Assembly: GCA_016235345.1 (NCBI GenBank)
Contig: JACRLG010000028.1
Span: 1-64,000, forward strand
Reading direction: 5' to 3'
Source: Deltaproteobacteria bacterium
GTDB lineage: Bacteria > Desulfobacterota > Desulfobacteria > Desulfobacterales > Desulfatibacillaceae
Length of the DNA: 64,000 nt
This document shows positions 1 to 64,000 of this stretch, piece by piece. The stretch's first letter is position 1; each line of letters opens with the position of its first letter. Below the pieces are notes generated by a model, which was not told the origin of the DNA, ran no database searches, and saw nothing but the letters and a program-made list of their open reading frames with translations. The position numbers were made by a program, and so were the translations under genes.

Positions 1-204
1 CAGAGGCTACAGGAACATGGGACGAAGGCCAATCGAGACCTTTTTGATCGGCAAAAAGCGGCGGGAGGAACTCTCCGGGGTCGCCGCCTAAAACCACTCG
101 CCCGAGAGGCCAACTGTCCGGCAGGTCCTTGACTTTTACAGTTTGAGGCTCAACTTTAGGCTAATATGCTGCAGAGGCGAGAGTATTGAAAAGAATTCAA
201 TATG

Positions 205-1248
205 TCAGAAAATAATACTTTTAATCTTGTACGATTTTTTGCATTTTCCATCAATCTTGAGCCCTACCGGTGTGTCTATCCCGGCTGGAGCATTTGTGAC
301 TGTTTCACTATTGACTTGTACTTGCATTACTTTAACCGAATACCAATTGTTACTTGAATTTTTGATTAATAGTAGCGATCCAGGTATCAACTCAACACCA
401 CGAGAATAAATACAAACTATGTTATGATTATAAACAGCAATTGGTAATCCATGATCAGTGCCATATTTTGCAATATAATTTATGAAAGTTTGGTTGATCA
501 CCGTTGTAAGGCCTTTACAATACGCGCTTAGCATATCACAATATGGGATAATTTCACTATGAGCAAGCACATTTGATGTATCGCCATGTGCAACCTCATT
601 TCTCCGCACTACAAGATCATTAATCAAGTCAAGAACAGTTTCTGGTCGTTCGTTCGACGCAATACGATCATATGATTTGAGAAAAGCATCAAACTCATCA
701 GTTTTAACACATCTGCGACTTGCTGACTCTATACCTATACGCCCAAAAAACTCATCAACCATTGGAACCCTAAAATTTGAGGTATGGTACCTCATAGATT
801 CAACTATAAACCTATAAGGAATTTTTCCAGAGAGACATCCTGAAAAAGCATCAACAATTTGAATCGCATCATAGCGCCCATCATAGCGACTACCACGTGT
901 GCGCTGAAGGTGGCTTACAGTTAGATCAAAATGAGCTTCCCTGAGCTTATCGGGTAGGGCATCATATGTAGGTGCCACTTTTACTACATTAGTAATGAAC
1001 TCTTCAGCGATTTCCTCAATGAAGCGCTCCAATACCCCATAGAGAAGGACTATTGAGCAGGCATAGTCGTAAGTCCTACCCGGAGAAAAATTTGAAATTT
1101 TGTTTGCCCATTCGAATGCAGGACCGGCAACATTTAAATCAAGAGTCAATAAATGCTTGACCGCCGTAATCTTATTCTCGGATAATTCTGAAAAACATCG
1201 CAAATCATCCAAGCGAGCCAATGCAGTGGAGAGCGCTGCATAATTCAC
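205..1248 (-). CDS. Abi_2/HEPN-like protein with an Rx4H motif, predicted RNase effector; hypothetical.
   Basis: 347 aa ORF in the low-GC module. Motif DLVVRRNEVAHGD matches the HEPN R-x4-H / Abi_2 RN..AH signature. There is a 4-bp ATGA overlap with the upstream DUF262 gene, consistent with an operon. Confidence 0.5.
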   Translation of the reverse strand: MNYAALSTALARLDDLRCFSELSENKITAVKHLLTLDLNVAGPAFEWANKISNFSPGRTYDYACSIVLLYGVLERFIEEIAEEFITNVVKVAPTYDALPDKLREAHFDLTVSHLQRTRGSRYDGRYDAIQIVDAFSGCLSGKIPYRFIVESMRYHTSNFRVPMVDEFFGRIGIESASRRCVKTDEFDAFLKSYDRIASNERPETVLDLINDLVVRRNEVAHGDTSNVLAHSEIIPYCDMLSAYCKGLTTVINQTFINYIAKYGTDHGLPIAVYNHNIVCIYSRGVELIPGSLLLIKNSSNNWYSVKVMQVQVNSETVTNAPAGIDTPVGLKIDGKCKKSYKIKSIIF

Positions 1249-2489
1249 GATAAAATGCTCTCAAAGAGTTTAAAAAAAAGATCATTACGAACTCTTAGGT
1301 TCTCACGATTTGTATAACGTCCTTGGAATTGACTATTCTCAGTTTCATAAAGGTCCCTAATTGCTCTGACTATTTCATCTTTCTTGGCGATTAAGTTCTC
1401 GCTTCGATCAAGAAATTGACTGAGAGCGAACATCAATGGATCGTAAACGACAGTTGTAGGGCGTCTATACCACAGCCATCCTGTTGTTCGCTTACGCCAA
1501 AGAAAAAATGCTTCTTCACCCAAAAGTTGACATGCTAAGTCAATCGTATTTCTAAAGAGACCTTCCAACGCGCTAAGAACTTCTTCGGTGAAGAGATTTG
1601 CTCGTTGTAAATAAATATCCATAAAAATTTTTAATGGCCCATCCTGATTCAATAGTCGTTGACGGTACGCGAAAAATCGAAGAACCAACTCGACATCATC
1701 CATTCGACGAAAAATATCATTTTCACGGGTAATCTCATTAATTTCTCCACCCGCCAACTCAGTCTCATCAGGTTCGGGAATTCCCCACGTTCGACAAAGC
1801 GCAGGGGTTCGACTCAACTTTATGCACAACCGGTTCATCTTGCCATCGAATATTGCATTACGGCTTTCCTGGTCGGACAGGCTTACACCACCACTATTGA
1901 TCCGCTCGAATACTAACTGCTTTAGGCGTTGAGCTTCAGTTGGATCACTAGCGGTTTCGCGCATCAGAACCACTGAAGATAAATATCTGCGATCCACACC
2001 ACGCCGAACAGCTTCTGGTAAAGTCTCATATGTTCGGCCATTTAATTCCGGCCATTCTTCTAAACCCGCCAATATCAATTTGCTCTGATAGAAATCGCTA
2101 ATAGTAGTTAATCGCTGCAATCCGTCCATTACTTCATATTTAGCATAGCCTACTTCATACAAAAATACTGGGGGTATCGGTACGTTAATGATGAATGATT
2201 CAATCAAGCGAGATTTTTTTATGTTGTCCCACCGATGTCTTCTTTGGAAATCCGGGTCGAGCCGATAGTCTGAACTCGCAACCATTTGCGGAATTTGAGG
2301 CAATGGATACCTCGCTTGTTCTGTAACTATTCGGACAGCGCCAGCGTTGTATCTTTCGTTCAAAGCATCGTCACTTGCTTGAGTTGGGTTCGGACCTTTC
2401 TCCACAGTAAAATCGATCTTTTCATTTTCAAAAAGAAAATCTGATTGCATATTCTGAACCATCCCGTGGGAAGAGTTAAAACTTTTCAA
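1245..2489 (-). CDS. DUF262-domain protein (ParB-like nuclease superfamily; GmrSD, SspE or BREX-associated type).
   Basis: 414 aa. Motifs DPDFQRRHRW, LIESFIINVPIPPVFL, MDGLQRLTT (a DGQQR variant) and ERINSGGVSLSDQESRNA are characteristic of DUF262. The gene is low-GC. Confidence 0.7.
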   Translation of the reverse strand: MKSFNSSHGMVQNMQSDFLFENEKIDFTVEKGPNPTQASDDALNERYNAGAVRIVTEQARYPLPQIPQMVASSDYRLDPDFQRRHRWDNIKKSRLIESFIINVPIPPVFLYEVGYAKYEVMDGLQRLTTISDFYQSKLILAGLEEWPELNGRTYETLPEAVRRGVDRRYLSSVVLMRETASDPTEAQRLKQLVFERINSGGVSLSDQESRNAIFDGKMNRLCIKLSRTPALCRTWGIPEPDETELAGGEINEITRENDIFRRMDDVELVLRFFAYRQRLLNQDGPLKIFMDIYLQRANLFTEEVLSALEGLFRNTIDLACQLLGEEAFFLWRKRTTGWLWYRRPTTVVYDPLMFALSQFLDRSENLIAKKDEIVRAIRDLYETENSQFQGRYTNRENLRVRNDLFFKLFESILS

Positions 2490-2699
2490 TATTTCTTTTG
2501 AGCATACTCTCCTTAAAACATAAGAAAATTATGCGGGCTGGGAGAGGAAGGCTCAGAAATCCGTATAGTAGAATATACCAAAAATTGTCAAAATTCAACA
2601 TACATTGAAGAACTTGATCGCTCGGGACGTAAGCACCATCTGAATTACCGGCTTCCCGACCTGCCCAATGAGCCCGAAGTATGCGGCCGGGCAAACGGT

Positions 2700-4787
2700 T
2701 TGATAGCGCGCGCCCTGGCTGCTCTTGCCTCAAGGTTCAACAGCACGGATGTCAAGGTGGACGTGACCGTTGGAAACGCTGCCCGAATATGGAAGCTATA
2801 CGGCACGATGGCGTGCAAGGGTGATGACACCCCCGGCAGGCCACACCGCATAAGCTCCCTGTTTAAAGGTGCCCCCCTGGTACTTGGGGATGTCCCCGTA
2901 TCAGACAGAGATGCGTTGGAGCGACTTGCCGCCACGGCTCCGACTGCTGCAGGAAAGGGTCGGCAACGTCAGCCATCGTCACCCGGAAAAAACAAGTCTC
3001 TTCCTCAAGACGGAAATCTTGGGCCGATAAATATTCCCGCTTATTTGAATCATTACGGTGTCACTTTTAGAGGCACCAAGCAGGAAGGGGCCGCGACGTA
3101 TTATCTGCTGGAAAACTGCGTATTCGATCCTGAGCATACGGACGGCAAGGCCGCCATAATCGGATCTCCTGAGCCCCCCTATCTTTCTTACGCCTGCTTT
3201 CATCAAAGCTGTTCAGGCAAAACCTGGAAGGAAGCCAGAACGGCCATATCCGGCGATGACCCGTTGGCGCGTTTTTGTGACGGATACGACCCTGACTGGC
3301 AACCGGAACGCAAAAAACGAATGTTGCGCGACCGCTCCGGCAATGAGCCTGCGGCGATTTGTGAATCGGCGGGAAATGTTGACAAAAGCAACCTATTTGA
3401 CGTTGATTTTGAGGCCCTGCCTTCAATTCCGACACCCAAAGAAGTTGACCCGCTATTATTTTTCGATCTTGGGCCTGAAGGGAAACGCAAAAGGGGCAGC
3501 TTTGTTGAAATGAAGATGGCGCAATACCTTTCCCTGTATTTTGCGCCCATCCTTAAAACCAACGGAAAATTCTATCAATTTAAAGATGGGGTTTGGAAAA
3601 TCCTTTCCGAGACCGTGATAGAAAAAGCAGTGGCGCATTCGCTGAAAAACCTCTGCAAGGCTCCACATCTGGACAGTTCTATAAGAGTGTTCGGAGCACA
3701 GGTAGGCCAGGAAGAGGAGGAGTGGCCCGATTATCCCAACCTGATCAACTGCAAAAACGGCATGGTGAATATGGAGGCCGACTATTTGGAGTTCAAAGGC
3801 AAGAGCAGAGACGTTTTGCTCCCTCACGATCCCAAGTACGGCAGCCGGGTGCAACTGCCTGTCGAATACGATCCTGAGGCAACGTGCCCCAGGTGGGAAC
3901 AATTTTTACAGGAAATTTTTCCGACAAGCCCGGAAAGGGCGGCTTTGCTGCAGCTATTTTCGGGTTACGTGCTCTTGCCGCATACAAAATTTGAAAAGGC
4001 CCTGTTCCTTTTCGGGACCGGAGCCAATGGCAAGAGCACGGTCATCTCCGTGCTGGAAAAGATACTTGGGCCTGAAAACGTTTGTACTGTCTCATTGAGC
4101 GAGCTCAGCAGACCATTTTCGGTTCTGTCCTTGCAGAATAAGCTGCTTTCTGTGGCCTCTGAAATGGAAACCAAAGAGGCGCAAAGCACGGAGGTTTTAA
4201 AGAAGGTCATATCCGGCGACTCCATATCGGGGGAGGAAAAATTCGGAAAGCGGATCGAATTCAAAAGCTGCGTCAAATTCATGTTCGCCATGAACAACCC
4301 ACCCGCCGTCTCGGATAAGACTGAAGGCTTCAAACGAAAAATTCTGGTGTTATATTTCGACCAGAGGATTCCTGACTCAAAAATGGACAGGGGCCTGGTT
4401 GAGCACCTTGTACGTGAAGAATCCGCCGGGATATTCGCCTGGATGGTCATGGGGGCTGCAATTTTAAACAAGAAGGGCGGCTTCCTGAACCTTGGAAAGA
4501 TTGTTGAAAACGACACGAACAGCTTTATGCATACCTTGAATCCGCTTTTGGACTTTCTGGATGAGAAAACCCACCTGGACCCGGAAGCAAGCGTGCCGAG
4601 TGATGATTTTTATCGGGCGTACAAGGCTTGGAGCGAAGACAGCGGCTTGAGGCCTTTGGGCAAAGTTCAGCTAAATTTGCAGCTTCTAAGCGCCATGCCC
4701 AAGGTGAGCAAGAAAAAGATAACGGTCCCATTCGGTGGAACCGAGAGCCGCCGCCACTGCTATACGGGCATAAGACTTCTGTCATAG
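2700..4787 (+). CDS. Phage/plasmid primase, P4-family C-terminal domain, D5-like NTPase/helicase; probably 5'-truncated.
   Basis: Walker A motif LFLFGTGANGKST and a D5_N-like region. The ORF only opens with TTG at 2700, right at the GC discontinuity. A Prim-Pol C-terminal-like remnant (RIWKLYGT..KG) and a Zn finger (CFHQSC) are present, but no catalytic primase N-terminus. Confidence 0.75.
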   Translation: MIARALAALASRFNSTDVKVDVTVGNAARIWKLYGTMACKGDDTPGRPHRISSLFKGAPLVLGDVPVSDRDALERLAATAPTAAGKGRQRQPSSPGKNKSLPQDGNLGPINIPAYLNHYGVTFRGTKQEGAATYYLLENCVFDPEHTDGKAAIIGSPEPPYLSYACFHQSCSGKTWKEARTAISGDDPLARFCDGYDPDWQPERKKRMLRDRSGNEPAAICESAGNVDKSNLFDVDFEALPSIPTPKEVDPLLFFDLGPEGKRKRGSFVEMKMAQYLSLYFAPILKTNGKFYQFKDGVWKILSETVIEKAVAHSLKNLCKAPHLDSSIRVFGAQVGQEEEEWPDYPNLINCKNGMVNMEADYLEFKGKSRDVLLPHDPKYGSRVQLPVEYDPEATCPRWEQFLQEIFPTSPERAALLQLFSGYVLLPHTKFEKALFLFGTGANGKSTVISVLEKILGPENVCTVSLSELSRPFSVLSLQNKLLSVASEMETKEAQSTEVLKKVISGDSISGEEKFGKRIEFKSCVKFMFAMNNPPAVSDKTEGFKRKILVLYFDQRIPDSKMDRGLVEHLVREESAGIFAWMVMGAAILNKKGGFLNLGKIVENDTNSFMHTLNPLLDFLDEKTHLDPEASVPSDDFYRAYKAWSEDSGLRPLGKVQLNLQLLSAMPKVSKKKITVPFGGTESRRHCYTGIRLLS

Positions 4788-4855
4788 GGCTGAGCCATGC
4801 ACAAATGACGCGAGGAATTAATAAGGGTTGTGGGTTTTAAGGTGGAGCAAGCCCC

Positions 4856-5122
4856 GTGACGATATTTGAAAAAGCCTTAGTACCGGTCTGGAGTACCGTT
4901 GCCGCCGCAGCGCCGTTGTTCGGCATGGGCGAAAGGCGCGTGATAGAGCTTATCCGCTCCGGCATGGTAAAGGGTTATCAGGCGAACCAGCAGGACGACG
5001 CCCGGCGCTCGTGGTGGGTGGACACCAGGAGCCTTGACCGGTATCACGGAGACAGGGCGGCACAATACCAGGGCGAAGCGGATCTTGTGGCGCAGGACGC
5101 CCTTCGCAGGATGCGCAAATGA
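4856..5122 (+). CDS. Excisionase/AlpA-family HTH DNA-binding protein.
   Basis: 88 aa. The GERRVIELIRSGMVKGYQ ... WWVD pattern resembles excisionase/AlpA HTH_17 proteins. It lies immediately upstream of int and overlaps it. Confidence 0.5.
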   Translation: MTIFEKALVPVWSTVAAAAPLFGMGERRVIELIRSGMVKGYQANQQDDARRSWWVDTRSLDRYHGDRAAQYQGEADLVAQDALRRMRK

Positions 5123-6129
5123 ATCCTTCTTGCCCAACAGATAGTCTTCGTGCTACCTTTCCCTCCATGAGACTTTTTGAACGAAACGGCATATGGTACG
5201 TCCAGGTTCGCAGAGGCCAGAAAATCAGCCTCAAAACCTCGGACCGCAAGGTGGCAGAGTCCGCCTTCCGCAAGATGCAAAAAGAGGCTCTTGAGGGTCG
5301 TTTGTTCCAGTTGGACAAATCCGCCCGCATCCCCCTCCGGCAATGGGGAGAGGAATATCTCAAAAGCCGGGGGCACTTGGCTGACGGCACCCTCAAAAAA
5401 GACCGTATGGTCCTGGGGCTTTTGGGCGATGTGATCGGCCACGACATCGCAATTAAAGCTGTGACTAAAGCGAAACTGGACGAGTTCGTCCGCGCATGTC
5501 TCGCCCGTGGCGTATCCAAGCCAGGACTCAACTCCTATCTCCGCCACATCAGGGCCTGCCTCAATGCCGCCGAGGAGGCAGGGTACCTGGAAAAGCCCGT
5601 CAAGACCAAGATGGTCAGGGAGCCTTCCAGGTATCCAGGCATCCTGTCCCCGGAGCAAATCGCACAGGTAATCGCCTATGCCGAAATCCATGACCCGGAG
5701 ATGGCCCGCATAATCCGTTTCGCCGTGTGGACCGGCTGTCGTCGCGTGGAAATCATCGGGCTGCGGTGGGAGCACGTTAAAGGAGACCTTGTCCATATTA
5801 TAGGCAAAGGCGACAAGGAGCGGCACGTACCTCTGCTGTCAGGGGCGCTGGAAGCGATGGGAGATGTCAAGCATATCGGCCCGGTCTTCTGGCAGGTTCA
5901 CCCGGATGTTGTCACCCATCATTTTAAAGACATTGCCCGCGCCTGTGGCATGGAAAACGTCCATTTCCACAATTTAAGGCACAGCTCAGCCACACAGATG
6001 CTTTCTTCCGGGATTCCGCTCCACATGGTCCAGGAAGTTTTGGGCCATTCCAGCATCGCAACGACACAAATTTACGCCAAGGTTTTAAAGGAGACTTTGA
6101 CCAAGGAGATGCAGAAACTCAAGTGGTGA
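5119..6129 (+). CDS. int: Tyrosine recombinase / phage integrase family.
   Basis: Catalytic C-terminal motifs HNLRHSSATQML..GIPLHMVQEVLGHSSIATTQIYAKV and an N-terminal SAM-like domain. Confidence 0.9.
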   Translation: MNPSCPTDSLRATFPSMRLFERNGIWYVQVRRGQKISLKTSDRKVAESAFRKMQKEALEGRLFQLDKSARIPLRQWGEEYLKSRGHLADGTLKKDRMVLGLLGDVIGHDIAIKAVTKAKLDEFVRACLARGVSKPGLNSYLRHIRACLNAAEEAGYLEKPVKTKMVREPSRYPGILSPEQIAQVIAYAEIHDPEMARIIRFAVWTGCRRVEIIGLRWEHVKGDLVHIIGKGDKERHVPLLSGALEAMGDVKHIGPVFWQVHPDVVTHHFKDIARACGMENVHFHNLRHSSATQMLSSGIPLHMVQEVLGHSSIATTQIYAKVLKETLTKEMQKLKW

Positions 6130-6195
6130 TGCACCCAAAAGGCACCCAAGCCGCTATAACCATCTGAAATCATTCACCGCGCCAAAGCACTTAAA

Positions 6196-6245
6196 ATCCC
6201 TCGATTCTTGCAATCGTGCCGGTTCGATTCCGGCTCCGGGCACCA
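6196..6245 (+). other. tRNA 3'-end fragment (T-arm, acceptor 3' strand and CCA), a putative att core repeat of the integrated element.
   Basis: GCCGGTTCGATTCCGGC (T-arm), then TCCGGGC, A, CCA ending at 6245. No complementary 5' acceptor strand or D-arm lies upstream, so it is not a complete tRNA. Confidence 0.5.
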
Positions 6246-6348
6246 GTAAAATCTGTACCACAATCGGTTCTGTCCAGACTGCGGTGGTGGCCTGAAAAGG
6301 CTTGTAAGGCATGCTCCAAGCCATACCGGCCAGCGCGGCCTTGTGCAT

Positions 6349-7860
6349 TTATTGCGGCAGAGCGCTGAAGGTGAGCGATGATTTGCCCTTGAACGCAACA
6401 GTGGCCAGAATGCCGTCCGATGCCGTTGCAAGATATGTGATGTCGGCCTGATCCAGTTGAGCCGATAGAGCGATGCCGTCTTTGATGCGCAAGTTTACCA
6501 GATGCCTGTTGAGCATCGAAAGCCGTTTCGCAACCTCCGCCCTGATGTCCCAGTTGAGTTCACCCTGTATGCTTTTCACAAAATCATCATGCAGAAGGTA
6601 ATCGGCGGTCTTGACCAGAAGATTATAGGTATCAAGGTCGTAGTCGAGCTCCTCCACCCAGAGCCGGTACGTTTCCGGGCTGAAGCGCAGCTTGCCGGTA
6701 AGGAACACGCTTCCCTTGGTATCGAAGGCCATTCCGGGCGAACGGGCGAGGAAATCTGCGCGCACCACGAGCGCCGGGCCGTTGCCGTAAATGTCGATGC
6801 CGGAGAGCGTCACCGTAACGTTCTTTTTTACCTTGTACTTTCGCCCGACCAACACCTTGCCCGCTATTTCCCGCGCCTGGCCGTAGTGGAGCTTGACCGG
6901 CGCGTTAATCACGAAACCGGGCTTTACCTCGCCCTTTTGAAGAGGTGGCAGGGGGCCGACTTCCCGGTCTGCCGGGCATGGCCCCACAAAGGTCGAGACC
7001 AACGCGTTCAAGCCCACAAGGATTCTGACCGCGTCCCCATCCTGGCCGAAACCGGAGTAGCTGAAATGATTCGGCGTTATGACCAGCCAGGTCTCCGGGC
7101 TTTTTGCCAGCAGAAGGGGTTTGCGGCACATCTCCCAGATTCTTTCGGCCTGCGGCCTCAGTTGCACCTTTTCCGGAACTTCCAGGTCGAATCTGGCGAG
7201 CGCCTCGTTCCATTTGGGCTTCACCTTTCCTTCCAGAAGCCCCTGGCAGCTAACCGGGATCAGGCCGAAAAGTTTGAACTCGGCTTTTTGGGCGAGGAAA
7301 TCCCCGACCGTGTTCGTGCAAAGCCGCCAGTCCGGCGTGACGGCGATTGACGAGATTGCCGAAAGGTCCGCGATAACGTCTGCAGTTTCGCGGATACCCG
7401 CCTTTTCCGCAGTGATGGAGCCCTTTAGCCTGGTTCCGATGGAAACCCGGTTGTCATCCACCGATATCGTCAAATCGCCCCGCCTTACATCGGCCCTCCA
7501 TTTGGCGCTGACCGTCGCCACTTTTATGTCATCCTTGAAAACCCCGTCTATGGGCCAAATATCTGTCAGGCCGCCAGCCCCGGTGCCGATGCTTATCTGT
7601 TTGGAAACCACCCCGGACTCCCTGAACTTCTGTGGGACCTTGCTTTCCAGGAGAGCCTTTAAGACATCGATGGGGATGGAAATGGCCATGTTGGCCACGG
7701 AAGCCTGGGGCGGCGGAAGCGCCGGGGACTGAAATTCGCGCGGCCTTATAGGCTCGATGCTTTTGGCGCAGCCCGAAAGCGCCACTGCCAGAAAAATCGC
7801 AAGTATATGGAATAAATATGGATGACGGCCAAAATGCCGACGTTTTGAAAAATTTTTCAT
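6349..7860 (-). CDS. Hypothetical lipoprotein.
   Basis: ORF with a lipoprotein signal MKNFSKRRHFGRHPYLFHILAIFLAVALSGC (lipobox LSGC). Start chosen at the ATG at 7860 rather than the longer ORF-track start. Confidence 0.65.
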   Translation of the reverse strand: MKNFSKRRHFGRHPYLFHILAIFLAVALSGCAKSIEPIRPREFQSPALPPPQASVANMAISIPIDVLKALLESKVPQKFRESGVVSKQISIGTGAGGLTDIWPIDGVFKDDIKVATVSAKWRADVRRGDLTISVDDNRVSIGTRLKGSITAEKAGIRETADVIADLSAISSIAVTPDWRLCTNTVGDFLAQKAEFKLFGLIPVSCQGLLEGKVKPKWNEALARFDLEVPEKVQLRPQAERIWEMCRKPLLLAKSPETWLVITPNHFSYSGFGQDGDAVRILVGLNALVSTFVGPCPADREVGPLPPLQKGEVKPGFVINAPVKLHYGQAREIAGKVLVGRKYKVKKNVTVTLSGIDIYGNGPALVVRADFLARSPGMAFDTKGSVFLTGKLRFSPETYRLWVEELDYDLDTYNLLVKTADYLLHDDFVKSIQGELNWDIRAEVAKRLSMLNRHLVNLRIKDGIALSAQLDQADITYLATASDGILATVAFKGKSSLTFSALPQ

Positions 7861-8032
7861 CACCTGCCTCCTTAACGAGGCCTTCATGGTAACGCCTATC
7901 GTGCATTCTTTCAACAACTGTGGCACGGTGTCCTGAAAGCATTCCACAGAAGGCAGGCACTCAAAAAAAATGCGGATCACCGGCGTGATTGCAGGTACCG
8001 ATCGATCCGGTGGATTTGGAGGAAAGGAAAAA

Positions 8033-8063
8033 CCGGCTTTCGGAAATTGCCAGCCGGTTTAAC
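8033..8063 (-). terminator. Putative rho-independent terminator after the flotillin gene.
   Basis: Inverted repeat AAACCGGCT..AGCCGGTTT (9-bp stem) followed on the minus strand by a T-rich tract. Confidence 0.3.
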
Positions 8064-8122
8064 CTTTCTTAGTCACCCAGGGTATACGAAGATAGAACTG
8101 CCGCAGGGCATTGGGCCAGCCC

Positions 8123-10117
8123 TTACGATTCTCCCCCGCTTTCGGCCTGATCTCCCTTGATCTTGTTGGCGAAAAAGCCCGTGAGCACCGCCGCCAGACC
8201 CTCTATGGCCCCTCCGCCGCCCGAAGCCCCCCCCGCCTGAACCTGGGGCACTATGGAAATCTGGTTTTCCGCAAGGGTCCGTATGACGTTTATAAGGGCC
8301 GTGCCGTCGCGCCCCATCGCCTTCACCTGCTCCTCGTAGCCCTTGGCCTGGGCTAGCCCCGTGGCCTCCACCTCGGCGGCCTTGGCCCTGCCCGTCTCCC
8401 TTATGTAATAGGCCTCGCCGTCAGCCTGGGCAGTGCGCGCCCTCGCGTTGTTCTCGTTGACCTTTATTCCGATCTCAGAGCCTATCAGTTCCTTTTGCTT
8501 GTCGGCCCTGGCCCCGGAGCTTTCCCTGGCCACCCTTTCGTCCTCGGCGAGCTTTTCCTGCTTGTAGGTCTCTATCTGCTGCGCCGCAATTTCACGATCC
8601 TGCAAAACCTTCACGAGTTCAGCCGGAAAAACGACGTCCTGGATATATACGCCCCTGGTTTCAACCTCGTACTTGCCAAGATGCATGGTCACGTGCTCGG
8701 ATGCCTGCCTCTGAACCTCTTGGCGGGTGGAGATGAAATCCACAGCAGCCAGGGTCTGGAGCTTATCCCTCATGTGGTTTCCCACGGCGGCCTGCAAGAC
8801 CTCGTTCACAAGGTTTTGCATTGTTCCCACCATGGAGATTATCTTCGGGGCCTTGGTATCCGGCACGTGAATCTGGACCTGCAGATCGATCTTGAAAACA
8901 AAGCCCTCCTTGCTCTTGGCCTCGATCTGGGAAAGTTTGGAATCAAGGTTGTGCGCCGCAGATGTCGCCGCCGCCCAGTTTAAGGTAAGAATGGAAGTGG
9001 GGACTATCTCAACTTTGTAGCAGCGCGGATTGATGGGGAATTTGCCTGTTCTGAGCGGTTCCTGCCAGATTCCCCTGTGACCGGGGCGCACCAGGGAGCC
9101 GAACTTGAAATTTTCACCGGAGGTGTCCTTGGTGGCCTGGCCCACGTAGGATTTCACAACCGCAACCTGCCCCTGCTGGACCACTGTCATGGGCACAGTT
9201 TCCACCTTCACCAAAAAGGGATTCAAGGCATAGGCCCCGTACATCAAGACGTCGTATTGAAGCCCTATGCGGCCTCCGTTATCGAGAAAAGCCTGGAAAT
9301 CCTGATAGTTGTTATGGAGATCGTTCTTGTTGCCCAAAAGAACCTCTATTAGCTGGGCGTCCGATTTTTCCTCCCTTTCCAGGGTTTCCATGTCATCGAA
9401 ACCGCCCAGTCGGCCTGCGATATCCCCGGACGGCAGAGGATTTCCCTCGAACACGGTGACGATTCCTATAACGTCCGTCACCTCGCCGGGATTGCCGTCT
9501 TTCTGGGGTTCGATGACGGTGAGCCTGAATCGCGCCGGTTCTATTCCAAAGGCGTCCGGGCTTAGATGGCCGTCTCTGGAGGTCCCGGCCCTCAGTTCCT
9601 CGGAAATGGGCACTCCGTAAACGTTATCGGCTGTAACCACCAGGAAAGCCACCGGGTGTATGGGAATCGTTGAACCGGGGGAAAGGACCGGCCTTTGTAT
9701 GCCTTTTTGGCCGCCGTTATTAATGAAGGTGTTGACGTTTCTGAAATCGCCGAACTCCCGCTTGTATTGGGCGGACTTGGCCCCGATGGGAAGCTCGGAG
9801 CCCACCTGGGCTATGACAACCCCTATCTGGCCTGCCGGGACCTGCACCCAGGGATGCTTTTCAACGGCGTACACCGGCCAGAGCATGAACCGGAGGCCCG
9901 GCATTAGAAGCTCGGCCTGATACCCCGCCTCGCCGTTGAACGCTATGGGGTTGTCTCCTTCCAGTTTTTTGACCGCCACGCGCTTAATGACGAGTCCTAT
10001 CTCGTTTTCCCCGATGTTGTGAAGGGAGCGCGAGGTTATGATGTGGGCCGCAATGCAAAGAGCGGCAAAGCAGATCACTATTATGCCAAGCGGGGAAAAC
10101 AGGAAGGAAAGGCTCAT
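8123..10117 (-). CDS. Flotillin-family SPFH/band-7 protein.
   Basis: 664 aa. N-terminal TM segment, SPFH domain and a long coiled-coil Ala/Glu-rich C-terminus typical of flotillin (YqiK/FloT-like). Confidence 0.85.
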   Translation of the reverse strand: MSLSFLFSPLGIIVICFAALCIAAHIITSRSLHNIGENEIGLVIKRVAVKKLEGDNPIAFNGEAGYQAELLMPGLRFMLWPVYAVEKHPWVQVPAGQIGVVIAQVGSELPIGAKSAQYKREFGDFRNVNTFINNGGQKGIQRPVLSPGSTIPIHPVAFLVVTADNVYGVPISEELRAGTSRDGHLSPDAFGIEPARFRLTVIEPQKDGNPGEVTDVIGIVTVFEGNPLPSGDIAGRLGGFDDMETLEREEKSDAQLIEVLLGNKNDLHNNYQDFQAFLDNGGRIGLQYDVLMYGAYALNPFLVKVETVPMTVVQQGQVAVVKSYVGQATKDTSGENFKFGSLVRPGHRGIWQEPLRTGKFPINPRCYKVEIVPTSILTLNWAAATSAAHNLDSKLSQIEAKSKEGFVFKIDLQVQIHVPDTKAPKIISMVGTMQNLVNEVLQAAVGNHMRDKLQTLAAVDFISTRQEVQRQASEHVTMHLGKYEVETRGVYIQDVVFPAELVKVLQDREIAAQQIETYKQEKLAEDERVARESSGARADKQKELIGSEIGIKVNENNARARTAQADGEAYYIRETGRAKAAEVEATGLAQAKGYEEQVKAMGRDGTALINVIRTLAENQISIVPQVQAGGASGGGGAIEGLAAVLTGFFANKIKGDQAESGGES

Positions 10118-10592
10118 TTAGATTTCCTCTTCGTTAACCGGTTATAAGACACCATCCCGAAGATATTGAAACTCACCGTCAATGCCCGCGCGACAGCAGG
10201 TGATCAATCATTCGCGTCCTTGCATTATGCTTTCAGGACGAAAACGTCAGGACATACATACTTCTTGCCTGTTCCCGTGCCCGTTTGAACCGGCAAGAGC
10301 GCGGTAGCAATTTTGTTTCAAGATATCAGCGCCTACCATATTCGACATGTTTATCGCAACATTTTCAGCGTAAATCGTCTGGCGGGCTTCGAGGGAAGGC
10401 GGGGTGTGCTTGCTTTGGGGCGGACGGCTGGCAAGGCCTGACGTGTGACGATCTGTAAAGCGGGTCCTGATCCTTAAACAAAAGCGACGGATCAAAGCCT
10501 TATCCGTAATTCTTCCTGTTGCGCTCCATGCTTCTTCTTCCTTTCCTTCATTTTTTTTCATGACCATGAAACTTACATTTTCAGGAAGCCTG

Positions 10593-10838
10593 CTATTGGT
10601 TGCCGTAGCCGTTAAGTTGTGAGCATTCCGGGCACTGCCACTGGATGCCGTTGCAGCTTAGGGTCCAGAAATTCTCGTCCATGCAGGGCTGGCACATGGC
10701 GAACCCGCACCGGCAGGTCCAGCAGAAAAGGTATTCCTTTTTGCACAACTGGCAGACCCGGTTCCTGGCCCGCCTGCCGGGCCGCCCCTTTTCCGCCCTG
10801 ACCGGCGAAACCTCGTCTTTTGGCCTGTTTTCGTCCAT
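10593..10838 (-). CDS. Small Cys-rich zinc-ribbon protein.
   Basis: Four CxxC-type pairs (CQLC, CWTCRC, CQPC, CPEC). GGAGG lies 9 nt upstream of the internal ATG at 10838. The longer TTG-start ORF to 10940 is less likely. Confidence 0.45.
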   Translation of the reverse strand: MDENRPKDEVSPVRAEKGRPGRRARNRVCQLCKKEYLFCWTCRCGFAMCQPCMDENFWTLSCNGIQWQCPECSQLNGYGNQ

Positions 10839-10974
10839 TCCGTCATCCTCCAAGCGCCCTGCCCTCCTGTTTGAGCCCTTCCGCATCGCGTTCTTGAGAT
10901 TGCAGACAATAGATGATAGGAATTTTGGAATCAACCGCAAGTATTACGCACCCCAAAATAGCGAGCCCCAATTC

Positions 10975-13624
10975 ATGCCCCAGTCATTTTACATCATAGA
11001 CGGATCCGCCTTCATCCACCGGGCCTATCACGCGGTGCGCGGGCTTTCCACATCGAAGGGCTTTCCCACAAACGCGATTTTCGCCTATACCCGGATGCTC
11101 CTGGCGCTCATGCGCGACAAGCGCCCGGATTACGCCGTGGTGGTTTTCGACGCCAAAGGCCCCACGTTCCGGCACGAAATGTACGAGGCATACAAGGCCA
11201 ACCGGCCGCCCATGGACCCGGAACTTGCCATGCAGGTCCCCTACGTGCGCACCATCACCGGGGCGCTTTCCATTCCATACATCGAACTCATAGGCTTCGA
11301 GGCCGACGATATCGCCGGAACCCTTGGGAAACAGGCCCTTGGCCACGGCCTTGACGTGGTTTACGTAACCGGCGACAAGGATTTTCTTCAGCTTGCCGCC
11401 CCCGGCGTTTCGATAATGGACCCCATGAAGGAGACCTTCAAGGATTACGGGACGATCAAATCCGAGCTTGGCTTCGAGCCCGCGCGTTTCCGGGACGTGC
11501 TGGCCCTTTGGGGGGACAGTTCCGACAACATTCCGGGCGTTCCGGGAATCGGCGAAAAAACCGCGATGGCGCTTATAAAGGAATTCGGAAGCCTTGAAGG
11601 TGTTTACGAAAACCTCGACAAGATCACCAAAAAGAAGCAGAAGGAAAACCTTGAATCAAGCCGGGAAAACGCGTTTTTGAGCCTTAAACTCGCAACCATC
11701 GATACCAATGTTCCGGTGGAGTTTTCGCGGCAATCCCACAAGCCGGGGGAGCCTGACCGGGAAAAACTCGCGCCGGTTTTCGAGGAGCTGGAGTTTTCAA
11801 AGCTCGCTGCGGAATTTGCGGTGATGGCGGAAACGCCGCCCGCCCCCGTCCTCCCCCCGCCGGAATACGTGAGCATCACCGACGAGGACGCCCTTACGGC
11901 CCTTGCCGCCGAGCTTTCCCGATGCGCCGAGTTTAGCCCTGGTGGGCATCAGCCTCGCCACCGGCCCGGGCCGGGGGTGGTACGTCCCGGTGGATCACAC
12001 GGCCCTTGCCGCCCCCAGGCAGGCGGGCCTTGAAAGCGCTCGCCGGATTCTCGGCCCGGTATTTGCCGACCCGCGCATCAAAAAGGTGGGCCAGAACATC
12101 AAGTACGATCTCATCGTGCTGGTTCGACACGGTTTTAAAGTGGAAAACATAGCCTTCGACACCATGATCGCCTCCTACCTCTTAAATCCCTCCTCCCGCG
12201 CCCACGGCCTGGACAGGCTTGCCTCCGACCTTCTGGGCCACAGGATGATCCCTTACGAGGAGGTGGCCGGAAAGGGCAAGGGGGAGGTAGGCTTCGACCA
12301 CGTGCCCGTAAAGGAGGCCACCGCATATTCGGGCGAGGACGCGGACATCACATTGCAGATCAAGGAAAAGCTCGCGCCCATGCTGGAGGCCGAGGGCCTT
12401 TCAAGCCTTTTCGCGGAAGTGGAAATGCCCCTGGTGAGGGTTCTGGCGGATATCGAGATGAAGGGGATAAGGGTTGACACCGATCATCTGAAAACCCTGT
12501 CCCGCGAGTTCGAGGCGGAGATGAAAACCGTGGAAGCCGCGATTTTCGGGCTTGCCGGAGGCCCCTTCAACATCGCCTCGCCCCAGCAGCTCGGCCACGT
12601 GCTCTTTGAAAAGCTGGGCCTGCCCACCCAGAAAAAGACCAAGAAGAAAACCGGCTACTCCACCGACGCGGCGGTTCTGGAGCAGCTTGCGCCCAGCCAC
12701 GAGCTTCCGGCCCAGGTGCTGCGCTACCGGACTCTCGCCAAGCTCAAATCCACCTACGCCGACGCCCTTCTTTCCCTGGTGAACCCGCATACGGGCCGGG
12801 TCCACACTTCCTTCAACCAGAACGTGGCCGCCACGGGCCGCCTTTCAAGCTCGGACCCCAACCTCCAGAACATCCCCATCCGCACAAAGGAAGGCCGACG
12901 CATCCGCGAAGCCTTCATACCGGAAAAGGGAATGGTGATGTTTTCGGCTGACTACTCCCAGATCGAGCTACGAGTCCTGGCCCACTGCTCGAACGACCCG
13001 GTTCTGATCGACTCCTTCAAAAAAAACGAGGACGTGCACACCCGCACGGCAAGCGAAATTTTCGACCTCGACCCGGCCTTTGTGACGGGTGAGATGCGCC
13101 GGCAGGCGAAAAGCATCAACTTCGGCCTCATCTACGGCATGGGGGCGTTCAAGCTCTCAAACGAGCTTGGAATCAGCCAGTCGCTTGCCAAGCGCTACAT
13201 CGAGCGCTACTTTTTAACGTACCAGGGCGTGAAACGCTTCATGGACCTTTCCATCGAAACCGCGCGGGCCACCGGGAAAACCACCACCCTCATAGGCCGC
13301 ATCCGGCGTCTGCCCGCCATAAACGGCAAGGACCGGGTGGAGCGCGAGGCGGCGGAGCGCATAGCCATCAACACCCCCATCCAGGGAACGGCGGCGGACA
13401 TCATAAAAATCGCAATGATCCGGGTTCAGAACGCCCTTATCGAACGGAAGATGAAAACCGCCATGCTGCTTACGGTTCACGACGAGCTTGTTTTCGAGGC
13501 CCCGCCGGATGAACTTTTAGAGGCGAAAAGCCTTGTGCGGGATTTGATGGAAGGGGCGATGGAGCTTCTGGTGCCGCTAACCGTCAACATGGCCGAGGGC
13601 GAAAACTGGGCAGAGGCGCATTGA
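10975..13624 (+). CDS. polA: DNA polymerase I, interrupted by an apparent frameshift near 11905-11935 (5'-3' exo in frame 1; 3'-5' exo-like and polymerase domains in frame 2).
   Basis: N-terminus MPQSFYIIDGSAFIHRAYHA at ATG 10975. The downstream frame carries KVGQNIKYD, RVHTSFNQNVAATGRLSSSDPNLQNIP, QIELRVLAH and VHDELVFE, collinear with E. coli PolI. The two frames overlap at 11903-12033. Confidence 0.85.
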
Positions 13625-13639
13625 GGGGCAGGGTCGGCT

Positions 13640-16560
13640 CGACTCTTGAGTTTTTCTATCTAATCTGCAGCTTCTGAATATATATTATAATCTAACGCAT
13701 CGTCAATTCGAGAATTTAAGATATCAAGCTCATCTTTGGCTTTATTTCGATCATGAATTCCAACATCTGTATCATGTATAATTTGATGTAATATCCTACA
13801 TCTCAATTTTTGATGTACCATTATATCTTTACCTTCAATTATACGCCAGTATCTTGAAGCTTCTTTCCAGTTTTCTTTAGAAACATATAATTTACATTTT
13901 AATCCGTTGACAACATCCTTTTTATCAGGCCTCGGACCAAATTTTTTTTCAATTTTTTCAATCAGATTTTGTGCCTCATCATATTTAGAAAGTTCTATAT
14001 ATATGTCAGCTAGATTTGACAAATTCTCAAATCTAGGAGTATATTGCATTGATGTTTTCTCAGCGAAACTTAACGCTTCCTCATAAAAGCCTTTTGAAGA
14101 ATAAAATATCGACATTCTATGATTATAACTACTATCGTCGCCAGCGCGTTTTAATAAATCTAATTTTTCAATTGCTTTATCATATTGCCCGAGCTTAATA
14201 TATATTAGAGCTGATAAATCGAGAAGTAATGGGTTTTCAGCCTTTTGGCCTTTAATGCTTTCAATCGTATTTTTTGCATCTTTAATGCGTCCTGATGCTA
14301 TAAGTGTATGAATTAAACCATGATAAGTAGCAACAGATCTATTTCCTGCATCTATTGCATGCTTAAAATATTTCGACGCTGCTTCGAATTCGTATCTCTT
14401 CCAATGAAAAAAACCTTTTAAATAAAGACAGTCATCAAATTTTTTATCACAAATAATTTGTAAAAGTTTTTTTGCATTATCCCATTCAGCCAGTCTAATA
14501 TAGGTTTTACATAATAATGATGCTGCCTTTCGATTGTATTCTTGTATTTTTAATACATTTTCTAATAAATTTTTAGCAATTATCCATTCTTTTTGTCCAC
14601 CGATATTGTAATAATCCCTTGCATTTCTCAGCAACATTGATGGAATAACAAAAGATTTGAAATCATCATTAATTCCTTTTTCTGATCTTATACTTGCTTG
14701 TATCGTACAATCAATTACATCCATTCTTGGCGATGTATTGATTATATCCCATATGTTTGTTTTCAAATTTGATAATATTTCATTATATTTTTCAGGGCTA
14801 ATTCTACCTAACACTCTATTAACAGTAGATTTTATTGGTGATGCAATTATAAATGTTTCTTCTAATGCATAAATTAAGCAAAAATTAATAAGCTTTTTAA
14901 TAATTTCGGTTAATCTTTCGGTTTTAAAGCGTGATATTATCTGCAGTGTTTGATAGCTTATAGCTGAATTTTCGGCGATATATTTTAATATAAATTTTTC
15001 ATCTTCATGTAGAATTAATTTTTCAATTATTGGCGCATAAGCTTTGATTTGCAGATTAGATAAAAATTGTTTATCATTAAATAAAACCTCGACAGTGTAT
15101 TGTTTTGCATAAGCTACTGATAGTGATACAGCAGGTGGAAATCCAGCCATGTAATATGATAGTTCTTGAATTTGTTCTTCATCTAGAGCGATATTCGCAT
15201 CTTTAAACAATAAAAAAATTAAGGTTTTGGTATTTTCTAAATCAATAGGCGGAACTTTTAAATATATGGGGTCTAAAAAACTCCAATCTTTATCTTCAAT
15301 AGTTGGTCTGAATTGATGAATTACAGCAAAATATTTTTCTTTATATTTTGATAAACTTTTAAAAAGTTGTATAGCTTCATTAGTATATCTAGATAGCGAA
15401 TCTGTTAATGCTCCATTGTCAATAATTGTAGGCAATTCATTTTTTCCAGATGTCGATGTAAGCAATAAAGCAATTTCATTTATTTGATCTTTTAAATTAA
15501 GTTTTCGAAATCTATTCATTTCACTATTAATTTGATCTTTTGAGTATAATTCACCTGATTCATCGATTAATGCCATATATAAACTGTCCATCCCATCATC
15601 TGGGTCTAACACTATCTGTGGACCAAGATTTTGCGAAATAATGTCTTTGGCTACTTTTGTCAAAAATGTTCTTCTGCCTACATTGGGTAAGCCACCAAGT
15701 ATAATTAAATTTTCATATTCATGGCCAATTCTTTTTCGCAAACTTGCCGAAAATGAATCTTGTAAATTTGATCTACCAAGACATTTAAATGTTTTTCCCA
15801 TATCCAGTAATCTATTTAAACTTGATTCAATTATTCTTGATGCTCTACCAGGGTTCGTAACTTTTTCAATTATTATATGTTTCATCCATTCTGGAATATT
15901 ATCAATTTCTGTATCATCAATTATTATTACAATTGCTTTCTTAATAATATTTAATGAATACAACTCTTGAGCATAGTTTATTTCAAAGTTTACCCAAGAT
16001 GATTGCAATGAATTTTTACTAGCTAATAAAACGAAAATGCTGGTCTCTTTAAGTTTTGAACGAATTTCATCAATCAATAATTGACCAGTTTCAAAACAAT
16101 ATTCATCGAGAATAATATTGCGACGCTTTAATCTGTTAGCCAAGGTTTCAACAAATGCCTTTTCTTTTTTTGAATGACACAAAAAAGCTCTCATGATTTA
16201 GCTCCTTATAGGCTTTTTTTGTCTATTTCAGCTTATCAATTGCCGTTTTGGCCATAGACATATCCCACAATGAGATAAGGAGGTCAACTTGTCGGCAAGG
16301 TCCTCGAATTCGATAAGTTAAACTTCAAATTAGACTCTCAAGCTTCCTTCCTTTCCGGTTATGATTATGGAACGATTTCGTACAGATGTTTCTATCCTAT
16401 TTTGTTCCAACTCGCTTTTCCAATAACTATTTTATACTAAGGATTTTTTTGAATATCAAGTCCCAACTGTATCCTGAAAAATTTTCTGTGTGGGGGAACC
16501 ACCTTAAAAATCCTCTTGCAATTATTTTGAAGCTCGTTTACTCTTTGAACCGGATTCAAT
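13640..16560. mobile_element. AT-rich (about 30% GC) single-gene defence islet.
   Basis: Sharp compositional discontinuity against the roughly 60% GC flanks. It contains only the TIR-STAND-TPR gene plus about 350 bp of AT-rich upstream sequence. Confidence 0.5.
13660..16194 (-). CDS. TIR domain - STAND (NB-ARC/NACHT-like) NTPase - TPR repeat protein (bacterial NLR-like antiphage class).
   Basis: N-terminus AFLCHSKKEKAFVETL...IFVLLASKNSLQSSWVNFEINYA matches bacterial TIR. A P-loop-like ILGGLPNVGRRTFLTKVA follows, then a C-terminal series of TPR-like helical repeats. Confidence 0.85.
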   Translation of the reverse strand: MRAFLCHSKKEKAFVETLANRLKRRNIILDEYCFETGQLLIDEIRSKLKETSIFVLLASKNSLQSSWVNFEINYAQELYSLNIIKKAIVIIIDDTEIDNIPEWMKHIIIEKVTNPGRASRIIESSLNRLLDMGKTFKCLGRSNLQDSFSASLRKRIGHEYENLIILGGLPNVGRRTFLTKVAKDIISQNLGPQIVLDPDDGMDSLYMALIDESGELYSKDQINSEMNRFRKLNLKDQINEIALLLTSTSGKNELPTIIDNGALTDSLSRYTNEAIQLFKSLSKYKEKYFAVIHQFRPTIEDKDWSFLDPIYLKVPPIDLENTKTLIFLLFKDANIALDEEQIQELSYYMAGFPPAVSLSVAYAKQYTVEVLFNDKQFLSNLQIKAYAPIIEKLILHEDEKFILKYIAENSAISYQTLQIISRFKTERLTEIIKKLINFCLIYALEETFIIASPIKSTVNRVLGRISPEKYNEILSNLKTNIWDIINTSPRMDVIDCTIQASIRSEKGINDDFKSFVIPSMLLRNARDYYNIGGQKEWIIAKNLLENVLKIQEYNRKAASLLCKTYIRLAEWDNAKKLLQIICDKKFDDCLYLKGFFHWKRYEFEAASKYFKHAIDAGNRSVATYHGLIHTLIASGRIKDAKNTIESIKGQKAENPLLLDLSALIYIKLGQYDKAIEKLDLLKRAGDDSSYNHRMSIFYSSKGFYEEALSFAEKTSMQYTPRFENLSNLADIYIELSKYDEAQNLIEKIEKKFGPRPDKKDVVNGLKCKLYVSKENWKEASRYWRIIEGKDIMVHQKLRCRILHQIIHDTDVGIHDRNKAKDELDILNSRIDDALDYNIYSEAAD

Positions 16561-16656
16561 AAATGAACTTAATTTCACTTCGGCGGTTTCCTCTGTCCCC
16601 CAAAACAGGCGGAAAGCCGCCCTCACCGCTTTTCCATAATTAATCCCGGAGGCGTC

Positions 16657-17799
16657 ATGGACTTTCAATTCACCAAGGATCAGTTGATGTTCAAGGAGGA
16701 GGTCATCCGCTTCGCAAAAAAGGAGATCGTCCCCCGCGTTCAGGAACACGACCTTAAAAACGAGTTCGATTTCGAATCCTTCCGCAAAATGGGCGAGTTC
16801 GGCATTCTTGGCCTGCATTTCCCCGAGGAACTGGGCGGCCAGGGCGCGGACGTGATCACCACGGTGCTGGCTGGCGAAGCATTGGGGGAAGCGGGCGTTG
16901 ACGGCGGACTCACCCTGGCCTACGGCGCACATACCTTTTTATGCGCGGACACCCTCTTCCGCCACGGAAACGACGCCCAGCGCAAAAAATACATCCCGAA
17001 ACTCGCAAGCGGCGAGTGGATAGGCTGCATGGGCCTCACCGAGCCGGGCGCGGGGAGCGACGTGGCCTCCATGACATCCACCGCCGAAAAACGGGACGGC
17101 AAATACATTTTAAACGGCAACAAGATGTTCATCACCAACGGCCCCATTGCAGACGTGGCCGTGGTCTACGCCAAGACCGACCCGGCGGCCCACCACGCGG
17201 GAATCTCTGCCTTCATCATCGAAAAAGGGACCCCCGGATTTTCCGCAGGCCCGCCCCTCATCAAAATGGGCGTTCACACGTCCCAGACCTCGGAACTCAT
17301 AATGCAGGACTGCGCCATCCCGGAGGAAAACCTCCTTGGCCAGGAAGGCATGGGCTTTCTGATGGCAATGGGCACCGTTGAATGGGACCGCTCGGCGCTT
17401 CTTGCCCCCTTCATAGGCTCCGGGGCGTATCTCCTTAAAAAATGCACCCGCTACGCCAAGGACCGCGTGCAGTTCGGCAGGCCCATCGGCCAGTTCCAGG
17501 CCACCAAGCACAAGCTCGCCAACATCCGCATAATGCTGGAAGCGGCCAAGGCCCTTGTTTACCGCATCGCCTGGTGCAAGAACACGGGAAAGCCCTTAAA
17601 TCACCTGGAAGCCGCAGTGGCCAAGCTCTTTGCGGGCGACTGGACCCTAAATCCCATGAACGACGCCATGCTCCTTTTCGGCGGCTACGGCTACTGCCAC
17701 GAGTACGACGTGGAGCGCTGCTTCCGGGACAGCCGCCTCGCCCCCATCGGCGGCGGCACCAGCGACATCCAGAAGATGATCATCTCAAAGATGCTGTAG
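16657..17799 (+). CDS. Acyl-CoA dehydrogenase.
   Basis: 380 aa ACAD fold (N-terminal helical, beta and C-terminal helical regions, e.g. GCMGLTEPGAGSDV, FGGYGYCHEYDVERCFRDSRL). Confidence 0.9.
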   Translation: MDFQFTKDQLMFKEEVIRFAKKEIVPRVQEHDLKNEFDFESFRKMGEFGILGLHFPEELGGQGADVITTVLAGEALGEAGVDGGLTLAYGAHTFLCADTLFRHGNDAQRKKYIPKLASGEWIGCMGLTEPGAGSDVASMTSTAEKRDGKYILNGNKMFITNGPIADVAVVYAKTDPAAHHAGISAFIIEKGTPGFSAGPPLIKMGVHTSQTSELIMQDCAIPEENLLGQEGMGFLMAMGTVEWDRSALLAPFIGSGAYLLKKCTRYAKDRVQFGRPIGQFQATKHKLANIRIMLEAAKALVYRIAWCKNTGKPLNHLEAAVAKLFAGDWTLNPMNDAMLLFGGYGYCHEYDVERCFRDSRLAPIGGGTSDIQKMIISKML

Positions 17800-17804
17800 A
17801 GGCC

Positions 17805-17912
17805 GCCTCAAAACGCGATCTGCTGTGTTGTGCTCAAAGCCAATTCCGTCACGTACGAAAAGTACGCTTGACTCATTGGCTTATCGCACGCCTTGCAGCT
17901 CATCGTTTTGAG
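17805..17912 (+). repeat. Intergenic palindromic repeat element, copy A (subfamily 1).
   Basis: Shares ..AAAACGCGA.., the AAGCCAATTCCGYCACGTACGAAAAGTACGCTTGACTCATTGGCTT hairpin core and ..CATCGTTTT.. with copies C, E and F. Confidence 0.7.
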
Positions 17913-18002
17913 ACAGCCTCTACGGGCGGCGCATTTGAACATCTTGGTGGGCTCTTTGAACAGGCGGGAGCCGAACCGAAGCAAATATAAAGGAGCAATA
18001 AC

Positions 18003-19118
18003 ATGAACTTCGAGTTCAACGAAAAGGAACAGGCATTTTTGACCCAGATTGAGTCAATAATGACCGATTTTGAGCCCATGGCGGGAAAGAGCGTGACCGA
18101 GCCCCTGGCCGCCATCCTGGAAAAGCTCGCAGCCACCGAATATCTTAAGCTCGGCCTGGAAAAGACCGAGGGAATGGGCGTCCCGGTCATTCTGGCCGCA
18201 GCCCAGGAGCGCTTCGCCGCCGCCTACCCCTCGCTCTATCTCACTGTTGAAATGAGCGCCAGGGTTTTCGGGCGCATCCTTTTTTATCACGCGGACGCCG
18301 CCCAGAAGGCGAAATACCTCGCGCCCCTTCTGGCCGGAAAACTCGTCGGTGCGCTGGCGCTTTCGGAAAGCTCCATGAACGTGGACAACGAGCCGCTTTC
18401 CACCACGGCCACGGCTGACGGCGGCGGATACGTGGTTTCCGGCGCGAAAAGCTACGTGGTGAACGCGGGCGTTGCGGACGTGATCGCCGTCGCCTGCCGG
18501 GTAGACGACAAGGTGGGCTTCGCGCTTGTGGACAAAAATGCTGCTGGCCTTACCATCGGAAACCCCTACGCCACCCTTGGCTTCGAGGGAGCCCTGATAG
18601 CGAGCCTCACCCTTGAAAACGTGAAGGTGGAAAAGGGCGCTTTCCTTGGTCCTTACGACGCCAAAACCGCGCTTTCGGCGGTGCGGATGTTCGAAAACCA
18701 GGTCCTCACCGGAGCCGCCGTGGGGGCCATGAAGGCCGCCTTCGAGGCCGCAAAAAAGCACGCCAAGGAACACAAGAGCGGCGGAAAGCCGGTCATCGCC
18801 TTCCAGGAGGTGGCCTTCAAGCTGGCGGAGATGCTGACCTCGCTTCAGACCGGCGAGCTTTTCGCCATGCGGAGCGCCTGGGTTGCGGAAACCACACCCA
18901 AGGAAGCGGAGGACATCATCCTCTGCGCCAAGGTCTTCTGTTCGGAATCGGCGGAAAAGGTGGCCTCGGACGCCCTCCAGATTCTGGGCGGCGCGGGCTT
19001 CACCATCCCCAACGCGGCGGAGCGGGCCTACAGGAACGCCAAGTATACGGCCATCGCCGGGACTTCCACGGAAATCTGCCGGGTTAAAATCGGCGACTCG
19101 GAACTCGGATACAGGTAA
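18003..19118 (+). CDS. Acyl-CoA dehydrogenase family protein (divergent, possibly a partner subunit).
   Basis: 371 aa with ACAD-like architecture but weak conservation of catalytic-region motifs. Confidence 0.75.
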   Translation: MNFEFNEKEQAFLTQIESIMTDFEPMAGKSVTEPLAAILEKLAATEYLKLGLEKTEGMGVPVILAAAQERFAAAYPSLYLTVEMSARVFGRILFYHADAAQKAKYLAPLLAGKLVGALALSESSMNVDNEPLSTTATADGGGYVVSGAKSYVVNAGVADVIAVACRVDDKVGFALVDKNAAGLTIGNPYATLGFEGALIASLTLENVKVEKGAFLGPYDAKTALSAVRMFENQVLTGAAVGAMKAAFEAAKKHAKEHKSGGKPVIAFQEVAFKLAEMLTSLQTGELFAMRSAWVAETTPKEAEDIILCAKVFCSESAEKVASDALQILGGAGFTIPNAAERAYRNAKYTAIAGTSTEICRVKIGDSELGYR

Positions 19119-19125
19119 ACCATTC

Positions 19126-19240
19126 GCCCGTCTAAAAACGCGAATGGCGGTGTCACGCATCACGGCACGGGTCGTCATGTACGAAAAGTACTACTCCTCC
19201 CCGCGCCGCTCGCGAACCTTAGCGTTTCATCGCCAAAACT
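19126..19240 (+). repeat. Intergenic palindromic repeat element, copy B (subfamily 2).
   Basis: CCCGTCTAAAAACGCGAA left end, core GGGTCGTCATGTACGAAAAGTACTAC TCCTCCCCGC and right end TTCATCG. Nearly identical to copy D. Confidence 0.7.
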
Positions 19241-19291
19241 CAACAACTGACATCCAGGCTTCATATCAAGCCTTTTTCAACGGACTCATAA

Positions 19292-19948
19292 ATGACTGAA
19301 GCGGCAAAAAACGGAACGGTTTCAACAAGCGCCCTTCGCAGGCAGAGGGAGCGGGAGCAGCGGTATCAAACGATATTGTCGGTGGCCGAAAACCTTTTTT
19401 CCACAGAGGGCTACCACGCCACCAGCATGGACAGGATCGCCCAGGCGGCGGAGGTCTCGGTAGGCACCCTGTACTTTTACTTCAAGAACAAGGAAGACCT
19501 TCTGGTCCAGCTCTTATCCGACATCGGCTTTCGCATAAGGGAGCTTGTGGGAAGCGAATTTATCCGCTCTGACGCGACACTCGTTGGTTTCGAGCAGGCG
19601 GGCCTTTCGTTTTTCACACAGTTTTGCGTTAAGCACCCGGAAAAGATCACCATTTTTTTCCGGGAATCCGTAGGCCAGGGACAGGCCGTGGAGGCCATGC
19701 GGAAAAAAATATTCAAAAAGTTCACCGCCGATATAGTCGGCGCCCTTGAGCGGCTTTCCAAGAAACTTGGCGTGACCTTCAGAAGCGGGCTTTCCACCGA
19801 AGTGATGGCCGTGTCCATTGTGGGCATGTACGAGAAGGTGGCCTACCAGTATCTTATCTGGAACGACAGGTCGGACGAGCTTCAGCGCGTGGCGGAAGAC
19901 GCCCTTGCCTTCATCGTGGGCGGCGTCAAAAACCTGTGCAAAGAGTAA
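19292..19948 (+). CDS. TetR/AcrR family transcriptional regulator.
   Basis: N-terminal HTH LFSTEGYHATSMDRIAQAAEVSVGTLYFYFKNKEDL. Confidence 0.85.
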   Translation: MTEAAKNGTVSTSALRRQREREQRYQTILSVAENLFSTEGYHATSMDRIAQAAEVSVGTLYFYFKNKEDLLVQLLSDIGFRIRELVGSEFIRSDATLVGFEQAGLSFFTQFCVKHPEKITIFFRESVGQGQAVEAMRKKIFKKFTADIVGALERLSKKLGVTFRSGLSTEVMAVSIVGMYEKVAYQYLIWNDRSDELQRVAEDALAFIVGGVKNLCKE

Positions 19949-19952
19949 AGCC

Positions 19953-20516
19953 ATGCACTTGAAAGGCGCACTCCACGTACACACCACCTGCTCGGACGGC
20001 ACCCTGTCCATAAAGGAGGCCGTGGAAGCCCACGAGGCCCAGGGCTTTGACTTCATGGCCCTCACAGACCATGATTTTCTGATGCGCAAGGGCTGCTACG
20101 ACGTTGTTTCGCGCCTTCGCACGGACATGATAATTTTTCTGGGCGAGGAGATCATGTTCCACGAGAAGGGCTACATCCACATAAACCGGGTGCAGGGCGA
20201 CCGGGAAGTTCTCCACGTTTTCAACCATCCGTCGGAGCTTGGGCTTCCGGTTCCCCAGACCATCGAGCGCATGAGGGCAGTTTCCGAAAAACTGCGCCTG
20301 GATGCGGTTGAAATCACCACCAGGGGCTTTTACACGAAGGAATTCGACGTCCCAGAAGTATGGCTTAAAAAGATCGCAACGGACGACTCCCACGAGCGCC
20401 ACATGATAGGACGCGCCTGGGTGGAGATGGACGCCCCGCGCGACAAGGACGCAATTTTGCGGGCCATAAAAAACGGGGATTTCTGGAACTGCTTCGCATC
20501 GAGAAGGCACAGATAA
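19953..20516 (+). CDS. PHP-domain (polymerase/histidinol-phosphatase-like) metal-dependent phosphoesterase.
   Basis: LHVHTTCSDG and ALTDHD motifs. Start assigned to ATG 19953 (MHLKGALHVHT). Confidence 0.7.
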   Translation: MHLKGALHVHTTCSDGTLSIKEAVEAHEAQGFDFMALTDHDFLMRKGCYDVVSRLRTDMIIFLGEEIMFHEKGYIHINRVQGDREVLHVFNHPSELGLPVPQTIERMRAVSEKLRLDAVEITTRGFYTKEFDVPEVWLKKIATDDSHERHMIGRAWVEMDAPRDKDAILRAIKNGDFWNCFASRRHR

Positions 20517-20557
20517 ATATCTTTGTGGCTCTGAACTATTTTCAGCAAAGCGCTTTT

Positions 20558-20623
20558 CCTGGGAGCGCGGGCGTCCCGCCCGCTTTTGCAGCGTAATGCG
20601 GGCGGGACGCCCGCGCTCCCAGG
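20558..20623. promoter_or_regulatory. Long perfect GC-rich hairpin (26-bp stem, 14-nt loop): a putative terminator or regulatory structure.
   Basis: CCTGGGAGCGCGGGCGTCCCGCCCGC ttttgcagcgtaat GCGGGCGGGACGCCCGCGCTCCCAGG, between the PHP gene and the thiolase gene. Confidence 0.4.
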
Positions 20624-20752
20624 GTAAAAGTTTCCTGTCCATTTTACGGCAAAGTTGAGAATAGCATAAAGCCACGAAGATTTTTTCGGAAGGGCGCGAC
20701 AATCCGCGCCATTTTTCAATCACTGGCATAAAAGGCTTCGGAGGGTTCAACC

Positions 20753-21892
20753 ATGAACAAAGTCGGCATCTGCGCGGTTGCGCAAGGTCCCTTTGAACGG
20801 AACACCTGGCACGAGCGCTTCCAGGGCATGGCCATGCCCGTACTGGAATCGCTCCTTTCGCAAACCGGCCTCGACTTCGCCGAAGACACGGGCATAAACG
20901 TCATCGTCTCCTGCTCGGACGACGTTTTCGACGCCCGCACCATTTCGGACAACGGCATGACCGATGTTCTGGGCGGCCACATGCGCTGCGAGGAAAAGGT
21001 GGCCCAGGACGGCATCCAGGCGGTCTACTACGCATCAAGCATCATAATGAGCGGCTACACCGACGTGGTGCTGGTTTTGGGCCACTCGAAGGAATCCCAG
21101 GGCCAGAGCCGCAACATGGTGACGCACCTTGCCTTCGACCCATTCTACACAAGGCCTGTGGGGCTTGATTTCACGGCGGCGGCGGGGCTCCAGGCAAGGG
21201 CCTACGGAAAACTTTCCGGCGTCTCCGAAGAAGAACTCGCCGAAATCGTGGTGAGAAGCCGCGAGAACGCGAAGAGAAATCCGCACACCCAGGACCTTGC
21301 GCCTGTTTCGATGGACGACGTTCTTTCCTCCCCCATGCTGGCCGACCCCATCCGCCAGCTTCACGCCTACCCGGTATCGGACGGCGTTGTGGGAATGATC
21401 TTCGCTTCCGAGGAACGCGCCAAAAAACTCTGCAAGAACCCGGTCTGGGTCACGGGCCTGGGTAACTGCATGGACGGCTTCTTTCTGGGAGACCGGGACA
21501 TCGCCGACAACTTCGCTCTTAAAAAGGCGGCGGAGCGCGCCTACAAGCGGGCTGGAATCACCGACCCGGCCAAGGAAATCGACATCTTCGAGGTGTCCGA
21601 TCACTACGCCTACCAGCAGCCCATGTGGCTTGAGGGCCTGGGGCTCGCCGAAACCGGAAAGGGCCCGAAGTTCCTGGCACACGGAGGCAAGGACCGGGTG
21701 AATCCTTCGGGCGGGATGCTTGCCGGAAACCCCCTCATGCTGGGCGGCCTCGTTCGCGCGGCGGAAGCCGCCGTGCAGCTTAAAAATGAGGCCGGGGACA
21801 GGCAGATTCCGGGAGTGAAGAAGGCGCTCGCCCACGGAGTTATGGGGCCGGCGGGGCAGTTCCATGGCGTTGCGGTTTTATCAAAGGACTAG
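20753..21892 (+). CDS. Thiolase-like protein (SCP-x/Ltp-type; may be a non-canonical partner subunit).
   Basis: 379 aa thiolase fold lacking the canonical N-terminal active-site Cys context. Adjacent to a second thiolase-like gene. Confidence 0.75.
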   Translation: MNKVGICAVAQGPFERNTWHERFQGMAMPVLESLLSQTGLDFAEDTGINVIVSCSDDVFDARTISDNGMTDVLGGHMRCEEKVAQDGIQAVYYASSIIMSGYTDVVLVLGHSKESQGQSRNMVTHLAFDPFYTRPVGLDFTAAAGLQARAYGKLSGVSEEELAEIVVRSRENAKRNPHTQDLAPVSMDDVLSSPMLADPIRQLHAYPVSDGVVGMIFASEERAKKLCKNPVWVTGLGNCMDGFFLGDRDIADNFALKKAAERAYKRAGITDPAKEIDIFEVSDHYAYQQPMWLEGLGLAETGKGPKFLAHGGKDRVNPSGGMLAGNPLMLGGLVRAAEAAVQLKNEAGDRQIPGVKKALAHGVMGPAGQFHGVAVLSKD

Positions 21893-21903
21893 GAGGAATA
21901 ACG

Positions 21904-23094
21904 ATGAGCAAACACAAGAAAAACCGCAACGTGGGCGTCGTGGGGGTGGGCATGTCGGTCTTTTCCAGCCACCGCGAGGAAGTGAACCAGCCTGAAATGA
22001 TTTTCGAGGCAGTGGCCGAGGCCCTCAAAAACGCCGGAATAACCATGGATGACGTTGATTGCGTGGTTCACGGCAACATGGAGCTTTTTGAAATGGTCCA
22101 TCAGCCGGACCTCTGGCACACCCTCGGCACGGGCTCGCGCGGGAAGGAAGTCTTGCGGGTCACCACCGGCGGCACCACCGGCGCGACCCTGGTCTGCGCG
22201 GCGGACGCCCTGGTTGCCTCCGGGCTTCATGACATAGTGCTGGCCATCGGCTTCGAAAAGCTCCAGGAAGGCCACACCACGGGCGGCATCACCAATATGG
22301 CGGATCCCTTGTGGGCGCGCCAGCTTCAGACCGGGGCTCTCACCGGCATGACTGCAGCCGACATGATAGAGGAGTTCGGCGAGGAGAGGGCCAAGAAGGT
22401 TTCCATGCGTTACCGCATCCTCATGGATGAAAACTGCATGAAAAACAGGAAGGCCCACCGCCGCCTTGGCCTCACCATGGATCAGGCCGACGATCTTGCG
22501 GTCAACTCCCCGGCCCTGGTGGGCGAGCTTCGCATGATCCACATGTGCTCCCAGAGCGACGGGGCCTGCGCCATGATCTTCGCCTCCGAGGAAAAGGCGA
22601 AACAGCTCTGCAAGCGGCCCGCATGGATAAAGGACCACATCACGGTCCACCGGGAGGAGATGTTCTGCATCTTCGGCGATGCCCCATACAAGACCACCAT
22701 GCGATACGCCGCCGAAAAGCTCTTTGAGCGCAACGGCGTGAAAAATCCGGTTGAGGAATTCGACGTTTTCGAGATGTACGACCCCTCCTCCTGGTGGGCC
22801 ACCGACTGGCTGCGGGAGTTCCTGCTTCTCGAAGGCGACCAGCACCTGAAAATGGTGGAAAACGACGAGATCGCCATAAACGGGAAACTGCCCATAAACC
22901 CGTCGGGAGGCGTCATCGGTTCCAACCCCATCGGGGCCACGGCAATGGTGAGGGTAGCGGAGGCCGCCATGCAGATAATGGGAACAGCCGGGGAGCACCA
23001 GGTTCCGCACGAAGTCAACAAGGCCCTTGCATCGGGCTTCGGCGGCACCATGTGGACGGTCCTGTTCATTTTAACCAGCGAAGTTCCCCAATAG
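21904..23094 (+). CDS. Thiolase-like protein (SCP-x/Ltp2-type).
   Basis: 396 aa thiolase fold (GVVGVGMS, NPSGG, GATAMV). Confidence 0.8.
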   Translation: MSKHKKNRNVGVVGVGMSVFSSHREEVNQPEMIFEAVAEALKNAGITMDDVDCVVHGNMELFEMVHQPDLWHTLGTGSRGKEVLRVTTGGTTGATLVCAADALVASGLHDIVLAIGFEKLQEGHTTGGITNMADPLWARQLQTGALTGMTAADMIEEFGEERAKKVSMRYRILMDENCMKNRKAHRRLGLTMDQADDLAVNSPALVGELRMIHMCSQSDGACAMIFASEEKAKQLCKRPAWIKDHITVHREEMFCIFGDAPYKTTMRYAAEKLFERNGVKNPVEEFDVFEMYDPSSWWATDWLREFLLLEGDQHLKMVENDEIAINGKLPINPSGGVIGSNPIGATAMVRVAEAAMQIMGTAGEHQVPHEVNKALASGFGGTMWTVLFILTSEVPQ

Positions 23095-23113
23095 GCGAAG
23101 GGAGGAAGATAAC

Positions 23114-26100
23114 ATGAATCTTGGAAATTACCTGGACGAGGCGGTCAGGAAGTACGCCCAAGTGCCCTACCTTCGCTTTTACGACGAGACCGTCACCTAC
23201 GCCGAATTCGGGCGAAGGGTGAACGTCCTTGCCAACGCCCTTAAAAAGCACGGCGTGAAAAAGGGCGATTTCATTCATGTCCTGGTGCAGAACAGCCCCT
23301 ACACCCTGGTGAGCTATTTCGCCATAATGAAGATTGGCGCGGTGGCGGGCCCCATCAACGGCTGGTGGAAGGCCAAGGAAGTCGAGTATCTGTTGAACGA
23401 CTCCCAGGGCCCCGGCCTCATCATCGAGGACCAGTATCTCGATATTTTGAAGGAAATCCGGCCCAACTGCCCCAATCTCAAAACCGTCATCCAGGTTAAC
23501 GGGGAAATCCTGCCGGGCCACCTCGATTTCGACGCCCTCCTTGCCGAAGGCGACGAGACCCCTGTCGTCTGCGAGGCAGCGCCCGACGACGACGCCTACA
23601 TTTTCTACACCTCCGGCACCACCGGAAACCCCAAGGGCGTGCTTTTGGCCCACAAGAGCGTTCTCGCCGACATCAACGGAGTGAACGCGGCGCTCAACAC
23701 CGAAGAAGGCATGGTGGTTCTCATCTTCCTGCCCCTTTTCCACGTGAACGCCATGCTCTCCACAAGCTCCTCCATGCAGAAGGGAAACACGGTGGTGCTT
23801 CGGAAGCAGTTTTCGGCGTCCGAATTCTGGGAGGTGGTGGATAAGTTCAAGGTCAATTTCTGGAGCGCGGTCCCGGCGGTTTACCAGATACTTTTAAAAG
23901 ACCCCGGTCGCCAGAAGTTCGATCTCTCAAGCCTCAAGTTCGGCGTCTGCGGCGCGGCCCCGCTTTCTACCGAGACCATGAACGAATTCCAGGCCACCTT
24001 CAACATCCCCATAGTCGAAGGCTACGGACTCACCGAGGCCACCTGCGTCTCCACCATCAACCCCCGCGACGGCGTGCGCAAAATCGGCTCCATCGGCCTG
24101 GCCCTTCCCGGCCAGGAGGTGAAAATCCTGGACCCGGACGGAAAAGAGTGCCCGCCGAACGTTCCGGGCGAAATCTGCATAAAGGGTGACGTTGTGATGA
24201 AGTGCTATTACAACCGCCCGGAAGCAACCGCAGAGACCATAAAGGACGGGTTCCTGCACACGGGCGACGTGGCCTACAAGGATGATGACGGCTACATCTT
24301 CATAGTGGACCGCATAAAGGACATGATCATCCGTGGTGGCGAGAATATCTACCCCAAGGAAATCGACAACGTGGTGATGGGCCACCCGAAAGTGGCCGAG
24401 GCCGCAACCGTTGGCGTTCCCGACAAGACCATGGGCGAGGAGGTCCAGGTCTTCATAGTGCCGCGCGAGGACGACATCACCGAAGAGGAAATCATCGAGC
24501 ACTGCAAAAAGCACTTGGCGTCCTTCAAGGTCCCGAAATACGTCACCTTTTTGTGGGACGAGGACATGCCGCGTAACGCCGTCGGCAAGACCCTCAAAAA
24601 GGAACTTCGCCAATACGGAACAGCCCCCCGGCCCAAGAAAACCGGAGGCCCTGTCGTAACAGTGGCCGACATCTTCGGTACCATGGAAAGCCGGGTCAAC
24701 CCCGAAGGCGTGGCGGGAATCACCGCCAACTACGGCTACATAATTACCGGCGAGGGCGGCGGCGAGTACACGGTCTCGGTGAAAGACGGAGTGGTGAAGG
24801 TACTCTCCGGCATAGTCGACCCCGGCGTCACCACCATGGTGGCTGCCAAGGACTGGATAGCGATAACCCTGGGAACCCTGGACGGCATGACGGCGTTCAC
24901 ATCCGGCAGGCTCAAGGTTGAGGGCGATTTCGGCCTTCTGACAAAGGCAACCAAGTTCTTCAAGAAATACACGCCGCCCGCTGCGGCCCCCCAGGCAACG
25001 GTTGCCGACATCTTCGGAACAATGGAGTCCCGCGTCAATCCCGAAGGCGTGGCCGGAATCACCGCCAACTACGGCTACATCATAACCGGCGAGGGCGGCG
25101 GCGAGTACACGGTTTCGGTGAAGGACGGCGCGGTGAAGGTTCTCTCCGGCATAGTCGATCCCGGCGTCACCACCACCGTTTCCGCCAAGGACTGGATCGC
25201 CATCACCCTTGGAAAACTGGACGGCATGACAGCCTTCACCTCAGGTCGCCTGAAGGTGGAGGGAGACTTCGGACTTCTTCCCAAGGCCACCAAGTTCTTC
25301 AAGAAATACGCTCCGCCCGCCCCGGTTGCCGAAGCCACCGTGGCAGACATCTTCGGAACAATGGAGTCCCGCGTCAACCCCGAAGGCGTTGCCGGGATAA
25401 CCGCCAACTACGGCTATATGATCACCGGCACGGGCGGCGGCGAGTACACCGTGTCGGTGAAGGACGGCGCGGTCAAAGTTCTTTCCGGCATCGTCGATCC
25501 CCAGGTGACCACAACCTGCTCGGCCAAGGACTGGATCGCCATTACCCTTGGGAAACTGGACGGCATGACCGCCTTCACCTCAGGGCGCTTAAAGGTTGAG
25601 GGCGATTTCGGACTTCTCACAAAGGCCACCAAGTTCTTCAAGAAGTACGCCCCGCCAAGCGCTGCGGCCGACGAGCCCAAGGATGAGCTGATCGTCCTCA
25701 AGCAGGTCCTTTCCATTCCCCAGAAGTTCTCCACAGGACCCGTGATGGGAAAATTCCTGAGGAGCCTTAAGGACAAGAAAATAATCGCCAACAAGTGCCC
25801 GAAATGCGGACGCCTCCAGCTTCCCGCCCGCGAAGCCTGCGCCGAGTGCCGCGTTCGCGCCACCGACTGGGTGGAGGTCGGCCCGGAAGGCGTCCTCACC
25901 ATCACGGACGTGGCCTTCTACGCCTCGCCCGACCCTCTCACCGGCGACACCCGCGAGACGCCCTACTGCGCCGCCCACATCCTTCTGGACGGCTGCAAGG
26001 ACCACGAAACCCTTTGGCACGAGCTGAACCCGGACGACATAGGCCGCGCCAAAAAGGGAATGCGCGTGAAACCCGTGTGGGACGACAAGCGCAAAGGAGC

Positions 26101-26137
26101 GATAACGGACATAAAGTACTTTACGCTAATTGACTGA
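23114..26137 (+). CDS. Fusion protein: AMP-dependent acyl-CoA synthetase, three tandem SCP2 sterol-carrier domains and a C-terminal DUF35 (Zn-ribbon and OB-fold) domain.
   Basis: YTSGTTGNPKG, GYGLTE and the GDVAYKDDDGYIFIVDRIKD adenylation motifs. Three 113-aa repeats (ADIFGTMESRVNPEGVAGITANYGY..TAFTSGRLKVEGDFGLLTKATKFFKKY) match the SCP2 fold. C-terminal CPKCGRLQLPAREACAEC plus an OB region equals DUF35. Confidence 0.85.
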   Translation: MNLGNYLDEAVRKYAQVPYLRFYDETVTYAEFGRRVNVLANALKKHGVKKGDFIHVLVQNSPYTLVSYFAIMKIGAVAGPINGWWKAKEVEYLLNDSQGPGLIIEDQYLDILKEIRPNCPNLKTVIQVNGEILPGHLDFDALLAEGDETPVVCEAAPDDDAYIFYTSGTTGNPKGVLLAHKSVLADINGVNAALNTEEGMVVLIFLPLFHVNAMLSTSSSMQKGNTVVLRKQFSASEFWEVVDKFKVNFWSAVPAVYQILLKDPGRQKFDLSSLKFGVCGAAPLSTETMNEFQATFNIPIVEGYGLTEATCVSTINPRDGVRKIGSIGLALPGQEVKILDPDGKECPPNVPGEICIKGDVVMKCYYNRPEATAETIKDGFLHTGDVAYKDDDGYIFIVDRIKDMIIRGGENIYPKEIDNVVMGHPKVAEAATVGVPDKTMGEEVQVFIVPREDDITEEEIIEHCKKHLASFKVPKYVTFLWDEDMPRNAVGKTLKKELRQYGTAPRPKKTGGPVVTVADIFGTMESRVNPEGVAGITANYGYIITGEGGGEYTVSVKDGVVKVLSGIVDPGVTTMVAAKDWIAITLGTLDGMTAFTSGRLKVEGDFGLLTKATKFFKKYTPPAAAPQATVADIFGTMESRVNPEGVAGITANYGYIITGEGGGEYTVSVKDGAVKVLSGIVDPGVTTTVSAKDWIAITLGKLDGMTAFTSGRLKVEGDFGLLPKATKFFKKYAPPAPVAEATVADIFGTMESRVNPEGVAGITANYGYMITGTGGGEYTVSVKDGAVKVLSGIVDPQVTTTCSAKDWIAITLGKLDGMTAFTSGRLKVEGDFGLLTKATKFFKKYAPPSAAADEPKDELIVLKQVLSIPQKFSTGPVMGKFLRSLKDKKIIANKCPKCGRLQLPAREACAECRVRATDWVEVGPEGVLTITDVAFYASPDPLTGDTRETPYCAAHILLDGCKDHETLWHELNPDDIGRAKKGMRVKPVWDDKRKGAITDIKYFTLID
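24661..25680 (+). repeat. Intragenic tandem repeat, three units of 339 bp (about 90% nucleotide identity) encoding the three SCP2 domains.
   Basis: Units begin near 24664, 25003 and 25343. The repeated minus-strand artefact ORFs (MAVIPATPSGLTR...) recur at the same 339-bp period. Confidence 0.8.
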
Positions 26138-26138
26138 C

Positions 26139-26255
26139 AGCCCGTCTAAAAACGCGAACTGACAGTGCCAGAGCTTCAAAGCCAATTCCGCCACGTACTT
26201 TCAGTACGCTTGCTCATTGGCTTATCGCTCTCCTTGCATTTCATCGTTTTTATCC
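26139..26255 (+). repeat. Intergenic palindromic repeat element, copy C (subfamily 1).
   Basis: Starts 2 nt after the stop codon at 26137 and contains the AAGCCAATTCCGCCACGTAC...CATTGGCTT hairpin core. Confidence 0.7.
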
Positions 26256-26305
26256 AGGCTGTAATCCAAGCCTTTTGGGGACGGCTGTTAAAAGGAGGAA
26301 ATGAC

Positions 26306-27202
26306 ATGAGTCAGGAACATAGAGACTGCTTCGTGGTGGCTGGCAAGCTCGCCCTTCCCTACCAGTATTTTGCGGGAAGCACGGGGTCGAAGTTCATCAC
26401 AACGCTTAGGGACAAGAAACAGATTCTCGGAGTCAGGTGCGACAAGTGCAACAAGGTTTTCGTTCCGCCCCGCAAAAACTGCGAGGTCTGCCTGTCGCCT
26501 ACCGGCGACAACTGGGTTGAACTGAAGGACACCGGCACGGTGGTCAACTGGACCGTCATCCGCTACGCCGAGCCGCACCAGCCCGTTGCGCCGCCATACA
26601 TTCTGGCCCTCATCAAGCTGGACGGCGCCGACACGCCCTTCGCCCACATAGTGACGGGCATCGCCGCCAGCCAGATGAAGGAAGGCCAGAGGGTCAAGGC
26701 CCGCTTCGCCAAAAAGACCACCAACACCATCATGGACATAGAATGCTTCAGGCCGCTCCCGCCCAAATTCCAGGTGGGCTACACCTACGACGAGCTTGAA
26801 ATCGGCATGTCCGCAAGTTTCACCAAGACCATCACAGAGACCGACGTCTACCTTTTCGCGGGCATTTCGGGCGACTTCAACCCCATGCATCTTAATGAGG
26901 AATTCGCAAAGCTTACGCCCTTCGGCACCCGCATAGCCCACGGAGCCCTTCCCCAGAGCCTCATCGCAAGTGTTCTGGGCATGAAGCTTCCGGGCCTTGG
27001 CACGGTGGCCCTTGAAATCAACACGCGCTTTCTCGGCCCCACCTACTTCGGCGACACGGTGACAGCCTCCGCCGAAGTTGTGGAAAAGCTCGAAAAAAAG
27101 CGCTGGGTGCGTCTCAATCTTTCCTGGACCAACCAGAAGGATCAATTGATCGGCACGGGCACAGCCTTGGTCATACCTCCCGCCCCCGTGCAGACCGACT
27201 AA
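26306..27202 (+). CDS. DUF35 (Zn-ribbon and OB-fold) - MaoC-like (R)-hydratase fusion, ChsH2-like.
   Basis: N-terminus CDKCNKVFVPPRKNCEVC plus OB fold. C-terminal hot-dog motifs FAGISGDFNPMHLNEEFA and IAHGAL. RBS AAAGGAGGA precedes ATG 26306. Confidence 0.8.
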   Translation: MSQEHRDCFVVAGKLALPYQYFAGSTGSKFITTLRDKKQILGVRCDKCNKVFVPPRKNCEVCLSPTGDNWVELKDTGTVVNWTVIRYAEPHQPVAPPYILALIKLDGADTPFAHIVTGIAASQMKEGQRVKARFAKKTTNTIMDIECFRPLPPKFQVGYTYDELEIGMSASFTKTITETDVYLFAGISGDFNPMHLNEEFAKLTPFGTRIAHGALPQSLIASVLGMKLPGLGTVALEINTRFLGPTYFGDTVTASAEVVEKLEKKRWVRLNLSWTNQKDQLIGTGTALVIPPAPVQTD

Positions 27203-27308
27203 AAACGCGAATCGCTGTGTCAGAGCAAAGCGGGCGGGTCGTCATGTACGGCAAGTACTATTCCTCCCCGCCCGCTTCACTCTTCCTTGCGCTTCATCGT
27301 TTTTATCC
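27196..27308 (+). repeat. Intergenic palindromic repeat element, copy D (subfamily 2).
   Basis: GACTAAAAACGCGAA overlaps the stop codon of the upstream gene. Core GGGTCGTCATGTACGGCAAGTACTATTCCTCCCCGC. Confidence 0.7.
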
Positions 27309-27364
27309 GGTCTGCATGTGAATGCCTCCGGGCAGCAGTCCGATTAGTCATGGGGTTTTCCATT

Positions 27365-28531
27365 ATGGGGGGCTTGTCCATGATCGATTTTAAAAGCATC
27401 GCCCGCGATTTGAAGGCGGGCAGGCCCCCGGCCCTGGGGGATTTTCCGCCCCGGATGCTGGATTTTTTCGCCGAAGCGGCGAGTCTGCGGGGCAAATTCT
27501 CCACCCTTTCCAATCTCGAACGCCTCACATGCTGCATAAGGCACAAATCGCCCGACCGGGTTCCGGTTACGCCCCTGGCCAATGCCGCATCCAGGCAGAT
27601 TCTCGGAATCAGCTTCCCCGATTACTCCCAAAAAGCGGAATCAGCAGCCGACTGCTTCATGGCGGGGCTTAATCTCCTGGGCGGGGACATGGCGGTGCTT
27701 CTCGTTGATCTTTCGGTGGAAGCCGAGGGCTTCGGCCAGAAGATAATTTATCCGCTCAATTCCACCGCCCGTCCCGACTACGGCGATCCTGTGGTCAAAT
27801 CAACCGACGATTACGAAAAAATCCGCCCGGTCCTGCTTGAAAATTCAAAGCGGATGAAAGAATTCGTGAAGCTGTGCGAAATAATGGTCGCCCGCTGCGG
27901 ATTTTCCTATATGGTGAGCGGCTTCGTCTTCGGGCCGCTTGGGGTTCTGGCCATGATGCGCGGGGCCGAGCACCTTTTTAAAGACTGCGTGCTTCACCCC
28001 AAAAAAGTGATGAAGGCCCTTGAGGCGATAACCGAGACCCTTTGCGAATTCACCCAGGCCCAGTGCGACGCGGGCGTGGGCGCAATCGCCATAGACACCC
28101 TTTTCGCCTCCTATAACGGGCTTTCCAAGGAGCTTTGGGAGAAAATCGAAGGCCCTTTTGCGAGGGAAATCGCCCAGGTCATCAAGCGAAACGGCAGGGT
28201 CGTGGGCATCCACAACTGCGGCCACGGCATCTATTTCGACGCCCAGATAAGAAGCATGGAGCCTGAACTCATCAGCTTCGCCCATCTTCCGGACGACTGC
28301 GCAACCGAGCGCGACCTCGTGGAGCGCTACGGCGACTCCATCACCCTTGTGGGCTGCGTTCCCACCCCCCTCCTGATTCACGGAACGCCCCAAGAGGTCA
28401 TGGACGAGAGCCGAAGGCAAATCGACGTTTTCGGAAAAAACGGCGGCTTCGTGCTTGCCCCCGGCTGCGAGTATCCCCCCAACGTCCCCCTTGTGAACGC
28501 CCTGGCCCTGGTCAGGGCCGCAACGTCGTGA
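27365..28531 (+). CDS. Uroporphyrinogen-decarboxylase-family methyltransferase (MtaA/MtbA-like methylcobamide methyltransferase). Start uncertain; candidates are 27350, 27365, 27380 and 27455.
   Basis: URO-D fold with the C-terminal GGFVLAPGCEYPPNVPLVNALALV typical of MtaA/CmuA-like enzymes. Confidence 0.65.
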   Translation: MGGLSMIDFKSIARDLKAGRPPALGDFPPRMLDFFAEAASLRGKFSTLSNLERLTCCIRHKSPDRVPVTPLANAASRQILGISFPDYSQKAESAADCFMAGLNLLGGDMAVLLVDLSVEAEGFGQKIIYPLNSTARPDYGDPVVKSTDDYEKIRPVLLENSKRMKEFVKLCEIMVARCGFSYMVSGFVFGPLGVLAMMRGAEHLFKDCVLHPKKVMKALEAITETLCEFTQAQCDAGVGAIAIDTLFASYNGLSKELWEKIEGPFAREIAQVIKRNGRVVGIHNCGHGIYFDAQIRSMEPELISFAHLPDDCATERDLVERYGDSITLVGCVPTPLLIHGTPQEVMDESRRQIDVFGKNGGFVLAPGCEYPPNVPLVNALALVRAATS

Positions 28532-28541
28532 GGAGAGAGCT

Positions 28542-29201
28542 ATGAAACAAGTGGTTTCGTATGAAGCTGTTTCTTCCGACATCGCCCGCGCCGTGGCTTT
28601 GAGGGACTCGGAAAAACTGGACAGCCTTGTCATCACCGCCAAAAATGCTGACATGCCCAAACATGATGCAATGGCGGCCCTCACACGCGGCATCGAAGTG
28701 GCCAGGGGCGAATTTTCGGCAAACCGCCTTGCAATCCCTGAATTTCTGATCTGCCTTGATCTTATGAACGAGGCGATGGACGCTTTTTCCGATCTGCCCG
28801 ACTCCGGGCCTTCACTGATAAATCGGCCCCGCATGGTGATAGGAGTTGCGGAAGGCGACGTTCACGACCTCGGCAAAAACGTGGTGGCGGCTGTCTGCCG
28901 GGCCTATGGTTTTGAGGTGACTGACCTTGGCCGCGACGTTACGCCTGCGGTTTTCATCAATGCGGTGAAGAAAACGGAAGCTCACGTTCTGGCGGTTTCG
29001 GCCATGATGTCCACTCCTTTGAACGCCATGCGGGAGACCGTGGCGCTGTGCCGAAGGGAATGCCCGGAAACCCTTGTTTTCGTCGGCGGGGCCGCAGTTG
29101 ACGAAAAGCTCGCCCTTGGCATGGGAGCAAACGCCACGGCGGTAAACGCGGCTCTTCTGCCCGGAGTCTTTTCAAAGCTCAGGCTTCTTCCGTCTCCCTG
29201 A
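28542..29201 (+). CDS. Cobalamin (B12)-binding corrinoid protein.
   Basis: B12-binding_2 helical cap plus a Rossmann domain with the DxHxxG motif (GDVHDLGKN) and SAMMST. Confidence 0.8.
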   Translation: MKQVVSYEAVSSDIARAVALRDSEKLDSLVITAKNADMPKHDAMAALTRGIEVARGEFSANRLAIPEFLICLDLMNEAMDAFSDLPDSGPSLINRPRMVIGVAEGDVHDLGKNVVAAVCRAYGFEVTDLGRDVTPAVFINAVKKTEAHVLAVSAMMSTPLNAMRETVALCRRECPETLVFVGGAAVDEKLALGMGANATAVNAALLPGVFSKLRLLPSP

Positions 29202-29223
29202 AAAACCCAAGGAGGAAACTTAC

Positions 29224-29868
29224 GTGAAAATCCGCAAAAGAATGATCGCCGCCTTGATTGCGCTTGCGGCGCTTCTCTTTCTCATGGCCGCTCCCGTGCT
29301 GTCCGGGGCTCCTTCCTACCTCCCCATTGACGGCGACATAATCTTCCAGACCTCAAAATCATCCCAAAGCCGCCTGGTGCAGACGGCCACGGCCTCCCCC
29401 TTGAGCCATATGGGGCTTGTGTTCATCGAAAAGGGGCGTCCGGTGGTGTACGAGGCGGTAGGCCCGGTCAGGGTCATGCCCTTAAAGGACTGGATCAAAA
29501 GGGGGGAAGGGGAAAAATTCGAGGTGAAGCGCCTGAAAAACGTGAAAGAGCTTCTGAAGGCGTCGGCTGTAAGGAAGTTGAAGGCATCCGCCCGCACTTT
29601 TCTCGGCAAAAATTACGACGCCCGTTTCCAGTGGAGCGATGAGAGCATCTACTGCTCCGAACTGGTGTGGAAGGCTTATGACAGGACGCTTGGCATTAAG
29701 CTTTGCCCCTTGAAAAAAATGAAGGATTTCAACCTGGCTGACAAGGCCGTGAAAACCGAGCTTGAAAAACGCCACAACGGGCGAATCCCCATGGACGAAC
29801 CAGTCGTAGCGCCGGTGGACATTTACCGTTCAAAGCTCCTTGTAACAGTGGTCGGCAAGGCTTCATAA
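29224..29868 (+). CDS. YiiX-family permuted papain-like (DUF830) protein with a signal peptide.
   Basis: N-terminal signal sequence, GDIIFQ and SHMGLV motifs, and YCSELVWKAY with a conserved Cys, resembling YiiX-like enzymes. Confidence 0.55.
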   Translation: MKIRKRMIAALIALAALLFLMAAPVLSGAPSYLPIDGDIIFQTSKSSQSRLVQTATASPLSHMGLVFIEKGRPVVYEAVGPVRVMPLKDWIKRGEGEKFEVKRLKNVKELLKASAVRKLKASARTFLGKNYDARFQWSDESIYCSELVWKAYDRTLGIKLCPLKKMKDFNLADKAVKTELEKRHNGRIPMDEPVVAPVDIYRSKLLVTVVGKAS

Positions 29869-29921
29869 CATGTCTTTATAATTGTCTTTTCCGTGGGGGG
29901 ACAGCCCATCAGGAGGATAAA

Positions 29922-31082
29922 ATGTCTTTCGAGTTCAGCACCAAGGCAGGATGCCAGGAGTACTTCACCAAGGCCCACGAGATGTTTCGGAAGGCCGTGG
30001 CGGATTTCGTGAAAAAGGAGATACTCCCTTTTGTGGATGAGTGGGAGGAGGCGGGCGAGTTTCCCCGCGAGCTTTACAAAAAGGCCGGTGACGCGGACAT
30101 ATTATCCATCTGCTACCCTGAGGATGTGGGCGGAACACCGGCTGACGTGTTTTTCGCGGTAACGCTCACCGAAGAGCTGATGAAATGCACCTCGGCGGGG
30201 CTTGTGGCAAGCCTGGGAAGCCACGGGATCTCGATTCCGCCCATAGTGCGCCACGGAACGCCGGACCAGAAAAAGCGCTTCGTGGAGCCGGTTTTGAGGG
30301 GCGAGAGGATTTCCGCCCTTGGAATCACGGAGCCGGGGGGCGGCTCGGACGTCGCCAACATCCAGACAACAGCCTTGCGCGAGGGCGATTTCTACTTGGT
30401 GAACGGCTCCAAAACCTTCATCACCTCCGGCTGCCGGGCGGACCAGATAACGACAGCGGTGCGTACTGGCGGGCCGGGTCACGCCGGAATCAGCTTTCTT
30501 CTCATCGAAACGAACACCCCCGGTTTCAAGGTGGGGGCGAAACTCAAAAAGATGGGCTGGTGGGCCTCGGACACCGCAGAGCTTTATTTCGACAACTGCA
30601 GGGTTCCGGCTGAAAACCTTATCGGCGCGGAAAACGGCGGGTTTTACATCATAATGGAAAACTTCCAGACCGAGCGGCTTTCCCTTGCCATAATGGCCAA
30701 TACCACCAGTGAAATCGCGCTCAACGAGGCGCAGAAGTACGCAAAGGAGCGCCACGCATTCGGAAAGCCAATTTCTGCCTTCCAGGTGACACGGCACAAG
30801 CTGGCGGACATGGCCACCCTTTTGACCGCAAGCAAGGAATTCACCTACCGGGTGGCGGCCAAAATCGACGCGGGCCAGAACATGGTGAAGGAAGTTAGCA
30901 TGGCCAAGAACTTCGCCTGCTCGGTAGCCGACAAGGTGACGTACGACGCGGTGCAGATTTTCGGCGGCGCGGGCTACATGCGCGGAACAGTGGTGGAGAG
31001 GCTTTTCCGCGACAACCGCATTCTTTCCATCGGCGGCGGAACCCAGGAGATAATGAAGGAGATCATCTCGAAACTCATGTGA
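29922..31082 (+). CDS. Acyl-CoA dehydrogenase.
   Basis: 386 aa ACAD (GITEPGGGSDV, IFGGAGYMRGTVVERLFRDNRILSIGGGTQEI). Confidence 0.9.
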   Translation: MSFEFSTKAGCQEYFTKAHEMFRKAVADFVKKEILPFVDEWEEAGEFPRELYKKAGDADILSICYPEDVGGTPADVFFAVTLTEELMKCTSAGLVASLGSHGISIPPIVRHGTPDQKKRFVEPVLRGERISALGITEPGGGSDVANIQTTALREGDFYLVNGSKTFITSGCRADQITTAVRTGGPGHAGISFLLIETNTPGFKVGAKLKKMGWWASDTAELYFDNCRVPAENLIGAENGGFYIIMENFQTERLSLAIMANTTSEIALNEAQKYAKERHAFGKPISAFQVTRHKLADMATLLTASKEFTYRVAAKIDAGQNMVKEVSMAKNFACSVADKVTYDAVQIFGGAGYMRGTVVERLFRDNRILSIGGGTQEIMKEIISKLM

Positions 31083-31102
31083 CGGGTGGTTTTTCCCATC
31101 GG

Positions 31103-31148
31103 AAAAAAATGCCGGGGCCCGACGTTTCGGGGCTCCGGCATTTTTTTC
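31103..31148. terminator. Bidirectional rho-independent terminator between convergent genes.
   Basis: AAAAAAATGCCGG..GC-rich hairpin..CCGGCATTTTTTT, with an A-run and a T-run flanking a 13-bp outer stem. Confidence 0.6.
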
Positions 31149-31174
31149 GCCAGCCGTCCGTTCTCCCGGCCGCG

Positions 31175-33349
31175 TCATTCGGCGAACCACTTGAGCCAGA
31201 CAACCGCCACCGCCAGGACCAACATGAGGATGCCCGTCAGCCAGTAGGCCAGGGTGTGCTTCTCCTCGGCGTAGGGGTCGTTCATAAGCCTTTCAGCCCC
31301 GGCGGGGAGCTTGGCGAGGGAAGTCAGGCTGTGGCCGAAGGCGATGTTGATCTTGGCCCTTGTGTTCACCGCCCAGCCGGACGCGTCCAGAAGCGGCCCA
31401 AGGTTCCTCTGGCGCAATTTAAGCCACGCCATGAGCATTGAAGGCCCTGAAATCAGGAGAATAATTCCGATCAACGCAATGGGCATCTTCCACCAGGAAA
31501 GGGCCATGAAGCCGGTCACCACCGAGGCTATGGCGGTGCCTATGGCACCCACCGCAAGACCGATGGCTGCGAAGATTCCGGCGAAGCGGGCCACGTCGAA
31601 GGGGGCGGGAAGAGCTCCGGGCTTGGGCGCGGGTTTTGACTCCTCCAACTTTTTACCGGCATCGGCGATTTTTGCGGCCCCCGCGTCCCCTACGGCCTTG
31701 TCCTTGGCCGCCGCGAACTTATCCACCTGCTCGCCTATCATGCGGGCGACCCGCTTGTAGGGAGCGAAAAACGCCTGCCTGATGCTTATGGGATGCTCCA
31801 CTATCTTCACTATGGTTGCGTCCCAGTCATTGCCGGCCTTGTCGTAGAACACCCCGTTCCGGCCCACCATCAACTGGTCGCCGTCGCCGTTGGTCACCGC
31901 TCCCGCGATGGTCATTTTGGCGTCTGAGCCTTTGCGTGTGCAGTCGCAATAGGCCAGGTACATGCGGCTCAAGCCCGCAAGCGCGCCGTGCTTTGCCATG
32001 TCGTGAACCTTCACGCAAAGGTCCAGGGCCTTGCCGTCAATGTAAAGTGTTCCGGCCTGAAAAACAGCCGTATCCAGCCCCTTGTAAAACTCGGCAAACG
32101 ACACGAAATTAGTAAGCAGCCTGTGAAGGTCGCGGGTGTAGCGCACCAATCGTTTTACGGAAGAGACCGACTCGAATTCGACCTTTTTGGCCTCGTCCAT
32201 TTCGATCAAGGAAATTATGGCTTCTCTTACCCCGCCTTCAATAATCTCCCGAACCCTTTTGCGACCAAGCTTTTCAACGGATGTTTCCACGCGCTTGGCT
32301 ATGGTTTCCTCGTAACGGGCAAATCGTGAAACAAGATCGCCAAACTCATTCTCGGTAAGGCTGTCTTTGGGACCGATGAGCGGAACCACGACTTTGGAGG
32401 AGAAATCCTTCATGGCGGCCAGAAACGCCGGGTTGACTCCCTCGAACATCGGCAGGGGGCGTCCGGGAGCCACTGGGGCAAGCGGGAAACGGGCGATGGA
32501 TGCAAGGGAGGCCGAAAGCTCCTCGCCCGATATCGCCTCGTAATCGGCGGGGGTAAGGTTCAGGGCCGCGCCCGCCTCGGCGTCGAAGCCCGCAAGGCGG
32601 CAGCGGATATAGTAGTCTTCAATCTTCGCCTTGACAGCCGTCAATGATGCGTGGGCGGCCCGGGTTTCCTCTCCGAGAATGAGAATGGCCCCGTTTTCCC
32701 TGTCCAGCTCGTCCCGCCAGGTCAAAAACGTTTCAGCCTCATCGAAAAAATTATACAAAAGCTCCCGGCTTACGCCAAGCTCGCCGGAGCGGTCGGTTTC
32801 GCCTCCCGCGCAGTTCAGAATATCCTTCATGGCGGCGGCAACCTTTGGATCTTCAACCGACGAAACCGGCACTATTCCGTCGCCGTTAAATCTGGCTTTG
32901 GCGAACAGCTCCTCGACATCGTCGATGTCTTCGGCGCTGATGGATGTGGCGTCGGGCTTTTCAAGGGTTTTCAGTATCTCCCTGGCGCTCGCGAGAACCG
33001 CCCTGCCCTCTTCGGTGTCGTCTTTTATGGAATCAAGGGGAAGCTCGGTAAGGCGCTTTACGAGATCGTCCGGGTTTTTCAGAAGGGATGAGGCCAGGCG
33101 CGCCGCCTCGATGACTTCGGGAACCCTTATGCGCCCATCGCCGTCGGTATCCATGAGGGATAGGGTCTCTTCATCGAATTCCAAGCCCTTCACCGGGCAG
33201 GCCAGGGCTGTCCAGAGCTTGGGATCGAGTTCTTTTAGGGCCGCGATGTCGCGCCCCGAATCCAGCATCACCTGGTCGAAACCGCCTAACCGGAAAAACC
33301 TGAACCTGTGACCCGCCCCGTTTTTTTTGAGAATCTCCATGATGGCCAA
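31175..33349 (-). CDS. Large hypothetical protein with an EF-hand-like Ca-binding motif and a C-terminal membrane anchor.
   Basis: 724 aa. DTDGDGRIRVPE loop and two or three C-terminal hydrophobic helices. No recognisable catalytic family. Confidence 0.6.
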   Translation of the reverse strand: MAIMEILKKNGAGHRFRFFRLGGFDQVMLDSGRDIAALKELDPKLWTALACPVKGLEFDEETLSLMDTDGDGRIRVPEVIEAARLASSLLKNPDDLVKRLTELPLDSIKDDTEEGRAVLASAREILKTLEKPDATSISAEDIDDVEELFAKARFNGDGIVPVSSVEDPKVAAAMKDILNCAGGETDRSGELGVSRELLYNFFDEAETFLTWRDELDRENGAILILGEETRAAHASLTAVKAKIEDYYIRCRLAGFDAEAGAALNLTPADYEAISGEELSASLASIARFPLAPVAPGRPLPMFEGVNPAFLAAMKDFSSKVVVPLIGPKDSLTENEFGDLVSRFARYEETIAKRVETSVEKLGRKRVREIIEGGVREAIISLIEMDEAKKVEFESVSSVKRLVRYTRDLHRLLTNFVSFAEFYKGLDTAVFQAGTLYIDGKALDLCVKVHDMAKHGALAGLSRMYLAYCDCTRKGSDAKMTIAGAVTNGDGDQLMVGRNGVFYDKAGNDWDATIVKIVEHPISIRQAFFAPYKRVARMIGEQVDKFAAAKDKAVGDAGAAKIADAGKKLEESKPAPKPGALPAPFDVARFAGIFAAIGLAVGAIGTAIASVVTGFMALSWWKMPIALIGIILLISGPSMLMAWLKLRQRNLGPLLDASGWAVNTRAKINIAFGHSLTSLAKLPAGAERLMNDPYAEEKHTLAYWLTGILMLVLAVAVVWLKWFAE

Positions 33350-33382
33350 GATATCTTCCTTTCCGGTTGCGAAACGAAAGGA

Positions 33383-34423
33383 TCATGGCCTTTCGATAAA
33401 CTCGATTCTGGCCTCCTCCCGCTTTACAATATTGTCAATTTTGCCCTGTGGCCAGCCGATGACGAGGCTGGTGATGATCTTGAACGGCTCTTCGATCTTG
33501 AGCATCTTTTTTAAGTCGGGAAAAAAGCTGATGGCCTTGGCAAGGCTCACGTAGCAGGTTCCGAGCCCCAGGGAGTGGGCCGCAAGAACCATGTTCTGGC
33601 CGCAAATGCCGATGTCGAGGTCAATGTCGCCGATGCCCCTTTTATCGGCCAGCAACAGCACCAGGCAGGGCGCGCCGAAAAAAATGTCGTAACCGGGGTC
33701 GGAGGATGCCGCGTTTATGCCGCCTCGCGCCCTTGGCTCGATCTCGCCGGTCTTGAGTTTTATCAGGAGCGGCAACACGGCCTGCTGCCAGGGGGCGAGG
33801 CTGGCCTTGGCGTCGCCCGGCGTCTTCTTGTTGATCCATGGGTGCGGCAGGGTGAGCCAGGACACCCAGTAAAGAGCTTTTTTGCATTTTTCGTTGATTT
33901 GGTCAATAAGGCCCCGGTCGTCCACAACCACGAATTTCCAGGGCTGGTTGTTTCCCGCCGACGGCGCGAAGCGGCCCGCCTCGATGACCCGCCTTATCAT
34001 CTCGCGGGAAACGGGCTTTTTACGGTACATGCGGTTGCTGCGCCTTTTGTATATGACCTTCTCCGTTTCCGTGAGAAGAGGTTCGATTTCATCAAAGGGC
34101 GTCTTTTCCATTCCGGCGATGGGCGCGGGCGGGGTTTTCCCGCCGGAAAACAGGTGATCGTTTTTCCAAAAGCCTTTTTCCACCCTGTAGTCGCCTTCTA
34201 TGTTAATTGCTCCCTGGGGGCATACCGCCGCGCAGTTCTGGCATGTTATGCAGCGGAAATGATCGTAGCGCCCGTTGGGGCGGCTCTTTTTTTCGAAAAG
34301 CTCCAGAAGCTGGATCGGGCAGGATTTCACGCACCTGCCGCAGCCGTTGCATTTTTCCGCATCCAGAACAAACCTTGCGTATTTTGCTTCGGGAAGATTC
34401 AGAAGCCTTATGTTTTCAAGCAT
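33383..34423 (-). CDS. Ferredoxin (2x[4Fe-4S]) - nitroreductase family fusion.
   Basis: CNGCGRCVKSCP and CITCQNCAAVCP cluster motifs followed by a nitroreductase fold (AGRFAPSAGNNQPWKFVVV). Confidence 0.8.
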   Translation of the reverse strand: MLENIRLLNLPEAKYARFVLDAEKCNGCGRCVKSCPIQLLELFEKKSRPNGRYDHFRCITCQNCAAVCPQGAINIEGDYRVEKGFWKNDHLFSGGKTPPAPIAGMEKTPFDEIEPLLTETEKVIYKRRSNRMYRKKPVSREMIRRVIEAGRFAPSAGNNQPWKFVVVDDRGLIDQINEKCKKALYWVSWLTLPHPWINKKTPGDAKASLAPWQQAVLPLLIKLKTGEIEPRARGGINAASSDPGYDIFFGAPCLVLLLADKRGIGDIDLDIGICGQNMVLAAHSLGLGTCYVSLAKAISFFPDLKKMLKIEEPFKIITSLVIGWPQGKIDNIVKREEARIEFIERP

Positions 34424-34758
34424 GAGACTCTCCTTTCGAGTCGCTTTGCGCAGATGATCCAGGCGGATTTCATGAGCCCCTAAAGCCAGGGAACCAACGG
34501 TGAAAAAAATCAGTAGAAATCCAATATTCGTGCGATTATCGCAACTCGACCTTTACGTCAATCAAATTTCGTACAGCGGGTCAACAGGATTGATGCCGGG
34601 AATAGCAGCATGTGGACAGAATGATTTTACAATCGTAAAAATTACATGATTTCAAATGGCTATAATCATTTCCAGAAAATTTGACTTGCGTGGGACTCGA
34701 AAACAGATTATGAACAGTAAGAAGTTAGTAAGCCTATTTTATACAACAGGAGAAAATT

Positions 34759-35664
34759 ATGGATTCGCCCCCGAAATGGTTCCGCATAGGGCAGTTGGAG
34801 AAGCTCTCAGGCGTCAACCGCCGCACCATCCATTTTTATCTCAAGGAAGGGCTTCTTCCGCCGCCCATGAAAACCGGCAAAACCATGTCCTATTACGACG
34901 AAACCCACCTTAAACGGTTGAAAGCCATAGCCGAATCCAAGGAGGAGGGCCTTCCCCTTTTCGCCATAAGGGAAAGGCTTTCGGAGATGGAGGAGGAAAA
35001 AAGCCGGACTCCTGCCCAGGTAAAAAACCCGTCATCCAAAAAGGCCCTGCCCAAAAGCGCCCAGGGCAACCGGACCCGCGAGGCCGTGCTTGAGCTGGGC
35101 TGTCGGCTTTTTCGCCAGAAGGGTTACAAGAACACCAAGGTTTCGGACATCACCAAGCGCCTTAACGTGGGCAAGGGAACGTTTTATTTTTATTTCACGG
35201 ATAAAAAGGAGCTTTTCCTTGAATGCGTTCCCAGGATTTTTGCCGAGATTTTTTCAACAGGCTGGGAAAAAATAGCAAAGGAAAACGATCCGGCCATAAG
35301 GCTCAAGATTCGCGGCCAGCTCGTCTGGCCGGTGCTTGGCGAATTCTGTTCCATCCTCTCCCTTTCCAAGGAGGCCATGGAGGACCCGGACCCCAAGCTC
35401 AGAAAACTGGGCGAGCAGATTTACGCCTCCATCTGGGGGCCGGTGGTGAGCGACATCAAAAAGGGCATCGCAATGGGGCGCTTCCGGCAGGTTGACCCAA
35501 AGGTGCACGCGTCCATCATAATAGGGGCAACCGAGGGCCTTCACCACCTTTTCAAGCACCACAAGGACGTGCCCGCCGGGGCTTACGACGACGCCATTTT
35601 TCATCTTTTCGCCAAGGGGATAATGACCGACGCCCCGGAACCCCCCGGAGAAGCCTTTGCCTGA
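34759..35664 (+). CDS. Transcriptional regulator, MerR-type HTH fused to a TetR-type HTH/ligand domain.
   Basis: N-terminal FRIGQLEKLSGVNRRTIHFYLKEGLL (MerR). A second HTH TREAVLELGCRLFRQKGYKNTKVSDITKRLNVGKGTFYFYF (TetR) comes after a linker. Confidence 0.75.
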   Translation: MDSPPKWFRIGQLEKLSGVNRRTIHFYLKEGLLPPPMKTGKTMSYYDETHLKRLKAIAESKEEGLPLFAIRERLSEMEEEKSRTPAQVKNPSSKKALPKSAQGNRTREAVLELGCRLFRQKGYKNTKVSDITKRLNVGKGTFYFYFTDKKELFLECVPRIFAEIFSTGWEKIAKENDPAIRLKIRGQLVWPVLGEFCSILSLSKEAMEDPDPKLRKLGEQIYASIWGPVVSDIKKGIAMGRFRQVDPKVHASIIIGATEGLHHLFKHHKDVPAGAYDDAIFHLFAKGIMTDAPEPPGEAFA

Positions 35665-35880
35665 AACCGCCTTTCGGTGATAAACTTTACACCTATTGGC
35701 TATAAGCTGGCTCTTTTTTGACGCTGGGCGTCCTGGCCTGTGACGCCCAGCCCGTCAAGCCTGGTCCGCCCGAAAAACTCCGATCCGACTGCTTTTGAAC
35801 ATCATTCTTCCATGCCCCTCAAACGTCGCTGAGACTATCCAGTTCCAATCCCAGGAATTTGTCCACCCGTAAAATTTCGC

Positions 35881-35909
35881 TTGACTATCGAGTCAGAATC
35901 TTCTAAATT
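35881..35909 (+). promoter_or_regulatory. Putative sigma70-like promoter (TTGACT-17-TAAATT) overlapped by the perfect palindrome TGACTatcgAGTCA (putative operator), upstream of the thiolase and PaaK-like ligase genes.
   Basis: Hexamers spaced 17 nt about 95 bp upstream of ATG 36004. The 14-bp palindrome overlaps the -35 element. Confidence 0.3.
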
Positions 35910-36003
35910 CCGACCTTAAAGTCAACGACTTCAAACCGCGCCGCCGGGAAGGTTTTTCACCGGTTGAAGGCTGCGGCAAAGACCTACGGAAAGGATTTTT
36001 TTC

Positions 36004-37230
36004 ATGCGAGATGTTGCGGTTGTGGGCGTGGGAATGACCCAGTTCGGAAAATGGCCGGAAAAGGGCATAAAAGATTTGGTGCGCGAAGCGGTTACCGACG
36101 CAATGGCCGACTGCGGCGCCGAAATACCGGACTTCGAGGCGGCCTATGTGGGCTCGGCGGCTGCGGGCCTTATGACCGGCCAGGAGCAGATAAGAGCCCA
36201 GGTCACCTTGTCTGCAATGGGGATAGAAGGCATTCCCATGTATAATCTCGAAAACGCCTGCGCAAGCTCCTCCACGGCTTTTCACACAGCGTGGGCGGCG
36301 GTGGGCGCGGGCCTTTACGACTGCGCCCTGGTTGTGGGCTTTGAAAAACTTTACGATGTTGACAAGAAAAAATCCTTCGCAGCCCTGGGTACGGCCGTCG
36401 ACGTGGAGATGGTGAAAAAATTCCTGGAGGATTTCGCCAAGCAACAAAAATCCAAGGAAAAAATCCTCTCCGAAGGCGCGGGCGAGAAAAAATCCATCTT
36501 CATGGACATGTACGCCTACTACACCCGCATGTACATGGATAAATACAACCTGACCCAGGAGCACTTCGGCAAAATCGCCGTAAAGAGCCACAAGAACGGC
36601 GCGAAAAATCCCCACGCACAATACCGCGAGGAAGTGACCCTCGAACAGGTGCTTAATTCCGGCGACGTTGCCTTTCCCCTCACCCGCATGATGTGCTCGC
36701 CCATCGGCGACGGGGCGGCGGCGGCCATAGTCTGCTCCAGGGAACGGGCAGCCAGCTTCAAAAAGCACGCGCCGGTCTGGGTGGCCGCCTCGGTGGTGGG
36801 TTCCGGCAAGCCCTCGGCGGGCCTTTCGGACACCTTGACCAAGCGCCTCGGCCCCAAGGCCTTCGCCGCAGCCGGAGTCGACCCCAAAGACATCAACGTG
36901 ATAGAGGTCCACGACGCCACAAGCCCCTCCGAGATCATCACCCTGATAGAGCTTGGACTGGTTCCGGGCGACCAGGCAGGGCGCTACATCGATGACGGGC
37001 TCCTGGAAATCGACGGAATCCTTGCGTCCAACACATCGGGCGGCCTGGCCTCCAAGGGGCATCCCATCGGGGCCACCGGAACCGGCCAGATTCACGAGAT
37101 CGTCAACCAGCTTCGCGGCACAGCAGGCCCCCGTCAGGTGAAAAACCCCAAGATCGGCATGACCCACAACGGAGGCGGAATACTGGGGGTGGATGCGGCG
37201 GCTATGACGCTTCACGTTTTCAGGGCGTGA
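36004..37230 (+). CDS. SCP-x type thiolase / nonspecific lipid-transfer-protein-like thiolase.
   Basis: 408 aa (VAVVGVGMTQFGK, NACASSSTAF, NTSGGLASKGHPIGATG). Confidence 0.85.
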   Translation: MRDVAVVGVGMTQFGKWPEKGIKDLVREAVTDAMADCGAEIPDFEAAYVGSAAAGLMTGQEQIRAQVTLSAMGIEGIPMYNLENACASSSTAFHTAWAAVGAGLYDCALVVGFEKLYDVDKKKSFAALGTAVDVEMVKKFLEDFAKQQKSKEKILSEGAGEKKSIFMDMYAYYTRMYMDKYNLTQEHFGKIAVKSHKNGAKNPHAQYREEVTLEQVLNSGDVAFPLTRMMCSPIGDGAAAAIVCSRERAASFKKHAPVWVAASVVGSGKPSAGLSDTLTKRLGPKAFAAAGVDPKDINVIEVHDATSPSEIITLIELGLVPGDQAGRYIDDGLLEIDGILASNTSGGLASKGHPIGATGTGQIHEIVNQLRGTAGPRQVKNPKIGMTHNGGGILGVDAAAMTLHVFRA

Positions 37231-37232
37231 CA

Positions 37233-37346
37233 GGCGTCCAAAAACGCGAACTGGCAGTGCCAGAGCTTCAAAGCCAATTCCGCCACGTACTTTTAGTACG
37301 CGCGGCTCTTATGGCTTCTCGCGCGACGCGTTCATCGTTTTTGACC
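37233..37346 (+). repeat. Intergenic palindromic repeat element, copy E (subfamily 1).
   Basis: Starts 3 nt after the stop at 37230. Shares the AAAACGCGAACTGGCAGTGCCAGAGCTTCAAAGCCAATTCCGCCACGTAC core. Confidence 0.7.
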
Positions 37347-37419
37347 GCCCTTTCCGGTGGTGCCCTTAAAGAAACCAAACAATATTCATTTTCAACTGGC
37401 ATTACAAGGAGGCGTCAGC

Positions 37420-38787
37420 ATGGATACCGCCCGCAAATACTGGAACATGGAGATTGAGGAGAAGCTGGGAACCGAAGCCATCCGGGAACTCCAATGGCAG
37501 AAGCTCCAGAAGGCTCTTGTCTGGCAGTATGAAAACACCCCATTCAACCGGGACCGCTTCGACAAGGCGGGCGTGAAACCAGGCGACATCAAGAGCCTCG
37601 AGGATTTTTCGCGCCTCATTCCCGTTGCCGGGCAGCCCGAAGTGCGCGAGGTCATCGGCAAGGTGGGGCTGGACATGAAGGCTCTGATGCTGCATCTCTT
37701 CGGCCAGAGCCGGGTTGACGATCTTTATCTTCTCACCACCACCAGCGGCACCACCGGCATTCCCACCCCCTACCCCAATTTTCGCAAGGCCATAGACGGA
37801 GCCAAGGAAATAATGTGCCGGGCAGCCTGGCGTATGGGGCTGCGGCCCAAGGACACCATAGGCCTTTGCTTCGGGCTTTCCATGCACGCGGCGGGAACCC
37901 CCCAGCTTCTCTGGTACCAGGACTTTCCGGGCATCACCATGGTTCCCATCGGGGCCGAGGCCGGCACGGAAAAAATACTCATGTTCATGAAGCTATTCGG
38001 CGTCAACGTGTTCACCGGCACGCCTTCGCTGGCCCTTCACCTGATCGAGCGCTGCCCCGAAGTCCTTCACGAACCCATCAAAAATCTTGGAATCAAAATC
38101 CTCATTCTTGGGGCCGAACCCGGAGCCGGAATCCCGGAAGTGCGCCAAAGGCTTGAAACCGAGTACGGGGCCAAGGTCTTCGACGCGGGCGCTGGCTACG
38201 GCTGCTCCTGCGAACACCCGGTTTACCAGGGAATGCACTGGCTGGCGGACGACAAGGCGTATTATGAACTGGTGAACCCTGAGACAATGGAGCCGGTTCC
38301 CATGGAGCACGGTGCCACCGGCATCATGGTGGGGACCTCCCTTGAGCCGGAAAGCGCCGTGTGGTTCGACATGCGCTTCACGTTGGGCGACATCCACCAG
38401 GTTTTCACCGAGCCCTGCCCCTGCGGGCGCTCCGGTTTCCGCTACAAGGTTGTGGGCCGCAGCGACGACATGCTGAAGGTCAAGGGCGTTCCCGTGTATC
38501 CGGCGGCCATCGAGGGCGTCATCCACTCGTTCCCGGAAAAACTCACCGGGCATTTCCGAATCATCCTGGAAGAACCGCCACCCCGAGTTGTTCCTCCCCT
38601 TAAATTGAAGGTGGAGCATGCTCCGGGCGTGACGGCGGACCAACTTCCGGCCCTTGAAAAGGAAATAAGCGAGCGGATGCACAAGCTCCTGAAGATCCGA
38701 CCGGCCATAACCTGGCTTGCCCCCAACACCCTTTCCAGAGAAACCAAAAAGACTCAGCTCCTGGAAAAAGCGTACGAGAGCAAGTAG
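37420..38787 (+). CDS. Phenylacetate-CoA ligase (PaaK)-like / coenzyme F390 synthetase family adenylate-forming enzyme.
   Basis: TTSGTTGIPTPY P-loop, PaaK-like N-terminus and C-terminal AMP-binding_C. RBS CAAGGAGG precedes ATG 37420. Confidence 0.8.
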   Translation: MDTARKYWNMEIEEKLGTEAIRELQWQKLQKALVWQYENTPFNRDRFDKAGVKPGDIKSLEDFSRLIPVAGQPEVREVIGKVGLDMKALMLHLFGQSRVDDLYLLTTTSGTTGIPTPYPNFRKAIDGAKEIMCRAAWRMGLRPKDTIGLCFGLSMHAAGTPQLLWYQDFPGITMVPIGAEAGTEKILMFMKLFGVNVFTGTPSLALHLIERCPEVLHEPIKNLGIKILILGAEPGAGIPEVRQRLETEYGAKVFDAGAGYGCSCEHPVYQGMHWLADDKAYYELVNPETMEPVPMEHGATGIMVGTSLEPESAVWFDMRFTLGDIHQVFTEPCPCGRSGFRYKVVGRSDDMLKVKGVPVYPAAIEGVIHSFPEKLTGHFRIILEEPPPRVVPPLKLKVEHAPGVTADQLPALEKEISERMHKLLKIRPAITWLAPNTLSRETKKTQLLEKAYESK

Positions 38788-38984
38788 CCACCTGTAAATG
38801 GGCATTTGAGGAACCACCCGGCCATCGCCATTGAATGACAGATGCCGGGCGGACCCGCCGGGATTCCGCCGGATGAAACCGGTTGCATAACATTAATTGC
38901 AAGGCTACATTATTCCGGGTATCCTATGATTAATTTTAATGCGCTGCGGCGGCTGAGCCGCAGACTGGCCGGGGAGCTTTTCCA

Positions 38985-39629
38985 ATGCCTCCGTCAGGCT
39001 CAATGCCCGCGAAACCCGGCGTGTTGCGGCGTGCCGTTCTCCCGGTTCTGGCCGGGCTGATTCTCTGCGCCGTTGGCGCTTTTGTTCACCAGCGTTATTT
39101 GGCGGTCAACTTCGGAGTGGTGGCGCCCGGCGCTGTTTACCGCTCGGCGCAACCCTCCCCGGAGGATCTCGCGCGATTTGCTCGGGAACGCGGCCTGAAA
39201 AGCGTTCTCAACCTCCGCGACGACACGCCGGACCTCATTCTTGAAGCCGAAACCAGGGCTGCCCAACGCCTGGGCCTGAGCCTTTTTTCCGTACCCCTTT
39301 CCGCCAGGACTCCCCCCACTCCAACGCAGCTTTTTCAGATCATCCATGCCATCCGAAACGGCCCCAAGCCCATGCTCATCCACTGCCGGGCCGGGGCGGA
39401 TCGCACAGGCGTCGTCTCGGTTCTGGCCGCCATGGCCATAGCCGGCAAGCCTTATCAAACTGCCCGAAAGCAACTTTCCGTAAGGCATCTGCGCCTGCTT
39501 CCCGCCAACCACGGCATCGGCTCCCTGCTTACCGCCTTTGAACACCATGCAGATCAAAAAAGCCTGGAAAATCCCTCCTGGCCCGATTTTGTCGAATGGG
39601 CCGCATCGCATTATGCCGACAAACAGTAG
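38985..39629 (+). CDS. Membrane-anchored protein tyrosine / dual-specificity phosphatase.
   Basis: CX5R active site HCRAGADRTG and an N-terminal TM helix. Confidence 0.65.
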   Translation: MPPSGSMPAKPGVLRRAVLPVLAGLILCAVGAFVHQRYLAVNFGVVAPGAVYRSAQPSPEDLARFARERGLKSVLNLRDDTPDLILEAETRAAQRLGLSLFSVPLSARTPPTPTQLFQIIHAIRNGPKPMLIHCRAGADRTGVVSVLAAMAIAGKPYQTARKQLSVRHLRLLPANHGIGSLLTAFEHHADQKSLENPSWPDFVEWAASHYADKQ

Positions 39630-39818
39630 CGATACGCTTTATGGCGACCTCCCATACGGAACAGAGGCAGTGAAATAGAACACTCAAAAAAAGCGCGTAC
39701 CGCTCTTGCCGCCTTCCGATAGCTGTGCTATGAATCATACATTCCACTACACATTTCAGCGCCAGCCAGCCATGCCTGGAGGCCATTTTCCATTTTTATT
39801 ACCTGAAAGGATATCGTA

Positions 39819-40883
39819 ATGAACGAACGCTCATTCCCAAGGCTCCGTATGATTTGCGGAATGATGTTTGCCTCGATTCTGCTTCTGGGGACCCCGGCCC
39901 TGGCCCAGAATGTCTACCCGTTAACCATATCCGGCCAGCAGAATGTTTACGTGGACACAAACGACAACGGAGTTTGTGATACCGCCACCGATGGCTATTT
40001 CACCTTAAAGCTCGTAAAGCTGGTTAACGCTGGTGCGGATGCAAACAAATGGGCGGTGCTCCTTGAAGGCAACAGGGGCTTGTCTCCGACCAACGGATTC
40101 GGACAGATTTTCGTGCTGGACGGAGATGTGGACAGCAACGGTAACTTCAGCATCCGCGAACTCGCCATTGACGCGACCTACCTGGGAGACGACAACCTGC
40201 CCGTCACGGTCAAAAATATTTGGGCTCACATCGGCCTCGCGGACCAGGTGGTTCCCGATTATGCAGGCTTTCTGCATTCCCTGGTACTGGAAATGTCCGA
40301 CCCGGCCAATCCGTTTTCCGGATTCAACAAGGCCACGTTCCGGGTTGAGGGCGATGCAGACCTTGTCCTCGGCAACGATATCGACGAAAACTCCGTTACC
40401 GTCGAATTCAACGACGGAGATTACTCCGACACAATCAACTTCGCAGGCACGATCTATGGAACGGGCGTTGAGGGCAACGTACTCACCGATCTGGAGGGCG
40501 CGGTTCACGGGACAGACCTTGTCGGCGAAGGCGGCGACCCCCTCTGGCTTGTTCAGGAATTCGGCATCATACTCGATAATCTGGCTTATGGCGATCTTGC
40601 CATGTTCATCCCCCTTGGCGCGGACGGATCGATTGTCATCACCGACGGGCAGGCCAACGGATTTTTGCTCAAATCGGGGGTAAAGCCTGTCCATGAAGAC
40701 TCGCCCACGCCCGGACGCATGCCCGGAATGGCCGCAGCCATAGCGAAACTGGCGCATTACTCAAAAGATTCCGGTTTTTGCATGATCCGGACCCTGAAAA
40801 GCCGTGAGGAAACGGGGCCTCTTTGGATGGGTCTGATGCTGATGCTGGGTATAGGGGCGGCGTTTGTGCTGAGGAAAAAATAG
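39819..40883 (+). CDS. Secreted repeat protein with a C-terminal TM and basic tail (sortase/exosortase-like sorting signal).
   Basis: Signal peptide MICGMMFASILLLGTPALA. Asp/Gly/Asn-rich body. C-terminus GPLWMGLMLMLGIGAAFVLRKK. Confidence 0.55.
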   Translation: MNERSFPRLRMICGMMFASILLLGTPALAQNVYPLTISGQQNVYVDTNDNGVCDTATDGYFTLKLVKLVNAGADANKWAVLLEGNRGLSPTNGFGQIFVLDGDVDSNGNFSIRELAIDATYLGDDNLPVTVKNIWAHIGLADQVVPDYAGFLHSLVLEMSDPANPFSGFNKATFRVEGDADLVLGNDIDENSVTVEFNDGDYSDTINFAGTIYGTGVEGNVLTDLEGAVHGTDLVGEGGDPLWLVQEFGIILDNLAYGDLAMFIPLGADGSIVITDGQANGFLLKSGVKPVHEDSPTPGRMPGMAAAIAKLAHYSKDSGFCMIRTLKSREETGPLWMGLMLMLGIGAAFVLRKK

Positions 40884-41364
40884 CAGAAGCAAAATTTTAA
40901 CTGCGGACGCGCACGGAATGAGAGGGGCGCACGGTGCATGAAAAACCGTTGCGCCCCTTGTATCGTGGCTTTCCCGGCAGGATGGCGGGCTCTCGAAACC
41001 TTGGGGAATCAGCAGTCCTTCCCGGCTGCGCCTCCCATGGGCAGGCGCAGAAGACTCGCCCCGGCCAAAAAGCCGATGGTAAGGAGGGCGGGCATAACCA
41101 AAAGCTCCAACAGCGCTCCCCGCCGAAGGTCCAGGACGCCGTAAGCAAACCTGTTGTAGATGATCTGAAAAACAAAATGGGACAAAAATAGGATCACGAA
41201 CACCTTGGCCGTATCCACCAGTGAAAGATTTCTTTTGAATTTCATTTTTCACCATTAATTGTTAAGGTTGGCCCCGGCTGACCATCGGGCGGGGAAAGCC
41301 CTGCCCGATCTGCCTCATATGTCAATCACAGGACAGCAAACTTGAATTCACGGCCTTTGTCTAA

Positions 41365-43107
41365 ATGACCCCGAAACCCACCCTCGTCGGCTATCTCCGC
41401 CCATTGTGGCCGCGCATCGCGGCCACGATGGGGGCCGTGGTGGTCATGTCGGCCATCAACGTGGGCGTCATTCCGGTGGTCCAGAAAATCGCCGAGGTCA
41501 TCACCCTTCACGACTCTCCGGCGCTTCTTGCATGGATATCCTTCGCGGTGGCCATTTACCTGGTAAGGGCCGCCGCCGCCTATGTAGAGGTCACGTGTTC
41601 GCTTTCCATCGGCCACCATATGGTCGCGGCCATGCGAACGGACGTGTTCGCCCACCTGCAAACCCTGTCGCTCGACTTTTTCGCCCGGAAGCACACCGGG
41701 GACCTTCTTTCACGCATCATCAACGACCTGGCCGCGATCCAGTCCACTCTCACCGAGGCCTTCGTCCGGGTCCTTCCCCACATCCTGACCCCGTTCGGCG
41801 TCCTGGCCTACCTCTTCTACATCAACTGGAAGCTCACCCTGGTCGCTCTGGCAATGGCCGCCATGGTGTTTTTCCTGTTCTCGCGCTTTCGCGGGCTCAT
41901 GCGCGACGTGGGGGAAAGCGTAGTCCGCAATCAGTCCGACATGGCGGTGCTCGTTACCGAAAACATACGGGGTGCCAAGATTGTCAGGAGCTTTTGCATG
42001 GAAAAGTCCGAGATCGGGAAAATGGCCCTCGCCACGGACGCCAGCCTCGACTCCCGCACCAGGGAGGCCCGCATCATAGCCATCCAGGAGCCCCTGGTCG
42101 GGCTCTTCCAGATACTGCTTCTTGTTTCGCTCATCGGCCTTGGCGGGCATCTCATCATAAAGGGGGAAATGACGCCCGCCCAACTCGTGGCCTTTTTCAT
42201 CGGTATGATGCTGCTGATCGACCCTGTTCGGGAGATGAGCCGCATCCACGTCATGATCCAGCGGACCAGGGCCTCGGCTTCCCGTGTGCTGGAGCTTTTG
42301 GAGGAAACTCCGTCCGTGCCCGAATCGCCGGAGGCAGTTGAACTGGGGCCTCAACCGGGGGCCGTGGAATTTTCCAACGTCTCGTTCGCCTACGAAAAAA
42401 ACGGGCCGACCGTTCTTTCCAACGTCTCCCTTCGGGCGGAACCGGGCCAGACCCTGGCCATTGTCGGGCCAAGCGGCGCGGGCAAGACCACCCTGGCCAA
42501 CCTGGTGTGCCGTTTCTGCGACCCCTCCCTGGGAGCGGTCCTGGTGAACGGCCAAGACGTGCGCTCGCTCACCCTCGCATCCCTCAGAAGCGCCGTGGGG
42601 CTGGTGCCACAGGACACCGTGCTTTTTTCGCACTCGGTGAGGGAAAACATCGCCCTGGGCAAACCCGGCGCTTCCGGGGGCGAAATCGAACGGGCCGCCC
42701 GCCTGGCCCACGCCCACGAGTTTATCGCCTCGCTTCCGGACGGCTACGAAACCCGGATCGGAGAAAACGGCGTCCTTCTTTCCGAGGGACAGCGCCAACG
42801 AATAGCCATTGCGCGCTGCTTTTTAAAGGACCCCGCTATCCTTGTTCTGGACGAGATCACCGCCTCTCTGGACGCAGAGTCCGAACGCCTGATCCAGGAC
42901 GCTCTTCGCGGACTCATGGCCGGCAGGACCACCCTATTGATCGCCCACAGGCTTTCCACCGTCGCCCACGCGGACCGCATAGTCTTTCTGGACAAGGGGG
43001 CCGTCGCGGAACAGGGAACCCACCGGGAACTCTTCGAAAAACGTGGCGCTTACTGGCGTTTCTGCAGGCTCCAGTGGGGCGTCGGGCGTGACTCGGACAT
43101 CTTTTGA
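41365..43107 (+). CDS. ABC transporter permease/ATPase (type I exporter, MsbA-like).
   Basis: Six-TM domain followed by Walker A GPSGAGKTT, signature LSEGQRQRIAIAR, Walker B ILVLDE. Confidence 0.9.
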   Translation: MTPKPTLVGYLRPLWPRIAATMGAVVVMSAINVGVIPVVQKIAEVITLHDSPALLAWISFAVAIYLVRAAAAYVEVTCSLSIGHHMVAAMRTDVFAHLQTLSLDFFARKHTGDLLSRIINDLAAIQSTLTEAFVRVLPHILTPFGVLAYLFYINWKLTLVALAMAAMVFFLFSRFRGLMRDVGESVVRNQSDMAVLVTENIRGAKIVRSFCMEKSEIGKMALATDASLDSRTREARIIAIQEPLVGLFQILLLVSLIGLGGHLIIKGEMTPAQLVAFFIGMMLLIDPVREMSRIHVMIQRTRASASRVLELLEETPSVPESPEAVELGPQPGAVEFSNVSFAYEKNGPTVLSNVSLRAEPGQTLAIVGPSGAGKTTLANLVCRFCDPSLGAVLVNGQDVRSLTLASLRSAVGLVPQDTVLFSHSVRENIALGKPGASGGEIERAARLAHAHEFIASLPDGYETRIGENGVLLSEGQRQRIAIARCFLKDPAILVLDEITASLDAESERLIQDALRGLMAGRTTLLIAHRLSTVAHADRIVFLDKGAVAEQGTHRELFEKRGAYWRFCRLQWGVGRDSDIF

Positions 43108-43136
43108 AAAGGTTATTCAGGTGATCGTCTTTTACC

Positions 43137-44747
43137 TTAAAGGCCCTTGACGATCTCCACCCCCGCGCCCGCGCCGATGCGGCTTGCCCCGGCCTCCATC
43201 ATGGCAAGCGCGGTTTTCGCGTCCTTTATGCCCCCCGACGCCTTGACGCCCATGTCCGGCCCCACGGTTTTTCGCATGAGGGCGATATCTTCCGTTGTGG
43301 CCCCGCCTCCGGCAAAACCGGTGCTGGTCTTGACGAAATCCGCCCCGGCCTTTTTGGCCATAAGGCAGGCCCGGATTTTTTCATCATCATTCAAAAGGCA
43401 GGTTTCGATTATCACCTTCAAAACCACCGGGGCCGGGGCCGCCCGTCGCACTGCCAGGATGTCGGACAAAACCCCGTCGTCGTCGCCCGATTTGAGCGCG
43501 CCGATGTTCATCACCATGTCAAGTTCCGTTGCCCCGTCCGAAACCGCCCGTCCCGCCTCGAAGGCCTTGGCCCTTTCGTCCGTGGCCCCAAGGGGGAACC
43601 CGATCACCGAGCATACCGCCACACCGGTCCCCTTAAGCCTTTCTGCGACGTATGAAACCCTTGCCGAATTCACGCACACCGACATGAACCCGTGCTCCAC
43701 GGCCTCGCGGCAGAGCTTGTCGAACGCGGAATCGGCGGCGTCGGGCTTCAAAAGCGTGTGATCTATCATGCGGGAAAGTGAGGCCCTCGTAATGATGGGG
43801 CCGGTGCTTTCGGGTGCGGCGTGGGTATCGAGGATTCCGGGCGGAAGGTCCGCCGCGTGCGGAAAGCTGGTCTGGGTTCCCTGGCCCATTACGCTTATGG
43901 CCGCAATTCGGTTGGCCAGCCCTACGGCTTCATCCAGAGCCTTGCCCCGCGCCAGGAAAAAGGCGAGGCTTCCCACGAAGCAGTCCCCCGCTCCCGTGGT
44001 GTCGATGGCCTTCACCGGCTCGGAGGGGATGTGCCGTACGCCGCCCTTGTCCATCACAAGGCTTCCCCGTTCGCCCAGGGTGAGGACCACGGCCTTGGGG
44101 CCGCGCCGCAGAAGTTCGGCTGCCGCCTTTTCCGCCTGGCCGGGGGTATTGACAGGCATCCCGGTGAGCATCCCGGTCTCGCTTTCGTTGGGGCAGATGA
44201 GATCGCTCAGTAAGTATATCTCTTCGGGAAGCTCAAGCCGCGCCGGGGCCGGGTTGAAGATGGTGAAGACCCCGTGCTTCCTTGCAATCCGAAGCGCCGC
44301 GAGGCTTTTCTCAAGCTGCGATTCCAGCTGGCACACGAGGATTTTTGCGCCTGCGATCACATCCGCTGCGGCCATGATTCCGTCTTCGGTAAGAAGGTCG
44401 TTAGCGCCGGTGACTATAATGATGGAGTTGTCGCCGTTTTTGTCCACCGCTATGGGGGCGACGCCTGAAAAGGCCTGGTCCGTGAATGAGACGTGCCGGG
44501 TGTCCACGCCCTGGCTCTTGAAATTTTCCAGCGTGTCCCGTCCGAATACGTCGGAGCCCAGCTTCGCCACCATTGCCACGCGGGCTCCCAGCCTTGCCGC
44601 CATCACGGCCTGGTTGGCCCCTTTTCCTCCGAAGCCCATTGAAAAGCGCTCGCCGTGAAGGGTCTCCCCAAGGGCCGGAAGCCTTGGAACGTATGAGATG
44701 AGGTCCATGTTGCACGCGCCCACCACGCAGATTTCAGGCTGTTCCAT
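43137..44747 (-). CDS. Bifunctional ribokinase/deoxyribokinase (PfkB family) - deoxyribose-phosphate aldolase (DeoC) fusion.
   Basis: N-terminus [15 protein letters not shown] and DTTGAGDCF (ribokinase). C-terminus FVKTSTGF (Schiff-base Lys) and KASGGI (DeoC). Start ATG 44747 with a GGAG RBS. Confidence 0.8.
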
Positions 44748-45101
44748 TATCTCTCCTGGGATTGAATGGCTTTCCGGCAAGTCCTCACAAAATCGTTGCG
44801 GAGCCCGCCGGTAAAATTTCTCTACGGTTAAAGCCCACCATAGCAGAGAATTACGACACGTGCCACATGATATGGGCCGCCGTATTTGAAACAAATAAAA
44901 GGTTTCCCCTCCCTCCCCCTGCATTCTCTCCCTCCCTTTCCAAAACACTTTTAGAGACTAAATAATGTAATTTAAGATACTTATGTGTGGCCAGCCATTA
45001 CCGGAAGACAACCCGGTTTCATGAAATTGACAAGGGAACACACGTTGAAATGAAACGCCTTCCCTGTTTTCAAACCCGGCGGCCCGGAATCCAACAAAAA
45101 C

Positions 45102-45133
45102 GGCCCGTGAAGGCTTTTCCGCCTTCACGGGCC
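45102..45133 (-). terminator. Rho-independent terminator of the RND efflux operon.
   Basis: Perfect 13-bp stem GGCCCGTGAAGGC/GCCTTCACGGGCC with loop TTTTCC, followed on the minus strand by TTTTTGTTGG. Confidence 0.55.
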
Positions 45134-45157
45134 GTCCGGGCTTCACTTCAAATTTGC

Positions 45158-45694
45158 CTAATTTTTGACGGTGATGGTGTCTGTAAGGGTTTCCGCTCCC
45201 TTTGCAGTCGTTACCTTGGCCTTCACCTTGACGATGTAAGCGCCCTTCTGCTTCATGATTACGTCGGCCCCGTAGCCGTTGTTCATGCCCATGGTTAGAG
45301 TCTTGACGGTTTTTTTGTCAGGGCCGGTTATCATGAATCCCACCTCGCCCGAAACGGGCTTTCCGGCGGCGTCCTTGATGAAGACGATGAAATGGCCGGT
45401 AACTTCGTTGCCCTGAATCATGCCCGCCATTTCCATCCCCAGCATGTCCTTCATTACAATATCGCGTTCGGCCCGGCTCAGGAGAACGTAATGGAGGATG
45501 TAGCCCTTCACCTTGTGATCGCCGATGACCTTGCCCGGCTCCTTTGCGGCAGGTGCGGGTTTGGCCGGGGCCGAGCTTGCCGTGATCACGGCTCCGTGGC
45601 CGTGGTGGTCCGCTTCAGCCGCCATGCCTAAATTTGCGCCCAAAAAAGCCAGAATAGCGATAAGCGCCAGGGTGGAAAATCTGAAATTTTTCAT
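45158..45694 (-). CDS. Periplasmic Met/His-rich metal-binding protein (CusF/CopC-like role).
   Basis: Signal peptide, an N-terminal DHHGHG and Met-rich motifs (MKDMLGMEMAGM, MGMNNGYGAD). It is the last gene of the Cus/Czc-like operon. Confidence 0.55.
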   Translation of the reverse strand: MKNFRFSTLALIAILAFLGANLGMAAEADHHGHGAVITASSAPAKPAPAAKEPGKVIGDHKVKGYILHYVLLSRAERDIVMKDMLGMEMAGMIQGNEVTGHFIVFIKDAAGKPVSGEVGFMITGPDKKTVKTLTMGMNNGYGADVIMKQKGAYIVKVKAKVTTAKGAETLTDTITVKN

Positions 45695-45712
45695 CGAAAA
45701 AGCCCTTTCATG

Positions 45713-48700
45713 TCAGGTTTGATAAGGTACGGCTTCCGGCGACCGTGAATCGGGCAGGTACTTGTTCCGCTTCCACAGGAAAAAGACCGCCGGATAGACC
45801 AGAAGCTCCAGCAGAAACGACGTCACGAGCCCGCCGATCATTGGGGCCGCGATGCGCTTCATCACGTCCGAACCCGCCGAGGTGGACCACATTATGGGCA
45901 AAAGACCCATGAAGGCCGCCGCAACCGTCATGAGCTTGGGCCTCACCCTTTTCACCGCGCCGTGGACCACGGCCTCCACGAGGTCCGCCCGGTTGTTGAG
46001 ACGCCCCTCCGCCCTGGCCTCGCTGTAGGAAAGGTCAAGGAAAAGAAGCATGAACACGCCTGTTTCCGCGTCCAGGCCCAGAAGGGCGATAAGCCCCACC
46101 CAGGCCGCGATGGAGACGTTGTAATCCAGGAAATAAAACAGCCAGATCGCGCCCACAGCCGAAAAGGGAACCGCCATGAGAACTATCCCGGCCTTGACCG
46201 CCGAGCGGGTGTTGGCGAAAAGAAGCACGAAAATGAGAACCAGGGTTATGGGGATGATGACCTTCATGCGCTCCTTTACGCGCATCATGTTCTCGTACTG
46301 GCCGCTCCAGGAAAGGGTGTAGCCGGTGGGAATCTTCACGCTTTGGGCCACCCTTTGCTTGGCTTCCTCCACGAATCCGCCGAGGTCCCGGCCCGCCACG
46401 TAAACATAGACATAGGCGGACAGAAAGCCGTTTTCGTCCCGCAGCATGGAAGGCCCCTGGGCGAGGCTTACTGACGCAAGCTGCCCAAGGGGGGCCTGGG
46501 CTCCTGTAGGCGTGGGGACCAGAATCCTTGAAAGGCGCGGTACGTCGTCCCTAAGCTCCGACGGGTAGCGCACGTTCACCGAAAAGCGCTTTCTGCCCTC
46601 AACCGTCGTGGTGACCTCCTCGCCGCCCACCGCCGCCGCCACAACCTCGTTGAACGCTCCCACGGAAAGCCCGTAGCGGGCAAGCTGATCCCGATTCGGG
46701 GTGATGTCCAGGAAGTATCCGCTGGCCGCCTTTTCGGCGAAAACGCTGGTTGTACCCGGAACGGTCCTTATGGCGTTTTCGATGTCCGCGCCGATTTTTT
46801 CGATTTCAGCCAAATCCGCGCCGAAAATCTTGATGCCCACCGGGCTCCTGATTCCGGTTGTCAGCATGTCGATCCTGGCCTTTATGGGCATGGTGATGGC
46901 CCCACGGCTGGAAACGCCGGGAATGGCGAGCTTTTCGTCCATTTCGGCGATTAGCTCCTCGTAGGTCATGTGATCGGGCCAGAAGGGGCGGAAAAGAGCC
47001 GCCAGAAATCCGGGAGCCCAGCCGGAGTACCAGGCGTCCTTCGCCCGCCACTGGTTTTCGGGCTTTAGGACGATGGTTGTCTCCATCATGGAAAAAGGCG
47101 CGGGATCGGTGGATGTCTCGGCCCGGCCCGCCTTTCCGAAGACCCGCTCCACTTCGGGAAATCCCTTTAAAATCCTGTCCTGGGTTTCCATTATCCGCCG
47201 GGCCTCGGCAACCGAAATGCCCGGGAGGGTGGTGGGCATGAAAAGGAGGGTTCCCTCCCTAAGGGGCGGCATGAACTCGCTTCCGAGCTTGAAGTAGACA
47301 GGGATCGATACCGCCACCAGCAAAACGGAGGCTGCCGTCACCCACAAGGGAAAACGCAGAACGAACCGGCAGGCGGGCTCGTAAATTTTGAAGACCACGC
47401 GGCTTATGGGATGGCGCTCCTCCGGGTGATAAACCCCCACGAAAAGGGACGAGGCCATGCGAGCCAGAAACCTTGGCCGGAACATGAAAGGATCCATGCG
47501 GGTGAAAAGCATCCGCATGGCAGGGTCCAGGGTGACTGCAAGAATGGCGGCGATGGCCATGGCGAGGTTCTTGGAATAGGCCAGGGGCTTGAAAAGACGC
47601 CCTTCCTGGTCCACCAGGGCGAACACCGGCAGAAAGGCCACCGCTATCACCAGAAGCGAGAAAAACACCGAAGGCCCTATCTCCTGCAGGGCTTCAAGCC
47701 TCACCTTGTGGAAGTCCCCCTTGCGCCCCCCCGCCTGCCACAACTGGAGCTTGTTGTAGGCGTTTTCCACCTCCACTATGGCCCCGTCCACAAGAACGCC
47801 TATGGAAATGGCGATTCCGGCCAGAGACATTATGTTAACAGTGACTCCCATGAAATACATGGGAATGAAGGAAAAGAGCACCGCAACGGGGATGGTCACG
47901 ATGGGCACTATGGCCGAGGGAACGTGCCACAGGAAAAACAGGATGACCGCGCTGACAATAAGCATTTCCACCAAAAGCTCGTGGCGGAGAGTTTCCAGGG
48001 CGCGAAGGATGAGGTCCGAGCGGTCGTAGGTGGTGACGATTTTTACCCCTTCCGGCAGGGACGGCTCGATTGATTTCAGCTTTTCCTTCACCCTTTTGAT
48101 TACGTTCAAAGCGTTTTCCCCGTGGCGCATCACCACTATGCCGCCCACGGTGTCGCCTTCGCCGTCAAGGTCCGCGATGCCGCGCCTTATCTGGGGCCCC
48201 AGCTCCACCCGGCCAATGTCCGCGATGGTGACGGGTACGCCCTCAACCGGGGTTTTCACTGCGGCCCTTAAAAGGTCCTCCCTGCTTTTGAGGTAACCCC
48301 GGCCCCGCACCATGTACTCGGCCCCGGTGAACTCGATGAGCCTTCCGCCCACCTCGCTGTTGGATTCCCGAACTGCGGCGGCCACATCATTTATGGAAAC
48401 CCCGTATGCGGCCAGCCGGTTGGGATCAACCACAACCTGGTACTGCATCACGTAGCCGCCGATACCGGCCACCTCGGCCACGCCCGGCACTCCCTGGATG
48501 GCGTAGCGCAGGGTCCAGTCCTGGTATGTTCTAAGGTCCGCCAGGGAGTGCTTTCCAGATTCATCTTTTAAAGCGTACTGGTAGACCCAGCCAACGCCGG
48601 TTGCGTCCGGCCCAAGCTCGGTGGAAACCCCCTGGGGAAGCCTTGGCTGAATTTTGGACAGATATTCCAGGACCCGGCTTCTGGCCCAGTAGATGTCCGT

Positions 48701-48997
48701 GCCGTCTTCAAAGATGACATAGACGTATGAAAAGCCGAAATCCGAAAGCCCGCGTATGGCTTTTACCTTGGGCGCTCCCAGAAGGGCCGTGACCAGCGGG
48801 TAGGTGACCTGGTCCTCAATGATGTCGGGGGAGCGGTCCCAGCGCGAATAGACTATGACCTGGGTGTCCGAAAGGTCCGGGAGGGCGTCCAGCCGGATGT
48901 TGTTCAGGATGTGGATCGCCATCACCCCCACTGCCAGCGTGAAGACGATCACTATCCCACGATTATTGGCGCAAAACGCTATGAGCCGCCTTATCAT
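45713..48997 (-). CDS. Heavy-metal efflux RND transporter, CusA/CzcA family.
   Basis: 1094 aa with 12 TM segments. N-terminus MIRRLIAFCANNRGIVIVF...LPDLSDTQVIVYSRW is typical of HME-RND. Confidence 0.9.
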   Translation of the reverse strand: MIRRLIAFCANNRGIVIVFTLAVGVMAIHILNNIRLDALPDLSDTQVIVYSRWDRSPDIIEDQVTYPLVTALLGAPKVKAIRGLSDFGFSYVYVIFEDGTDIYWARSRVLEYLSKIQPRLPQGVSTELGPDATGVGWVYQYALKDESGKHSLADLRTYQDWTLRYAIQGVPGVAEVAGIGGYVMQYQVVVDPNRLAAYGVSINDVAAAVRESNSEVGGRLIEFTGAEYMVRGRGYLKSREDLLRAAVKTPVEGVPVTIADIGRVELGPQIRRGIADLDGEGDTVGGIVVMRHGENALNVIKRVKEKLKSIEPSLPEGVKIVTTYDRSDLILRALETLRHELLVEMLIVSAVILFFLWHVPSAIVPIVTIPVAVLFSFIPMYFMGVTVNIMSLAGIAISIGVLVDGAIVEVENAYNKLQLWQAGGRKGDFHKVRLEALQEIGPSVFFSLLVIAVAFLPVFALVDQEGRLFKPLAYSKNLAMAIAAILAVTLDPAMRMLFTRMDPFMFRPRFLARMASSLFVGVYHPEERHPISRVVFKIYEPACRFVLRFPLWVTAASVLLVAVSIPVYFKLGSEFMPPLREGTLLFMPTTLPGISVAEARRIMETQDRILKGFPEVERVFGKAGRAETSTDPAPFSMMETTIVLKPENQWRAKDAWYSGWAPGFLAALFRPFWPDHMTYEELIAEMDEKLAIPGVSSRGAITMPIKARIDMLTTGIRSPVGIKIFGADLAEIEKIGADIENAIRTVPGTTSVFAEKAASGYFLDITPNRDQLARYGLSVGAFNEVVAAAVGGEEVTTTVEGRKRFSVNVRYPSELRDDVPRLSRILVPTPTGAQAPLGQLASVSLAQGPSMLRDENGFLSAYVYVYVAGRDLGGFVEEAKQRVAQSVKIPTGYTLSWSGQYENMMRVKERMKVIIPITLVLIFVLLFANTRSAVKAGIVLMAVPFSAVGAIWLFYFLDYNVSIAAWVGLIALLGLDAETGVFMLLFLDLSYSEARAEGRLNNRADLVEAVVHGAVKRVRPKLMTVAAAFMGLLPIMWSTSAGSDVMKRIAAPMIGGLVTSFLLELLVYPAVFFLWKRNKYLPDSRSPEAVPYQT

Positions 48998-50373
48998 TTC
49001 GCGCCCCCCGATGCCGCCGCGCCCGATGCCGCCTCTATGGCCGCAGCCAGCCGGCTTTCGGAATCCATAAGGAAATTGGCGGAGACGACCACCTTCTCCC
49101 CGGCGGAAAGACCCGTCAGAACCTGGACCCGGCCCTGGCCTGCGGCCCCCGGAGTCACGGCCTTGGGCTCGAAGCGGCCTTCGCCCTTTTCAACGAAAAC
49201 AACGGTGCGGGCTCCGGTGCGCAACAAAGCCGTATCCGGCACGGATACTGATTCACCGAAATCGGAAACAAGGTTCACATCAACGAACATTCCGGGCTTT
49301 AGGGCAAGGCCGGGGTTTTTGAAGCTCAGGCGCGCCGTGAGGGTCCGGGAATCGGGCTTTAAAAAGGGAAGCAGAAAAACGATGCGTCCGGAAAGCGAAA
49401 GGCCGGGGTCGTAGGAGGAGGTCACAAGGGCGGTCTGCCCTTCTTTCAGGCTTGCCGCGTCCTGCTCGTAGAAGTCCGCCTCCACCCAAACGGTGGAAAG
49501 ATCGGCAACGGTTAAAAGCACCGCGCCCGGCTCCACCTGCTGGCCAAGGGTTACTCCCTTTTCCAGCACCAGACCCGTAACGGGCGAGAAAATGGTCACA
49601 AGCCGCTTTACCCTTCCGGTCTTTTCAAGCTCCCGGATGAAGCTTTCGGGCACGTCGAAAAGGGTGAGGCGCTTCCGGGCCGCATTCATGAGATTTTTGC
49701 CCATGGCTCTGGTTTCAGGGTCGGGTGATGACGAAAACTCGCGGGCTGCAGCCCTGGCCCGCAAGAATTCCTCCTGGCTGGCCACAAGTTGGGGCGAGTA
49801 AAGGGACAGGAGGGGCTGGCCCTTTTTCACTGCGATTCCCGTGGTGTTGGCGTAGAGGGTCTCCACCCAGCCGGAAATCTTGGTTTGCACCCGAAAAATC
49901 CGGGCCTCGTCCGGGGTTACCCTTCCCACCGTGCGCACGCTTTTGGTGAAATGCCCGGATTCCGCAGGTGCAAGGCGAACACCCGCCAGGGACAGGGCCT
50001 TGGAATCCAGCACCACAGGCCCAAGGCCCGGAACCGCGCCGGATTCTTCGTCTTCGGCGAAAAAGTCCTCGGCCTCTTCCTCGAAGGTTTTCTTCTTTGC
50101 CGGAGCCGCGCCCTCGTCGCTGTAAACGGGGGTGTAGTCCATGCCCATCTCGTCCTTGGCGGGCACGGGCGAGGTAATGGCTGGGTTCATGGGGTTTCTG
50201 TAAAAAAGAATCTTGCGCTCTTTGGACGCGCTGGCCGTTCCGCTCTTCGCAGCCCCGGTTTCCGAGTTGCCGGGTGCGTGTTGGCGGCCCAGGAGGAACC
50301 CCGTAACCAGAAGCGTCGCCGCAGCCAGCGCGATAAGCCCGAAACGCAGGATTTTTCCCTGTTTTTTCTGCAT
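48994..50373 (-). CDS. RND efflux membrane fusion (periplasmic adaptor) protein, CusB/CzcB-like.
   Basis: N-terminal TM/signal, beta-barrel/lipoyl/alpha-hairpin architecture. Overlaps the RND gene by 4 bp. Confidence 0.85.
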   Translation of the reverse strand: MQKKQGKILRFGLIALAAATLLVTGFLLGRQHAPGNSETGAAKSGTASASKERKILFYRNPMNPAITSPVPAKDEMGMDYTPVYSDEGAAPAKKKTFEEEAEDFFAEDEESGAVPGLGPVVLDSKALSLAGVRLAPAESGHFTKSVRTVGRVTPDEARIFRVQTKISGWVETLYANTTGIAVKKGQPLLSLYSPQLVASQEEFLRARAAAREFSSSPDPETRAMGKNLMNAARKRLTLFDVPESFIRELEKTGRVKRLVTIFSPVTGLVLEKGVTLGQQVEPGAVLLTVADLSTVWVEADFYEQDAASLKEGQTALVTSSYDPGLSLSGRIVFLLPFLKPDSRTLTARLSFKNPGLALKPGMFVDVNLVSDFGESVSVPDTALLRTGARTVVFVEKGEGRFEPKAVTPGAAGQGRVQVLTGLSAGEKVVVSANFLMDSESRLAAAIEAASGAAASGGAK

Positions 50374-50411
50374 GGATCAGTTCCCCCTAGTGGAGAATCA
50401 GGCGCTTTGGC

Positions 50412-51902
50412 TTATCGCGGTTTTGACGCCGGAAACTCGTCGGTTCCCACCGCCTCGTAAAGTTCAGCCAGGGCAAGGCCAAGGTCGCGCCGGGCGGAAA
50501 GGGCCGCAGTCCCCGCCTCCAGCCGGGCAAGGGCTATTTCGGTGAGATCGGATAGATTCAAACCGCCTGTTTCGTAGTCTTTGAGGGCAGAGGAAAAATT
50601 GAGGCGCGCCAGGGTTTCGACGCGCTCCGAGTAAAGGGCGGCTTCCCTTTTTGCCTTGTCCGCGCGGGTCCAGGCATCCCGCACAAGGGCAGGGGTTTCG
50701 GCTATGGCGCTCGCAAGATCGGCCTTGAGAGCGAGAAGCCGCGCCCTTGTTTCAAGGAGATAGGCGTAAGTTGGGCCTGAAAGCCTGGGCGCTACGGAGC
50801 CGGTCGCGCCGTTCATGGCGGCTTCCTCCCCCTGCCGGGAAATCCGTTTTGAGGGTAGGGACAGGTTGAATGGCCGCCCGAAACCGGATTCCGCCTCCAT
50901 CATCAAAATCGATAGTTCCGCGCGGGCAACCGCCGCCTCCAACTTTTTGATCTCCTGGCGGCGGGAAAGGGCCAGGAGGATCAGGCTTTCGGGCCTTGGG
51001 AAGGCCGAAGAAGGCCCCGACTTTCCCGGATGTCCAAGAACAGCCCCTGACGGAAGCTCCAGGAGGGCCGCGAGACTTGCGCGGAGAGCCTCCCCTTCGC
51101 GCTTTAAGGTAAGCCGCTCCTCCTCAATTTTCTGCTTTTGCACAAGGGCTTCGGTCACGTCCTTCAAATCCGCTTCCCCTGTTTCGTAGCGCCGCGCCAG
51201 GGTATCGGGCAGGCCGCTTACGAGACGCAGGGTTTCATCTGCTATACGCAGAGCCCCTTGATTATACCAAATCTCCCAATAGAGACGCCGGGCCGTGGTG
51301 AGCGCGGTTCGTCGGGCCATTTCACGCTCGAAAAAGGCTTCCGCCGCTTCCCGGCCCGCCATCTGCCCTTGCAGGGCAACCACCTCGGGATAGGGAAACC
51401 CGGCGGCCATGCCAGCCCCCAGGTCTCTTGCAAAGACCGAGTACTGCGATAACTGGTCCATCAACTCCGACAACTGCCCGTAGGCGTTGAGGGAGGCCGC
51501 AAGGCTCGAATCTGCTGCGCGGACCGCCGGGTTCCGGCCAAGGGCGAGGGTTTCAAGGGTTTCCAGTGAAAATTCGCCCGAAAGAGCTTTTTGGGCCAGA
51601 CTGCCATCCGAAAACGCGGGGGAAAGAGCCTTCAAAAGCCGGGGCGGCGTCTGATGGAACACAGATATTGCGGAGGGCTCCGAAACCGCCTTTTCCCATT
51701 CCGCGCGCGCCTGCCGCAACTCATCGACCCATGGGGCGGGGACGGCCTCAACGGAAACCGGGCCGCCTGCATCCTTTTCCACAGCCGCCTTGTAAAATGA
51801 TGAGGGCTCGTAGGCTTCGGGAATTTTGACCGCGCAGGAAGCGGAAAAAGTCACGGCGACAGCCGCTAAAAAAGCAAGTGAGACGGAGGCGCGGGTTTTC
51901 AT
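50412..51902 (-). CDS. Outer-membrane efflux protein (TolC/OEP family, CusC/CzcC-like).
   Basis: Signal peptide and two OEP repeats. Operonic with the adaptor and RND genes. Confidence 0.8.
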   Translation of the reverse strand: MKTRASVSLAFLAAVAVTFSASCAVKIPEAYEPSSFYKAAVEKDAGGPVSVEAVPAPWVDELRQARAEWEKAVSEPSAISVFHQTPPRLLKALSPAFSDGSLAQKALSGEFSLETLETLALGRNPAVRAADSSLAASLNAYGQLSELMDQLSQYSVFARDLGAGMAAGFPYPEVVALQGQMAGREAAEAFFEREMARRTALTTARRLYWEIWYNQGALRIADETLRLVSGLPDTLARRYETGEADLKDVTEALVQKQKIEEERLTLKREGEALRASLAALLELPSGAVLGHPGKSGPSSAFPRPESLILLALSRRQEIKKLEAAVARAELSILMMEAESGFGRPFNLSLPSKRISRQGEEAAMNGATGSVAPRLSGPTYAYLLETRARLLALKADLASAIAETPALVRDAWTRADKAKREAALYSERVETLARLNFSSALKDYETGGLNLSDLTEIALARLEAGTAALSARRDLGLALAELYEAVGTDEFPASKPR

Positions 51903-53275
51903 TGCGCCCCCTTTTCCGCGCAGGGCTCCGGGACATCCTTCACCGTGAGTCTCGCTCCCGCGAGCCCCTCCAGGCGGGCGAGATTTTGGGCATGGTCGGC
52001 TTCGGCCCGTAAAAGGGCGAGCCGGAAAGAATACCAGGACGATTCGATTTCGACCGCGTCCGATAAACTTCCCAACCCCTGCCGGTACCAGGAGCGGGCT
52101 GTTTCCATGGACCGGGCCGCCTGGGGGATGAGGCTTTCCCGGTAGAGCCCGACAAGACGCCTGGCGTTTTCCATTTTAAACCAGGTTTCACGGATCATGG
52201 AAAAGGTATCGTTCGTCATGCCGCGCTCGTTGGCCAGGACCTTATCCACAGCCGCCAGGGCCGCTTTCCTGCGCCCGGAATTTTTCGCGCCCCACACGGG
52301 AAGACTAAGCCCAAGCTCCAGCCCCACCATGTTATCCGGTTCGGCCATGCCGTCGCCGGGCTCGGTGTTTTCCACCATGAGGCCCAGCATGGTTTCGGGA
52401 TAGGTCTCGTAACGGGCCATGTCATATTCGGCGCGGGCCGCCGATATTTCGGCGCGGGCCATCAGAATTTCGTAGTTGTTGGCGCGGGCGAGGCAGTAGA
52501 TTTCCGAAAGGGTGTAGGCGACAGGTTCGGCGGGAGCTGCCAGGAGAGCGCCCAACGGGGCTTCCGGCGGCCTGTCCAGAAGGGCGTTCAGCCGCGCAAG
52601 CTCGGTTTTTTCCGATTCCATAAGATAGACAAGGTCCAGGGCCGCCTGGGCGGTCTGGCTTTTGGCCTTCATCACGTCCACCAGGGCGGCCCGGTTTCCA
52701 GCGTAGGCCGACCCGGCAAGCGCGGCCATCGATTCCAGGGCGGCCTGATTCTGCCGGGCCAGCTCCTGCGCGCCCCTGAGGTAGTCAAGTTCATGAAAAC
52801 TTGTGGTGACGGCGGTGACCATGTCCCGTACTGCTGCGTCGACGGCGATCCGGCCAGAAAGCGCGGCGGCCTGTGCGGCCCTTCTTGCGGCGGCGGTTTT
52901 TCCCGGAAGGGGGACGGCCTGGTTGATTGCCGCCGTCCATTTCTGATCGCCGGAGTCGCTCCACGCGCCCGGCCAGAAACCAAGGGACAACTGAGGATCG
53001 TTCCAGGCCCCGGCCACGGCCACGTTCCGCCGGGCCTCGTCAAGGGCCGCTTTTTTGGAGAGAATTAGAGGATTATGATCAAAGGCATAGGTTAGAAGAT
53101 CTGTGAGGGCTACAGATTCGGCAAGGGCCGCCATTGATGCGCCGGGACCCTCACGTGCTGGTGATCGTGGTTGACCTGATGCTGCAGAGCCCGTCGCTGA
53201 AACGGCAAGGACGGCGAGGAAGGCCAGAAAAGCCGCGCCGGATAATGCCTTTTTCCGCCCCCTGATGCTTTTCAA
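51899..53275 (-). CDS. Second outer-membrane efflux protein (TolC/OEP family).
   Basis: OEP repeats. Start placed at TTG 53275 (KSIRGRKKALSGAAFLAFLAVLAVS...) with AGGAGG 7 nt upstream. Confidence 0.75.
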   Translation of the reverse strand: MKSIRGRKKALSGAAFLAFLAVLAVSATGSAASGQPRSPAREGPGASMAALAESVALTDLLTYAFDHNPLILSKKAALDEARRNVAVAGAWNDPQLSLGFWPGAWSDSGDQKWTAAINQAVPLPGKTAAARRAAQAAALSGRIAVDAAVRDMVTAVTTSFHELDYLRGAQELARQNQAALESMAALAGSAYAGNRAALVDVMKAKSQTAQAALDLVYLMESEKTELARLNALLDRPPEAPLGALLAAPAEPVAYTLSEIYCLARANNYEILMARAEISAARAEYDMARYETYPETMLGLMVENTEPGDGMAEPDNMVGLELGLSLPVWGAKNSGRRKAALAAVDKVLANERGMTNDTFSMIRETWFKMENARRLVGLYRESLIPQAARSMETARSWYRQGLGSLSDAVEIESSWYSFRLALLRAEADHAQNLARLEGLAGARLTVKDVPEPCAEKGAQ

Positions 53276-53298
53276 TTTGCGCCTCCTAAATTCATTAA

Positions 53299-53319
53299 AT
53301 CCTACCTTGACGGTAGGAT
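53299..53319. promoter_or_regulatory. Putative operator: perfect 8-bp inverted repeat ATCCTACC-N5-GGTAGGAT about 25 bp upstream of the efflux operon start.
   Basis: The palindrome sits in an AT-rich promoter region, next to direct CTTGnnAA repeats and an AAACATGTTT palindrome further upstream. Confidence 0.25.
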
Positions 53320-53610
53320 CTAAAAATAAGAGGACTAAAAACCTTGTCAACCTTGAACATCTTGCAAAAAAAACAAAGACAATTAAAAGTGTATTATAAA
53401 TTCAGTACTCAGGCAACATTTTCAAACATGTTTTTAAGGCCAAAATTCCGTGAGCGTACGAAGGCTTGGTTTGCATGTACGTTTACGGCATTGTGAAGCG
53501 CTTTAACGCCCGCCATATTTTGATGCCATATTTTGATTGAAAGGACGCCTGATTGGCTGTATGGTGAACCCCATTAACAGCCTGTTGAAAACGGCTGGAA
53601 GTAAAGCCCG

Positions 53611-53728
53611 CCGAAAAACGATGAGTTGCAAGGCGCACGAAAAGCCAATGAGTCAAGCGTACTTTTCGTACGTGACGGAATTGGCTTTGAAGTGCGAACA
53701 CTGCCAAATCGCATTTTTCGACGGGCTG
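53611..53728 (-). repeat. Intergenic palindromic repeat element, copy F (subfamily 1, inverted orientation). A degenerate partial copy lies at about 53445-53520.
   Basis: Reverse complement of the AAGCCAATTCCGTCACGTACGAAAAGTACGCTTGACTCATTGGCTT core, with terminal CGAAAAACGATG. Confidence 0.65.
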
Positions 53729-53880
53729 TTAACGCAATAATGATGGGCCTGTAACAAGCCCCGGCTGTGAAGGCGTCAAAGAAGCATGGCGGCCCGGAAG
53801 TTTAAAGAAGTGCCCAGAAGGCGTTTCGGAAACCCTGCAAGGCCTTTCCAAAACCTGACCCGCAGACAAAAGGAGGAAAC

Positions 53881-54360
53881 ATGGAAGCCACGTTCAAGAG
53901 GATATTGGCCCCGGTGGACCTTTCGGACGTTTCGCCCGTAATGGTGCCTTTCATCAAGAGCATAGCCAAAAAGTGGGACGCGGAGGTTCATCTTCTGTTC
54001 GTGGTTCGGGTTCTGGAGCATTTTACGGCCATGTACGTGCCCGACATCTCCATCACCCGCCTGGAGCAGGAGATGGTGCAGGGAGCGGAAAGAAAGATGG
54101 AGGAGTTCATCCAGCAGCATTTCAAGGACATCCCGGTGGTAAAACCCAAGGTGGTCCTGGGGGATGCCTCCGAAGAGATTCTGAACCACGTGAACCGGGA
54201 AAAGATCGACCTTGTGATCCTTGGCACCCACGGGCGCAAGGGCCTGGAAAAACTCTTTTTCGGCTCGGTGGCTGAAAAGGTCGTCAAGACCTCGCCCGTG
54301 CCTGTGCTTTCCATCAACCCGTACCGCGCGCGCAAGGATCAGACAGCCGCAAAACCGTGA
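53881..54360 (+). CDS. Universal stress protein (UspA family).
   Basis: ILAPVDLSD and DLVILGTHGRKGLEKLFFGSVAEKVV motifs. RBS AAGGAGGA. Confidence 0.85.
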   Translation: MEATFKRILAPVDLSDVSPVMVPFIKSIAKKWDAEVHLLFVVRVLEHFTAMYVPDISITRLEQEMVQGAERKMEEFIQQHFKDIPVVKPKVVLGDASEEILNHVNREKIDLVILGTHGRKGLEKLFFGSVAEKVVKTSPVPVLSINPYRARKDQTAAKP

Positions 54361-54575
54361 ATCCTGAGCTTTACGGCGACTTTGTTCGAGGCCGCCGGGG
54401 CGGAATGGTTCAAAAACCCCGGCGGCCCCAAACATGGTATCTGCGCGCCCTTTGGAACCCATCTCAACCACGCGGCAGGCCTGCCTGCCGTCTCCCGCCT
54501 TAAAATCATTCATGCGCCTGCCCCTTGCGGCGGAAAATATTCCGTTCTTCAATTGATTAAAGATGAAAAGGCGAC

Positions 54576-55337
54576 ATGGACCAACTTTACGAAGCCATAT
54601 GGAAACGGGCGAAAGAGATAGCGAAACGGTATCCGCCGCCTTCTTTTTACGATGAAAATTCGCGGGAATGCGCCTTTTCCAGAAGGTTTTTCGAAACCGA
54701 CGAAACCGTGGGCGACCTCTACTCCTACGTTTCCGCACGAATCGACGATGACCTTGGTCACGGCCTTGACCACGTCACCAAGGTCACCCTGGACGCCGGG
54801 GCCCTGGTGCTCGCCGAGGAGGGCTCCGGGGGCGAGCCCGGCCATGAGGCCCTAAGAAGGCTCTTTCTGGTCCAGTGCGCGGGTCTTTTGCACGACATTG
54901 CCAGAAAGGAAAAAAACCACGCGGCCAAGGGCGCGGAAATGGCCGAAGATATTCTTTCCGGCTACGCGCTTACCGATTCCGAAAAGGCCGAGGTGTGCCA
55001 GGCCATTTCAAACCACGAGGCCTTCCGCCCCGTGAGCGCCGCCATCACGCCACGGGCCGGGCTTCTGTCGGACTGCCTTTACGACGCGGACAAGTTCAGG
55101 TGGGGGCCGGACAACTTCACCGATACGGTTTGGGCCATGATCTCCTTTTTCAAGGCCCCACTCTCGGTTTTTCTGGACCGTTACGCAGAGGGGATAGAGG
55201 GCATCATCCGCATAAAATCTACCTTCCGTTCCGTAACGGGAAGGCGCTTCGGCCCGGAGTTCATAGATACCGGGCTTTTGATGGGGGATGAAATTTACAG
55301 GATGCTAAAGGACGAATTTGAAGACAAAAATCATTGA
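54576..55337 (+). CDS. HD-domain phosphohydrolase.
   Basis: H..HD motif context (AGLLHDIARKE, HAAKGAEMA). Confidence 0.65.
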   Translation: MDQLYEAIWKRAKEIAKRYPPPSFYDENSRECAFSRRFFETDETVGDLYSYVSARIDDDLGHGLDHVTKVTLDAGALVLAEEGSGGEPGHEALRRLFLVQCAGLLHDIARKEKNHAAKGAEMAEDILSGYALTDSEKAEVCQAISNHEAFRPVSAAITPRAGLLSDCLYDADKFRWGPDNFTDTVWAMISFFKAPLSVFLDRYAEGIEGIIRIKSTFRSVTGRRFGPEFIDTGLLMGDEIYRMLKDEFEDKNH

Positions 55338-55414
55338 CGCAAGAAGCTTCAAAGTTTTTACTGTCCCTGTAAAAATCCAGGGGTGATTAAAAGACTTCTC
55401 GAAGGACATGGCCA

Positions 55415-57664
55415 GTGACCAGCCCGTCAAACACGTCGGTTAAAAGCCTCCGCATGGCAGTCATGCTCATTTTCCTGGCGGCCCTGCCCTTGTGCCTCTA
55501 TTTTTCCACCCAAAACAACGGGTTCGTTGATTTCGACGACGATGTTTACGTCACTGCCAATCCTGTAACCTTGAAGGGTCTTTCGGGCGAGGGGCTTTCA
55601 GCGGCCCTGGGTTTTCCCGATTTTTCCTACTGGCAGCCAGTAGCCCTTTTGTCCCATCAGGCGGACGTGAGCCTTTTCGGGCCGAACCCCCGCCCCATGC
55701 ACCTTGTAAACGCCCTTTTGCACGCTGTAAACACCCTCTTGCTCTTCGCCCTTCTTTACACGATGACGGGGGCTTTCTGGCGAAGCGCATTTGTGGGGGC
55801 CCTTTTCGCGGCTCACCCGGTAAACGCGGACACCGTGGCCTGGATTTCCGAGCGCAAGAACCTCCTGGCGGTGTTTTTCTGGTTTTCGGCCATCCTGTCC
55901 TACGCTTGGTACGTCAAAAAGCCTGAAGTCGCGCGCATGATTCCGGTGATCCTTCTGGCGGCCCTGGCCCTTGGCTCCAAGCCAGTGGCGGTCACCCTGC
56001 CCTTCACCCTTCTCCTGCTGGATTTCTGGCCCTTGAACCGCCTTTCCGGCAATTTTTGGAAGCGGGTGGCGGAAAAAATCCCCCTGTTCGTATTGACCTG
56101 CGCGGCGATAGCCCTTGGGCTTTTTTCCAGCGCCTCCTTCAACTCCGAAATTTCCGGCTCCTGGCCCCTCTGGCCGAGGCTCGCCCACGTCCCCGTAGCA
56201 TTTGCGCGCTACCTTGAAATGGCCTTCTGGCCCCAAGGCCTGTGCGCCTTTCATCCCTTTCCCAAGTCCGTGGGCTTTTTTCAGGCCACAGGAGCGCTTG
56301 TGCTTCTGGCGTCCCTCATCTGTCTGGCCTGGAAGACCCGGCATCGAATGCCCTATCTCTTTTTCGGGATTTTCTGGTTTCTGGGAACCCTGGTCCCCTC
56401 AAGCGGCCTTGTGATGGCCGGCCACTGGGCCTCCGTGGCCGAACGCTACGCCTACGCGCCCTACGCGGGGCTTTTCGTGGCCGTGGTCTGGGGGGCGGCG
56501 CACCTTGCGGGCGGCTTCGGCAGAAAGGGACTGATCGGGGTCGGCGCAGCGGGTTTTGTCATGATCCTGTTTCTGGGGTATCTGGCAAACGCCCAGTCCG
56601 GGTACTGGAAGGGCTCGGAGACCCTTTTTTCGAGGTGCGTTGCGCTTTATCCCAACACGAACTACTTCGCCCTCACCCGCCTTGGGGCGGTTTACGCAAA
56701 AAAGGGCGGGACGAAAAACCAGGCCGAGGCGGAAAGGCTCTTTTCCCGCGCCCTGGCCGCAGGCCCGGACTTCGCCCTGGCGGAAACCCGCACCCGGATG
56801 GGAGGTCTCCTTATGGCCCAGGGCAGGACCGATGAGGCCATTGCTCATCTTGTGGCCGCCCGAACCATCGCGCCCCGTTACGTTCCCGCCCTCACGGGCC
56901 TGGGAGCGGCGTACCTTGAGGCGGGAAAAATCCCCCAGGCGGAAAAGGCCGCTCAGGCGGCCCTGGCGGAAAACCCGGATTCGGTGGAAGCCCTGATCCT
57001 TGCGGGCCTCATCCACGGGAGGAAATCCGCCTGCAAGCCAGCCCTGTCGCTTTTCGAAAAGGCCGCGCGCCTTGATCCGAATAACCCGGACGCGGCCTTT
57101 CATTACGCGGCAAGCCTGGGAGCCTTTGGAAAACTGAAGGAATCTGCGGACGAATTTAGAAGGACGCTCGCTCTGGACCCCGATTACCCGGAGGCCCAGG
57201 CAGGTCTTGCCGGAATCGAGACCCGGCGGGGGGAGCTTAAGGACGCCTCCCAAGCCTATTTAAAGGCCGTTTCCCTCAACCCGGAAGACTTCGCCCTAAA
57301 GGTCAATCTGGCCCAGGTCCTGCTTTCGACGGGCCGTTCCAACGAGGCCATAAGCCACTTCAAGGCCGCGCTTTCCATCAATCCGGGCTTCGCTCCGGCG
57401 CGTCTCGGCCTTGCCGACGCCCTCTCCGCCTCAGGAAAGAGCCGGGAGGCGGTTGGCGAGTATGAAAAAATCCTCGCGTCCGCCCCGGATGACATGGCTG
57501 CCCTTTACGGCCTTGCAAAAACCCTTGAAAAATCGGGATGCCTTGCCAAGGCCGCTTTTTATTACGAAAAGGCCCTTCTGATCAGACCAGGATGGGACGC
57601 GGTGAAAAGGCTGCTTGAAGGGATTAAGGGAAAGCCTGACAGGCCGGGGGCAGATTGCCCTTGA
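55415..57664 (+). CDS. TPR-repeat membrane protein (TMTC/DUF1736-like: N-terminal multi-TM domain plus C-terminal TPR array).
   Basis: About 10 N-terminal TM helices, then at least 8 TPR-like repeats. Confidence 0.7.
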   Translation: MTSPSNTSVKSLRMAVMLIFLAALPLCLYFSTQNNGFVDFDDDVYVTANPVTLKGLSGEGLSAALGFPDFSYWQPVALLSHQADVSLFGPNPRPMHLVNALLHAVNTLLLFALLYTMTGAFWRSAFVGALFAAHPVNADTVAWISERKNLLAVFFWFSAILSYAWYVKKPEVARMIPVILLAALALGSKPVAVTLPFTLLLLDFWPLNRLSGNFWKRVAEKIPLFVLTCAAIALGLFSSASFNSEISGSWPLWPRLAHVPVAFARYLEMAFWPQGLCAFHPFPKSVGFFQATGALVLLASLICLAWKTRHRMPYLFFGIFWFLGTLVPSSGLVMAGHWASVAERYAYAPYAGLFVAVVWGAAHLAGGFGRKGLIGVGAAGFVMILFLGYLANAQSGYWKGSETLFSRCVALYPNTNYFALTRLGAVYAKKGGTKNQAEAERLFSRALAAGPDFALAETRTRMGGLLMAQGRTDEAIAHLVAARTIAPRYVPALTGLGAAYLEAGKIPQAEKAAQAALAENPDSVEALILAGLIHGRKSACKPALSLFEKAARLDPNNPDAAFHYAASLGAFGKLKESADEFRRTLALDPDYPEAQAGLAGIETRRGELKDASQAYLKAVSLNPEDFALKVNLAQVLLSTGRSNEAISHFKAALSINPGFAPARLGLADALSASGKSREAVGEYEKILASAPDDMAALYGLAKTLEKSGCLAKAAFYYEKALLIRPGWDAVKRLLEGIKGKPDRPGADCP

Positions 57665-57707
57665 AAGCGCTCAAAAAACGAGATCCGCATGTTGTGCAAA
57701 AATCATC

Positions 57708-57754
57708 TGTAGGTTGGGTGACCCTGCCCTTGGGCTTAAACCACCCAACCTACA
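57708..57754. terminator. Hairpin between convergent genes (13-bp perfect stem TGTAGGTTGGGTG/CACCCAACCTACA, 21-nt loop).
   Basis: Located between the + gene ending at 57664 and the - gene ending at 57832. Confidence 0.4.
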
Positions 57755-57831
57755 ATGGATAACGGCTGCCATAAGCTATCATATCAACAGGAAATGATAT
57801 AAGTTACCGCCGAAGACACTGCCGACCTTTT

Positions 57832-58611
57832 TCATCCCCCCGCTATAACAGCCGCAAGCTCATCGTGGATAAGGCCGTTGGTGGCGAGAATCTCCTGCTT
57901 GAAGGGGTTCCAGCCAGCCTGGGCGAAGTCCGTGACGTGGCCGCCAGCCTCGGTTAAAATGAGCGCCCCCGCCGCCGTGTCCCAGGGTTTCAGGCTTTCC
58001 TCCCAGAATCCGTCAAAACGCCCGCAGGCCACAAAACAAAGGTCCAGGGCCGCCGAACCAAGCCGCCGGACCCCCTGGGCCGCGCCCACGCAACGGGACA
58101 GCTTGTCGATGAGAGAGGGCAGGCGTTCCGAAAGGTCGTAGGGAAAACCCGTCACCAGAAGGCTTTCGTTTAAGGTGTCGTTGCGGGAAACCGATATTGC
58201 GCGTCCGTTAAGGGTCGCTCCCCTGCCTTTTTCGGCTATGAAAAGCTCCTGGGTTATGGGGTTGAAAACCAGCCCGAAAAGGGTGTCGCCCTCCGAGGTG
58301 AAGGCTATGGAAACCGAAAATATGGGCAGGTGGTGGGCGTAGTTGGTGGTGCCGTCCAGGGGGTCCACTATCCAGGAATACTGGCTTGGGGCCCCTATCT
58401 CGCCCTCCTCCTCGGCCAGTATGGAATGGCCGGGAAAGGCGAAACGGATGGTTTCCACGATTGCCGCCTCCGAGGCAGTGTCCGCCTCGGTCACAAGGTC
58501 TATGCCGCCCTTTTTCCGCACCGTGTGCATCCTGCCGAAGCGGTCCGTGAGAATCCGTCCGGCCTCGTAGGCCGCTGCAACCGCCGTGCGCCTTATGGCG
58601 TCTATCTCCAT
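57832..58611 (-). CDS. suhB: Inositol monophosphatase family protein.
   Basis: DLVTEADTASE, WIVDPLDGTTNYAHHLP and GAALDLCFVACGRFD motifs. Confidence 0.85.
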   Translation of the reverse strand: MEIDAIRRTAVAAAYEAGRILTDRFGRMHTVRKKGGIDLVTEADTASEAAIVETIRFAFPGHSILAEEEGEIGAPSQYSWIVDPLDGTTNYAHHLPIFSVSIAFTSEGDTLFGLVFNPITQELFIAEKGRGATLNGRAISVSRNDTLNESLLVTGFPYDLSERLPSLIDKLSRCVGAAQGVRRLGSAALDLCFVACGRFDGFWEESLKPWDTAAGALILTEAGGHVTDFAQAGWNPFKQEILATNGLIHDELAAVIAGG

Positions 58612-58643
58612 GTTGGATGTCTCCTTGGCATCTTTCAGTCATA

Positions 58644-59546
58644 TCAGGGCATGGTTAAAAATTGCATGTACCATCCGATGATGGGCTTGCCGTAAAAAAG
58701 CGCGATCATGGCCCCTGAGGCGAGAAACGGCCCGAACGGAACCCTGAGCTTAACGCCTTTTTTCCGGGCGGCCATGAGCACAAGCCCCGCCGCCATGCCT
58801 ATGAAGGCCGCAGCCATCAGGGTGAGAAGAGCCCCCTTCCAGCCCAGGAACGCGCCGACCATGGCCAGAAGGTCGCCGTCGCCCGCGCCCATGCCCTCGC
58901 CTCCGCGCACCAGCATGTAGGTCCGGCGCAGAAGGTAGATTCCGCCCGCGCCGGTAAGAGCTCCGATCAGAGATTCCATGAAGCCCATTTCCGGCAGCCA
59001 GCCCGAAGCCAGAAGCCCCACGGCCACGCCCGGAATGGTGATTATCATGGGGATGCGGAAAAAATCGAGGTCTATGAAGCTGACCACTATGAGGGCCGCC
59101 AGAAAGCAGAAATAGATGGCGGCTGCCGGGCTTCCGCCAAAATGCCGGAACGCGGCCACCGCAAAGAGACCTGCCGTAAGCTCCACCAAGGGGTAGCGCC
59201 ACGAGATGCGGGTGCGGCAGTCCCGGCAGCGGCCCCGGAGAACCATGTAGCTTAAAAGCGGGATGTTGTCGTACCACCGTATGAGCGCCCCGCATTTGGG
59301 GCAGTGGGAACGGGCCCCCTCGGCCTTTGAGGGCGAGGGCCGGGGGTCGTCGTCCTTTATCTCTTTTCCGCAGTGGGGGCAGGCAATGGAAAGTATTTCC
59401 TTTTCGCAGTGCGGGCAAACAAGGTCGTCCGAGCCCATGAAGCGGCTGCGCGGAAGCCTGTGGATGGCCACGTTCAGGAAGCTCCCCACAACTATCCCGA
59501 AAAGAAAGGTGTAGGCGTAAAGAAAAAAGTCCAGGAAGTTTATCAT
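58644..59546 (-). CDS. pilD: Type IV prepilin peptidase (A24 family) with an extra N-terminal zinc-ribbon insertion.
   Basis: MINFLDFFLYAYTFLFGIVVGSFLNV N-terminus and a canonical CPKCG...RGRCRDCRT tetracysteine. It is preceded by an additional CPHC...CPHCG module. Confidence 0.85.
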   Translation of the reverse strand: MINFLDFFLYAYTFLFGIVVGSFLNVAIHRLPRSRFMGSDDLVCPHCEKEILSIACPHCGKEIKDDDPRPSPSKAEGARSHCPKCGALIRWYDNIPLLSYMVLRGRCRDCRTRISWRYPLVELTAGLFAVAAFRHFGGSPAAAIYFCFLAALIVVSFIDLDFFRIPMIITIPGVAVGLLASGWLPEMGFMESLIGALTGAGGIYLLRRTYMLVRGGEGMGAGDGDLLAMVGAFLGWKGALLTLMAAAFIGMAAGLVLMAARKKGVKLRVPFGPFLASGAMIALFYGKPIIGWYMQFLTMP

Positions 59547-59684
59547 GGCGCAATTTCCGGAAAAAGGGGTTGTTCGGGCGTATTTTTCAATATTCAGTTT
59601 AAGCCCGGCTAGTTTGTTCTTGTCAAGTCATGGTTCTGTTCTATAGTAACGGAAGGGACTTTTTATGGAAAAAACCTGGAGAAA

Positions 59685-62120
59685 ATGATGGCGAAACCCG
59701 ATACAGACGATCTGGTGGGACTTCTGGAAGACGAAGACGCCCACGAAGCTATTCCCACCACCCTGCCCCTCCTGCCAGTAAGGGACGTGGTGATCTTCAC
59801 CCATATGATCCTCCCCCTTTTCGTGACCCGGGACAAGTCCGTGAGGGCCGTGGACGCGGCCATGAACAAGGACCGCTACATCTTTCTGGCCACCCAGATG
59901 GACGCGTCCCAGGAAGACCCCTCCTTTGACCAGATATACAAGGTGGGGGCCGTTGGGAGGGTGCTCCGGGTGCTGAAGCTGCCGGACGGCAGGGTGAAGA
60001 TACTGGTTCAGGCCACCGCCAAGGCGAGGATTCTTTCCTTTGTCCACAAAAAGAGCCTGTTTCGGGTGAAGATCGAAAAGCTCGTGGAGGAGGAGTTTTC
60101 CGAAAACCTGGAACTCACCGCCCTCATGAGAAACGTCCGGGAGCAGTGCGAGAAGATTCTTTCCATGCGCGGCGAGCTTTCGGACGACGTGACCACAATT
60201 TTGAAGAGCATAGACCATCCGGGCCGACTGGCCGACCTGGTGGCGTCCAACTTGAATCTCAAGATCGAGGAGGCCCAGTCGGTTTTCGAGTTATCCGACC
60301 CCGTGGCCCGGCTCAACCGGGTGAACGAGCTTCTGATCCGGGAGGTGGAGTTGAGCTCCATGCAGGCCCGCATCCAGGAAAACGTCCGGGACGAGATAAG
60401 CAAGAGCCAGAAGGATTATTTTCTGCGGGAGCAGATGCGGGCCATAAAGGGCGAACTGGGGGAAGGCGACGAGCGGGCCCAGGAGGCCGACGACTACCTG
60501 AAACGCATCAAAAAGGCCAGGATGCCCAAGGAGGCCGAAACCGAGGCCGTGAAGCAGCTTAAGCGCCTGGAGCAGATGCATCCCGAATCCGCCGAGGCCC
60601 CGGTGGTGCGCTCCTACCTGGACTGGCTGGTGGAAATCCCCTGGTCCGTCTCCACAAAAGACGCCATCGACATCAAAAAGGCCCAGAAGGTTCTGGACGC
60701 GGACCATTTCGGCCTGGACAAGATCAAGGAGCGCATCCTGGAATACCTTGCCGTGCGCAAGCTGAACCCTTCCATGAAGGGCCCCATCCTCTGCTTCGTT
60801 GGCCCTCCGGGCGTGGGAAAAACCAGCCTGGGCCAATCCATAGCAAAAGCCATGGACCGCAAGTTTTTCAGGATGTCCCTGGGCGGGATAAGGGACGAGG
60901 CCGAAATTCGGGGGCACCGCCGCACCTACATAGGCGCGCTTCCGGGCCGCATAATCCAGGGTCTCAAAACCTGCGGGGCCAACAACCCGGTTTTCATGAT
61001 GGATGAAATCGACAAGGTGGGAACCGATTTCCGGGGCGACCCCACATCGGCCCTGCTTGAAGCCCTGGACCCGGAGCAGAACAACGCCTTTTCGGATCAC
61101 TACATCAACCTGCCCTTCGATCTTTCCAGGGTGATGTTCATCACCACGGCCAACATCACGGACACCATCCCCTACGCTCTTCTGGACCGGATGGAGATAA
61201 TCAACCTTTCGGGCTACACCGAAGACGAAAAACTGGCCATCTCGCAAAAATACCTCATAGGCCGCCAGATCAGGGAAAACGGCCTGAAGGAAAAGGACAT
61301 CACCATAGCCGACAGCGCCATAAAGAAAATGGCCACCGAGTACACAAGCGAAAGCGGGCTTAGGAACCTTGAGCGCGAGATAGGGACCCTGTGCCGAAAG
61401 GTGAGCCGCAAGATCGCCGAGGGCGAGAAAGGGCCTTTTTCCATAACCGGCAAAAACCTGGAAAAATACCTGGGCCTTCCCAAGTTCTTTCCCGAAATGG
61501 ACCAGGACACCCCCCAGGTGGGGCTGGCCACAGGTCTTGCCTGGACCTACGCGGGCGGGGAGGCCCTGTACGTTGAAGCCACGGTGATGCGTGGAAAGGG
61601 CGAGCTGGTGCTTACCGGCCAGTTGGGGGAGGTAATGCAGGAATCCGCCAGGGCCGCCGTGAGCTACACCAGGGCCTACGCGGAAAAGCTCAAGATCGAC
61701 CCGGACATCTTCGAGTCATACGATCTTCACATCCACGTGCCCGCCGGAGCCATTCCCAAGGACGGGCCGTCCGCCGGAGTGGCCATGGCCGTGGCCATGA
61801 TCTCGGCCTTCACCCAAAGGCCGGTAAAAAACGACGTGGCCATGACGGGCGAAATTACCATCAGGGGCAGAATCCTTCCCATTGGGGGCCTGAAGGAAAA
61901 ATCCATAGGAGCTCTCAGGGCCGGGATCAAGACCCTCATCATGCCGGAAAAAAACCGCAAGGAGCTTTCCGAGCTTCCCCCCGAAGTGCGCAAAAAAATG
62001 GTGTTCATGCCGGTCTCCCGCATGGATGAGGTTCTTCCAATGGTTCTTCTGCCGCCGCTGGCGAAAAAGCTCCCCCATCCGCCGCGCAAAAAGGGCGGCG
62101 ACGGCGACGGCAGAAAGTGA
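59685..62120 (+). CDS. lon: ATP-dependent Lon protease.
   Basis: LON N-domain, AAA+ GPPGVGKTS Walker A, and Ser-Lys dyad region PKDGPSAGVAMAVAMISA. Confidence 0.95.
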   Translation: MMAKPDTDDLVGLLEDEDAHEAIPTTLPLLPVRDVVIFTHMILPLFVTRDKSVRAVDAAMNKDRYIFLATQMDASQEDPSFDQIYKVGAVGRVLRVLKLPDGRVKILVQATAKARILSFVHKKSLFRVKIEKLVEEEFSENLELTALMRNVREQCEKILSMRGELSDDVTTILKSIDHPGRLADLVASNLNLKIEEAQSVFELSDPVARLNRVNELLIREVELSSMQARIQENVRDEISKSQKDYFLREQMRAIKGELGEGDERAQEADDYLKRIKKARMPKEAETEAVKQLKRLEQMHPESAEAPVVRSYLDWLVEIPWSVSTKDAIDIKKAQKVLDADHFGLDKIKERILEYLAVRKLNPSMKGPILCFVGPPGVGKTSLGQSIAKAMDRKFFRMSLGGIRDEAEIRGHRRTYIGALPGRIIQGLKTCGANNPVFMMDEIDKVGTDFRGDPTSALLEALDPEQNNAFSDHYINLPFDLSRVMFITTANITDTIPYALLDRMEIINLSGYTEDEKLAISQKYLIGRQIRENGLKEKDITIADSAIKKMATEYTSESGLRNLEREIGTLCRKVSRKIAEGEKGPFSITGKNLEKYLGLPKFFPEMDQDTPQVGLATGLAWTYAGGEALYVEATVMRGKGELVLTGQLGEVMQESARAAVSYTRAYAEKLKIDPDIFESYDLHIHVPAGAIPKDGPSAGVAMAVAMISAFTQRPVKNDVAMTGEITIRGRILPIGGLKEKSIGALRAGIKTLIMPEKNRKELSELPPEVRKKMVFMPVSRMDEVLPMVLLPPLAKKLPHPPRKKGGDGDGRK

Positions 62121-62130
62121 CTCCATCGCC

Positions 62131-62814
62131 ATGCTGATTCTTGGGCTTGACACCACCGGGCGGTCCTTTTCCGTGGCGCTTTTAAACGACGGCGAGGTCT
62201 TGGGCGAGATCACCGAAAACGCCGCAAGGGGGCAGGCGGGGCTTGTGATGGACGCCCTTGAAAGGCTCTTTGACCTTACCGGGAAAAAACCCTCCGGCCT
62301 GGACGGCGTGGCGGTGACCAATGGCCCCGGCGGCTTTTCCGGCGTGCGCCTGGGCGTTTCCATAGCCAAGGGAATCTGCATGGGCGCGGAAAAACCGGCG
62401 GCCGCAGTTTCGAGCCTCGCCTGCCTGGCCTTCCAGGCAATGGAGCCGGTGGGCGCCGTGTGGGCCGTGCTGGACTGCCTCAGAAACGAGGTCTACGCGG
62501 CCTCCTACGTTTTTGGCCCCGAAGGCCCGGTTGAAACAAGCGCGGCTTCCGTGATGAAACCAGGGGAACTGGCGGAAAGCCTGTCCGGCCCCTGTGTGCT
62601 GGTGGGCGACGGGGCCGTAAAATACGCGGGCCTTCTGACCGGCGATGGAAAGGCGCGGTTGGCGGACGAATCGAGCCACACCATAAGGGCCTCGTCAGTG
62701 GCCATCCTGGGAAGCCGCCTGCTTCCTGCTGCGGAACCGGATTCCGCCGACCTTCTGGGTCCGTTATATTTGAGGCTCTCTGACGCCCGGCTTCCCGAAA
62801 AGCCCCTTTGCTGA
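62131..62814 (+). CDS. tsaB: tRNA threonylcarbamoyladenosine biosynthesis protein TsaB (inactive Kae1/YeaZ paralogue).
   Basis: MLILGLDTTGRSFSVALL N-terminus and a YeaZ fold. Start at ATG 62131 after the lon stop. Confidence 0.75.
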   Translation: MLILGLDTTGRSFSVALLNDGEVLGEITENAARGQAGLVMDALERLFDLTGKKPSGLDGVAVTNGPGGFSGVRLGVSIAKGICMGAEKPAAAVSSLACLAFQAMEPVGAVWAVLDCLRNEVYAASYVFGPEGPVETSAASVMKPGELAESLSGPCVLVGDGAVKYAGLLTGDGKARLADESSHTIRASSVAILGSRLLPAAEPDSADLLGPLYLRLSDARLPEKPLC

Positions 62815-62909
62815 AGAATCGCGCCACGCCGCACCAAAGTTGACAGGGCGCAGGGTTTTGGCTTAAAATGAATCGAATAAAATCATAAGGAAAGGACCCG
62901 GTAAAAACA

Positions 62910-63605
62910 GTGGCGGACAACAAGGAAACAGGAAACAGCGAGAAATATGAATGGGCCGACCCACCGGCAAGCACGCCCTTTCCCATAGCGAAGGACGGTT
63001 ACTCGTATATAGCGGCGGCGGCCTTCATCACCCTGGTGCTTGCGCTTCTGCACCTGCCCTTTCTGGCCTTTTTGAGCCTTCTTACCACCGTGGCCGTGTG
63101 CCTTTTCTTCCGGGACCCGGACCGGCTCATCCCCACCGACCCCGGCGCACTGGTGGCCGCCGCCGACGGCAGGATAATATTTGCCGGCCTCGTGGACGAA
63201 AACCCCTTTCTGCCAGGACAGGTGCTGAAAATTTCCACCTTCATGTCCGTGGCCAACGTCCACGTCAACCGTTTTCCGGTCACCGCCACCGTGGAAAAGG
63301 TGGTCTACACCCCCGGCGACTACATGGTGGCCAGCCACCCCAAGGCCAGCCTGGAGAACGAGCACAACGCAGTATATCTCAAGGATGAAAACGGAAAAAG
63401 GCTCTGCGTGGTTCAGGTGGCGGGCCTGATCGCAAGAAGGATCCGCTCCAACGTGAAGCCGGGCGACAGGCTCCTTAGAGGCCAGCGCTTCGGGCTCATC
63501 TGTTTCGGAAGCCGCGTGGACCTCTATCTTCCGCCCGAAACCAGGCCCACGGTAAACGTCGGCGACGTGGTGAGGGGCGGAACATCCATTCTCGCAAAAA
63601 TCTGA
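62910..63605 (+). CDS. psd: Phosphatidylserine decarboxylase-related protein (short archaeal-type proenzyme).
   Basis: FGLICFGSRVDLYLP (GS cleavage site) and LIARRIRSNVKPGD motifs. Two N-terminal TM helices. Confidence 0.8.
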   Translation: MADNKETGNSEKYEWADPPASTPFPIAKDGYSYIAAAAFITLVLALLHLPFLAFLSLLTTVAVCLFFRDPDRLIPTDPGALVAAADGRIIFAGLVDENPFLPGQVLKISTFMSVANVHVNRFPVTATVEKVVYTPGDYMVASHPKASLENEHNAVYLKDENGKRLCVVQVAGLIARRIRSNVKPGDRLLRGQRFGLICFGSRVDLYLPPETRPTVNVGDVVRGGTSILAKI

Positions 63606-63692
63606 CGGATCAGGGCGGCAGGAACGGTTTTCCGAATCTGGCGCCGGTTTCATAATTCTCCCCTCCGGGAGTCGGCTAAAAAGGTGCAAGCA

Positions 63693-64000
63693 ATGAACGC
63701 CATGAAAAAAAGAAGACGCCCGAAGTCCGAAGAGCGGCGCAGGGGAATCTACCTCATTCCCAACCTCGTGACCTCGCTCAACATGTTCTGCGGCTTTTTC
63801 GCCATCATTGCGGCCCTTGACGGCCATTACTTCAAAGCCGCCGTCGCCGTGATAATTGCGGGAGTCTTCGACAACATGGACGGCAAGATCGCACGGGCCA
63901 CCAACACGACCAGCAAGTTCGGCGTGGAGTACGACAGCCTTTGCGACCTGGTTTCCTTCGGCGTGGCCCCGGCGATAATAATGTACCTGTGGGCCCTGCA
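63693..64000 (+). CDS. pssA: CDP-diacylglycerol-serine O-phosphatidyltransferase (CDP-alcohol phosphatidyltransferase family), 3' partial at the window end.
   Basis: PNLVTSLNMFCGFFAI...DNMDGKIAR..KFGVEYDSLCDLVSFGVAP equals the D-G-x2-A-R...G-x3-D-x3-D motif. Runs off the window end. Confidence 0.75.
   Translation, partial: MNAMKKRRRPKSEERRRGIYLIPNLVTSLNMFCGFFAIIAALDGHYFKAAVAVIIAGVFDNMDGKIARATNTTSKFGVEYDSLCDLVSFGVAPAIIMYLWAL

Follow-up and report, generated by a model that had tools for sequence, protein, structure and literature searches.

Nine genes at 16657-31082 of the window, the 64,000-nucleotide stretch of Desulfobacterales DNA analysed here, form a conserved operon, and on balance we favor a role for it in aldolytic chain-shortening of a hydrophobic carboxylic acid on a DUF35-tethered complex. 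This retro-aldol reading fits both the active-site residues of its two thiolase-fold proteins, Thl1 and Thl2, and the missing 3-hydroxyacyl-CoA dehydrogenase. If it is correct, strict anaerobes would shorten a greasy acid by a dehydrogenase-hydratase-aldolase route instead of ordinary beta-oxidation, and chemistry of the ChsH-Ltp2, Shy-Sal, or Ltp3-Ltp4 kind would extend to such organisms. Our literature search found no biochemical or expression work on any member of the operon.

Table 1. Features in and around the operon (window positions)
Feature	Position	Strand	Basis
ACAD1, acyl-CoA dehydrogenase, 380 aa, first core gene	16657-17799	+	Pfam
ACAD2, divergent ACAD paralogue, 371 aa	18003-19118	+	Pfam, weak N-terminal domain
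TetR-family regulator, FadR-like	19292-19948	+	Pfam, PDB matches
Small PHP-domain metal hydrolase, 187 aa	19953-20516	+	Pfam, NCBIfam
Thl1, thiolase-fold, Ltp4-like	20753-21892	+	Profile and sequence comparison
Thl2, thiolase-fold, Ltp3-like	21904-23094	+	Profile, sequence, and fold comparison
AMP-ligase (acyl-CoA ligase), three SCP2 repeats, C-terminal DUF35	23114-26137	+	Pfam
DUF35-MaoC (PhaJ-like (R)-specific enoyl-CoA hydratase)	26303-27202	+	Pfam
MtaA-like URO-D-family methyltransferase	27350-28531	+	Pfam
Corrinoid protein	28542-29201	+	Pfam
C92 amidase, secreted	29224-29868	+	Pfam
ACAD3, acyl-CoA dehydrogenase, last core gene	29922-31082	+	Pfam, synteny
orf724, 724 aa, Pfam-less, membrane-anchored	31175-33349	-	Sequence
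Ferredoxin-nitroreductase	33383-34423	-	Pfam
MerR-TetR fusion regulator	34759-35664	+	Pfam
Thl3, SCP-x-type thiolase-like	36004-37230	+	Pfam, active-site alignment
PaaK-like ligase	37420-38787	+	Pfam
Repeat copies	17801-17923, 19126-19250, 26140-26264, 27193-27317, 37232-37355	+	Sequence comparison
Sixth repeat copy	53601-53726	-	Sequence comparison

The conserved nine-gene unit

The initial annotation had described 16657-38787 as a single beta-oxidation-like cluster of DUF35, SCP-x-type thiolase-fold, and MaoC modules at native GC. Pfam placed all of the genes it named where it had put them, the modular character was borne out, and the genes of this span have a GC of 0.56-0.60, like the remainder of the window; its list had overlooked the URO-D methyltransferase, the corrinoid protein, the C92 amidase, and orf724. 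The extent of the cluster was narrowed by synteny with 38 related loci, which retains only 16657-31082, in the order ACAD1, ACAD2, TetR, PHP, Thl1, Thl2, ligase-SCP2x3-DUF35, DUF35-MaoC, and ACAD3, and leaves out orf724, the nitroreductase, MerR-TetR, Thl3, and the PaaK-like gene, about one third of the span. The nine-gene order was intact wherever the contig was long enough, and about 30 genomes of fatty-acid-oxidising, sulfate-reducing Desulfobacterales keep it across family-level divergence, a conservation far beyond chance. Desulfosarcina widdelii and Desulfatirhabdium butyrativorans are cultured carriers. The PHP gene was found in 27 loci. Thl2 is the best-conserved protein of the operon, with a median identity of 80% in the relatives, against 78% for ACAD1 (range 75-86%) and 48% for ACAD2 (range 38-61%).

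ACAD1 has a Gly where MCAD has Glu376, and ACAD2, which always lies after ACAD1, is possibly its partner subunit. In ACAD3, the helix-G Glu, a base of the IVD/LCAD type, is invariant. Over its full length, the TetR protein matches B. subtilis FadR (PDB 3whb, 1vi0) and also 5gpa and 6el2, which we take to be FadR-type TetR regulators, so that by sequence it resembles the acyl-CoA-sensing type.

No 3-hydroxyacyl-CoA dehydrogenase was found in the core of the window, in the related loci L001, L002, and L042, or in L006, whose expanded cluster contains one MaoC and two crotonase hydratases, two Thl pairs, and at least three ACADs; even expanded clusters of 15-17 genes have recruited none. Ordinary beta-oxidation could still run to completion with a dehydrogenase and a thiolase supplied from other loci. 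A paralogous unfused module, Thl1'-Thl2'-SCP2x2-DUF35-ECH, adjoins the core in at least 17 loci, and is followed by an aldehyde:ferredoxin oxidoreductase (AOR) in L004, L018, and L042, three of the approximately six loci where this position is visible. An AOR was not found in the 64,000-nt window.

Active sites of the thiolase-fold pair and the DUF35 fusions

An active-site alignment of 47 Thl1 and 50 Thl2 sequences shows both proteins to have lost both catalytic His and to have another residue in place of the nucleophile Cys; in every core orthologue, that residue is Gly. Thl1 carries the motifs SD[QHL]Y and GNP, and Thl2 carries YDPS in 49 of the 50 sequences and its Tyr in all 50. At the YDPS position, SCP2 thiolases have HDCF, Ltp2 has YDHF, and Sal has YDCY; the Tyr at this position is catalytic in Ltp2 and Sal, and Sal also has a Gly at the nucleophile site (PMC12329534). 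The third motif residue in Thl2 is a Pro, where proven aldolases have His or Cys, and no acid catalyst was identified. True SCP2 thiolases are closer to Thl2 than Ltp2 or Sal are, both by sequence and by fold; hence, any aldolase function would be an independent or an Ltp3-type derivation. The best PDB sequence and fold matches of the thiolase-fold proteins were 6hrv/6hsj, 7yvy, and 7pxp. We presume that Thl2 is the catalytic aldolase subunit and Thl1 its partner.

The DUF35 partnership proposed earlier is real, being encoded as two gene fusions whose parts stand unfused in the paralogous modules. In the ligase fusion, the ligase domain occupies residues 1-500 and passes only a long-chain-fatty-acid-CoA ligase model in an NCBIfam-type search; the SCP2 lipid-binding repeats are visible as DNA repeats at 24658-25635, and the C-terminal DUF35, with its zinc ribbon/OB fold, starts at ~25770. 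In the hydratase fusion, a DUF35 with a Cx2C-x10-Cx2C zinc ribbon and an OB fold precedes a MaoC domain in which the hydratase-2 motif GDFNPMH is intact. The label ChsH2-like given to this protein did not hold, since its domain order is opposite to that of ChsH2 and the MaoC domain is a PhaJ-like single hot dog, resembling short/medium-chain (R)-hydratases and not steroid hydratases.

Relation to characterised systems

The nearest named relatives of Thl1 and Thl2 are the actinobacterial Ltp3/Ltp4 pair (~33% identity), whose thiolase-fold genes are likewise adjacent, with the short Ltp4-like gene first. Thl2 is 33-34% identical to the Ltp3 family, with the Gly/Ser nucleophile site, Y-x-P, and [AS]NPIGA in common, and Thl1 is 32-36% identical to the Ltp4 family, with NP[LM]M..G in common; both fall well below the cut-offs of the curated family models (268 vs. 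514 bits for Thl2 and 194 vs. 419 bits for Thl1). The actinobacterial pairs adjoin a protein with a tandem double DUF35 (Rv3521-type), and both systems thus have two DUF35 domains per pair, but here they are divided between the ligase-SCP2 fusion and the MaoC hydratase rather than combined in a stand-alone protein; the host is strictly anaerobic, and steroid genes are absent nearby. Ltp3-Ltp4 has been described as a heteromeric aldol-lyase in the degradation of C24-branched sterol side chains (PMC6678751), a function inferred from genetics only (PMC6273163, PMC6678751). This pair with its double DUF35 is a better analogue than Ltp2-ChsH2, and BbsAB, also named in the initial annotation, is a poor one.

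In the case of ChsE1-ChsE2/ChsH1-ChsH2/Ltp2, three elements are shared: a paired ACAD, a DUF35-bearing MaoC hydratase, and a thiolase-fold enzyme that lacks the Cys and has a Tyr at the HDCF position. The igr operon, which serves removal of the cholesterol C3 side chain, is also without a 3-hydroxyacyl-CoA dehydrogenase. However, Ltp2 is a weak sequence match (E 2e-9), with YDHF where YDPS stands here; the aldolase-like component here comprises two different subunits, and in place of the ChsH1/ChsH2 heteromer with its C-terminal DUF35 there is a single PhaJ-like hot dog whose DUF35 is N-terminal. The peroxisomal SCP-x/MFE-2 system and BbsAB, members of the SCP2-thiolase family whose partners are SCP2 or DUF35, share the SCP2-thiolase fold, the fusion of SCP2 domains to beta-oxidation enzymes, and an (R)-specific hydratase, but they are true thiolases with a catalytic Cys, acting after a dehydrogenase, both of which are missing here. 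The proteobacterial Shy-Sal-Sad system, which shortens the bile-acid C5 side chain aldolytically and whose Sal has the Gly nucleophile site and the catalytic Tyr, oxidises its aldehyde product and re-activates it by a ligase (PMC12329534), a logic with counterparts in the tethered ligase here and, in the relatives, in the AOR. Sal is a homodimer with an essential Cys304 (YDCY), replaced here by Pro, and it matches weakly in sequence (E 4e-8). The aldehyde dehydrogenase Sad depends on NAD, whereas the AOR of the relatives is ferredoxin-dependent (tungsten/molybdenum-type).

Proposed route and alternative readings

In the favored route, the ligase domain would form the acyl-CoA while the SCP2 repeats hold its lipophilic tail, and ACAD1, perhaps with ACAD2 as partner, or ACAD3 would introduce the 2,3-double bond. 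The PhaJ-like MaoC domain would then add water to give the (3R)-hydroxyacyl-CoA, and a Thl1-Thl2 heterodimer, with the conserved Tyr of Thl2 as the presumed base, would break the C2-C3 bond by retro-aldol cleavage, releasing acetyl-CoA (or propionyl-CoA) and an aldehyde or ketone. The DUF35 domains of the ligase and the hydratase would dock on two faces of the thiolase-fold dimer, placing activation, hydration, and cleavage within one complex, and the FadR-like TetR would sense acyl-CoA. Flux direction and substrate, like the cleavage activity, the heterodimer, and the docking, are inferred. We prefer acids with a non-oxidisable C3, either 3-branched or ring-attached, such as isoprenoid or naphthenic acids; as an alternative, plain fatty acids may be shortened, with the AOR re-oxidising the aldehyde and the tethered ligase re-activating the acid.

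It is rather unlikely that Thl1 and Thl2 are catalytically dead and only hold the ligase-SCP2 protein and the hydratase via DUF35, in an operon that activates, dehydrogenates, and hydrates ordinary long-chain fatty acids, with a dehydrogenase and a true thiolase coming from elsewhere. The loss of classical catalytic residues from both proteins, the long-chain ligase model, the FadR-like TetR, the PhaJ-like hydratase, and the fatty-acid-oxidising carriers are consistent with such a scaffold; the strong conservation of Thl2, with an invariant Tyr at the catalytic position of known aldolases, argues against it, as do the dehydrogenase-free expanded clusters and the adjoining AOR in some relatives. 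Moreover, ordinary FadB-type dehydrogenases do not take (3R)-hydroxyacyl-CoA. A BbsAB-like thiolase is hardly credible: BbsB does turn up in the sequence and fold comparisons, but no orthologue has the nucleophile Cys or either catalytic His, and no 3-hydroxyacyl-CoA dehydrogenase would supply a 3-oxo substrate. Of the retro-aldol or thiolytic cleavage offered by the initial annotation, the former is favored, and thiolysis by Thl1 or Thl2 was ruled out on the missing Cys. We also consider it improbable that the operon makes an elongated or branched lipid, whether a fatty aldehyde is extended with acetyl-CoA in an aldol addition and the adduct then dehydrated and reduced at the enoyl stage, or the lipid arises by PhlABC/MucABC-like acyl transfer. 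AORs can reduce acids to aldehydes, and Foldseek also matched PhlC-type and MucABC-type acyltransferase components, with similar scores. Both archaea and the Phl/Muc systems use DUF35/thiolase-fold complexes for synthesis (PMC12960953, PMC6392133). Against synthesis, a set of three to five ACADs with a FadR-like repressor is typically catabolic, and a KAS-III or HMG-CoA-synthase-like partner is absent. PhlC and the archaeal thiolases, furthermore, retain the catalytic Cys that Thl1 and Thl2 have lost.

There is little likelihood that a single steroid or arylalkyl pathway of this organism spans 16657-38787 in full and takes in Thl3, MerR-TetR, the nitroreductase, and the PaaK-like ligase. The genes are physically close and of native GC, and a hairpin-forming repeat of ~125 nt, with five copies within the span (four had been counted earlier) and a sixth outside, lies upstream of the PaaK-like gene as well as of several genes of the core. 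However, a copy is also found ahead of an RND efflux operon, and the repeat shifts between sites in the relatives and behaves like a mobile hairpin element; hence, it does not define a regulon. The right-hand genes accompany the core in 0 of 38 related loci, and orf724 and the nitroreductase lie on the other strand, convergent with ACAD3, with unrelated neighbors of orf724 elsewhere. Nothing tested points to the steroid or arylalkyl substrate suggested earlier, the TetR resembling fatty-acyl-CoA sensors and the ligase passing the long-chain model only.

The URO-D, corrinoid (B12), and C92 genes constitute a foreign 2.7-kb insertion (27.2-29.9 kb) unique to this genome; within 10 kb of the ligase, these three, orf724, the nitroreductase, MerR-TetR, Thl3, and the PaaK-like gene were absent in all 38 loci. 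The genes at 34759-38787 are genome-specific neighbors of the core, possibly a separate unit, in which Thl3 retains Cys86 and both His, with the motifs HD.. and GHP, and is potentially an active SCP-x-type thiolase.

Gene content and conserved extent of the cluster

Pfam scans of the stretch 16657-38787, which the initial annotation had read as a single side-chain beta-oxidation-like cluster of the steroid, isoprenoid, or arylalkyl-CoA type, recovered every gene named there at its place, and the native GC claimed for the cluster holds throughout. The gene list was incomplete, as four genes inside the span had been overlooked, namely those of a URO-D methyltransferase, a corrinoid protein, and a C92 amidase, together with orf724. 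Two of the encoded proteins, the ligase and Thl2, match NCBI MAG proteins (locus tag HZB23_13805) at 100% identity. Scanned for sigma-70 promoters and terminators, the cluster gave counts at the level of the shuffled controls, which makes the scan uninformative.

Features of the cluster and copies of the intergenic repeat
Feature	Position	Strand	Basis or remark
ACAD1	16657-17799		Pfam
ACAD2	18003-19118		Pfam
TetR regulator	19292-19948		Pfam
Small PHP protein	19953-20516		Pfam
Thl1, SCP-x-type thiolase-like	20753-21892		Pfam
Thl2, SCP-x-type thiolase-like, adjacent to Thl1	21904-23094		Pfam
AMP-ligase (1007 aa) with three SCP2 repeats and C-terminal DUF35 zinc ribbon/OB fold	23114-26137		Pfam
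DUF35-MaoC protein	26303 (true start)-27202		Pfam
MtaA-like URO-D methyltransferase	27350-28531		PDB 4ay7, E 3e-9
Corrinoid protein	28542-29201		
C92 amidase	29224-29868		Secreted
ACAD3	29922-31082		Pfam
orf724 (724 aa)	31175-33349	-	No Pfam domain; C-terminal membrane helices
Ferredoxin-nitroreductase	33383-34423	-	Pfam
MerR-TetR fusion	34759-35664	+	Pfam
Thl3, third thiolase-like gene	36004-37230		Pfam
PaaK-like ligase	37420-38787		Pfam
Intergenic repeat (~125 nt), five copies	17801-17923, 19126-19250, 26140-26264, 27193-27317, 37232-37355	+	
Intergenic repeat, sixth copy	53601-53726	-	

The gene order was compared across 38 related loci from 36 species-level genomes collected in a tblastn survey, and the gene tables of Desulfosarcina widdelii, Desulfatirhabdium butyrativorans, and a Desulfosudis oleivorans MAG were also inspected. 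All of these show an invariant order of ACAD1, ACAD2, TetR, PHP, Thl1, Thl2, the ligase with n SCP2 repeats and DUF35, DUF35-MaoC, and ACAD3, a core that occupies 16657-31082 in the window. None of the genes of 31175-38787 accompanies this core in any of the 38 loci. Between the hydratase and ACAD3, the core of the window is interrupted by the URO-D, B12, and C92 genes, which are absent from all 38 loci. Since nothing from 31175-38787 travels with the core and the insertion is absent from the relatives, the conserved cluster makes up only about two-thirds of the span first proposed; the single cluster was right gene by gene but not in its extent.

The 2.7-kb insertion (27193-29921) has a copy of the hairpin repeat exactly at its left junction and carries two-thirds of a corrinoid methyl-transfer system, the third component of which was not found nearby. 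We rejected orf724 as a pathway member; its neighbors in other genomes are unrelated, and its more than 5000 relatives (53-59% identity) in Deltaproteobacteria, Syntrophales, and Planctomycetes are all annotated as hypothetical. The MerR-TetR regulator is an unusual fusion, whose single chain combines a MerR HTH at the N-terminus with a TetR_N HTH in the middle and thus has two DNA-binding domains.

Active sites and relatives of the Thl1/Thl2 pair

We aligned 47 Thl1 and 50 Thl2 sequences, comprising the orthologs and a paralogous pair, with the co-resident Thl3 as the reference. Thl3, which has no DUF35 neighbor, retains the canonical Cys86 and the HD.. and GHP motifs. At the nucleophile Cys site, Gly occupies all 47 Thl1 sequences and 49 of the 50 Thl2 sequences, and one distant Thl2 paralog may keep the Cys. 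The HDCF site reads SD[QHL]Y or ND.. in Thl1 and YDPS in 49/50 Thl2 sequences, with the Tyr, residue 292 of the window protein, present in 50/50, and the GHP site reads GNP (in a few cases GSP or GTP) in Thl1 and [SAT]NP in Thl2. The signature of SCP-x/BbsB-type thiolases, that is, the nucleophile CxS and the catalytic His, is missing in Thl1, Thl2, and their orthologs and present in Thl3. Given the loss of these residues, thiolysis by Thl1/Thl2 is essentially excluded. At the HDCF site, SCP2 thiolases have HDCF itself and the proven aldolases Ltp2 and Sal have YDHF and YDCY, in which Tyr294 and Tyr302, respectively, act as the base; the nucleophile site of Sal is likewise occupied by Gly (PMC12329534). 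These motifs make retro-aldol cleavage with a Tyr base plausible for Thl1/Thl2; the third motif residue of Thl2 is Pro, so the acid catalyst cannot be named. The public annotations of these genes ('acetyl-CoA C-acetyltransferase', 'thiolase family protein', and 'long-chain-fatty-acid-CoA ligase') are generic, and the thiolase activity name given to Thl2 is, judged by its residues, wrong, because an acetyl-CoA C-acetyltransferase cannot lack the catalytic cysteine.

At L020, a related locus (all L-numbered loci here lie in other genomes), the core DUF35-MaoC is followed by a third thiolase-like pair, which is more distant and is accompanied by a DUF35-MaoC of its own. The Thl2-like member of this pair has YNPF and, close to the nucleophile site, apparently a retained Cys (TETCGS), and it may be an intermediate between a thiolase and the Cys-less form.

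Against the PDB, Thl2 matched the SCP2 thiolase 6hsj (E 5.6e-27), Ltp2 (6ok1, E 2.4e-9), and Sal (4e-8). A Foldseek search with its AlphaFold model, of moderate pLDDT (73.9) and pTM 0.83, returned the SCP2-thiolase fold with 6ok1 at rank 21; as the TM is ~0.7 for all these proteins, the search has no power to separate thiolases from aldolases. Both its sequence and its predicted fold place Thl2 closer to genuine SCP2 thiolases than to Ltp2 or Sal. In the ChsH1/ChsH2-Ltp2 system, the YDHF motif of Ltp2 supplies a Tyr base and a His oxyanion hole and is joined by a second catalytic Tyr, whereas Thl2 has YDPS; the steroid hydratase is a heteromeric double hot dog with a C-terminal DUF35, instead of the single MaoC with an N-terminal DUF35 in the window. 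The Shy-Sal bile-acid aldolase has the Gly and Tyr in common with Thl2, but the essential Cys of YDCY is Pro in Thl2. An Ltp2/ChsH locus was also sought in a 49-kb stretch of a Nocardia record, where only a canonical FadA-type thiolase was found.

Among plasmid and replicon records, tblastn revealed actinobacterial proteins 33% identical to Thl2. In Streptomyces clavuligerus, a double-DUF35 protein and two thiolase-like genes of 355 and 389 aa form a trio, and the same trio in Nocardia farcinica adjoins an Rv3520c-family F420 oxidoreductase and a FadD-type ligase. The Nocardia thiolase-like pair passes the cut-offs of both PRK07937 and PRK08313 (596 and 750 bits). On the basis of this synteny with the Rv3520c-family gene and of the M. 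tuberculosis gene order, which we take to be Rv3520c-Rv3521-ltp4-ltp3, we equate the two models with the Ltp4 and Ltp3 families. PRK08313 is also the best NCBIfam match of Thl2, with 268 bits against a cut-off of 514 and the next model ~96 bits lower; Thl1 scores 194 bits against a cut-off of 419 in the Ltp4-type model, and another model matches it better. The curated family cut-offs (PRK08313 and PRK07937) are therefore not reached by Thl2 or Thl1.

Thl1 and Thl2 lie 12 nt apart, with adjacency and order constant in all related loci, and the corresponding order, Ltp4-like then Ltp3-like, recurs in Nocardia (L041) and Streptomyces (L040). In the alignment, Thl2 reads TGGTTG/YDPS/SNPIGA and the Ltp3-like proteins read TAGSVG or TGGATG/YVPF or YAPF/[AS]NPIGA; they have in common Gly/Ser at the nucleophile site, Y-x-P, [AS]NPIGA, and the lack of a nucleophile Cys. 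The Ltp4-like proteins are 32-36% identical to Thl1. Ltp3-Ltp4 has been described as a heteromeric aldol-lyase required for C24-branched sterol side chains (PMC6273163, PMC6678751). The actinobacterial partner has two tandem DUF35 domains, whereas in the window the ligase and the hydratase carry one each. In the crystal structure of Sal-Shy(DUF35), two DUF35 domains flank a thiolase-fold dimer (PMC12329534), an arrangement that the two DUF35 domains here would fit.

Partner enzymes and the proposed aldolytic pathway

The ligase-SCP2-DUF35 fusion is common in Desulfobacterales, among them Desulfosarcina widdelii (DSCW_55610), and lengths of ~780, ~895, and ~1007 aa correspond to one, two, and three SCP2 copies, and one ortholog of 1158 aa possibly has four. 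In the window ligase, the SCP2 units are encoded by three tandem DNA repeats of 339 nt (24658-25635) that are 80-85% identical. Comparison of these sequences suggests that the SCP2 carrier array expanded and contracted repeatedly. The MaoC domain, with an intact hydratase-2 motif (GDFNPMH), is most like PhaJ-type (R)-specific hydratases (PDB 5cpg, 1iq6, and 3ir3), not ChsH1/ChsH2. All three ACADs have Gly at the position of MCAD Glu376 and are hence IVD/LCAD-like; ACAD3 has the invariant helix-G Glu, and ACAD2, for which the alignment is ambiguous, may be a non-catalytic partner (a dead beta subunit). The TetR regulator gave full-length alignments to regulators of the FadR type, which sense acyl-CoA (3whb, 1vi0, 5gpa, and 6el2). 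The single-sequence model of the PHP protein was unusable (pLDDT 41.5).

Canonical beta-oxidation operons place a 3-hydroxyacyl-CoA dehydrogenase (3HCDH) and a thiolase beside the ACAD and hydratase genes. The core differs in this respect, with no 3HCDH or SDR gene in that of the window, L001, L002, L042, or L006. At least 17 relatives have a paralogous unfused module beside the core, comprising a ligase, Thl1', Thl2', an SCP2x2 protein, a stand-alone DUF35, and a crotonase (L042, 15382-23021; L006, 14041-22790). The hydratases in the expanded cluster of L006 are one MaoC and two crotonases; the cluster also has two Thl pairs and, in the annotated stretch, three or more ACADs, and again no 3HCDH. 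An aldehyde:ferredoxin oxidoreductase (AOR) gene follows the module in L004, L018, and L042 (three loci in two lineages), is absent there in L006, L019, and L027, and does not occur in the window. A BKACE gene lies divergently upstream of the module in L004 and L042, and two CoA-transferase subunit genes and an MFS transporter gene also adjoin it in L042.

We give a slightly better than even chance to an aldolytic reading of the core operon. The acid would be activated, dehydrogenated at the 2,3-position, and hydrated to the (R)-product, after which retro-aldol cleavage by a Thl1/Thl2 heterodimer would yield acetyl-CoA (or propionyl-CoA) and a carbonyl compound. DUF35 docking would hold the enzymes together, and the SCP2 repeats would handle the hydrophobic tail. 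Acids with a tertiary C3 after hydration, such as 3-methyl isoprenoid acids and ring-attached acetic acids, would fit this sequence of steps, since the dehydrogenase route is chemically blocked for a tertiary C3 and Ltp2 and Ltp3/4 solve the same problem. By analogy with Shy-Sal-Sad, ordinary fatty acids shortened via an aldehyde would fit as well, with an AOR and the tethered ligase closing the cycle. A general form of the latter, namely that Desulfobacterales oxidize fatty acids aldolytically, with (3R)-hydroxyacyl-CoA split in each round into acetyl-CoA and an aldehyde on the Cys-less heterodimer, the aldehyde oxidized by a ferredoxin-dependent AOR, and the resulting acid immediately re-activated by the DUF35-tethered ligase-SCP2 protein, has not been described before and seems to us quite doubtful. 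Of the other explanations, a pure scaffold role of Thl1/Thl2 is unlikely, and a biosynthetic direction of the operon is very improbable. The wide single pathway implied by the initial annotation has little chance of being correct, because nothing from 31175 to 38787 accompanies the core in related loci.

The literature on this operon and domain combination in sulfate reducers yielded nothing relevant. The operon belongs to the known kind consisting of an ACAD, a MaoC/DUF35 hydratase, and a thiolase-fold aldolase, but it differs in its Cys-less heteromeric pair, the YDPS motif, the strictly anaerobic hosts, the likely substrate class, and the placement of its DUF35 domains, one of them joined to the ligase-SCP2 array and the other to the N-terminus of a PhaJ-like hydratase. 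The operon is of value chiefly because it provides a hypothesis that is clear and can be tested, for a gene set that is widespread and mis-annotated. The Desulfosarcina/Desulfococcus/Desulfatibacillum group dominates carbon mineralization in anoxic marine sediments and hydrocarbon seeps, and the operon is among the most conserved lipid-related gene sets of this group. If the aldolytic reading is true, thiolase-fold aldolases range from aerobic steroid degraders to strict anaerobes, and the operon offers a biochemical handle on the uncharacterized Ltp3/Ltp4 type; it could also explain how sulfate reducers pass beta-branched and ring-attached carbons of isoprenoid and naphthenic acids without O2. 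The ligase-SCP2(n)-DUF35 protein, with one to three and possibly four SCP2 units, would be a natural case of a DUF35 docking module tethering successive enzymes. Should aldolytic fatty-acid oxidation with an AOR also hold, the AOR step would give low-potential electrons, which to our knowledge ordinary beta-oxidation never supplies; sulfate reducers would then degrade lipids by a new variant of energy metabolism, and an Ltp3/Ltp4-type pair would have its first enzymatic role beyond actinobacterial sterol catabolism.

The hairpin repeat and other features of the window

Five of the six copies of the intergenic repeat in the window lie inside 16657-38787, and all six are co-oriented with the downstream gene. 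The repeat folds into a long imperfect hairpin of 27 pairs, with 89% of the cells paired and compensatory changes at 22 pairs; none of 500 shuffles equaled these values and slid controls gave 6-10 such pairs, although the alignment was fitted to the model, which favors structure. We found no Rfam match for the repeat. L044, a 98%-identical relative, retains both copies within the reach of its contig, L029 (94%) has a copy elsewhere, before Thl1, and the copies in L012, which belongs to another genome of the Desulfatibacillaceae, are weak and lie on the opposite strand. The sixth copy precedes an RND efflux operon (45713-53350, minus strand) with two OEP genes, a membrane-fusion protein, and an AcrB-type pump. 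A riboswitch or conserved cis-regulator of the operon was rejected in view of the missing Rfam match, the shifting sites in L029 and L012, and the copy before the unrelated efflux operon. The repeat looks like a REP/MITE-like mobile hairpin rather than the regulator of the operon, though it may still act as a structured RNA.

Between polA and ACAD1, a 29%-GC island contains a TIR-TPR gene of 844 aa (13660-16194, minus strand). In L044, this site is occupied instead by a gene of 181 aa together with an HTH_37/Gp49 toxin-antitoxin-like pair, and it looks like a swapped defense cassette. DNA polymerase I (10645-13624, plus strand) is divided between two ORFs that overlap (10645-12033 and 11903-13624) and correspond to one intact 896-aa gene in a close relative; the split reflects a frameshift, pseudogenization, or an error of assembly. 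A mobile/defense island of lower GC (0.42-0.54) at 205-6129 encodes a HEPN protein, a GmrSD-like nuclease, a D5-type primase/helicase, and a tyrosine integrase.

Follow-up and report, generated by a model that had tools for sequence, protein, structure and literature searches.

The window, by which we mean the whole 64,000-nt stretch of DNA analysed here, holds at 26138-26287 a palindromic repeat that begins immediately after a stop codon and recurs at other gene ends. The locus raises the question of what kind of element this is, and whether its place behind stop codons reflects a function in the mRNA or the way in which the element inserts.

Copies in the window and their distribution among genomes

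A profile built from the six copies reported in the initial annotation matched the 64 kb at exactly those six sites (nhmmer; E-values from 1e-29 to 1e-36), namely at 17795-17923, 19121-19244, 26133-26263, 27187-27316 and 37225-37354 on the plus strand and at 53732-53602 on the minus strand. The six-copy alignment has a mean column identity of 73%, and the left end, central palindrome, right end and two subfamilies described earlier are all seen in it. A wider profile run with all filters off added no seventh match in the 64 kb. A degenerate fragment proposed at 53445-53520 could not be recovered, since it stayed below every threshold (nhmmer --max, E<=50) and is ~70% identical over ~33 nt by eye; the stretch GGCCAAAATTCCGTGAGCGTACGAAGGCTTGG at 53440-53520 loosely resembles the centre of the element. 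The features of the window are as follows:

17800-17920, plus strand: copy 1, short form (hairpin only), from profile, fold and ORF/Pfam context
19124-19287, plus strand: copy 2, stem of subfamily 2, complete but rearranged, from profile and alignment
26138-26287, plus strand: copy 3, the flagged copy, complete form, with core 26138-26261 and 3' module 26262-26287
27191-27314, plus strand: copy 4, subfamily 2, short form, from profile, fold and ORF context
37231-37352, plus strand: copy 5, short form, from profile, fold and ORF context
53578-53728, minus strand: copy 6, complete form, with hairpin 53604-53728 and 3' module 53578-53603
53729-53732, no strand: TTAA, left flank of copy 6, half of a 4-bp target-site duplication
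53574-53577, no strand: TTAA, right flank of copy 6, the other half of that duplication

The gene layout was taken from a codon-usage gene caller and Pfam. All five plus-strand copies lie between co-directional plus-strand genes of a beta-oxidation-like cluster, which encodes acyl-CoA dehydrogenases, thiolase-like proteins, a 1007-aa AMP-binding/SCP2 protein, a MaoC/ChsH2-like hydratase, a URO-D-like protein and an AMP-binding protein. The claim that five copies adjoin or even supply the upstream stop codon was borne out, as these copies either start 0-5 nt after a stop or, at 27191, carry TAA inside the left arm. Copy 1 lies between two acyl-CoA dehydrogenase genes, directly (0 nt) behind the TAG stop of the first (17797-17799) and ahead of the second, which starts at 18003; copy 2 lies 5 nt past the TAA stop (19116-19118) of this second gene. 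Copy 5 abuts (0 nt) a thiolase-like gene whose TGA stop is at 37228-37230; beyond the copy, an AMP-binding gene begins at 37420. The flagged copy 3 is flanked on the left by CTGA (26134-26137), which contains the TGA stop (26135-26137) of the 1007-aa AMP-binding/SCP2 gene at a gap of 0 nt, and on the right by TTAA (26288-26291), beyond which are a ribosome-binding site, AAGGAGG, and the ATG (26306) of the MaoC/ChsH2-like gene. The end of the latter gene lies in the left arm of copy 4, which supplies its final three sense codons and the TAA stop at 27200-27202 (CAG ACC GAC TAA). Copy 6 is located in a divergent intergenic region, between an OEP efflux gene (51899-53350, minus strand) and a Usp gene (53881-54360, plus strand), and is therefore not behind a stop codon.

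Other loci of the window were noted in passing. The 1007-aa AMP-binding gene contains three tandem 339-nt repeats (24658-25635), which match its three SCP2 domains; identity to the first repeat is 85% for the second and 80% for the third, and the number that aligns differs among relatives of the gene. Directly downstream of polA (11942-13624), a gene for an 844-aa protein with a TIR domain and TPR repeats (13660-16194, minus strand) has 29% G+C in a region of ~58% G+C and looks like a horizontally acquired, defence-type gene. An island-like block at 205-6129, with 42-54% G+C, encodes HEPN (RiboL-PSP), GmrSD-N restriction-like and D5-type primase/helicase (DUF5906) proteins and a tyrosine integrase.

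Exact-pattern scanning of one genome per bacterial or archaeal species (185,579 species genomes, the window's own genome not among them) returned 59 loci, about 55 of which are separate contigs of a single MAG, JAKAGN01 ('Deltaproteobacteria bacterium WY2.bin34'). The remaining loci comprise two from a Thermodesulfobacteriota MAG, one from a Desulfatibacillaceae MAG and one contig binned as Woesearchaeota. Proteins of the window and of WY2.bin34 are 66-95% identical, so the two organisms are related but distinct. The profile gave 106 matches in those 350 kb on more than 50 contigs, a density that is inflated because the loci were chosen for holding a copy; the window has one copy per ~11 kb (6 in 64 kb). 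The view that the repeat is dispersed was thereby upheld, as about 100 copies in 350 kb of a related MAG are at odds with an exclusively local duplication. Neither are the copies 3' UTR remnants of paralogous genes, since they adjoin unrelated genes, ordinary metabolic ones included.

No match to a complete copy was found among 72,556 plasmids and 50,697 phage records (blastn), and no pattern match in viral contigs. Rfam returned nothing at gathering score for the whole window and, for two copies searched at E<=10, only noise from miRNA models (E>=1.5). A description of the family was not found in the literature searched on intergenic repeats at stop codons, Desulfatibacillum palindromes, TTAA-target bacterial MITEs and the YTAR target of IS5; to that extent it is unrecognised, as had been proposed.

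The contig binned as 'Candidatus Woesearchaeota archaeon' (L015, JACQXV010000231.1) is a 4.6-kb groundwater contig with copies at 2137-2265 and 826-719, one of them among the best-scoring of all copies, and is probably a mis-binned bacterial contig. Another short contig of 1345 nt (L060, Logan SRR12113394) equals window positions ~17853-19197 and ends near the flanking repeats on both sides; it is the only public contig that encodes the second acyl-CoA dehydrogenase of the window exactly. The family appears to fragment short-read assemblies.

Anatomy of the element and its target-site duplication

Alignment of ~80 copies with their flanks revised the earlier length of ~115 nt: the hairpin core, including its outer stem CAGCCTG/CAGGCTG, measures 122-125 nt, and complete copies, in which a 3' module of 26-40 nt follows the core, reach about 150-165 bp. 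The six window copies have in common the left end ..GTCTAAAAACGCGA.., the centre GTAC-N5-GTAC and the right end TCATCGTTTT, and their stems fall into two subfamilies, AAGCCAAT/ATTGGCTT and GCGGGCGGG/CCCGCCCGC. The inner hairpin is bracketed by A5 and T4-5 tracts that are nearly invariant across copies. A complete unit reads CAGCCTGTCTAAAAACGCGA ... CACGTAC-N5-GTACGC ... TCATCGTTTTTATCCAGGCT-TCAAATC-CAGCCTTTTTCAACGGGCTG and has no coding capacity.

About 28 of 74 copies extend into the 3' module TCAAATC-CAGCCTTTTTCAACGGGCTG, which carries the left end in inverted form on its outer side: the terminal inverted repeats, CAGCCTGTCTAAAAA on the left and the reverse complement of the outer right end, CAGCCCGTTGAAAAA, match at 12 of 15 positions, and the internal right arm also pairs with the left end. 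Among the window copies, the module (..TCAAATCCAGCCTTTTTCAACGGGCTG) is present at 26138-26287, 53578-53728 and 19124-19287, the last of these having a rearranged right arm in which TCATCG is followed by CCAAAACTCAACAACTGAC, by ATCCAGGCT... and then by the 3' module. Short forms are the majority and include the window copies 17800-17920, 27191-27314 and 37231-37352. We also considered the 3' module as a free-standing short palindrome into which the hairpin had been inserted, and rejected this reading because the module was never found apart from the adjacent right arm.

Several short-form copies have another right-hand sequence in common, ..TTCATGCCGGG....GGCTTCGCAT.. (L029 ~100-153, L020 ~7880-7960, L056 ~3080-3178, L009 ~5252-5330 and L027 ~190-279), and the core seems to be joined now to one 3' module and now to another, a mosaic structure reminiscent of BIMEs. 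Some copies host inserts of their own. At L014 2520-2691, an A+T-rich palindromic element of ~172 bp with the ends ACCTATCTCAAAAATAT / ATATTTTTGAGATAGGT lies inside a family copy, between the T-tract and the 3' module, as a nested second MITE-like family. A palindrome of ~42 nt (CCGGGGTCCCCAAGAAATCGCAGATTTCTTGGGGTGGGATT) occupies the apical GTAC loop at L038 3687-3728, and copies at L035 ~2317-2360, L046 ~3320-3362 and L011 ~4552-4592 are interrupted there by similarly sized inserts, apparently of the same kind; the ~42-nt insert is possibly a third, very small inserted element.

The initial annotation had also raised the matter of target-site duplications. Exact 4-mer matches between the left flank and the right side peak at the end of the 3' module (14, versus 2.4 in shuffles), and identical 4-bp direct flanks border 11 of the 28 complete copies (2.4 expected, p<1e-5). 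Five of the 11 pairs are non-palindromic (GTAA twice, TTAC, CTAA and CTAC; 0.39 expected, p=3e-5), and none matches as an inverted repeat. The duplicated target is TA-centred (NTAN), most often TTAA. Short forms have no target duplication at any offset or boundary shift tried. These data show that insertion takes place at a tetranucleotide centred on TA, all 4 bp of which are duplicated.

Turnover of copies and placement at stop codons

Comparison of orthologous junctions showed that copies have been gained, lost and flipped between related genomes. Site 19124 is filled in the window, and no element follows the orthologous stop in MAG locus L057. Site 17800 is filled in both genomes, the L057 copy (1235-1358) having the opposite orientation and different flanks, and site 27191 has a same-orientation orthologous copy at MAG locus L042 2709-2833. 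At the junction corresponding to site 26138, ten more distant metagenomic relatives with the same gene order (65-76% protein identity) have an element-free spacer of 29-65 nt. Two MAG copies at unrelated loci are 98.4% identical, versus a family mean of 71%. Some copies stand in tandem, some have internal deletions and some are interrupted by other small inserts; a direct tandem at L053 (1330-1455 and 1456-1580) is joined via ...GGCCTG-TGA-CAGCCTGG...

With terminal inverted repeats, a target duplication on complete copies, a small, non-coding, dispersed unit and insertion polymorphism, the repeats are probably copies of a non-autonomous DNA transposon (MITE). A transposase supplied in trans would move the element, and many copies would decay to short forms that lack the 3' module or a recognisable duplication. 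Several observations fit this account poorly. No autonomous element with the family ends (CAGCCTGTC..AAAAA-type inverted repeats) was found in ~610 kb (64 + 350 + 200 kb), where a search for a parent IS by inverted end pairs 0.7-3 kb apart or by orphan ends gave only chance matches inside genes. Duplications are confined to complete copies and absent from the short forms, that is, from the majority of copies and three of those in the window. The terminal stem covaries (CAGCC/GGCTG versus CAGGC/GCCTG) and it is the internal core that lineages conserve, the opposite of what would be expected if a transposase recognised the ends by their sequence. Finally, double-stranded cut-and-paste leaves the strand asymmetry in folding (see below) unexplained.

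Placement at stop codons extends to the aligned copies at large. A co-oriented ORF ends within 40 nt of the left end in 50 of the 74. In 22 copies CAGCC is immediately preceded by the stop codon (TAA in 8, TGA in 8 and TAG in 6), and in 6 the reading frame stays open as far as the in-frame TAA of GTCTAAAAAC, which lies 12 nt within the element. In a genome of ~58% G+C, a TAA or TAG stop would often be the sole TA-containing site in a tight operon junction, and an NTAN duplication at such a codon would leave the upstream stop intact, so that insertions exactly at the stop survive; tight junctions of this kind are GTAA-AGCCC-ATG in L038 and TTAA-AAGGAGG in the window. Because the duplication recreates TAA or TAG, the abutment is largely explained, and we attribute the stop association largely to the TA-containing target duplication, not to a demonstrated function. 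This account is good qualitatively and partly sufficient quantitatively. Abutment exceeds the availability of TTAA, which occurs 224 times in intergenic positions versus 13 times in stop context in 414 kb, and is roughly compatible with a YTAR/NTAR target; moreover, 8 of the 22 exactly abutting stops are TGA, which contains no TA. The excess would reflect either a looser YTAR/NTAR target, or drift of TAA to TGA, or added selection or targeting.

The same two junctions, downstream of the AMP-binding/SCP2 gene and of the MaoC-like gene, carry unrelated long palindromes in other lineages, and these inserts likewise begin at the stop codon:

L063 ~4460-4600: unrelated palindromic insert
L075 ~712-852: unrelated palindromic insert
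L070 ~2575-2733: unrelated palindromic insert
L077 ~478-640: unrelated palindromic insert
L064 ~7877-8085: unrelated palindromic insert
L074 ~2010-2160: unrelated palindromic insert
L061 ~13975-14120: unrelated palindromic insert

It seems that, in these bacteria, junctions just behind a stop codon serve quite generally as landing sites for hairpin elements.

The hairpin and its competing explanations

Every window copy folds into one long hairpin (z from -3.2 to -6.5 versus shuffles), in keeping with the imperfect hairpin described in the initial annotation. In the copy alignment, 94.8% of cells are paired and double changes occur in 20 of 31 pairs, the double-change cells numbering 324 versus 101 in shuffled alignments and at most 80 with the partners slid. 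Between co-directional genes, 47 copies lie in sense and 16 in antisense orientation (~3:1, p=1.2e-4); a test of a selection filter found no difference in folding between antisense and sense copies. The strand complementary to the orientation chosen in the initial annotation folds better in 79 of 81 copies, with mean energies of -64.9 versus -54.2 kcal/mol under RNA parameters and -35.8 versus -31.7 under DNA parameters. The orthologous pair at site 27191 is 84.5% identical, versus 54% for the adjacent spacer, and differs by two compensatory double substitutions in the stem. Four remote homologues from at least three other metagenomic lineages (L072 2941-3066, L066 19865-20005, L062 9528-9402 and L064 11512-11636) have different ends and keep the A5/T5 tracts and the internal core; the first three, inspected in detail, lie directly after a stop, in sense, with the same strand asymmetry. 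The core conserved across at least four Desulfobacterota lineages is CTGCTGYGTTGCGC ... ACGTAC-N5-GTACG ... TCGCGCGCCTTGCA. A consensus terminator scan calls none of the elements, and the stem base has an internal loop. A sigma-54 or sigma-70 promoter inside the element was considered and rejected, as the spacing misfits by eye and the promoter scan puts no site inside any element.

Once inserted, the element would be co-transcribed as a very stable, A5/U5-flanked hairpin right behind the stop, where it would probably affect mRNA 3' ends, stability or read-through. Selection on such an effect would account for the 3:1 excess of sense copies as well as for the preserved base pairing. Terminator, mRNA-stabilising or protein-binding roles, as had been suggested for the repeat, are compatible with the A5-hairpin-T5 layout, the bias and the covariation, which are not proof of them. 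Judged from sequence, the covariation, orientation, strand asymmetry and conservation are consistent with an element co-opted for an RNA structure, be it a terminator, an attenuator, a stabiliser or a processing site; they are also consistent with conversion between arms or copies together with a selection filter on orientation. It is unlikely, in our judgement, that the repeat is primarily a functional cis-acting RNA module behind stops, whose placement and conservation are due to selection for function and not to target choice, for which roles as an intercistronic or bidirectional terminator or attenuator, a 3'-end stabiliser, an RNase III site or a ribosome-stalling device come into question. 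Such a module is compatible with a MITE origin, mobility being only its means of spread, and would agree with the hairpin kept by covariation, the excess of sense copies, the layout of the A5 and T4-5 tracts, which is that of a bidirectional terminator, the well-conserved pair at 27191-27314 with its compensatory substitutions, and the homologues with the same core and other ends that stand post-stop and in sense in three other lineages. It sits badly with sites that are gained, lost and inverted between close relatives, with the window copy in a divergent promoter region, with the roughly one quarter of copies that are antisense and fold equally well, and with the failure of the terminator scan to call any element; most copies, furthermore, sit in narrow gaps between co-directional genes, where a terminator that worked efficiently would do harm, and the compensatory changes could stem from arm-to-arm or copy-to-copy conversion. 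Also unlikely is the proposal that the hairpin is a domesticated, strand-specific module behind stops, acting as an intercistronic RNA through which the end of translation would be linked to mRNA processing, attenuation or stability, or as an antisense or template-strand structure. If this were true, the core conservation, strand asymmetry, compensatory changes, 3:1 bias and excess abutment would be signatures of function.

A REP/REPIN-type element, moved as single-stranded DNA by a RAYT (IS200/IS605-like Y1) transposase, would naturally have a hairpin specific to one strand and a bias in orientation linked to replication, and the long hairpin does resemble two inverted arms, one strand folds better with RNA and DNA parameters alike, the terminal stem covaries without a fixed sequence, and alternative right-hand modules form a mosaic as in BIMEs. 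We nevertheless regard this origin as highly improbable, given that complete copies have variable 4-bp direct duplications, which Y1 single-strand transposition does not make, that there is no 20-40 nt REP unit with a conserved GTAG-type 5' tetranucleotide, and that Pfam finds no Y1 transposase (Y1_Tnp) domain among 40 window ORFs scanned. Unit size and target duplications place the family outside REP/REPIN, so that of the earlier label REP/MITE-like only the second half stands, resting on the terminal inverted repeats and the 4-bp duplication. The repeats resemble integron attC sites in being imperfect palindromes of similar size that start at or overlap the upstream stop, with the strand complementary to the coding one folding better, and a local duplication that left behind, for example, the 3' UTRs of paralogues might be suspected where several window copies follow paralogous acyl-CoA dehydrogenase or thiolase genes. 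Both are virtually impossible here and were refuted by dispersal and end sequences: the ends are CAGCCTG.../...CAGGCTG and not RYYYAAC/GTTRRRY, which together with the dispersal excludes membership in attC; copies lie on more than 50 separate contigs beside ordinary housekeeping and metabolic genes; the window has a single integrase (5167-6129), at a distance of 11 kb and in an island of its own; the genes that copies follow are not homologous, and one copy is in a divergent promoter region; and target duplications are present.

Among known systems, the closest analogues in behaviour are Correia/NEMIS, ERIC/IRU and REP/BIME, none of which is known to have sequence in common with the repeats. 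Correia elements (NEMIS/CREE) of Neisseria are non-autonomous units of ~100-155 bp with inverted ends and a TA target duplication, present in hundreds of copies; they lie near genes, are co-transcribed and form long RNA hairpins able to affect mRNA processing and termination. They are not known to have sequence similarity to the present family, which resembles them in being small, non-autonomous and gene-proximal, with inverted ends, a TA-containing duplication and a long hairpin. It differs in duplicating 4 bp (NTAN/TTAA) where Correia elements duplicate TA, in consisting almost wholly of one hairpin with a conserved GTAC-N5-GTAC tip, in its Desulfobacterota host and in the prominence of exact stop abutment and sense bias. 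The enterobacterial ERIC/IRU (127 bp) and RU/YPAL elements are imperfect palindromes that are intergenic, transcribed, MITE-like and patchy between relatives (PMC2759123). The present family is like ERIC/IRU in size, imperfect-palindrome layout, intergenic placement, MITE-like traits and patchy presence, but its sequence and host are unrelated, its complete copies bear a clear 4-bp duplication, and a further 3' module is part of it. REP, REPIN and BIME sequences are likewise abundant, mosaic extragenic palindromes, often a few nt from stops and implicated in mRNA stabilisation or termination; REPs, however, are units of 20-40 nt with a conserved 5' tetranucleotide, no target duplication and a RAYT gene alongside, whereas the present family has a hairpin of 122-125 nt, target duplications and no RAYT seen among 40 window ORFs scanned. 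The 4-bp TA-centred duplication and the GAGCCTGTC..AAAA-like ends recall IS5-type DDE elements. IS5-type and PIF/Harbinger-type DDE transposons make TA-centred duplications of 3-4 bp. The family resembles IS5 and PIF/Harbinger MITEs in its short TA-centred duplication and in its ends, (G/C)AGCCTGTC..AAAA, and no parent IS was found. Its duplications GTAA, TTAC and CTAC fall outside YTAR, the target of IS5.

The repeats are probably an undescribed MITE family that has multiplied in an uncultured lineage of sulfate-reducer type. Such a family can fill a sizeable share of the operon junctions of a lineage and appears to break short-read assemblies. It creates spurious ORFs and donates C-terminal codons and stops to real genes, as the 27191 copy does. 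It also illustrates neatly how a transposon with a TA-centred target duplication can come to rest exactly on the stop codons of a G+C-rich genome while the genes remain undamaged. The roughly 100 aligned copies, together with the remote homologues, form a tractable set for the question of whether hairpins of this kind have been co-opted to set relative expression within operons, a question that here concerns the beta-oxidation-like clusters of uncultured, hydrocarbon- or fatty-acid-degrading Desulfobacterota.

Follow-up and report, generated by a model that had tools for sequence, protein, structure and literature searches.

A URO-D-fold, MtaA-like enzyme and the corrinoid protein encoded directly downstream of it probably form a self-contained module for corrinoid-dependent methyl transfer, resembling MtsA/MtsB, which was inserted into an acyl-CoA operon and is not a step of the pathway encoded there. 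Both genes are intact and lie on the plus strand of the window, that is, the whole 64 kb stretch of DNA analysed here (Table 1). The cassette family to which they belong is widespread in sulfate reducers and was detected at 281 loci in a scan of species-representative GTDB genomes, the hosts being mostly Desulfobacterota, with some Actinomycetota. The gene content described in an earlier note on this DNA, namely a B12-binding protein (GDVHDLGKN) directly after a URO-D methyltransferase, flanked by DUF35-MaoC, YiiX-like and ACAD genes, was borne out, the flanks by Pfam and NCBIfam matches.

Table 1. Coordinates of the features discussed, numbered from the first nucleotide of the window
Feature	Position	Strand	Length	Basis and remarks
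DUF35 (zf-ChsH2 + OB) fused to MaoC hydratase	26165/26303-27202	+		Pfam; upstream flank, conserved acyl-CoA operon
GC-rich hairpin, 11-bp stem AAGCGGGCGGG / CCCGCCCGCTT	27228..27277	+		3' of the DUF35-MaoC stop; upstream edge of the insert
URO-D-fold, MtaA-like predicted zinc corrinoid methyltransferase	27380..28531	+	383 aa	Pfam URO-D, fold, motif
Cognate corrinoid (B12-binding) protein	28542..29201	+	219 aa	Helical cap and Rossmann domain, DVHDLG
YiiX-family permuted papain-like protein	29224..29868	+		NF007458, Pfam Peptidase_C92; N-terminal signal-like hydrophobic segment
Acyl-CoA dehydrogenase (ACAD)	29922..31082	+		Pfam ACAD domains; downstream flank

The URO-D-fold enzyme

The longest open reading frame of the enzyme runs from a TTG at 27287 to 28531 and matches Pfam URO-D (E=7.4e-54, 183.5 bits), with alternative in-frame ATGs at 27350, 27365 and 27380. 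The last of these is the likely start, since the N-termini of the family align with residue 1 of the resulting 383 aa product, which is covered over 100% of its length by the 97%-identical relative P0001, and a G-run lies 7-13 nt 5' of the ATG. The gene reported earlier is, thus, real, although its start is probably at 27380 and not, as had been proposed, at 27365.

The placement of the enzyme was based on HMM scores, profile-to-PDB matches and a fold search. It scored 113.7 bits with TIGR01463 (mtaA_cmuA; cutoff 235.4), 77.8 bits with the MtaA equivalog model (cutoff 400) and 77.3 bits with the MtbA model (cutoff 600), under the cutoff in each case. Its closest solved relative is MtaA (4ay7, 22% identity), which was also the top Foldseek match (TM 0.85, 22% identity) of its AlphaFold model (pLDDT 89). 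The family profile aligned with MtaA over the full length (61.8 bits), whereas its match to the MT1 enzyme CdmB was partial (28 bits). In Foldseek, HemE structures scored close behind MtaA, and MetE structures were also among the matches. Nevertheless, the hemE model TIGR01464 gave 37 bits against a cutoff of 302.95 and HemE 2eja was matched by the family profile at E=0.0056 only, scores that argue against the enzyme being HemE.

Within the URO-D TIM barrel, the enzyme carries the H-x-C...C predicted zinc motif. H278, C280 and C363 are invariant among the 22 family members aligned, and the segments IHNCGH and APGCEYPP align with LHICGN and APGCGIAP of MtaA 4ay7, in line with the MtaA-like assignment made earlier. 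Within this superfamily, a His-Cys-Cys site marks the S-methyltransferases, the Cys ligands being substituted in O-demethylases (PMC10418091); the ligands are replaced or missing in both URO-D-fold O-demethylases and halomethane MT1 enzymes (PMC10418091, PMC13222342), and the halomethane MT1 CdmB is without zinc (PMC13222342). The motif of the enzyme would, thus, follow the pattern of S-/Se-methyltransferases rather than that of O-demethylases. Given that identity to MtaA is 22% and that the HMM score lies under the MtaA/CmuA cutoff, it is the zinc motif that points to sulfur chemistry, and the methyl groups on which the pair acts are most likely bound to sulfur. Methyl transfer to an acceptor thiol, one of the two roles suggested previously, would fit this invariant motif.

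The corrinoid protein

The corrinoid gene begins after a 10-nt gap from the enzyme stop codon, in which GGAGAGAG provides a Shine-Dalgarno sequence before the ATG, and the two genes are predicted to be translationally coupled. The product combines a helical cap domain with a Rossmann B12 domain (Pfam B12-binding, E=2.7e-22, 79.3 bits), the latter with a DxHxxG motif of the His-on type, DVHDLG, at residues 106-111. It scored 241.8 bits with the corrinoid HMM of the family and keeps all the positions that are at least 90% conserved across 60 family corrinoid proteins. TIGR02370 was not reached (101.8 bits, cutoff 215.3), and the MtbC, MtaC and MtgC equivalog models all stayed far under their cutoffs. 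The best solved relatives are the methyltransferase carriers 4jgi (1e-21) and 1y80 (8e-20), with the 4jgi alignment spanning residues 31-204 and, hence, the N-terminal helical part. 4jgi is the carrier of a Desulfitobacterium O-demethylase; its database title reads only 'Putative uncharacterized protein'. Mutase structures were matched at E 7e-5 or worse, and mutase-type models gave 30-41 bits, under their cutoffs, which argues for a methyltransferase carrier and not a mutase small subunit.

These results bear on the two cases that the earlier note had set against its own reading, a genuine HemE and a B12 protein belonging to a mutase. The URO-D fold is common to HemE, whose structures come near MtaA in the fold search, and an acyl-CoA context would suit an acyl-CoA mutase. 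However, the hemE model falls short by far (37 bits, cutoff 303) of a protein with a zinc motif absent from HemE biology, the mutase models and structures (7e-5 or worse, against 1e-21 for methyltransferase carriers) are clearly outscored, and no mutase large subunit was found among the scanned ORFs of the window. Both cases are refuted by the scores, and we give them practically no probability.

The other role suggested previously, and the leading one there, O-demethylation, would make the enzyme an O-demethylase MT1 taking methoxy groups off a substrate of the beta-oxidation cluster. The best solved relative of the carrier, 4jgi, agrees with this, as does the existence of URO-D-fold MT1 enzymes (PMC10418091, PMC13222342). 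Still, the invariant His-Cys-Cys site, with its Cys ligands kept, is the S-methyltransferase pattern (PMC10418091), and the family profile runs full length on MtaA and is weak and partial on CdmB. Moreover, neither an MT2 nor an ATP-dependent activator was found in the scanned window ORFs or conserved in the relatives, and the acyl-CoA context results from an insertion, as detailed below. We regard O-demethylation as very unlikely.

A conserved cassette and its third gene

The window enzyme shares 57-97% identity with the 120 relatives listed, and the family is characterized by a specific N-terminal extension of ~40 residues. In 64 out of 76 assessable related loci, the next gene after that of the enzyme encodes a corrinoid protein, a pairing far beyond chance. 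A third gene, ACT, follows in 39 out of 68 loci. It encodes a full-length homologue of Thermotoga TM0269, a MetH reactivation protein; the ACT profile matched TM0269 (1j6r) at E=1.8e-24, with weaker matches to MetH activation domains, and PF02965 scored 29 bits on the ACT copy of D. alkenivorans AK-01. Aligned with the activation domain, ACT keeps an RxSPGY segment; it also has four conserved cysteines (YCDW, PCxxCx4C) that are absent from TM0269.

No ACT gene (TM0269/PF02965-like) was detected in the 64 kb window, either by tblastn or with the ACT HMM on six-frame ORFs. Since the nearest relatives after locus L007 (L008, L009, L011-L013) all carry ACT, its absence at the window locus is derived. 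Pfam scans of the window were confined to the main ORFs of at least 180 aa that were judged coding, with overlapping antisense ORFs and ORFs <180 aa set aside; three thiolase-like ORFs and a PaaK-like ORF were assessed with NCBIfam only. In agreement with the earlier statement that the window holds no cognate MT1 or reductive activator, these scans of the main ORFs retrieved no MtaB/MttB-type or pterin-binding methyltransferase, no RamA/DUF4445 and no MetH-activation-type protein. A Fer4-nitroreductase at 33383-34423 was considered as a substitute activator; a homologue adjoins the enzyme in L061 only, with a partial match in L022. The mec cassette proteins MecG/H were also considered, as a precedent for a PF02965-type activator, and discarded, as the papers tie them to RamA-like/DUF1638 reactivation proteins and not to PF02965.

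The neighbours of 80 loci included no conserved second methyltransferase, transporter or folate enzyme. They varied widely, comprising PAS kinases, CCG proteins, ferredoxin-like proteins, AOR, Fe-ADH, HGD-D/BcrAD, MerB-like and GCV_T-SHMT proteins. Two related loci adjoin folate-type C1 enzymes (GCV_T-SHMT fusion), an association that may hint at a folate, rather than a thiol, as the methyl acceptor. Several genomes contain at least two paralogous cassettes (L010/L024, L031/L034, L051/L052 and L014/L071). A tyrosine-phosphatase-like gene occurs both in the window (38985-39629) and 5' of the D. alkenivorans AK-01 cassette; the two products are 26% identical and we consider the sharing a coincidence. 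As a neighbour of the cassette, this gene is confined to Desulfatibacillum loci. Neither for Desulfatibacillum nor for other sulfate reducers did literature searches return anything specific on the cassette, and they yielded no biochemical or expression data for any family member.

Insertion into an acyl-CoA operon

DUF35-MaoC homologues with 70-91% identity are widespread in Desulfobacterales, and this gene belongs to the conserved acyl-CoA operon and not to the methyltransferase module. At L087, the order Thl-Thl-ligase/SCP2-MaoC is followed after 132 nt by an ACAD orthologue (76% identity to the window ACAD), with no pair. L089, also without the pair, shows the order ACAD-ACAD-TetR-PHP-Thl-Thl-ligase-MaoC-(182 aa)-ACAD, in which a 182-aa gene occupies the MaoC/ACAD junction and the last ACAD is 72% identical to that of the window. 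Conversely, among the 80 enzyme loci compared, the arrangement of the window is common to its nearest locus only, L007 (83% identity). ACAD, thiolase and enoyl-CoA hydratase genes do occur near some related enzyme loci, yet such genes are abundant in those genomes. Because relatives of the operon join DUF35-MaoC to ACAD directly and the acyl-CoA context is found at one enzyme locus only, the genes for the URO-D enzyme, the corrinoid protein and the YiiX-like protein constitute a 2.7 kb insertion between DUF35-MaoC and ACAD. The three inserted genes have a GC3 of 0.62-0.72, compared with 0.76-0.80 in the flanking genes.

The YiiX-like gene, for which NF007458 scored 232 bits (cutoff 216), starts with a GTG preceded by AGGAGG, 22 nt past the corrinoid stop. 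It is present in L007 only among the related loci, filling the slot that ACT occupies elsewhere, and was co-inserted with the pair without being part of the methyltransferase system. At the other edge, the hairpin region (27200-27385) folds at -76.7 kcal/mol (z = -5.35); L087, which lacks the insertion, also has an inverted repeat after MaoC, judged by eye and not folded. A cobalamin riboswitch upstream of the pair was considered and rejected: an Rfam scan of the whole window gave no match, with neither a cobalamin riboswitch nor any other Rfam RNA 5' of the pair, and the structure between the genes is no more than a GC hairpin. A promoter and terminator scan of 26000-31300 found nothing above shuffled expectation.

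At the level of gene order, neither a functional meaning of the acyl-CoA context for the pair nor the link to beta-oxidation proposed earlier is supported: L087 joins MaoC to ACAD directly, L089 has a different gene there, and the relatives of the enzyme, save L007, lie elsewhere. Nonetheless, given the same strand, the short gaps and the lack of a clear promoter or terminator across the acyl-CoA genes and the pair, read-through co-transcription is possible, and hence the pair may have been co-opted locally. The acyl-CoA pathway of this lineage could then employ it for S-methyl removal or capture from a methylthio-substituted acyl-CoA, or for detoxifying methanethiol freed by the hydratase. 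An analogy is offered by the MMPA-CoA route (DmdB/C/D), where the release of methanethiol takes a ligase, an ACAD and a hydratase. The His-Cys-Cys chemistry would suit a sulfur substrate, and a second genome (L007) retains the arrangement. Against this stand the orthologous operons that function without the pair, the absence of the acyl-CoA operon context at 78 out of 79 other loci and the strong hairpin between MaoC and the enzyme. Going by its hallmarks (SCP2 repeats, DUF35 and Ltp-like thiolases), the operon would act on bulky hydrophobic acyl-CoAs and not on MMPA, and the co-insertion of a secreted YiiX-like gene suggests patchwork. We, therefore, judge co-option improbable.

Comparison with known corrinoid systems

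The closest parallels are MtaA/MtbA and MtsA/MtsB of Methanosarcina, which share with the pair the URO-D TIM barrel, the H-x-C...C site and a His-on carrier encoded alongside, MtaA (4ay7) being the best match in both sequence and structure. MtsA is a single URO-D-fold enzyme that carries out both half-reactions with one carrier, a precedent by which the separate MT1 presumed earlier would not be needed. The window enzyme differs from all three in its 22% identity to MtaA, an HMM score of about half the family cutoff and the N-terminal extension. Its family is hosted by bacteria (Desulfobacterota and some Actinomycetota), in which, to our knowledge, coenzyme M is not expected, and the activator of the relatives is of the MetH type and not RamA.

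Bacterial type 1 mlp clusters likewise pair MtaA-like His-Cys-Cys enzymes with a corrinoid protein, without a folate methyltransferase, and a role in the metabolism of methylated sulfur or selenium has been suggested for them (Kountz and Balskus, bioRxiv 2023, PMC10418091). However, they contain at least two distinct Mlps (Mlp2, Mlp3), defined by >25% identity to a coenzyme M methyltransferase, together with a RamA/RACE activase, and occur mostly in Firmicutes (PMC10418091). The window has one enzyme, with 22% identity, and no RamA/DUF4445 in the scanned ORFs, while family relatives carry a PF02965-type protein instead of RamA; judged on gene content and MtaA identity, the locus lies outside the type 1 mlp clusters as described (PMC10418091). 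MtvABC, OdmABCD, MtoABCD and CdmBCA also combine a URO-D-fold methyltransferase with a small corrinoid protein encoded beside it, but have a pterin-binding MT2, usually an ATP-dependent activator, and an MT1 without His-Cys-Cys. Neither an MT2 nor such an activator was found in the scanned window ORFs or in the examined neighbour clusters of the relatives, and the Cys ligands are invariant in the family members aligned, setting the family apart from the O-demethylase and halomethane systems. Finally, the estradiol methyltransferase EmtABCD of Denitratisoma sits in a steroid/lipid catabolic setting reminiscent of the SCP2/ChsH2-like flanks of the window. EmtAB-type steroid methylation was, however, rejected, as EmtA is MtmB-like, not URO-D-fold (bioRxiv 10.1101/714501), and has no homology with the enzyme.

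A further comparison is with MetH and the stand-alone TM0269 of Thermotoga maritima (1j6r), the homologue of the third gene. The list of modules in the family (zinc barrel, cap and B12 domain, activation module) equals that of MetH minus the folate domain, although the barrel is of the URO-D type and not the MetH homocysteine domain, and the third gene, with its four extra conserved cysteines, is missing from the window. The family might, thus, be a variant of corrinoid-dependent methionine synthase, in which the zinc barrel (URO-D/MetE clan) binds homocysteine, the carrier receives its methyl group from a donor linked to folate or CFeSP, and reactivation falls to the TM0269-like protein, as in split MetH. 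The homology of the third gene to TM0269 and MetH activation domains agrees with this, as does the relatedness of the URO-D and MetE folds, with MetE structures among the Foldseek matches. In addition, core MetE enzymes with methyl-corrinoid donors have been described (PMC7857596, PMC7005905). Yet the family lies nearer to MtaA than to MetE and shows no conserved folate-binding module in its vicinity. Several genomes have at least two paralogous cassettes, and among the neighbours are PAS sensor kinases and sigma-54 activators, as is typical for catabolic genes under inducible control. A methionine synthase is, accordingly, an unlikely identity for the family. The combination of a single MtaA-like enzyme with a MetH-type reactivator, seen in most relatives, was not found described for non-MetH corrinoid systems.

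Proposed mechanism and significance

The MtsA/MtsB-like module that we favour would operate as follows. By analogy with MtaA, MtbA and MtsA, the His-Cys-Cys zinc site of the enzyme would bind and activate a sulfur (or selenium) atom, and the enzyme would swap a methyl group between this atom and the His-on corrinoid protein, whose cobalt would cycle between Co(I) and CH3-Co(III). As there is one URO-D enzyme and no conserved second methyltransferase in the relatives, MtsA/MtsB logic is most likely, whereby the same enzyme would catalyse both half-reactions, from a methyl thioether to cobalt and from cobalt to an acceptor thiol. Alternatively, a folate methyltransferase encoded at a distance might take over the methyl group. 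In most relatives, the TM0269/MetH-activation-like protein encoded next to the pair probably rescues cobalt that has been oxidised to Co(II), remethylating it reductively with SAM. At the window locus, where pair and YiiX-like gene were inserted together in a Desulfatibacillaceae-like bacterium, reactivation would have to come from elsewhere, if it takes place at all. The gene identities, the fold, the conserved motifs, the make-up of the cassette and the insertion are thus observed, while the sulfur chemistry, the double half-reaction and the way of reactivation are inferred.

Corrinoid methyltransferases determine which methylated compounds anaerobes can use. In sulfate reducers, no enzymes have so far been assigned to the anaerobic turnover of dimethylsulfide and methanethiol (PMC10689795). 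A bolder reading, to which we assign a rather low probability, is that the cassette is the system of sulfate reducers for anaerobic methyl-sulfur demethylation (dimethylsulfide, methanethiol, methylmercaptopropionate). Its activator would then be of a new type, in which a MetH-type SAM-dependent reactivation protein that has a cysteine-bound metal or Fe-S centre of its own replaces the ATP-dependent RamA/RACE.

For the window itself, the outcome is deflationary, as B12 chemistry has not become part of the beta-oxidation pathway, the juxtaposition arising from an insertion. The locus adds one member, in a reduced two-gene form, to a 281-locus cassette without an assigned function. Should the methyl groups that it handles prove to be bound to sulfur, the family would mark a poorly understood part of sulfur and C1 cycling in sediments.

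The corrinoid gene pair and its enzymatic identity

Two intact genes on one strand encode a URO-D-fold, MtaA-like protein (the enzyme) and a corrinoid, B12-binding protein (the carrier). The enzyme ORF has in-frame ATGs at three positions, 27350, 27365 and 27380; the last is the probable start, since relatives (382-386 aa) align from residue 1 of this start and a G-run lies just 5' of it. The enzyme stop codon is followed by GGAGAGAG, with the carrier ATG 10 nt on, so the two genes are predicted to be translationally coupled.

An earlier note, made from the sequence alone, had named two identities that would undermine a reading as corrinoid methyltransferase, a genuine HemE for the enzyme and a mutase small subunit for the carrier; model scores and structure matches exclude both. 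The enzyme scored 37 bits against the hemE model (cutoff 303) and 113.7 bits against the MtaA/CmuA subfamily model, itself under the cutoff of 235. MtaA of Methanosarcina mazei (4ay7) was the sole solved structure matched by its sequence (E=3e-9), and a 22-member family profile retrieved MtaA at 5e-16, the chloromethane substrate-side methyltransferase (MT1) CdmB at 1e-5 and a HemE at 0.006. The best fold match of the AlphaFold model (pLDDT 89, pTM 0.90) was again MtaA (TM 0.85, 22% identity), followed by HemE structures at 15-19% identity and, farther off, MetE structures. By these comparisons, MtaA is the closest solved relative. For the carrier, the best solved relatives were 4jgi, 1y80, a trimethylamine corrinoid protein and MtaC (E 1e-21 to 1e-16), whereas MetH matched at 4e-11 and mutase subunits at 7e-5 or worse, with mutase HMMs well under their cutoffs. 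This profile of matches identifies it as a methyltransferase-type carrier.

Residues H278-x-C280 (IHNCGH) and C363 (PGCEYP) are invariant across the enzyme family and align with the corresponding residues of MtaA. S-methyltransferases of the superfamily coordinate their metal through a His-Cys-Cys triad, whose cysteines are replaced in O-demethylases (Kountz and Balskus, PMC10418091). The motif therefore points to sulfur chemistry, and an O-demethylase system was rejected. CdmB lacks zinc (PMC13222342). A relationship of the cassette to EmtAB was also rejected.

Coordinates of features in the window and in related loci (L003 and L005, loci with enzyme relatives; L087-L089, loci with DUF35-MaoC homologues; ACT, third gene of related cassettes)
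Feature	Location	Description
Enzyme ORF	window, TTG 27287 to 28531	Pfam URO-D, E=7.4e-54
Carrier gene	window 28542-29201	Pfam B12-binding, E=2.7e-22; DVHDLG
ACT gene, example	L003:11900-12577	also in L005 and about 40 other loci; attached to non-MetH corrinoid cassettes
Conserved Desulfatibacillaceae-type operon	window 16657-27202 and 29922-31082; also L087-L089	ACAD, ACAD, TetR, PHP, two Ltp-like thiolases, ligase-SCP2-DUF35, DUF35-MaoC, ACAD
Ligase fusion	window 23114-26137	1007 aa: AMP-dependent ligase, three tandem SCP2 domains, DUF35 zinc ribbon/OB domain
SCP2 repeat	window 24658-25656	339-nt unit, 2.9 copies, 85% identity
DNA polymerase I, 5'-3' exonuclease ORF	window 10645-12033
DNA polymerase I, 3'-5' exonuclease plus polymerase ORF	window 11903-13624

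A family of cassettes with a putative reactivation protein

Hundreds of enzyme relatives share 57-66% identity, mainly in Desulfobacterales and Desulfatibacillum, D. alkenivorans AK-01 among them. The family profile matched 115 of 1.84 billion representative proteins at E<=1e-30 and 1678 at E<=1e-10; each of the 150 representatives among the matches listed outscores MtaA (4ay7), which obtained 61.8 bits with the same profile in a separate PDB search. Scanning one genome per GTDB species, we found 281 loci and retrieved 80. Of these, 76 could be assessed for the carrier gene, which comes after the enzyme in 64, and 39 of 68 continue with ACT. No other conserved neighbour was found in these 80 of 281 loci. 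Genes around the cassette vary between loci and encode, for example, PAS sensor kinases alongside sigma-54 activators, proteins with CCG domains or resembling ferredoxins, aldehyde:ferredoxin oxidoreductase, Fe-ADH, proteins of the HGD-D/BcrAD type, one resembling MerB, and a GCV_T-SHMT fusion. In several MAGs the cassette occurs at two separate loci, and two loci (L014, L078) have two enzymes and two carriers with a single ACT.

Among individual loci, a MerB (alkylmercury lyase) family gene lies directly 5' of the cassette in L031 (3540-4391) and in the paralogous L034 of the same Desulfococcus MAG. In L033 (7106-9766) and L036, this position is occupied by the gene for an 886-aa protein that joins a GcvT-type folate-binding aminomethyltransferase domain to a serine hydroxymethyltransferase domain, a hint that some members are linked to folate. 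In L047 and L051, cassettes without ACT have two corrinoid genes, and on their flanks are HGD-D-type proteins, BcrAD/BadFG ATPases and a CdhC-like fragment, which together may supply electrons in an alternative, ATP-driven way; L052 has only an HGD-D protein from this set. A more distant URO-D subgroup (L076, L079, L084; 346 aa, 45-48% identity) lacks a corrinoid gene, is flanked by CobW, CbbQ-type AAA and VWA proteins, and probably differs in function. Three relatives of 636-696 aa (P0251, P0332, P0338) have URO-D as their C-terminal half and may be fusions with another module.

By profile comparison, ACT is a homologue of TM0269, the stand-alone MetH reactivation protein of Thermotoga (1j6r; E=1.8e-24, nearly full length); MetH activation domains matched more weakly, and the AK-01 copy scored above the Pfam PF02965 threshold. 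Its conserved segments are RFSPGYCDW and a C-terminal PCxxCxxxxCxxRR. The four conserved cysteines (YCDW plus PCxxCx4CxxRR) are missing from TM0269 and suggest a metal or Fe-S site.

Neither tblastn nor HMM searches detected an ACT gene in the window, and Pfam scans of its main ORFs revealed no RamA (the ATP-dependent corrinoid activator), MtaB/MttB-type or pterin-binding protein, in agreement with the earlier observation that a cognate MT1 and activator are missing there. Since the closest enzyme relatives after L007 all carry ACT, its absence from the window is a derived state. At 33383-34423 (- strand), a nitroreductase/BluB-like domain (62 bits with the BluB model, short of its cutoff) is joined to a two-[4Fe-4S] ferredoxin domain. 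A 26%-identical homologue is encoded immediately 5' of the enzyme gene in L061. Involvement in cobalamin reduction is conceivable, though we found no support for it.

A probable insertion in a conserved acyl-CoA operon

The flanks described in the earlier note, DUF35-MaoC upstream and YiiX then ACAD downstream, were borne out by Pfam/NCBIfam matches. Its proposal that corrinoid chemistry is embedded in beta-oxidation was not supported. DUF35-MaoC has many homologues at 70-91% identity, and we compared three loci with close ones. In L087, from a Desulfatibacillaceae MAG, two thiolases, ligase-SCP2-DUF35 and DUF35-MaoC are followed after 132 nt, without the pair, by an ACAD 76% identical to the 29922-31082 product. 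L089 has the full order ACAD-ACAD-TetR-PHP-thiolase-thiolase-ligase-MaoC, then an unrelated 182-aa gene and the orthologous ACAD; in L088, the cluster stops after MaoC. Among the 80 loci with enzyme relatives, only L007 (83% identity) shares the order MaoC, enzyme, carrier, YiiX, ACAD. GC3 of the three inserted genes (0.62-0.72) is below that of the flanking genes (0.76-0.80), and a strong hairpin lies 3' of the MaoC stop codon. These data are most simply explained by a 2.7 kb insertion, made up of the enzyme, the carrier and a YiiX-like gene with a signal peptide, into a conserved operon at a junction that varies. As a pattern scan of the region found neither promoter nor terminator, read-through co-transcription of the pair with the acyl-CoA genes is possible.

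The operon resembles gene sets for steroid or branched side-chain cleavage, and its MaoC-ACAD junction is a variable insertion spot across the window and L087-L089. Orthologues of the ligase fusion measure 1005 aa (L087), 895 aa (L089) and 782 aa (L088), and appear to differ in SCP2 copy number.

Other features of the window

A mobile or defence island (205-6129), in which GC rises from 42% to 54%, encodes HEPN (RiboL-PSP), GmrSD-N, a D5-like primase/helicase (DUF5906) and a tyrosine integrase. DNA polymerase I occupies two overlapping ORFs; the gene could be genuinely split, frameshifted or misassembled. An 844-aa TIR plus TPR protein (13660-16194) is encoded where GC falls to 29%, from 55-60% elsewhere; its gene probably serves in defence and was gained by horizontal transfer. 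The 724-aa protein at 31175-33349 (- strand) had no Pfam or NCBIfam match; its C-terminal region looks hydrophobic and membrane-like by eye, and the protein is also conserved in L001, an identical metagenome contig. A 301-aa regulator (34759-35664) fuses MerR-type and TetR-type HTH domains.

Proposed mechanism and significance

The cassette family combines a URO-D-fold barrel bearing a conserved Cys2His site, a coupled His-on corrinoid carrier and, in most relatives, a MetH-type reactivation protein. By analogy with MtaA, MtbA and MtsA, zinc would activate the sulfur (or selenium) of a thiol or thioether, and the methyl group would shuttle between it and the Co(I)/CH3-Co(III) of the carrier. 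With a single enzyme and without a second methyltransferase among the conserved neighbours, the system is most economically modelled on MtsA/MtsB, in which one enzyme performs both half-reactions; alternatively, the methyl group could pass to a Wood-Ljungdahl folate methyltransferase encoded elsewhere. ACT would repair Co(II) by methylating it reductively, with SAM as the methyl donor; more speculatively, electrons may enter by way of a metal or Fe-S centre bound to its additional cysteines.

The cassette would work like the coenzyme M methyltransferases of methanogens and the bacterial type 1 mlp clusters, the latter proposed for methyl-sulfur and methyl-selenium metabolism (PMC10418091), but it fails the membership tests of both. 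It scores under the family cutoffs of the former; relative to the latter, the enzyme is 22% identical to MtaA, under the 25% criterion, a single enzyme replaces Mlp2 plus Mlp3, and RamA is lacking. We found no paper describing the cassette. As the bacterial enzymes of anaerobic dimethylsulfide degradation are still unidentified (PMC10689795), the family is a candidate, and only a candidate, for a part in that process. The remaining interest lies in this uncharacterised cassette family rather than in a link to beta-oxidation.
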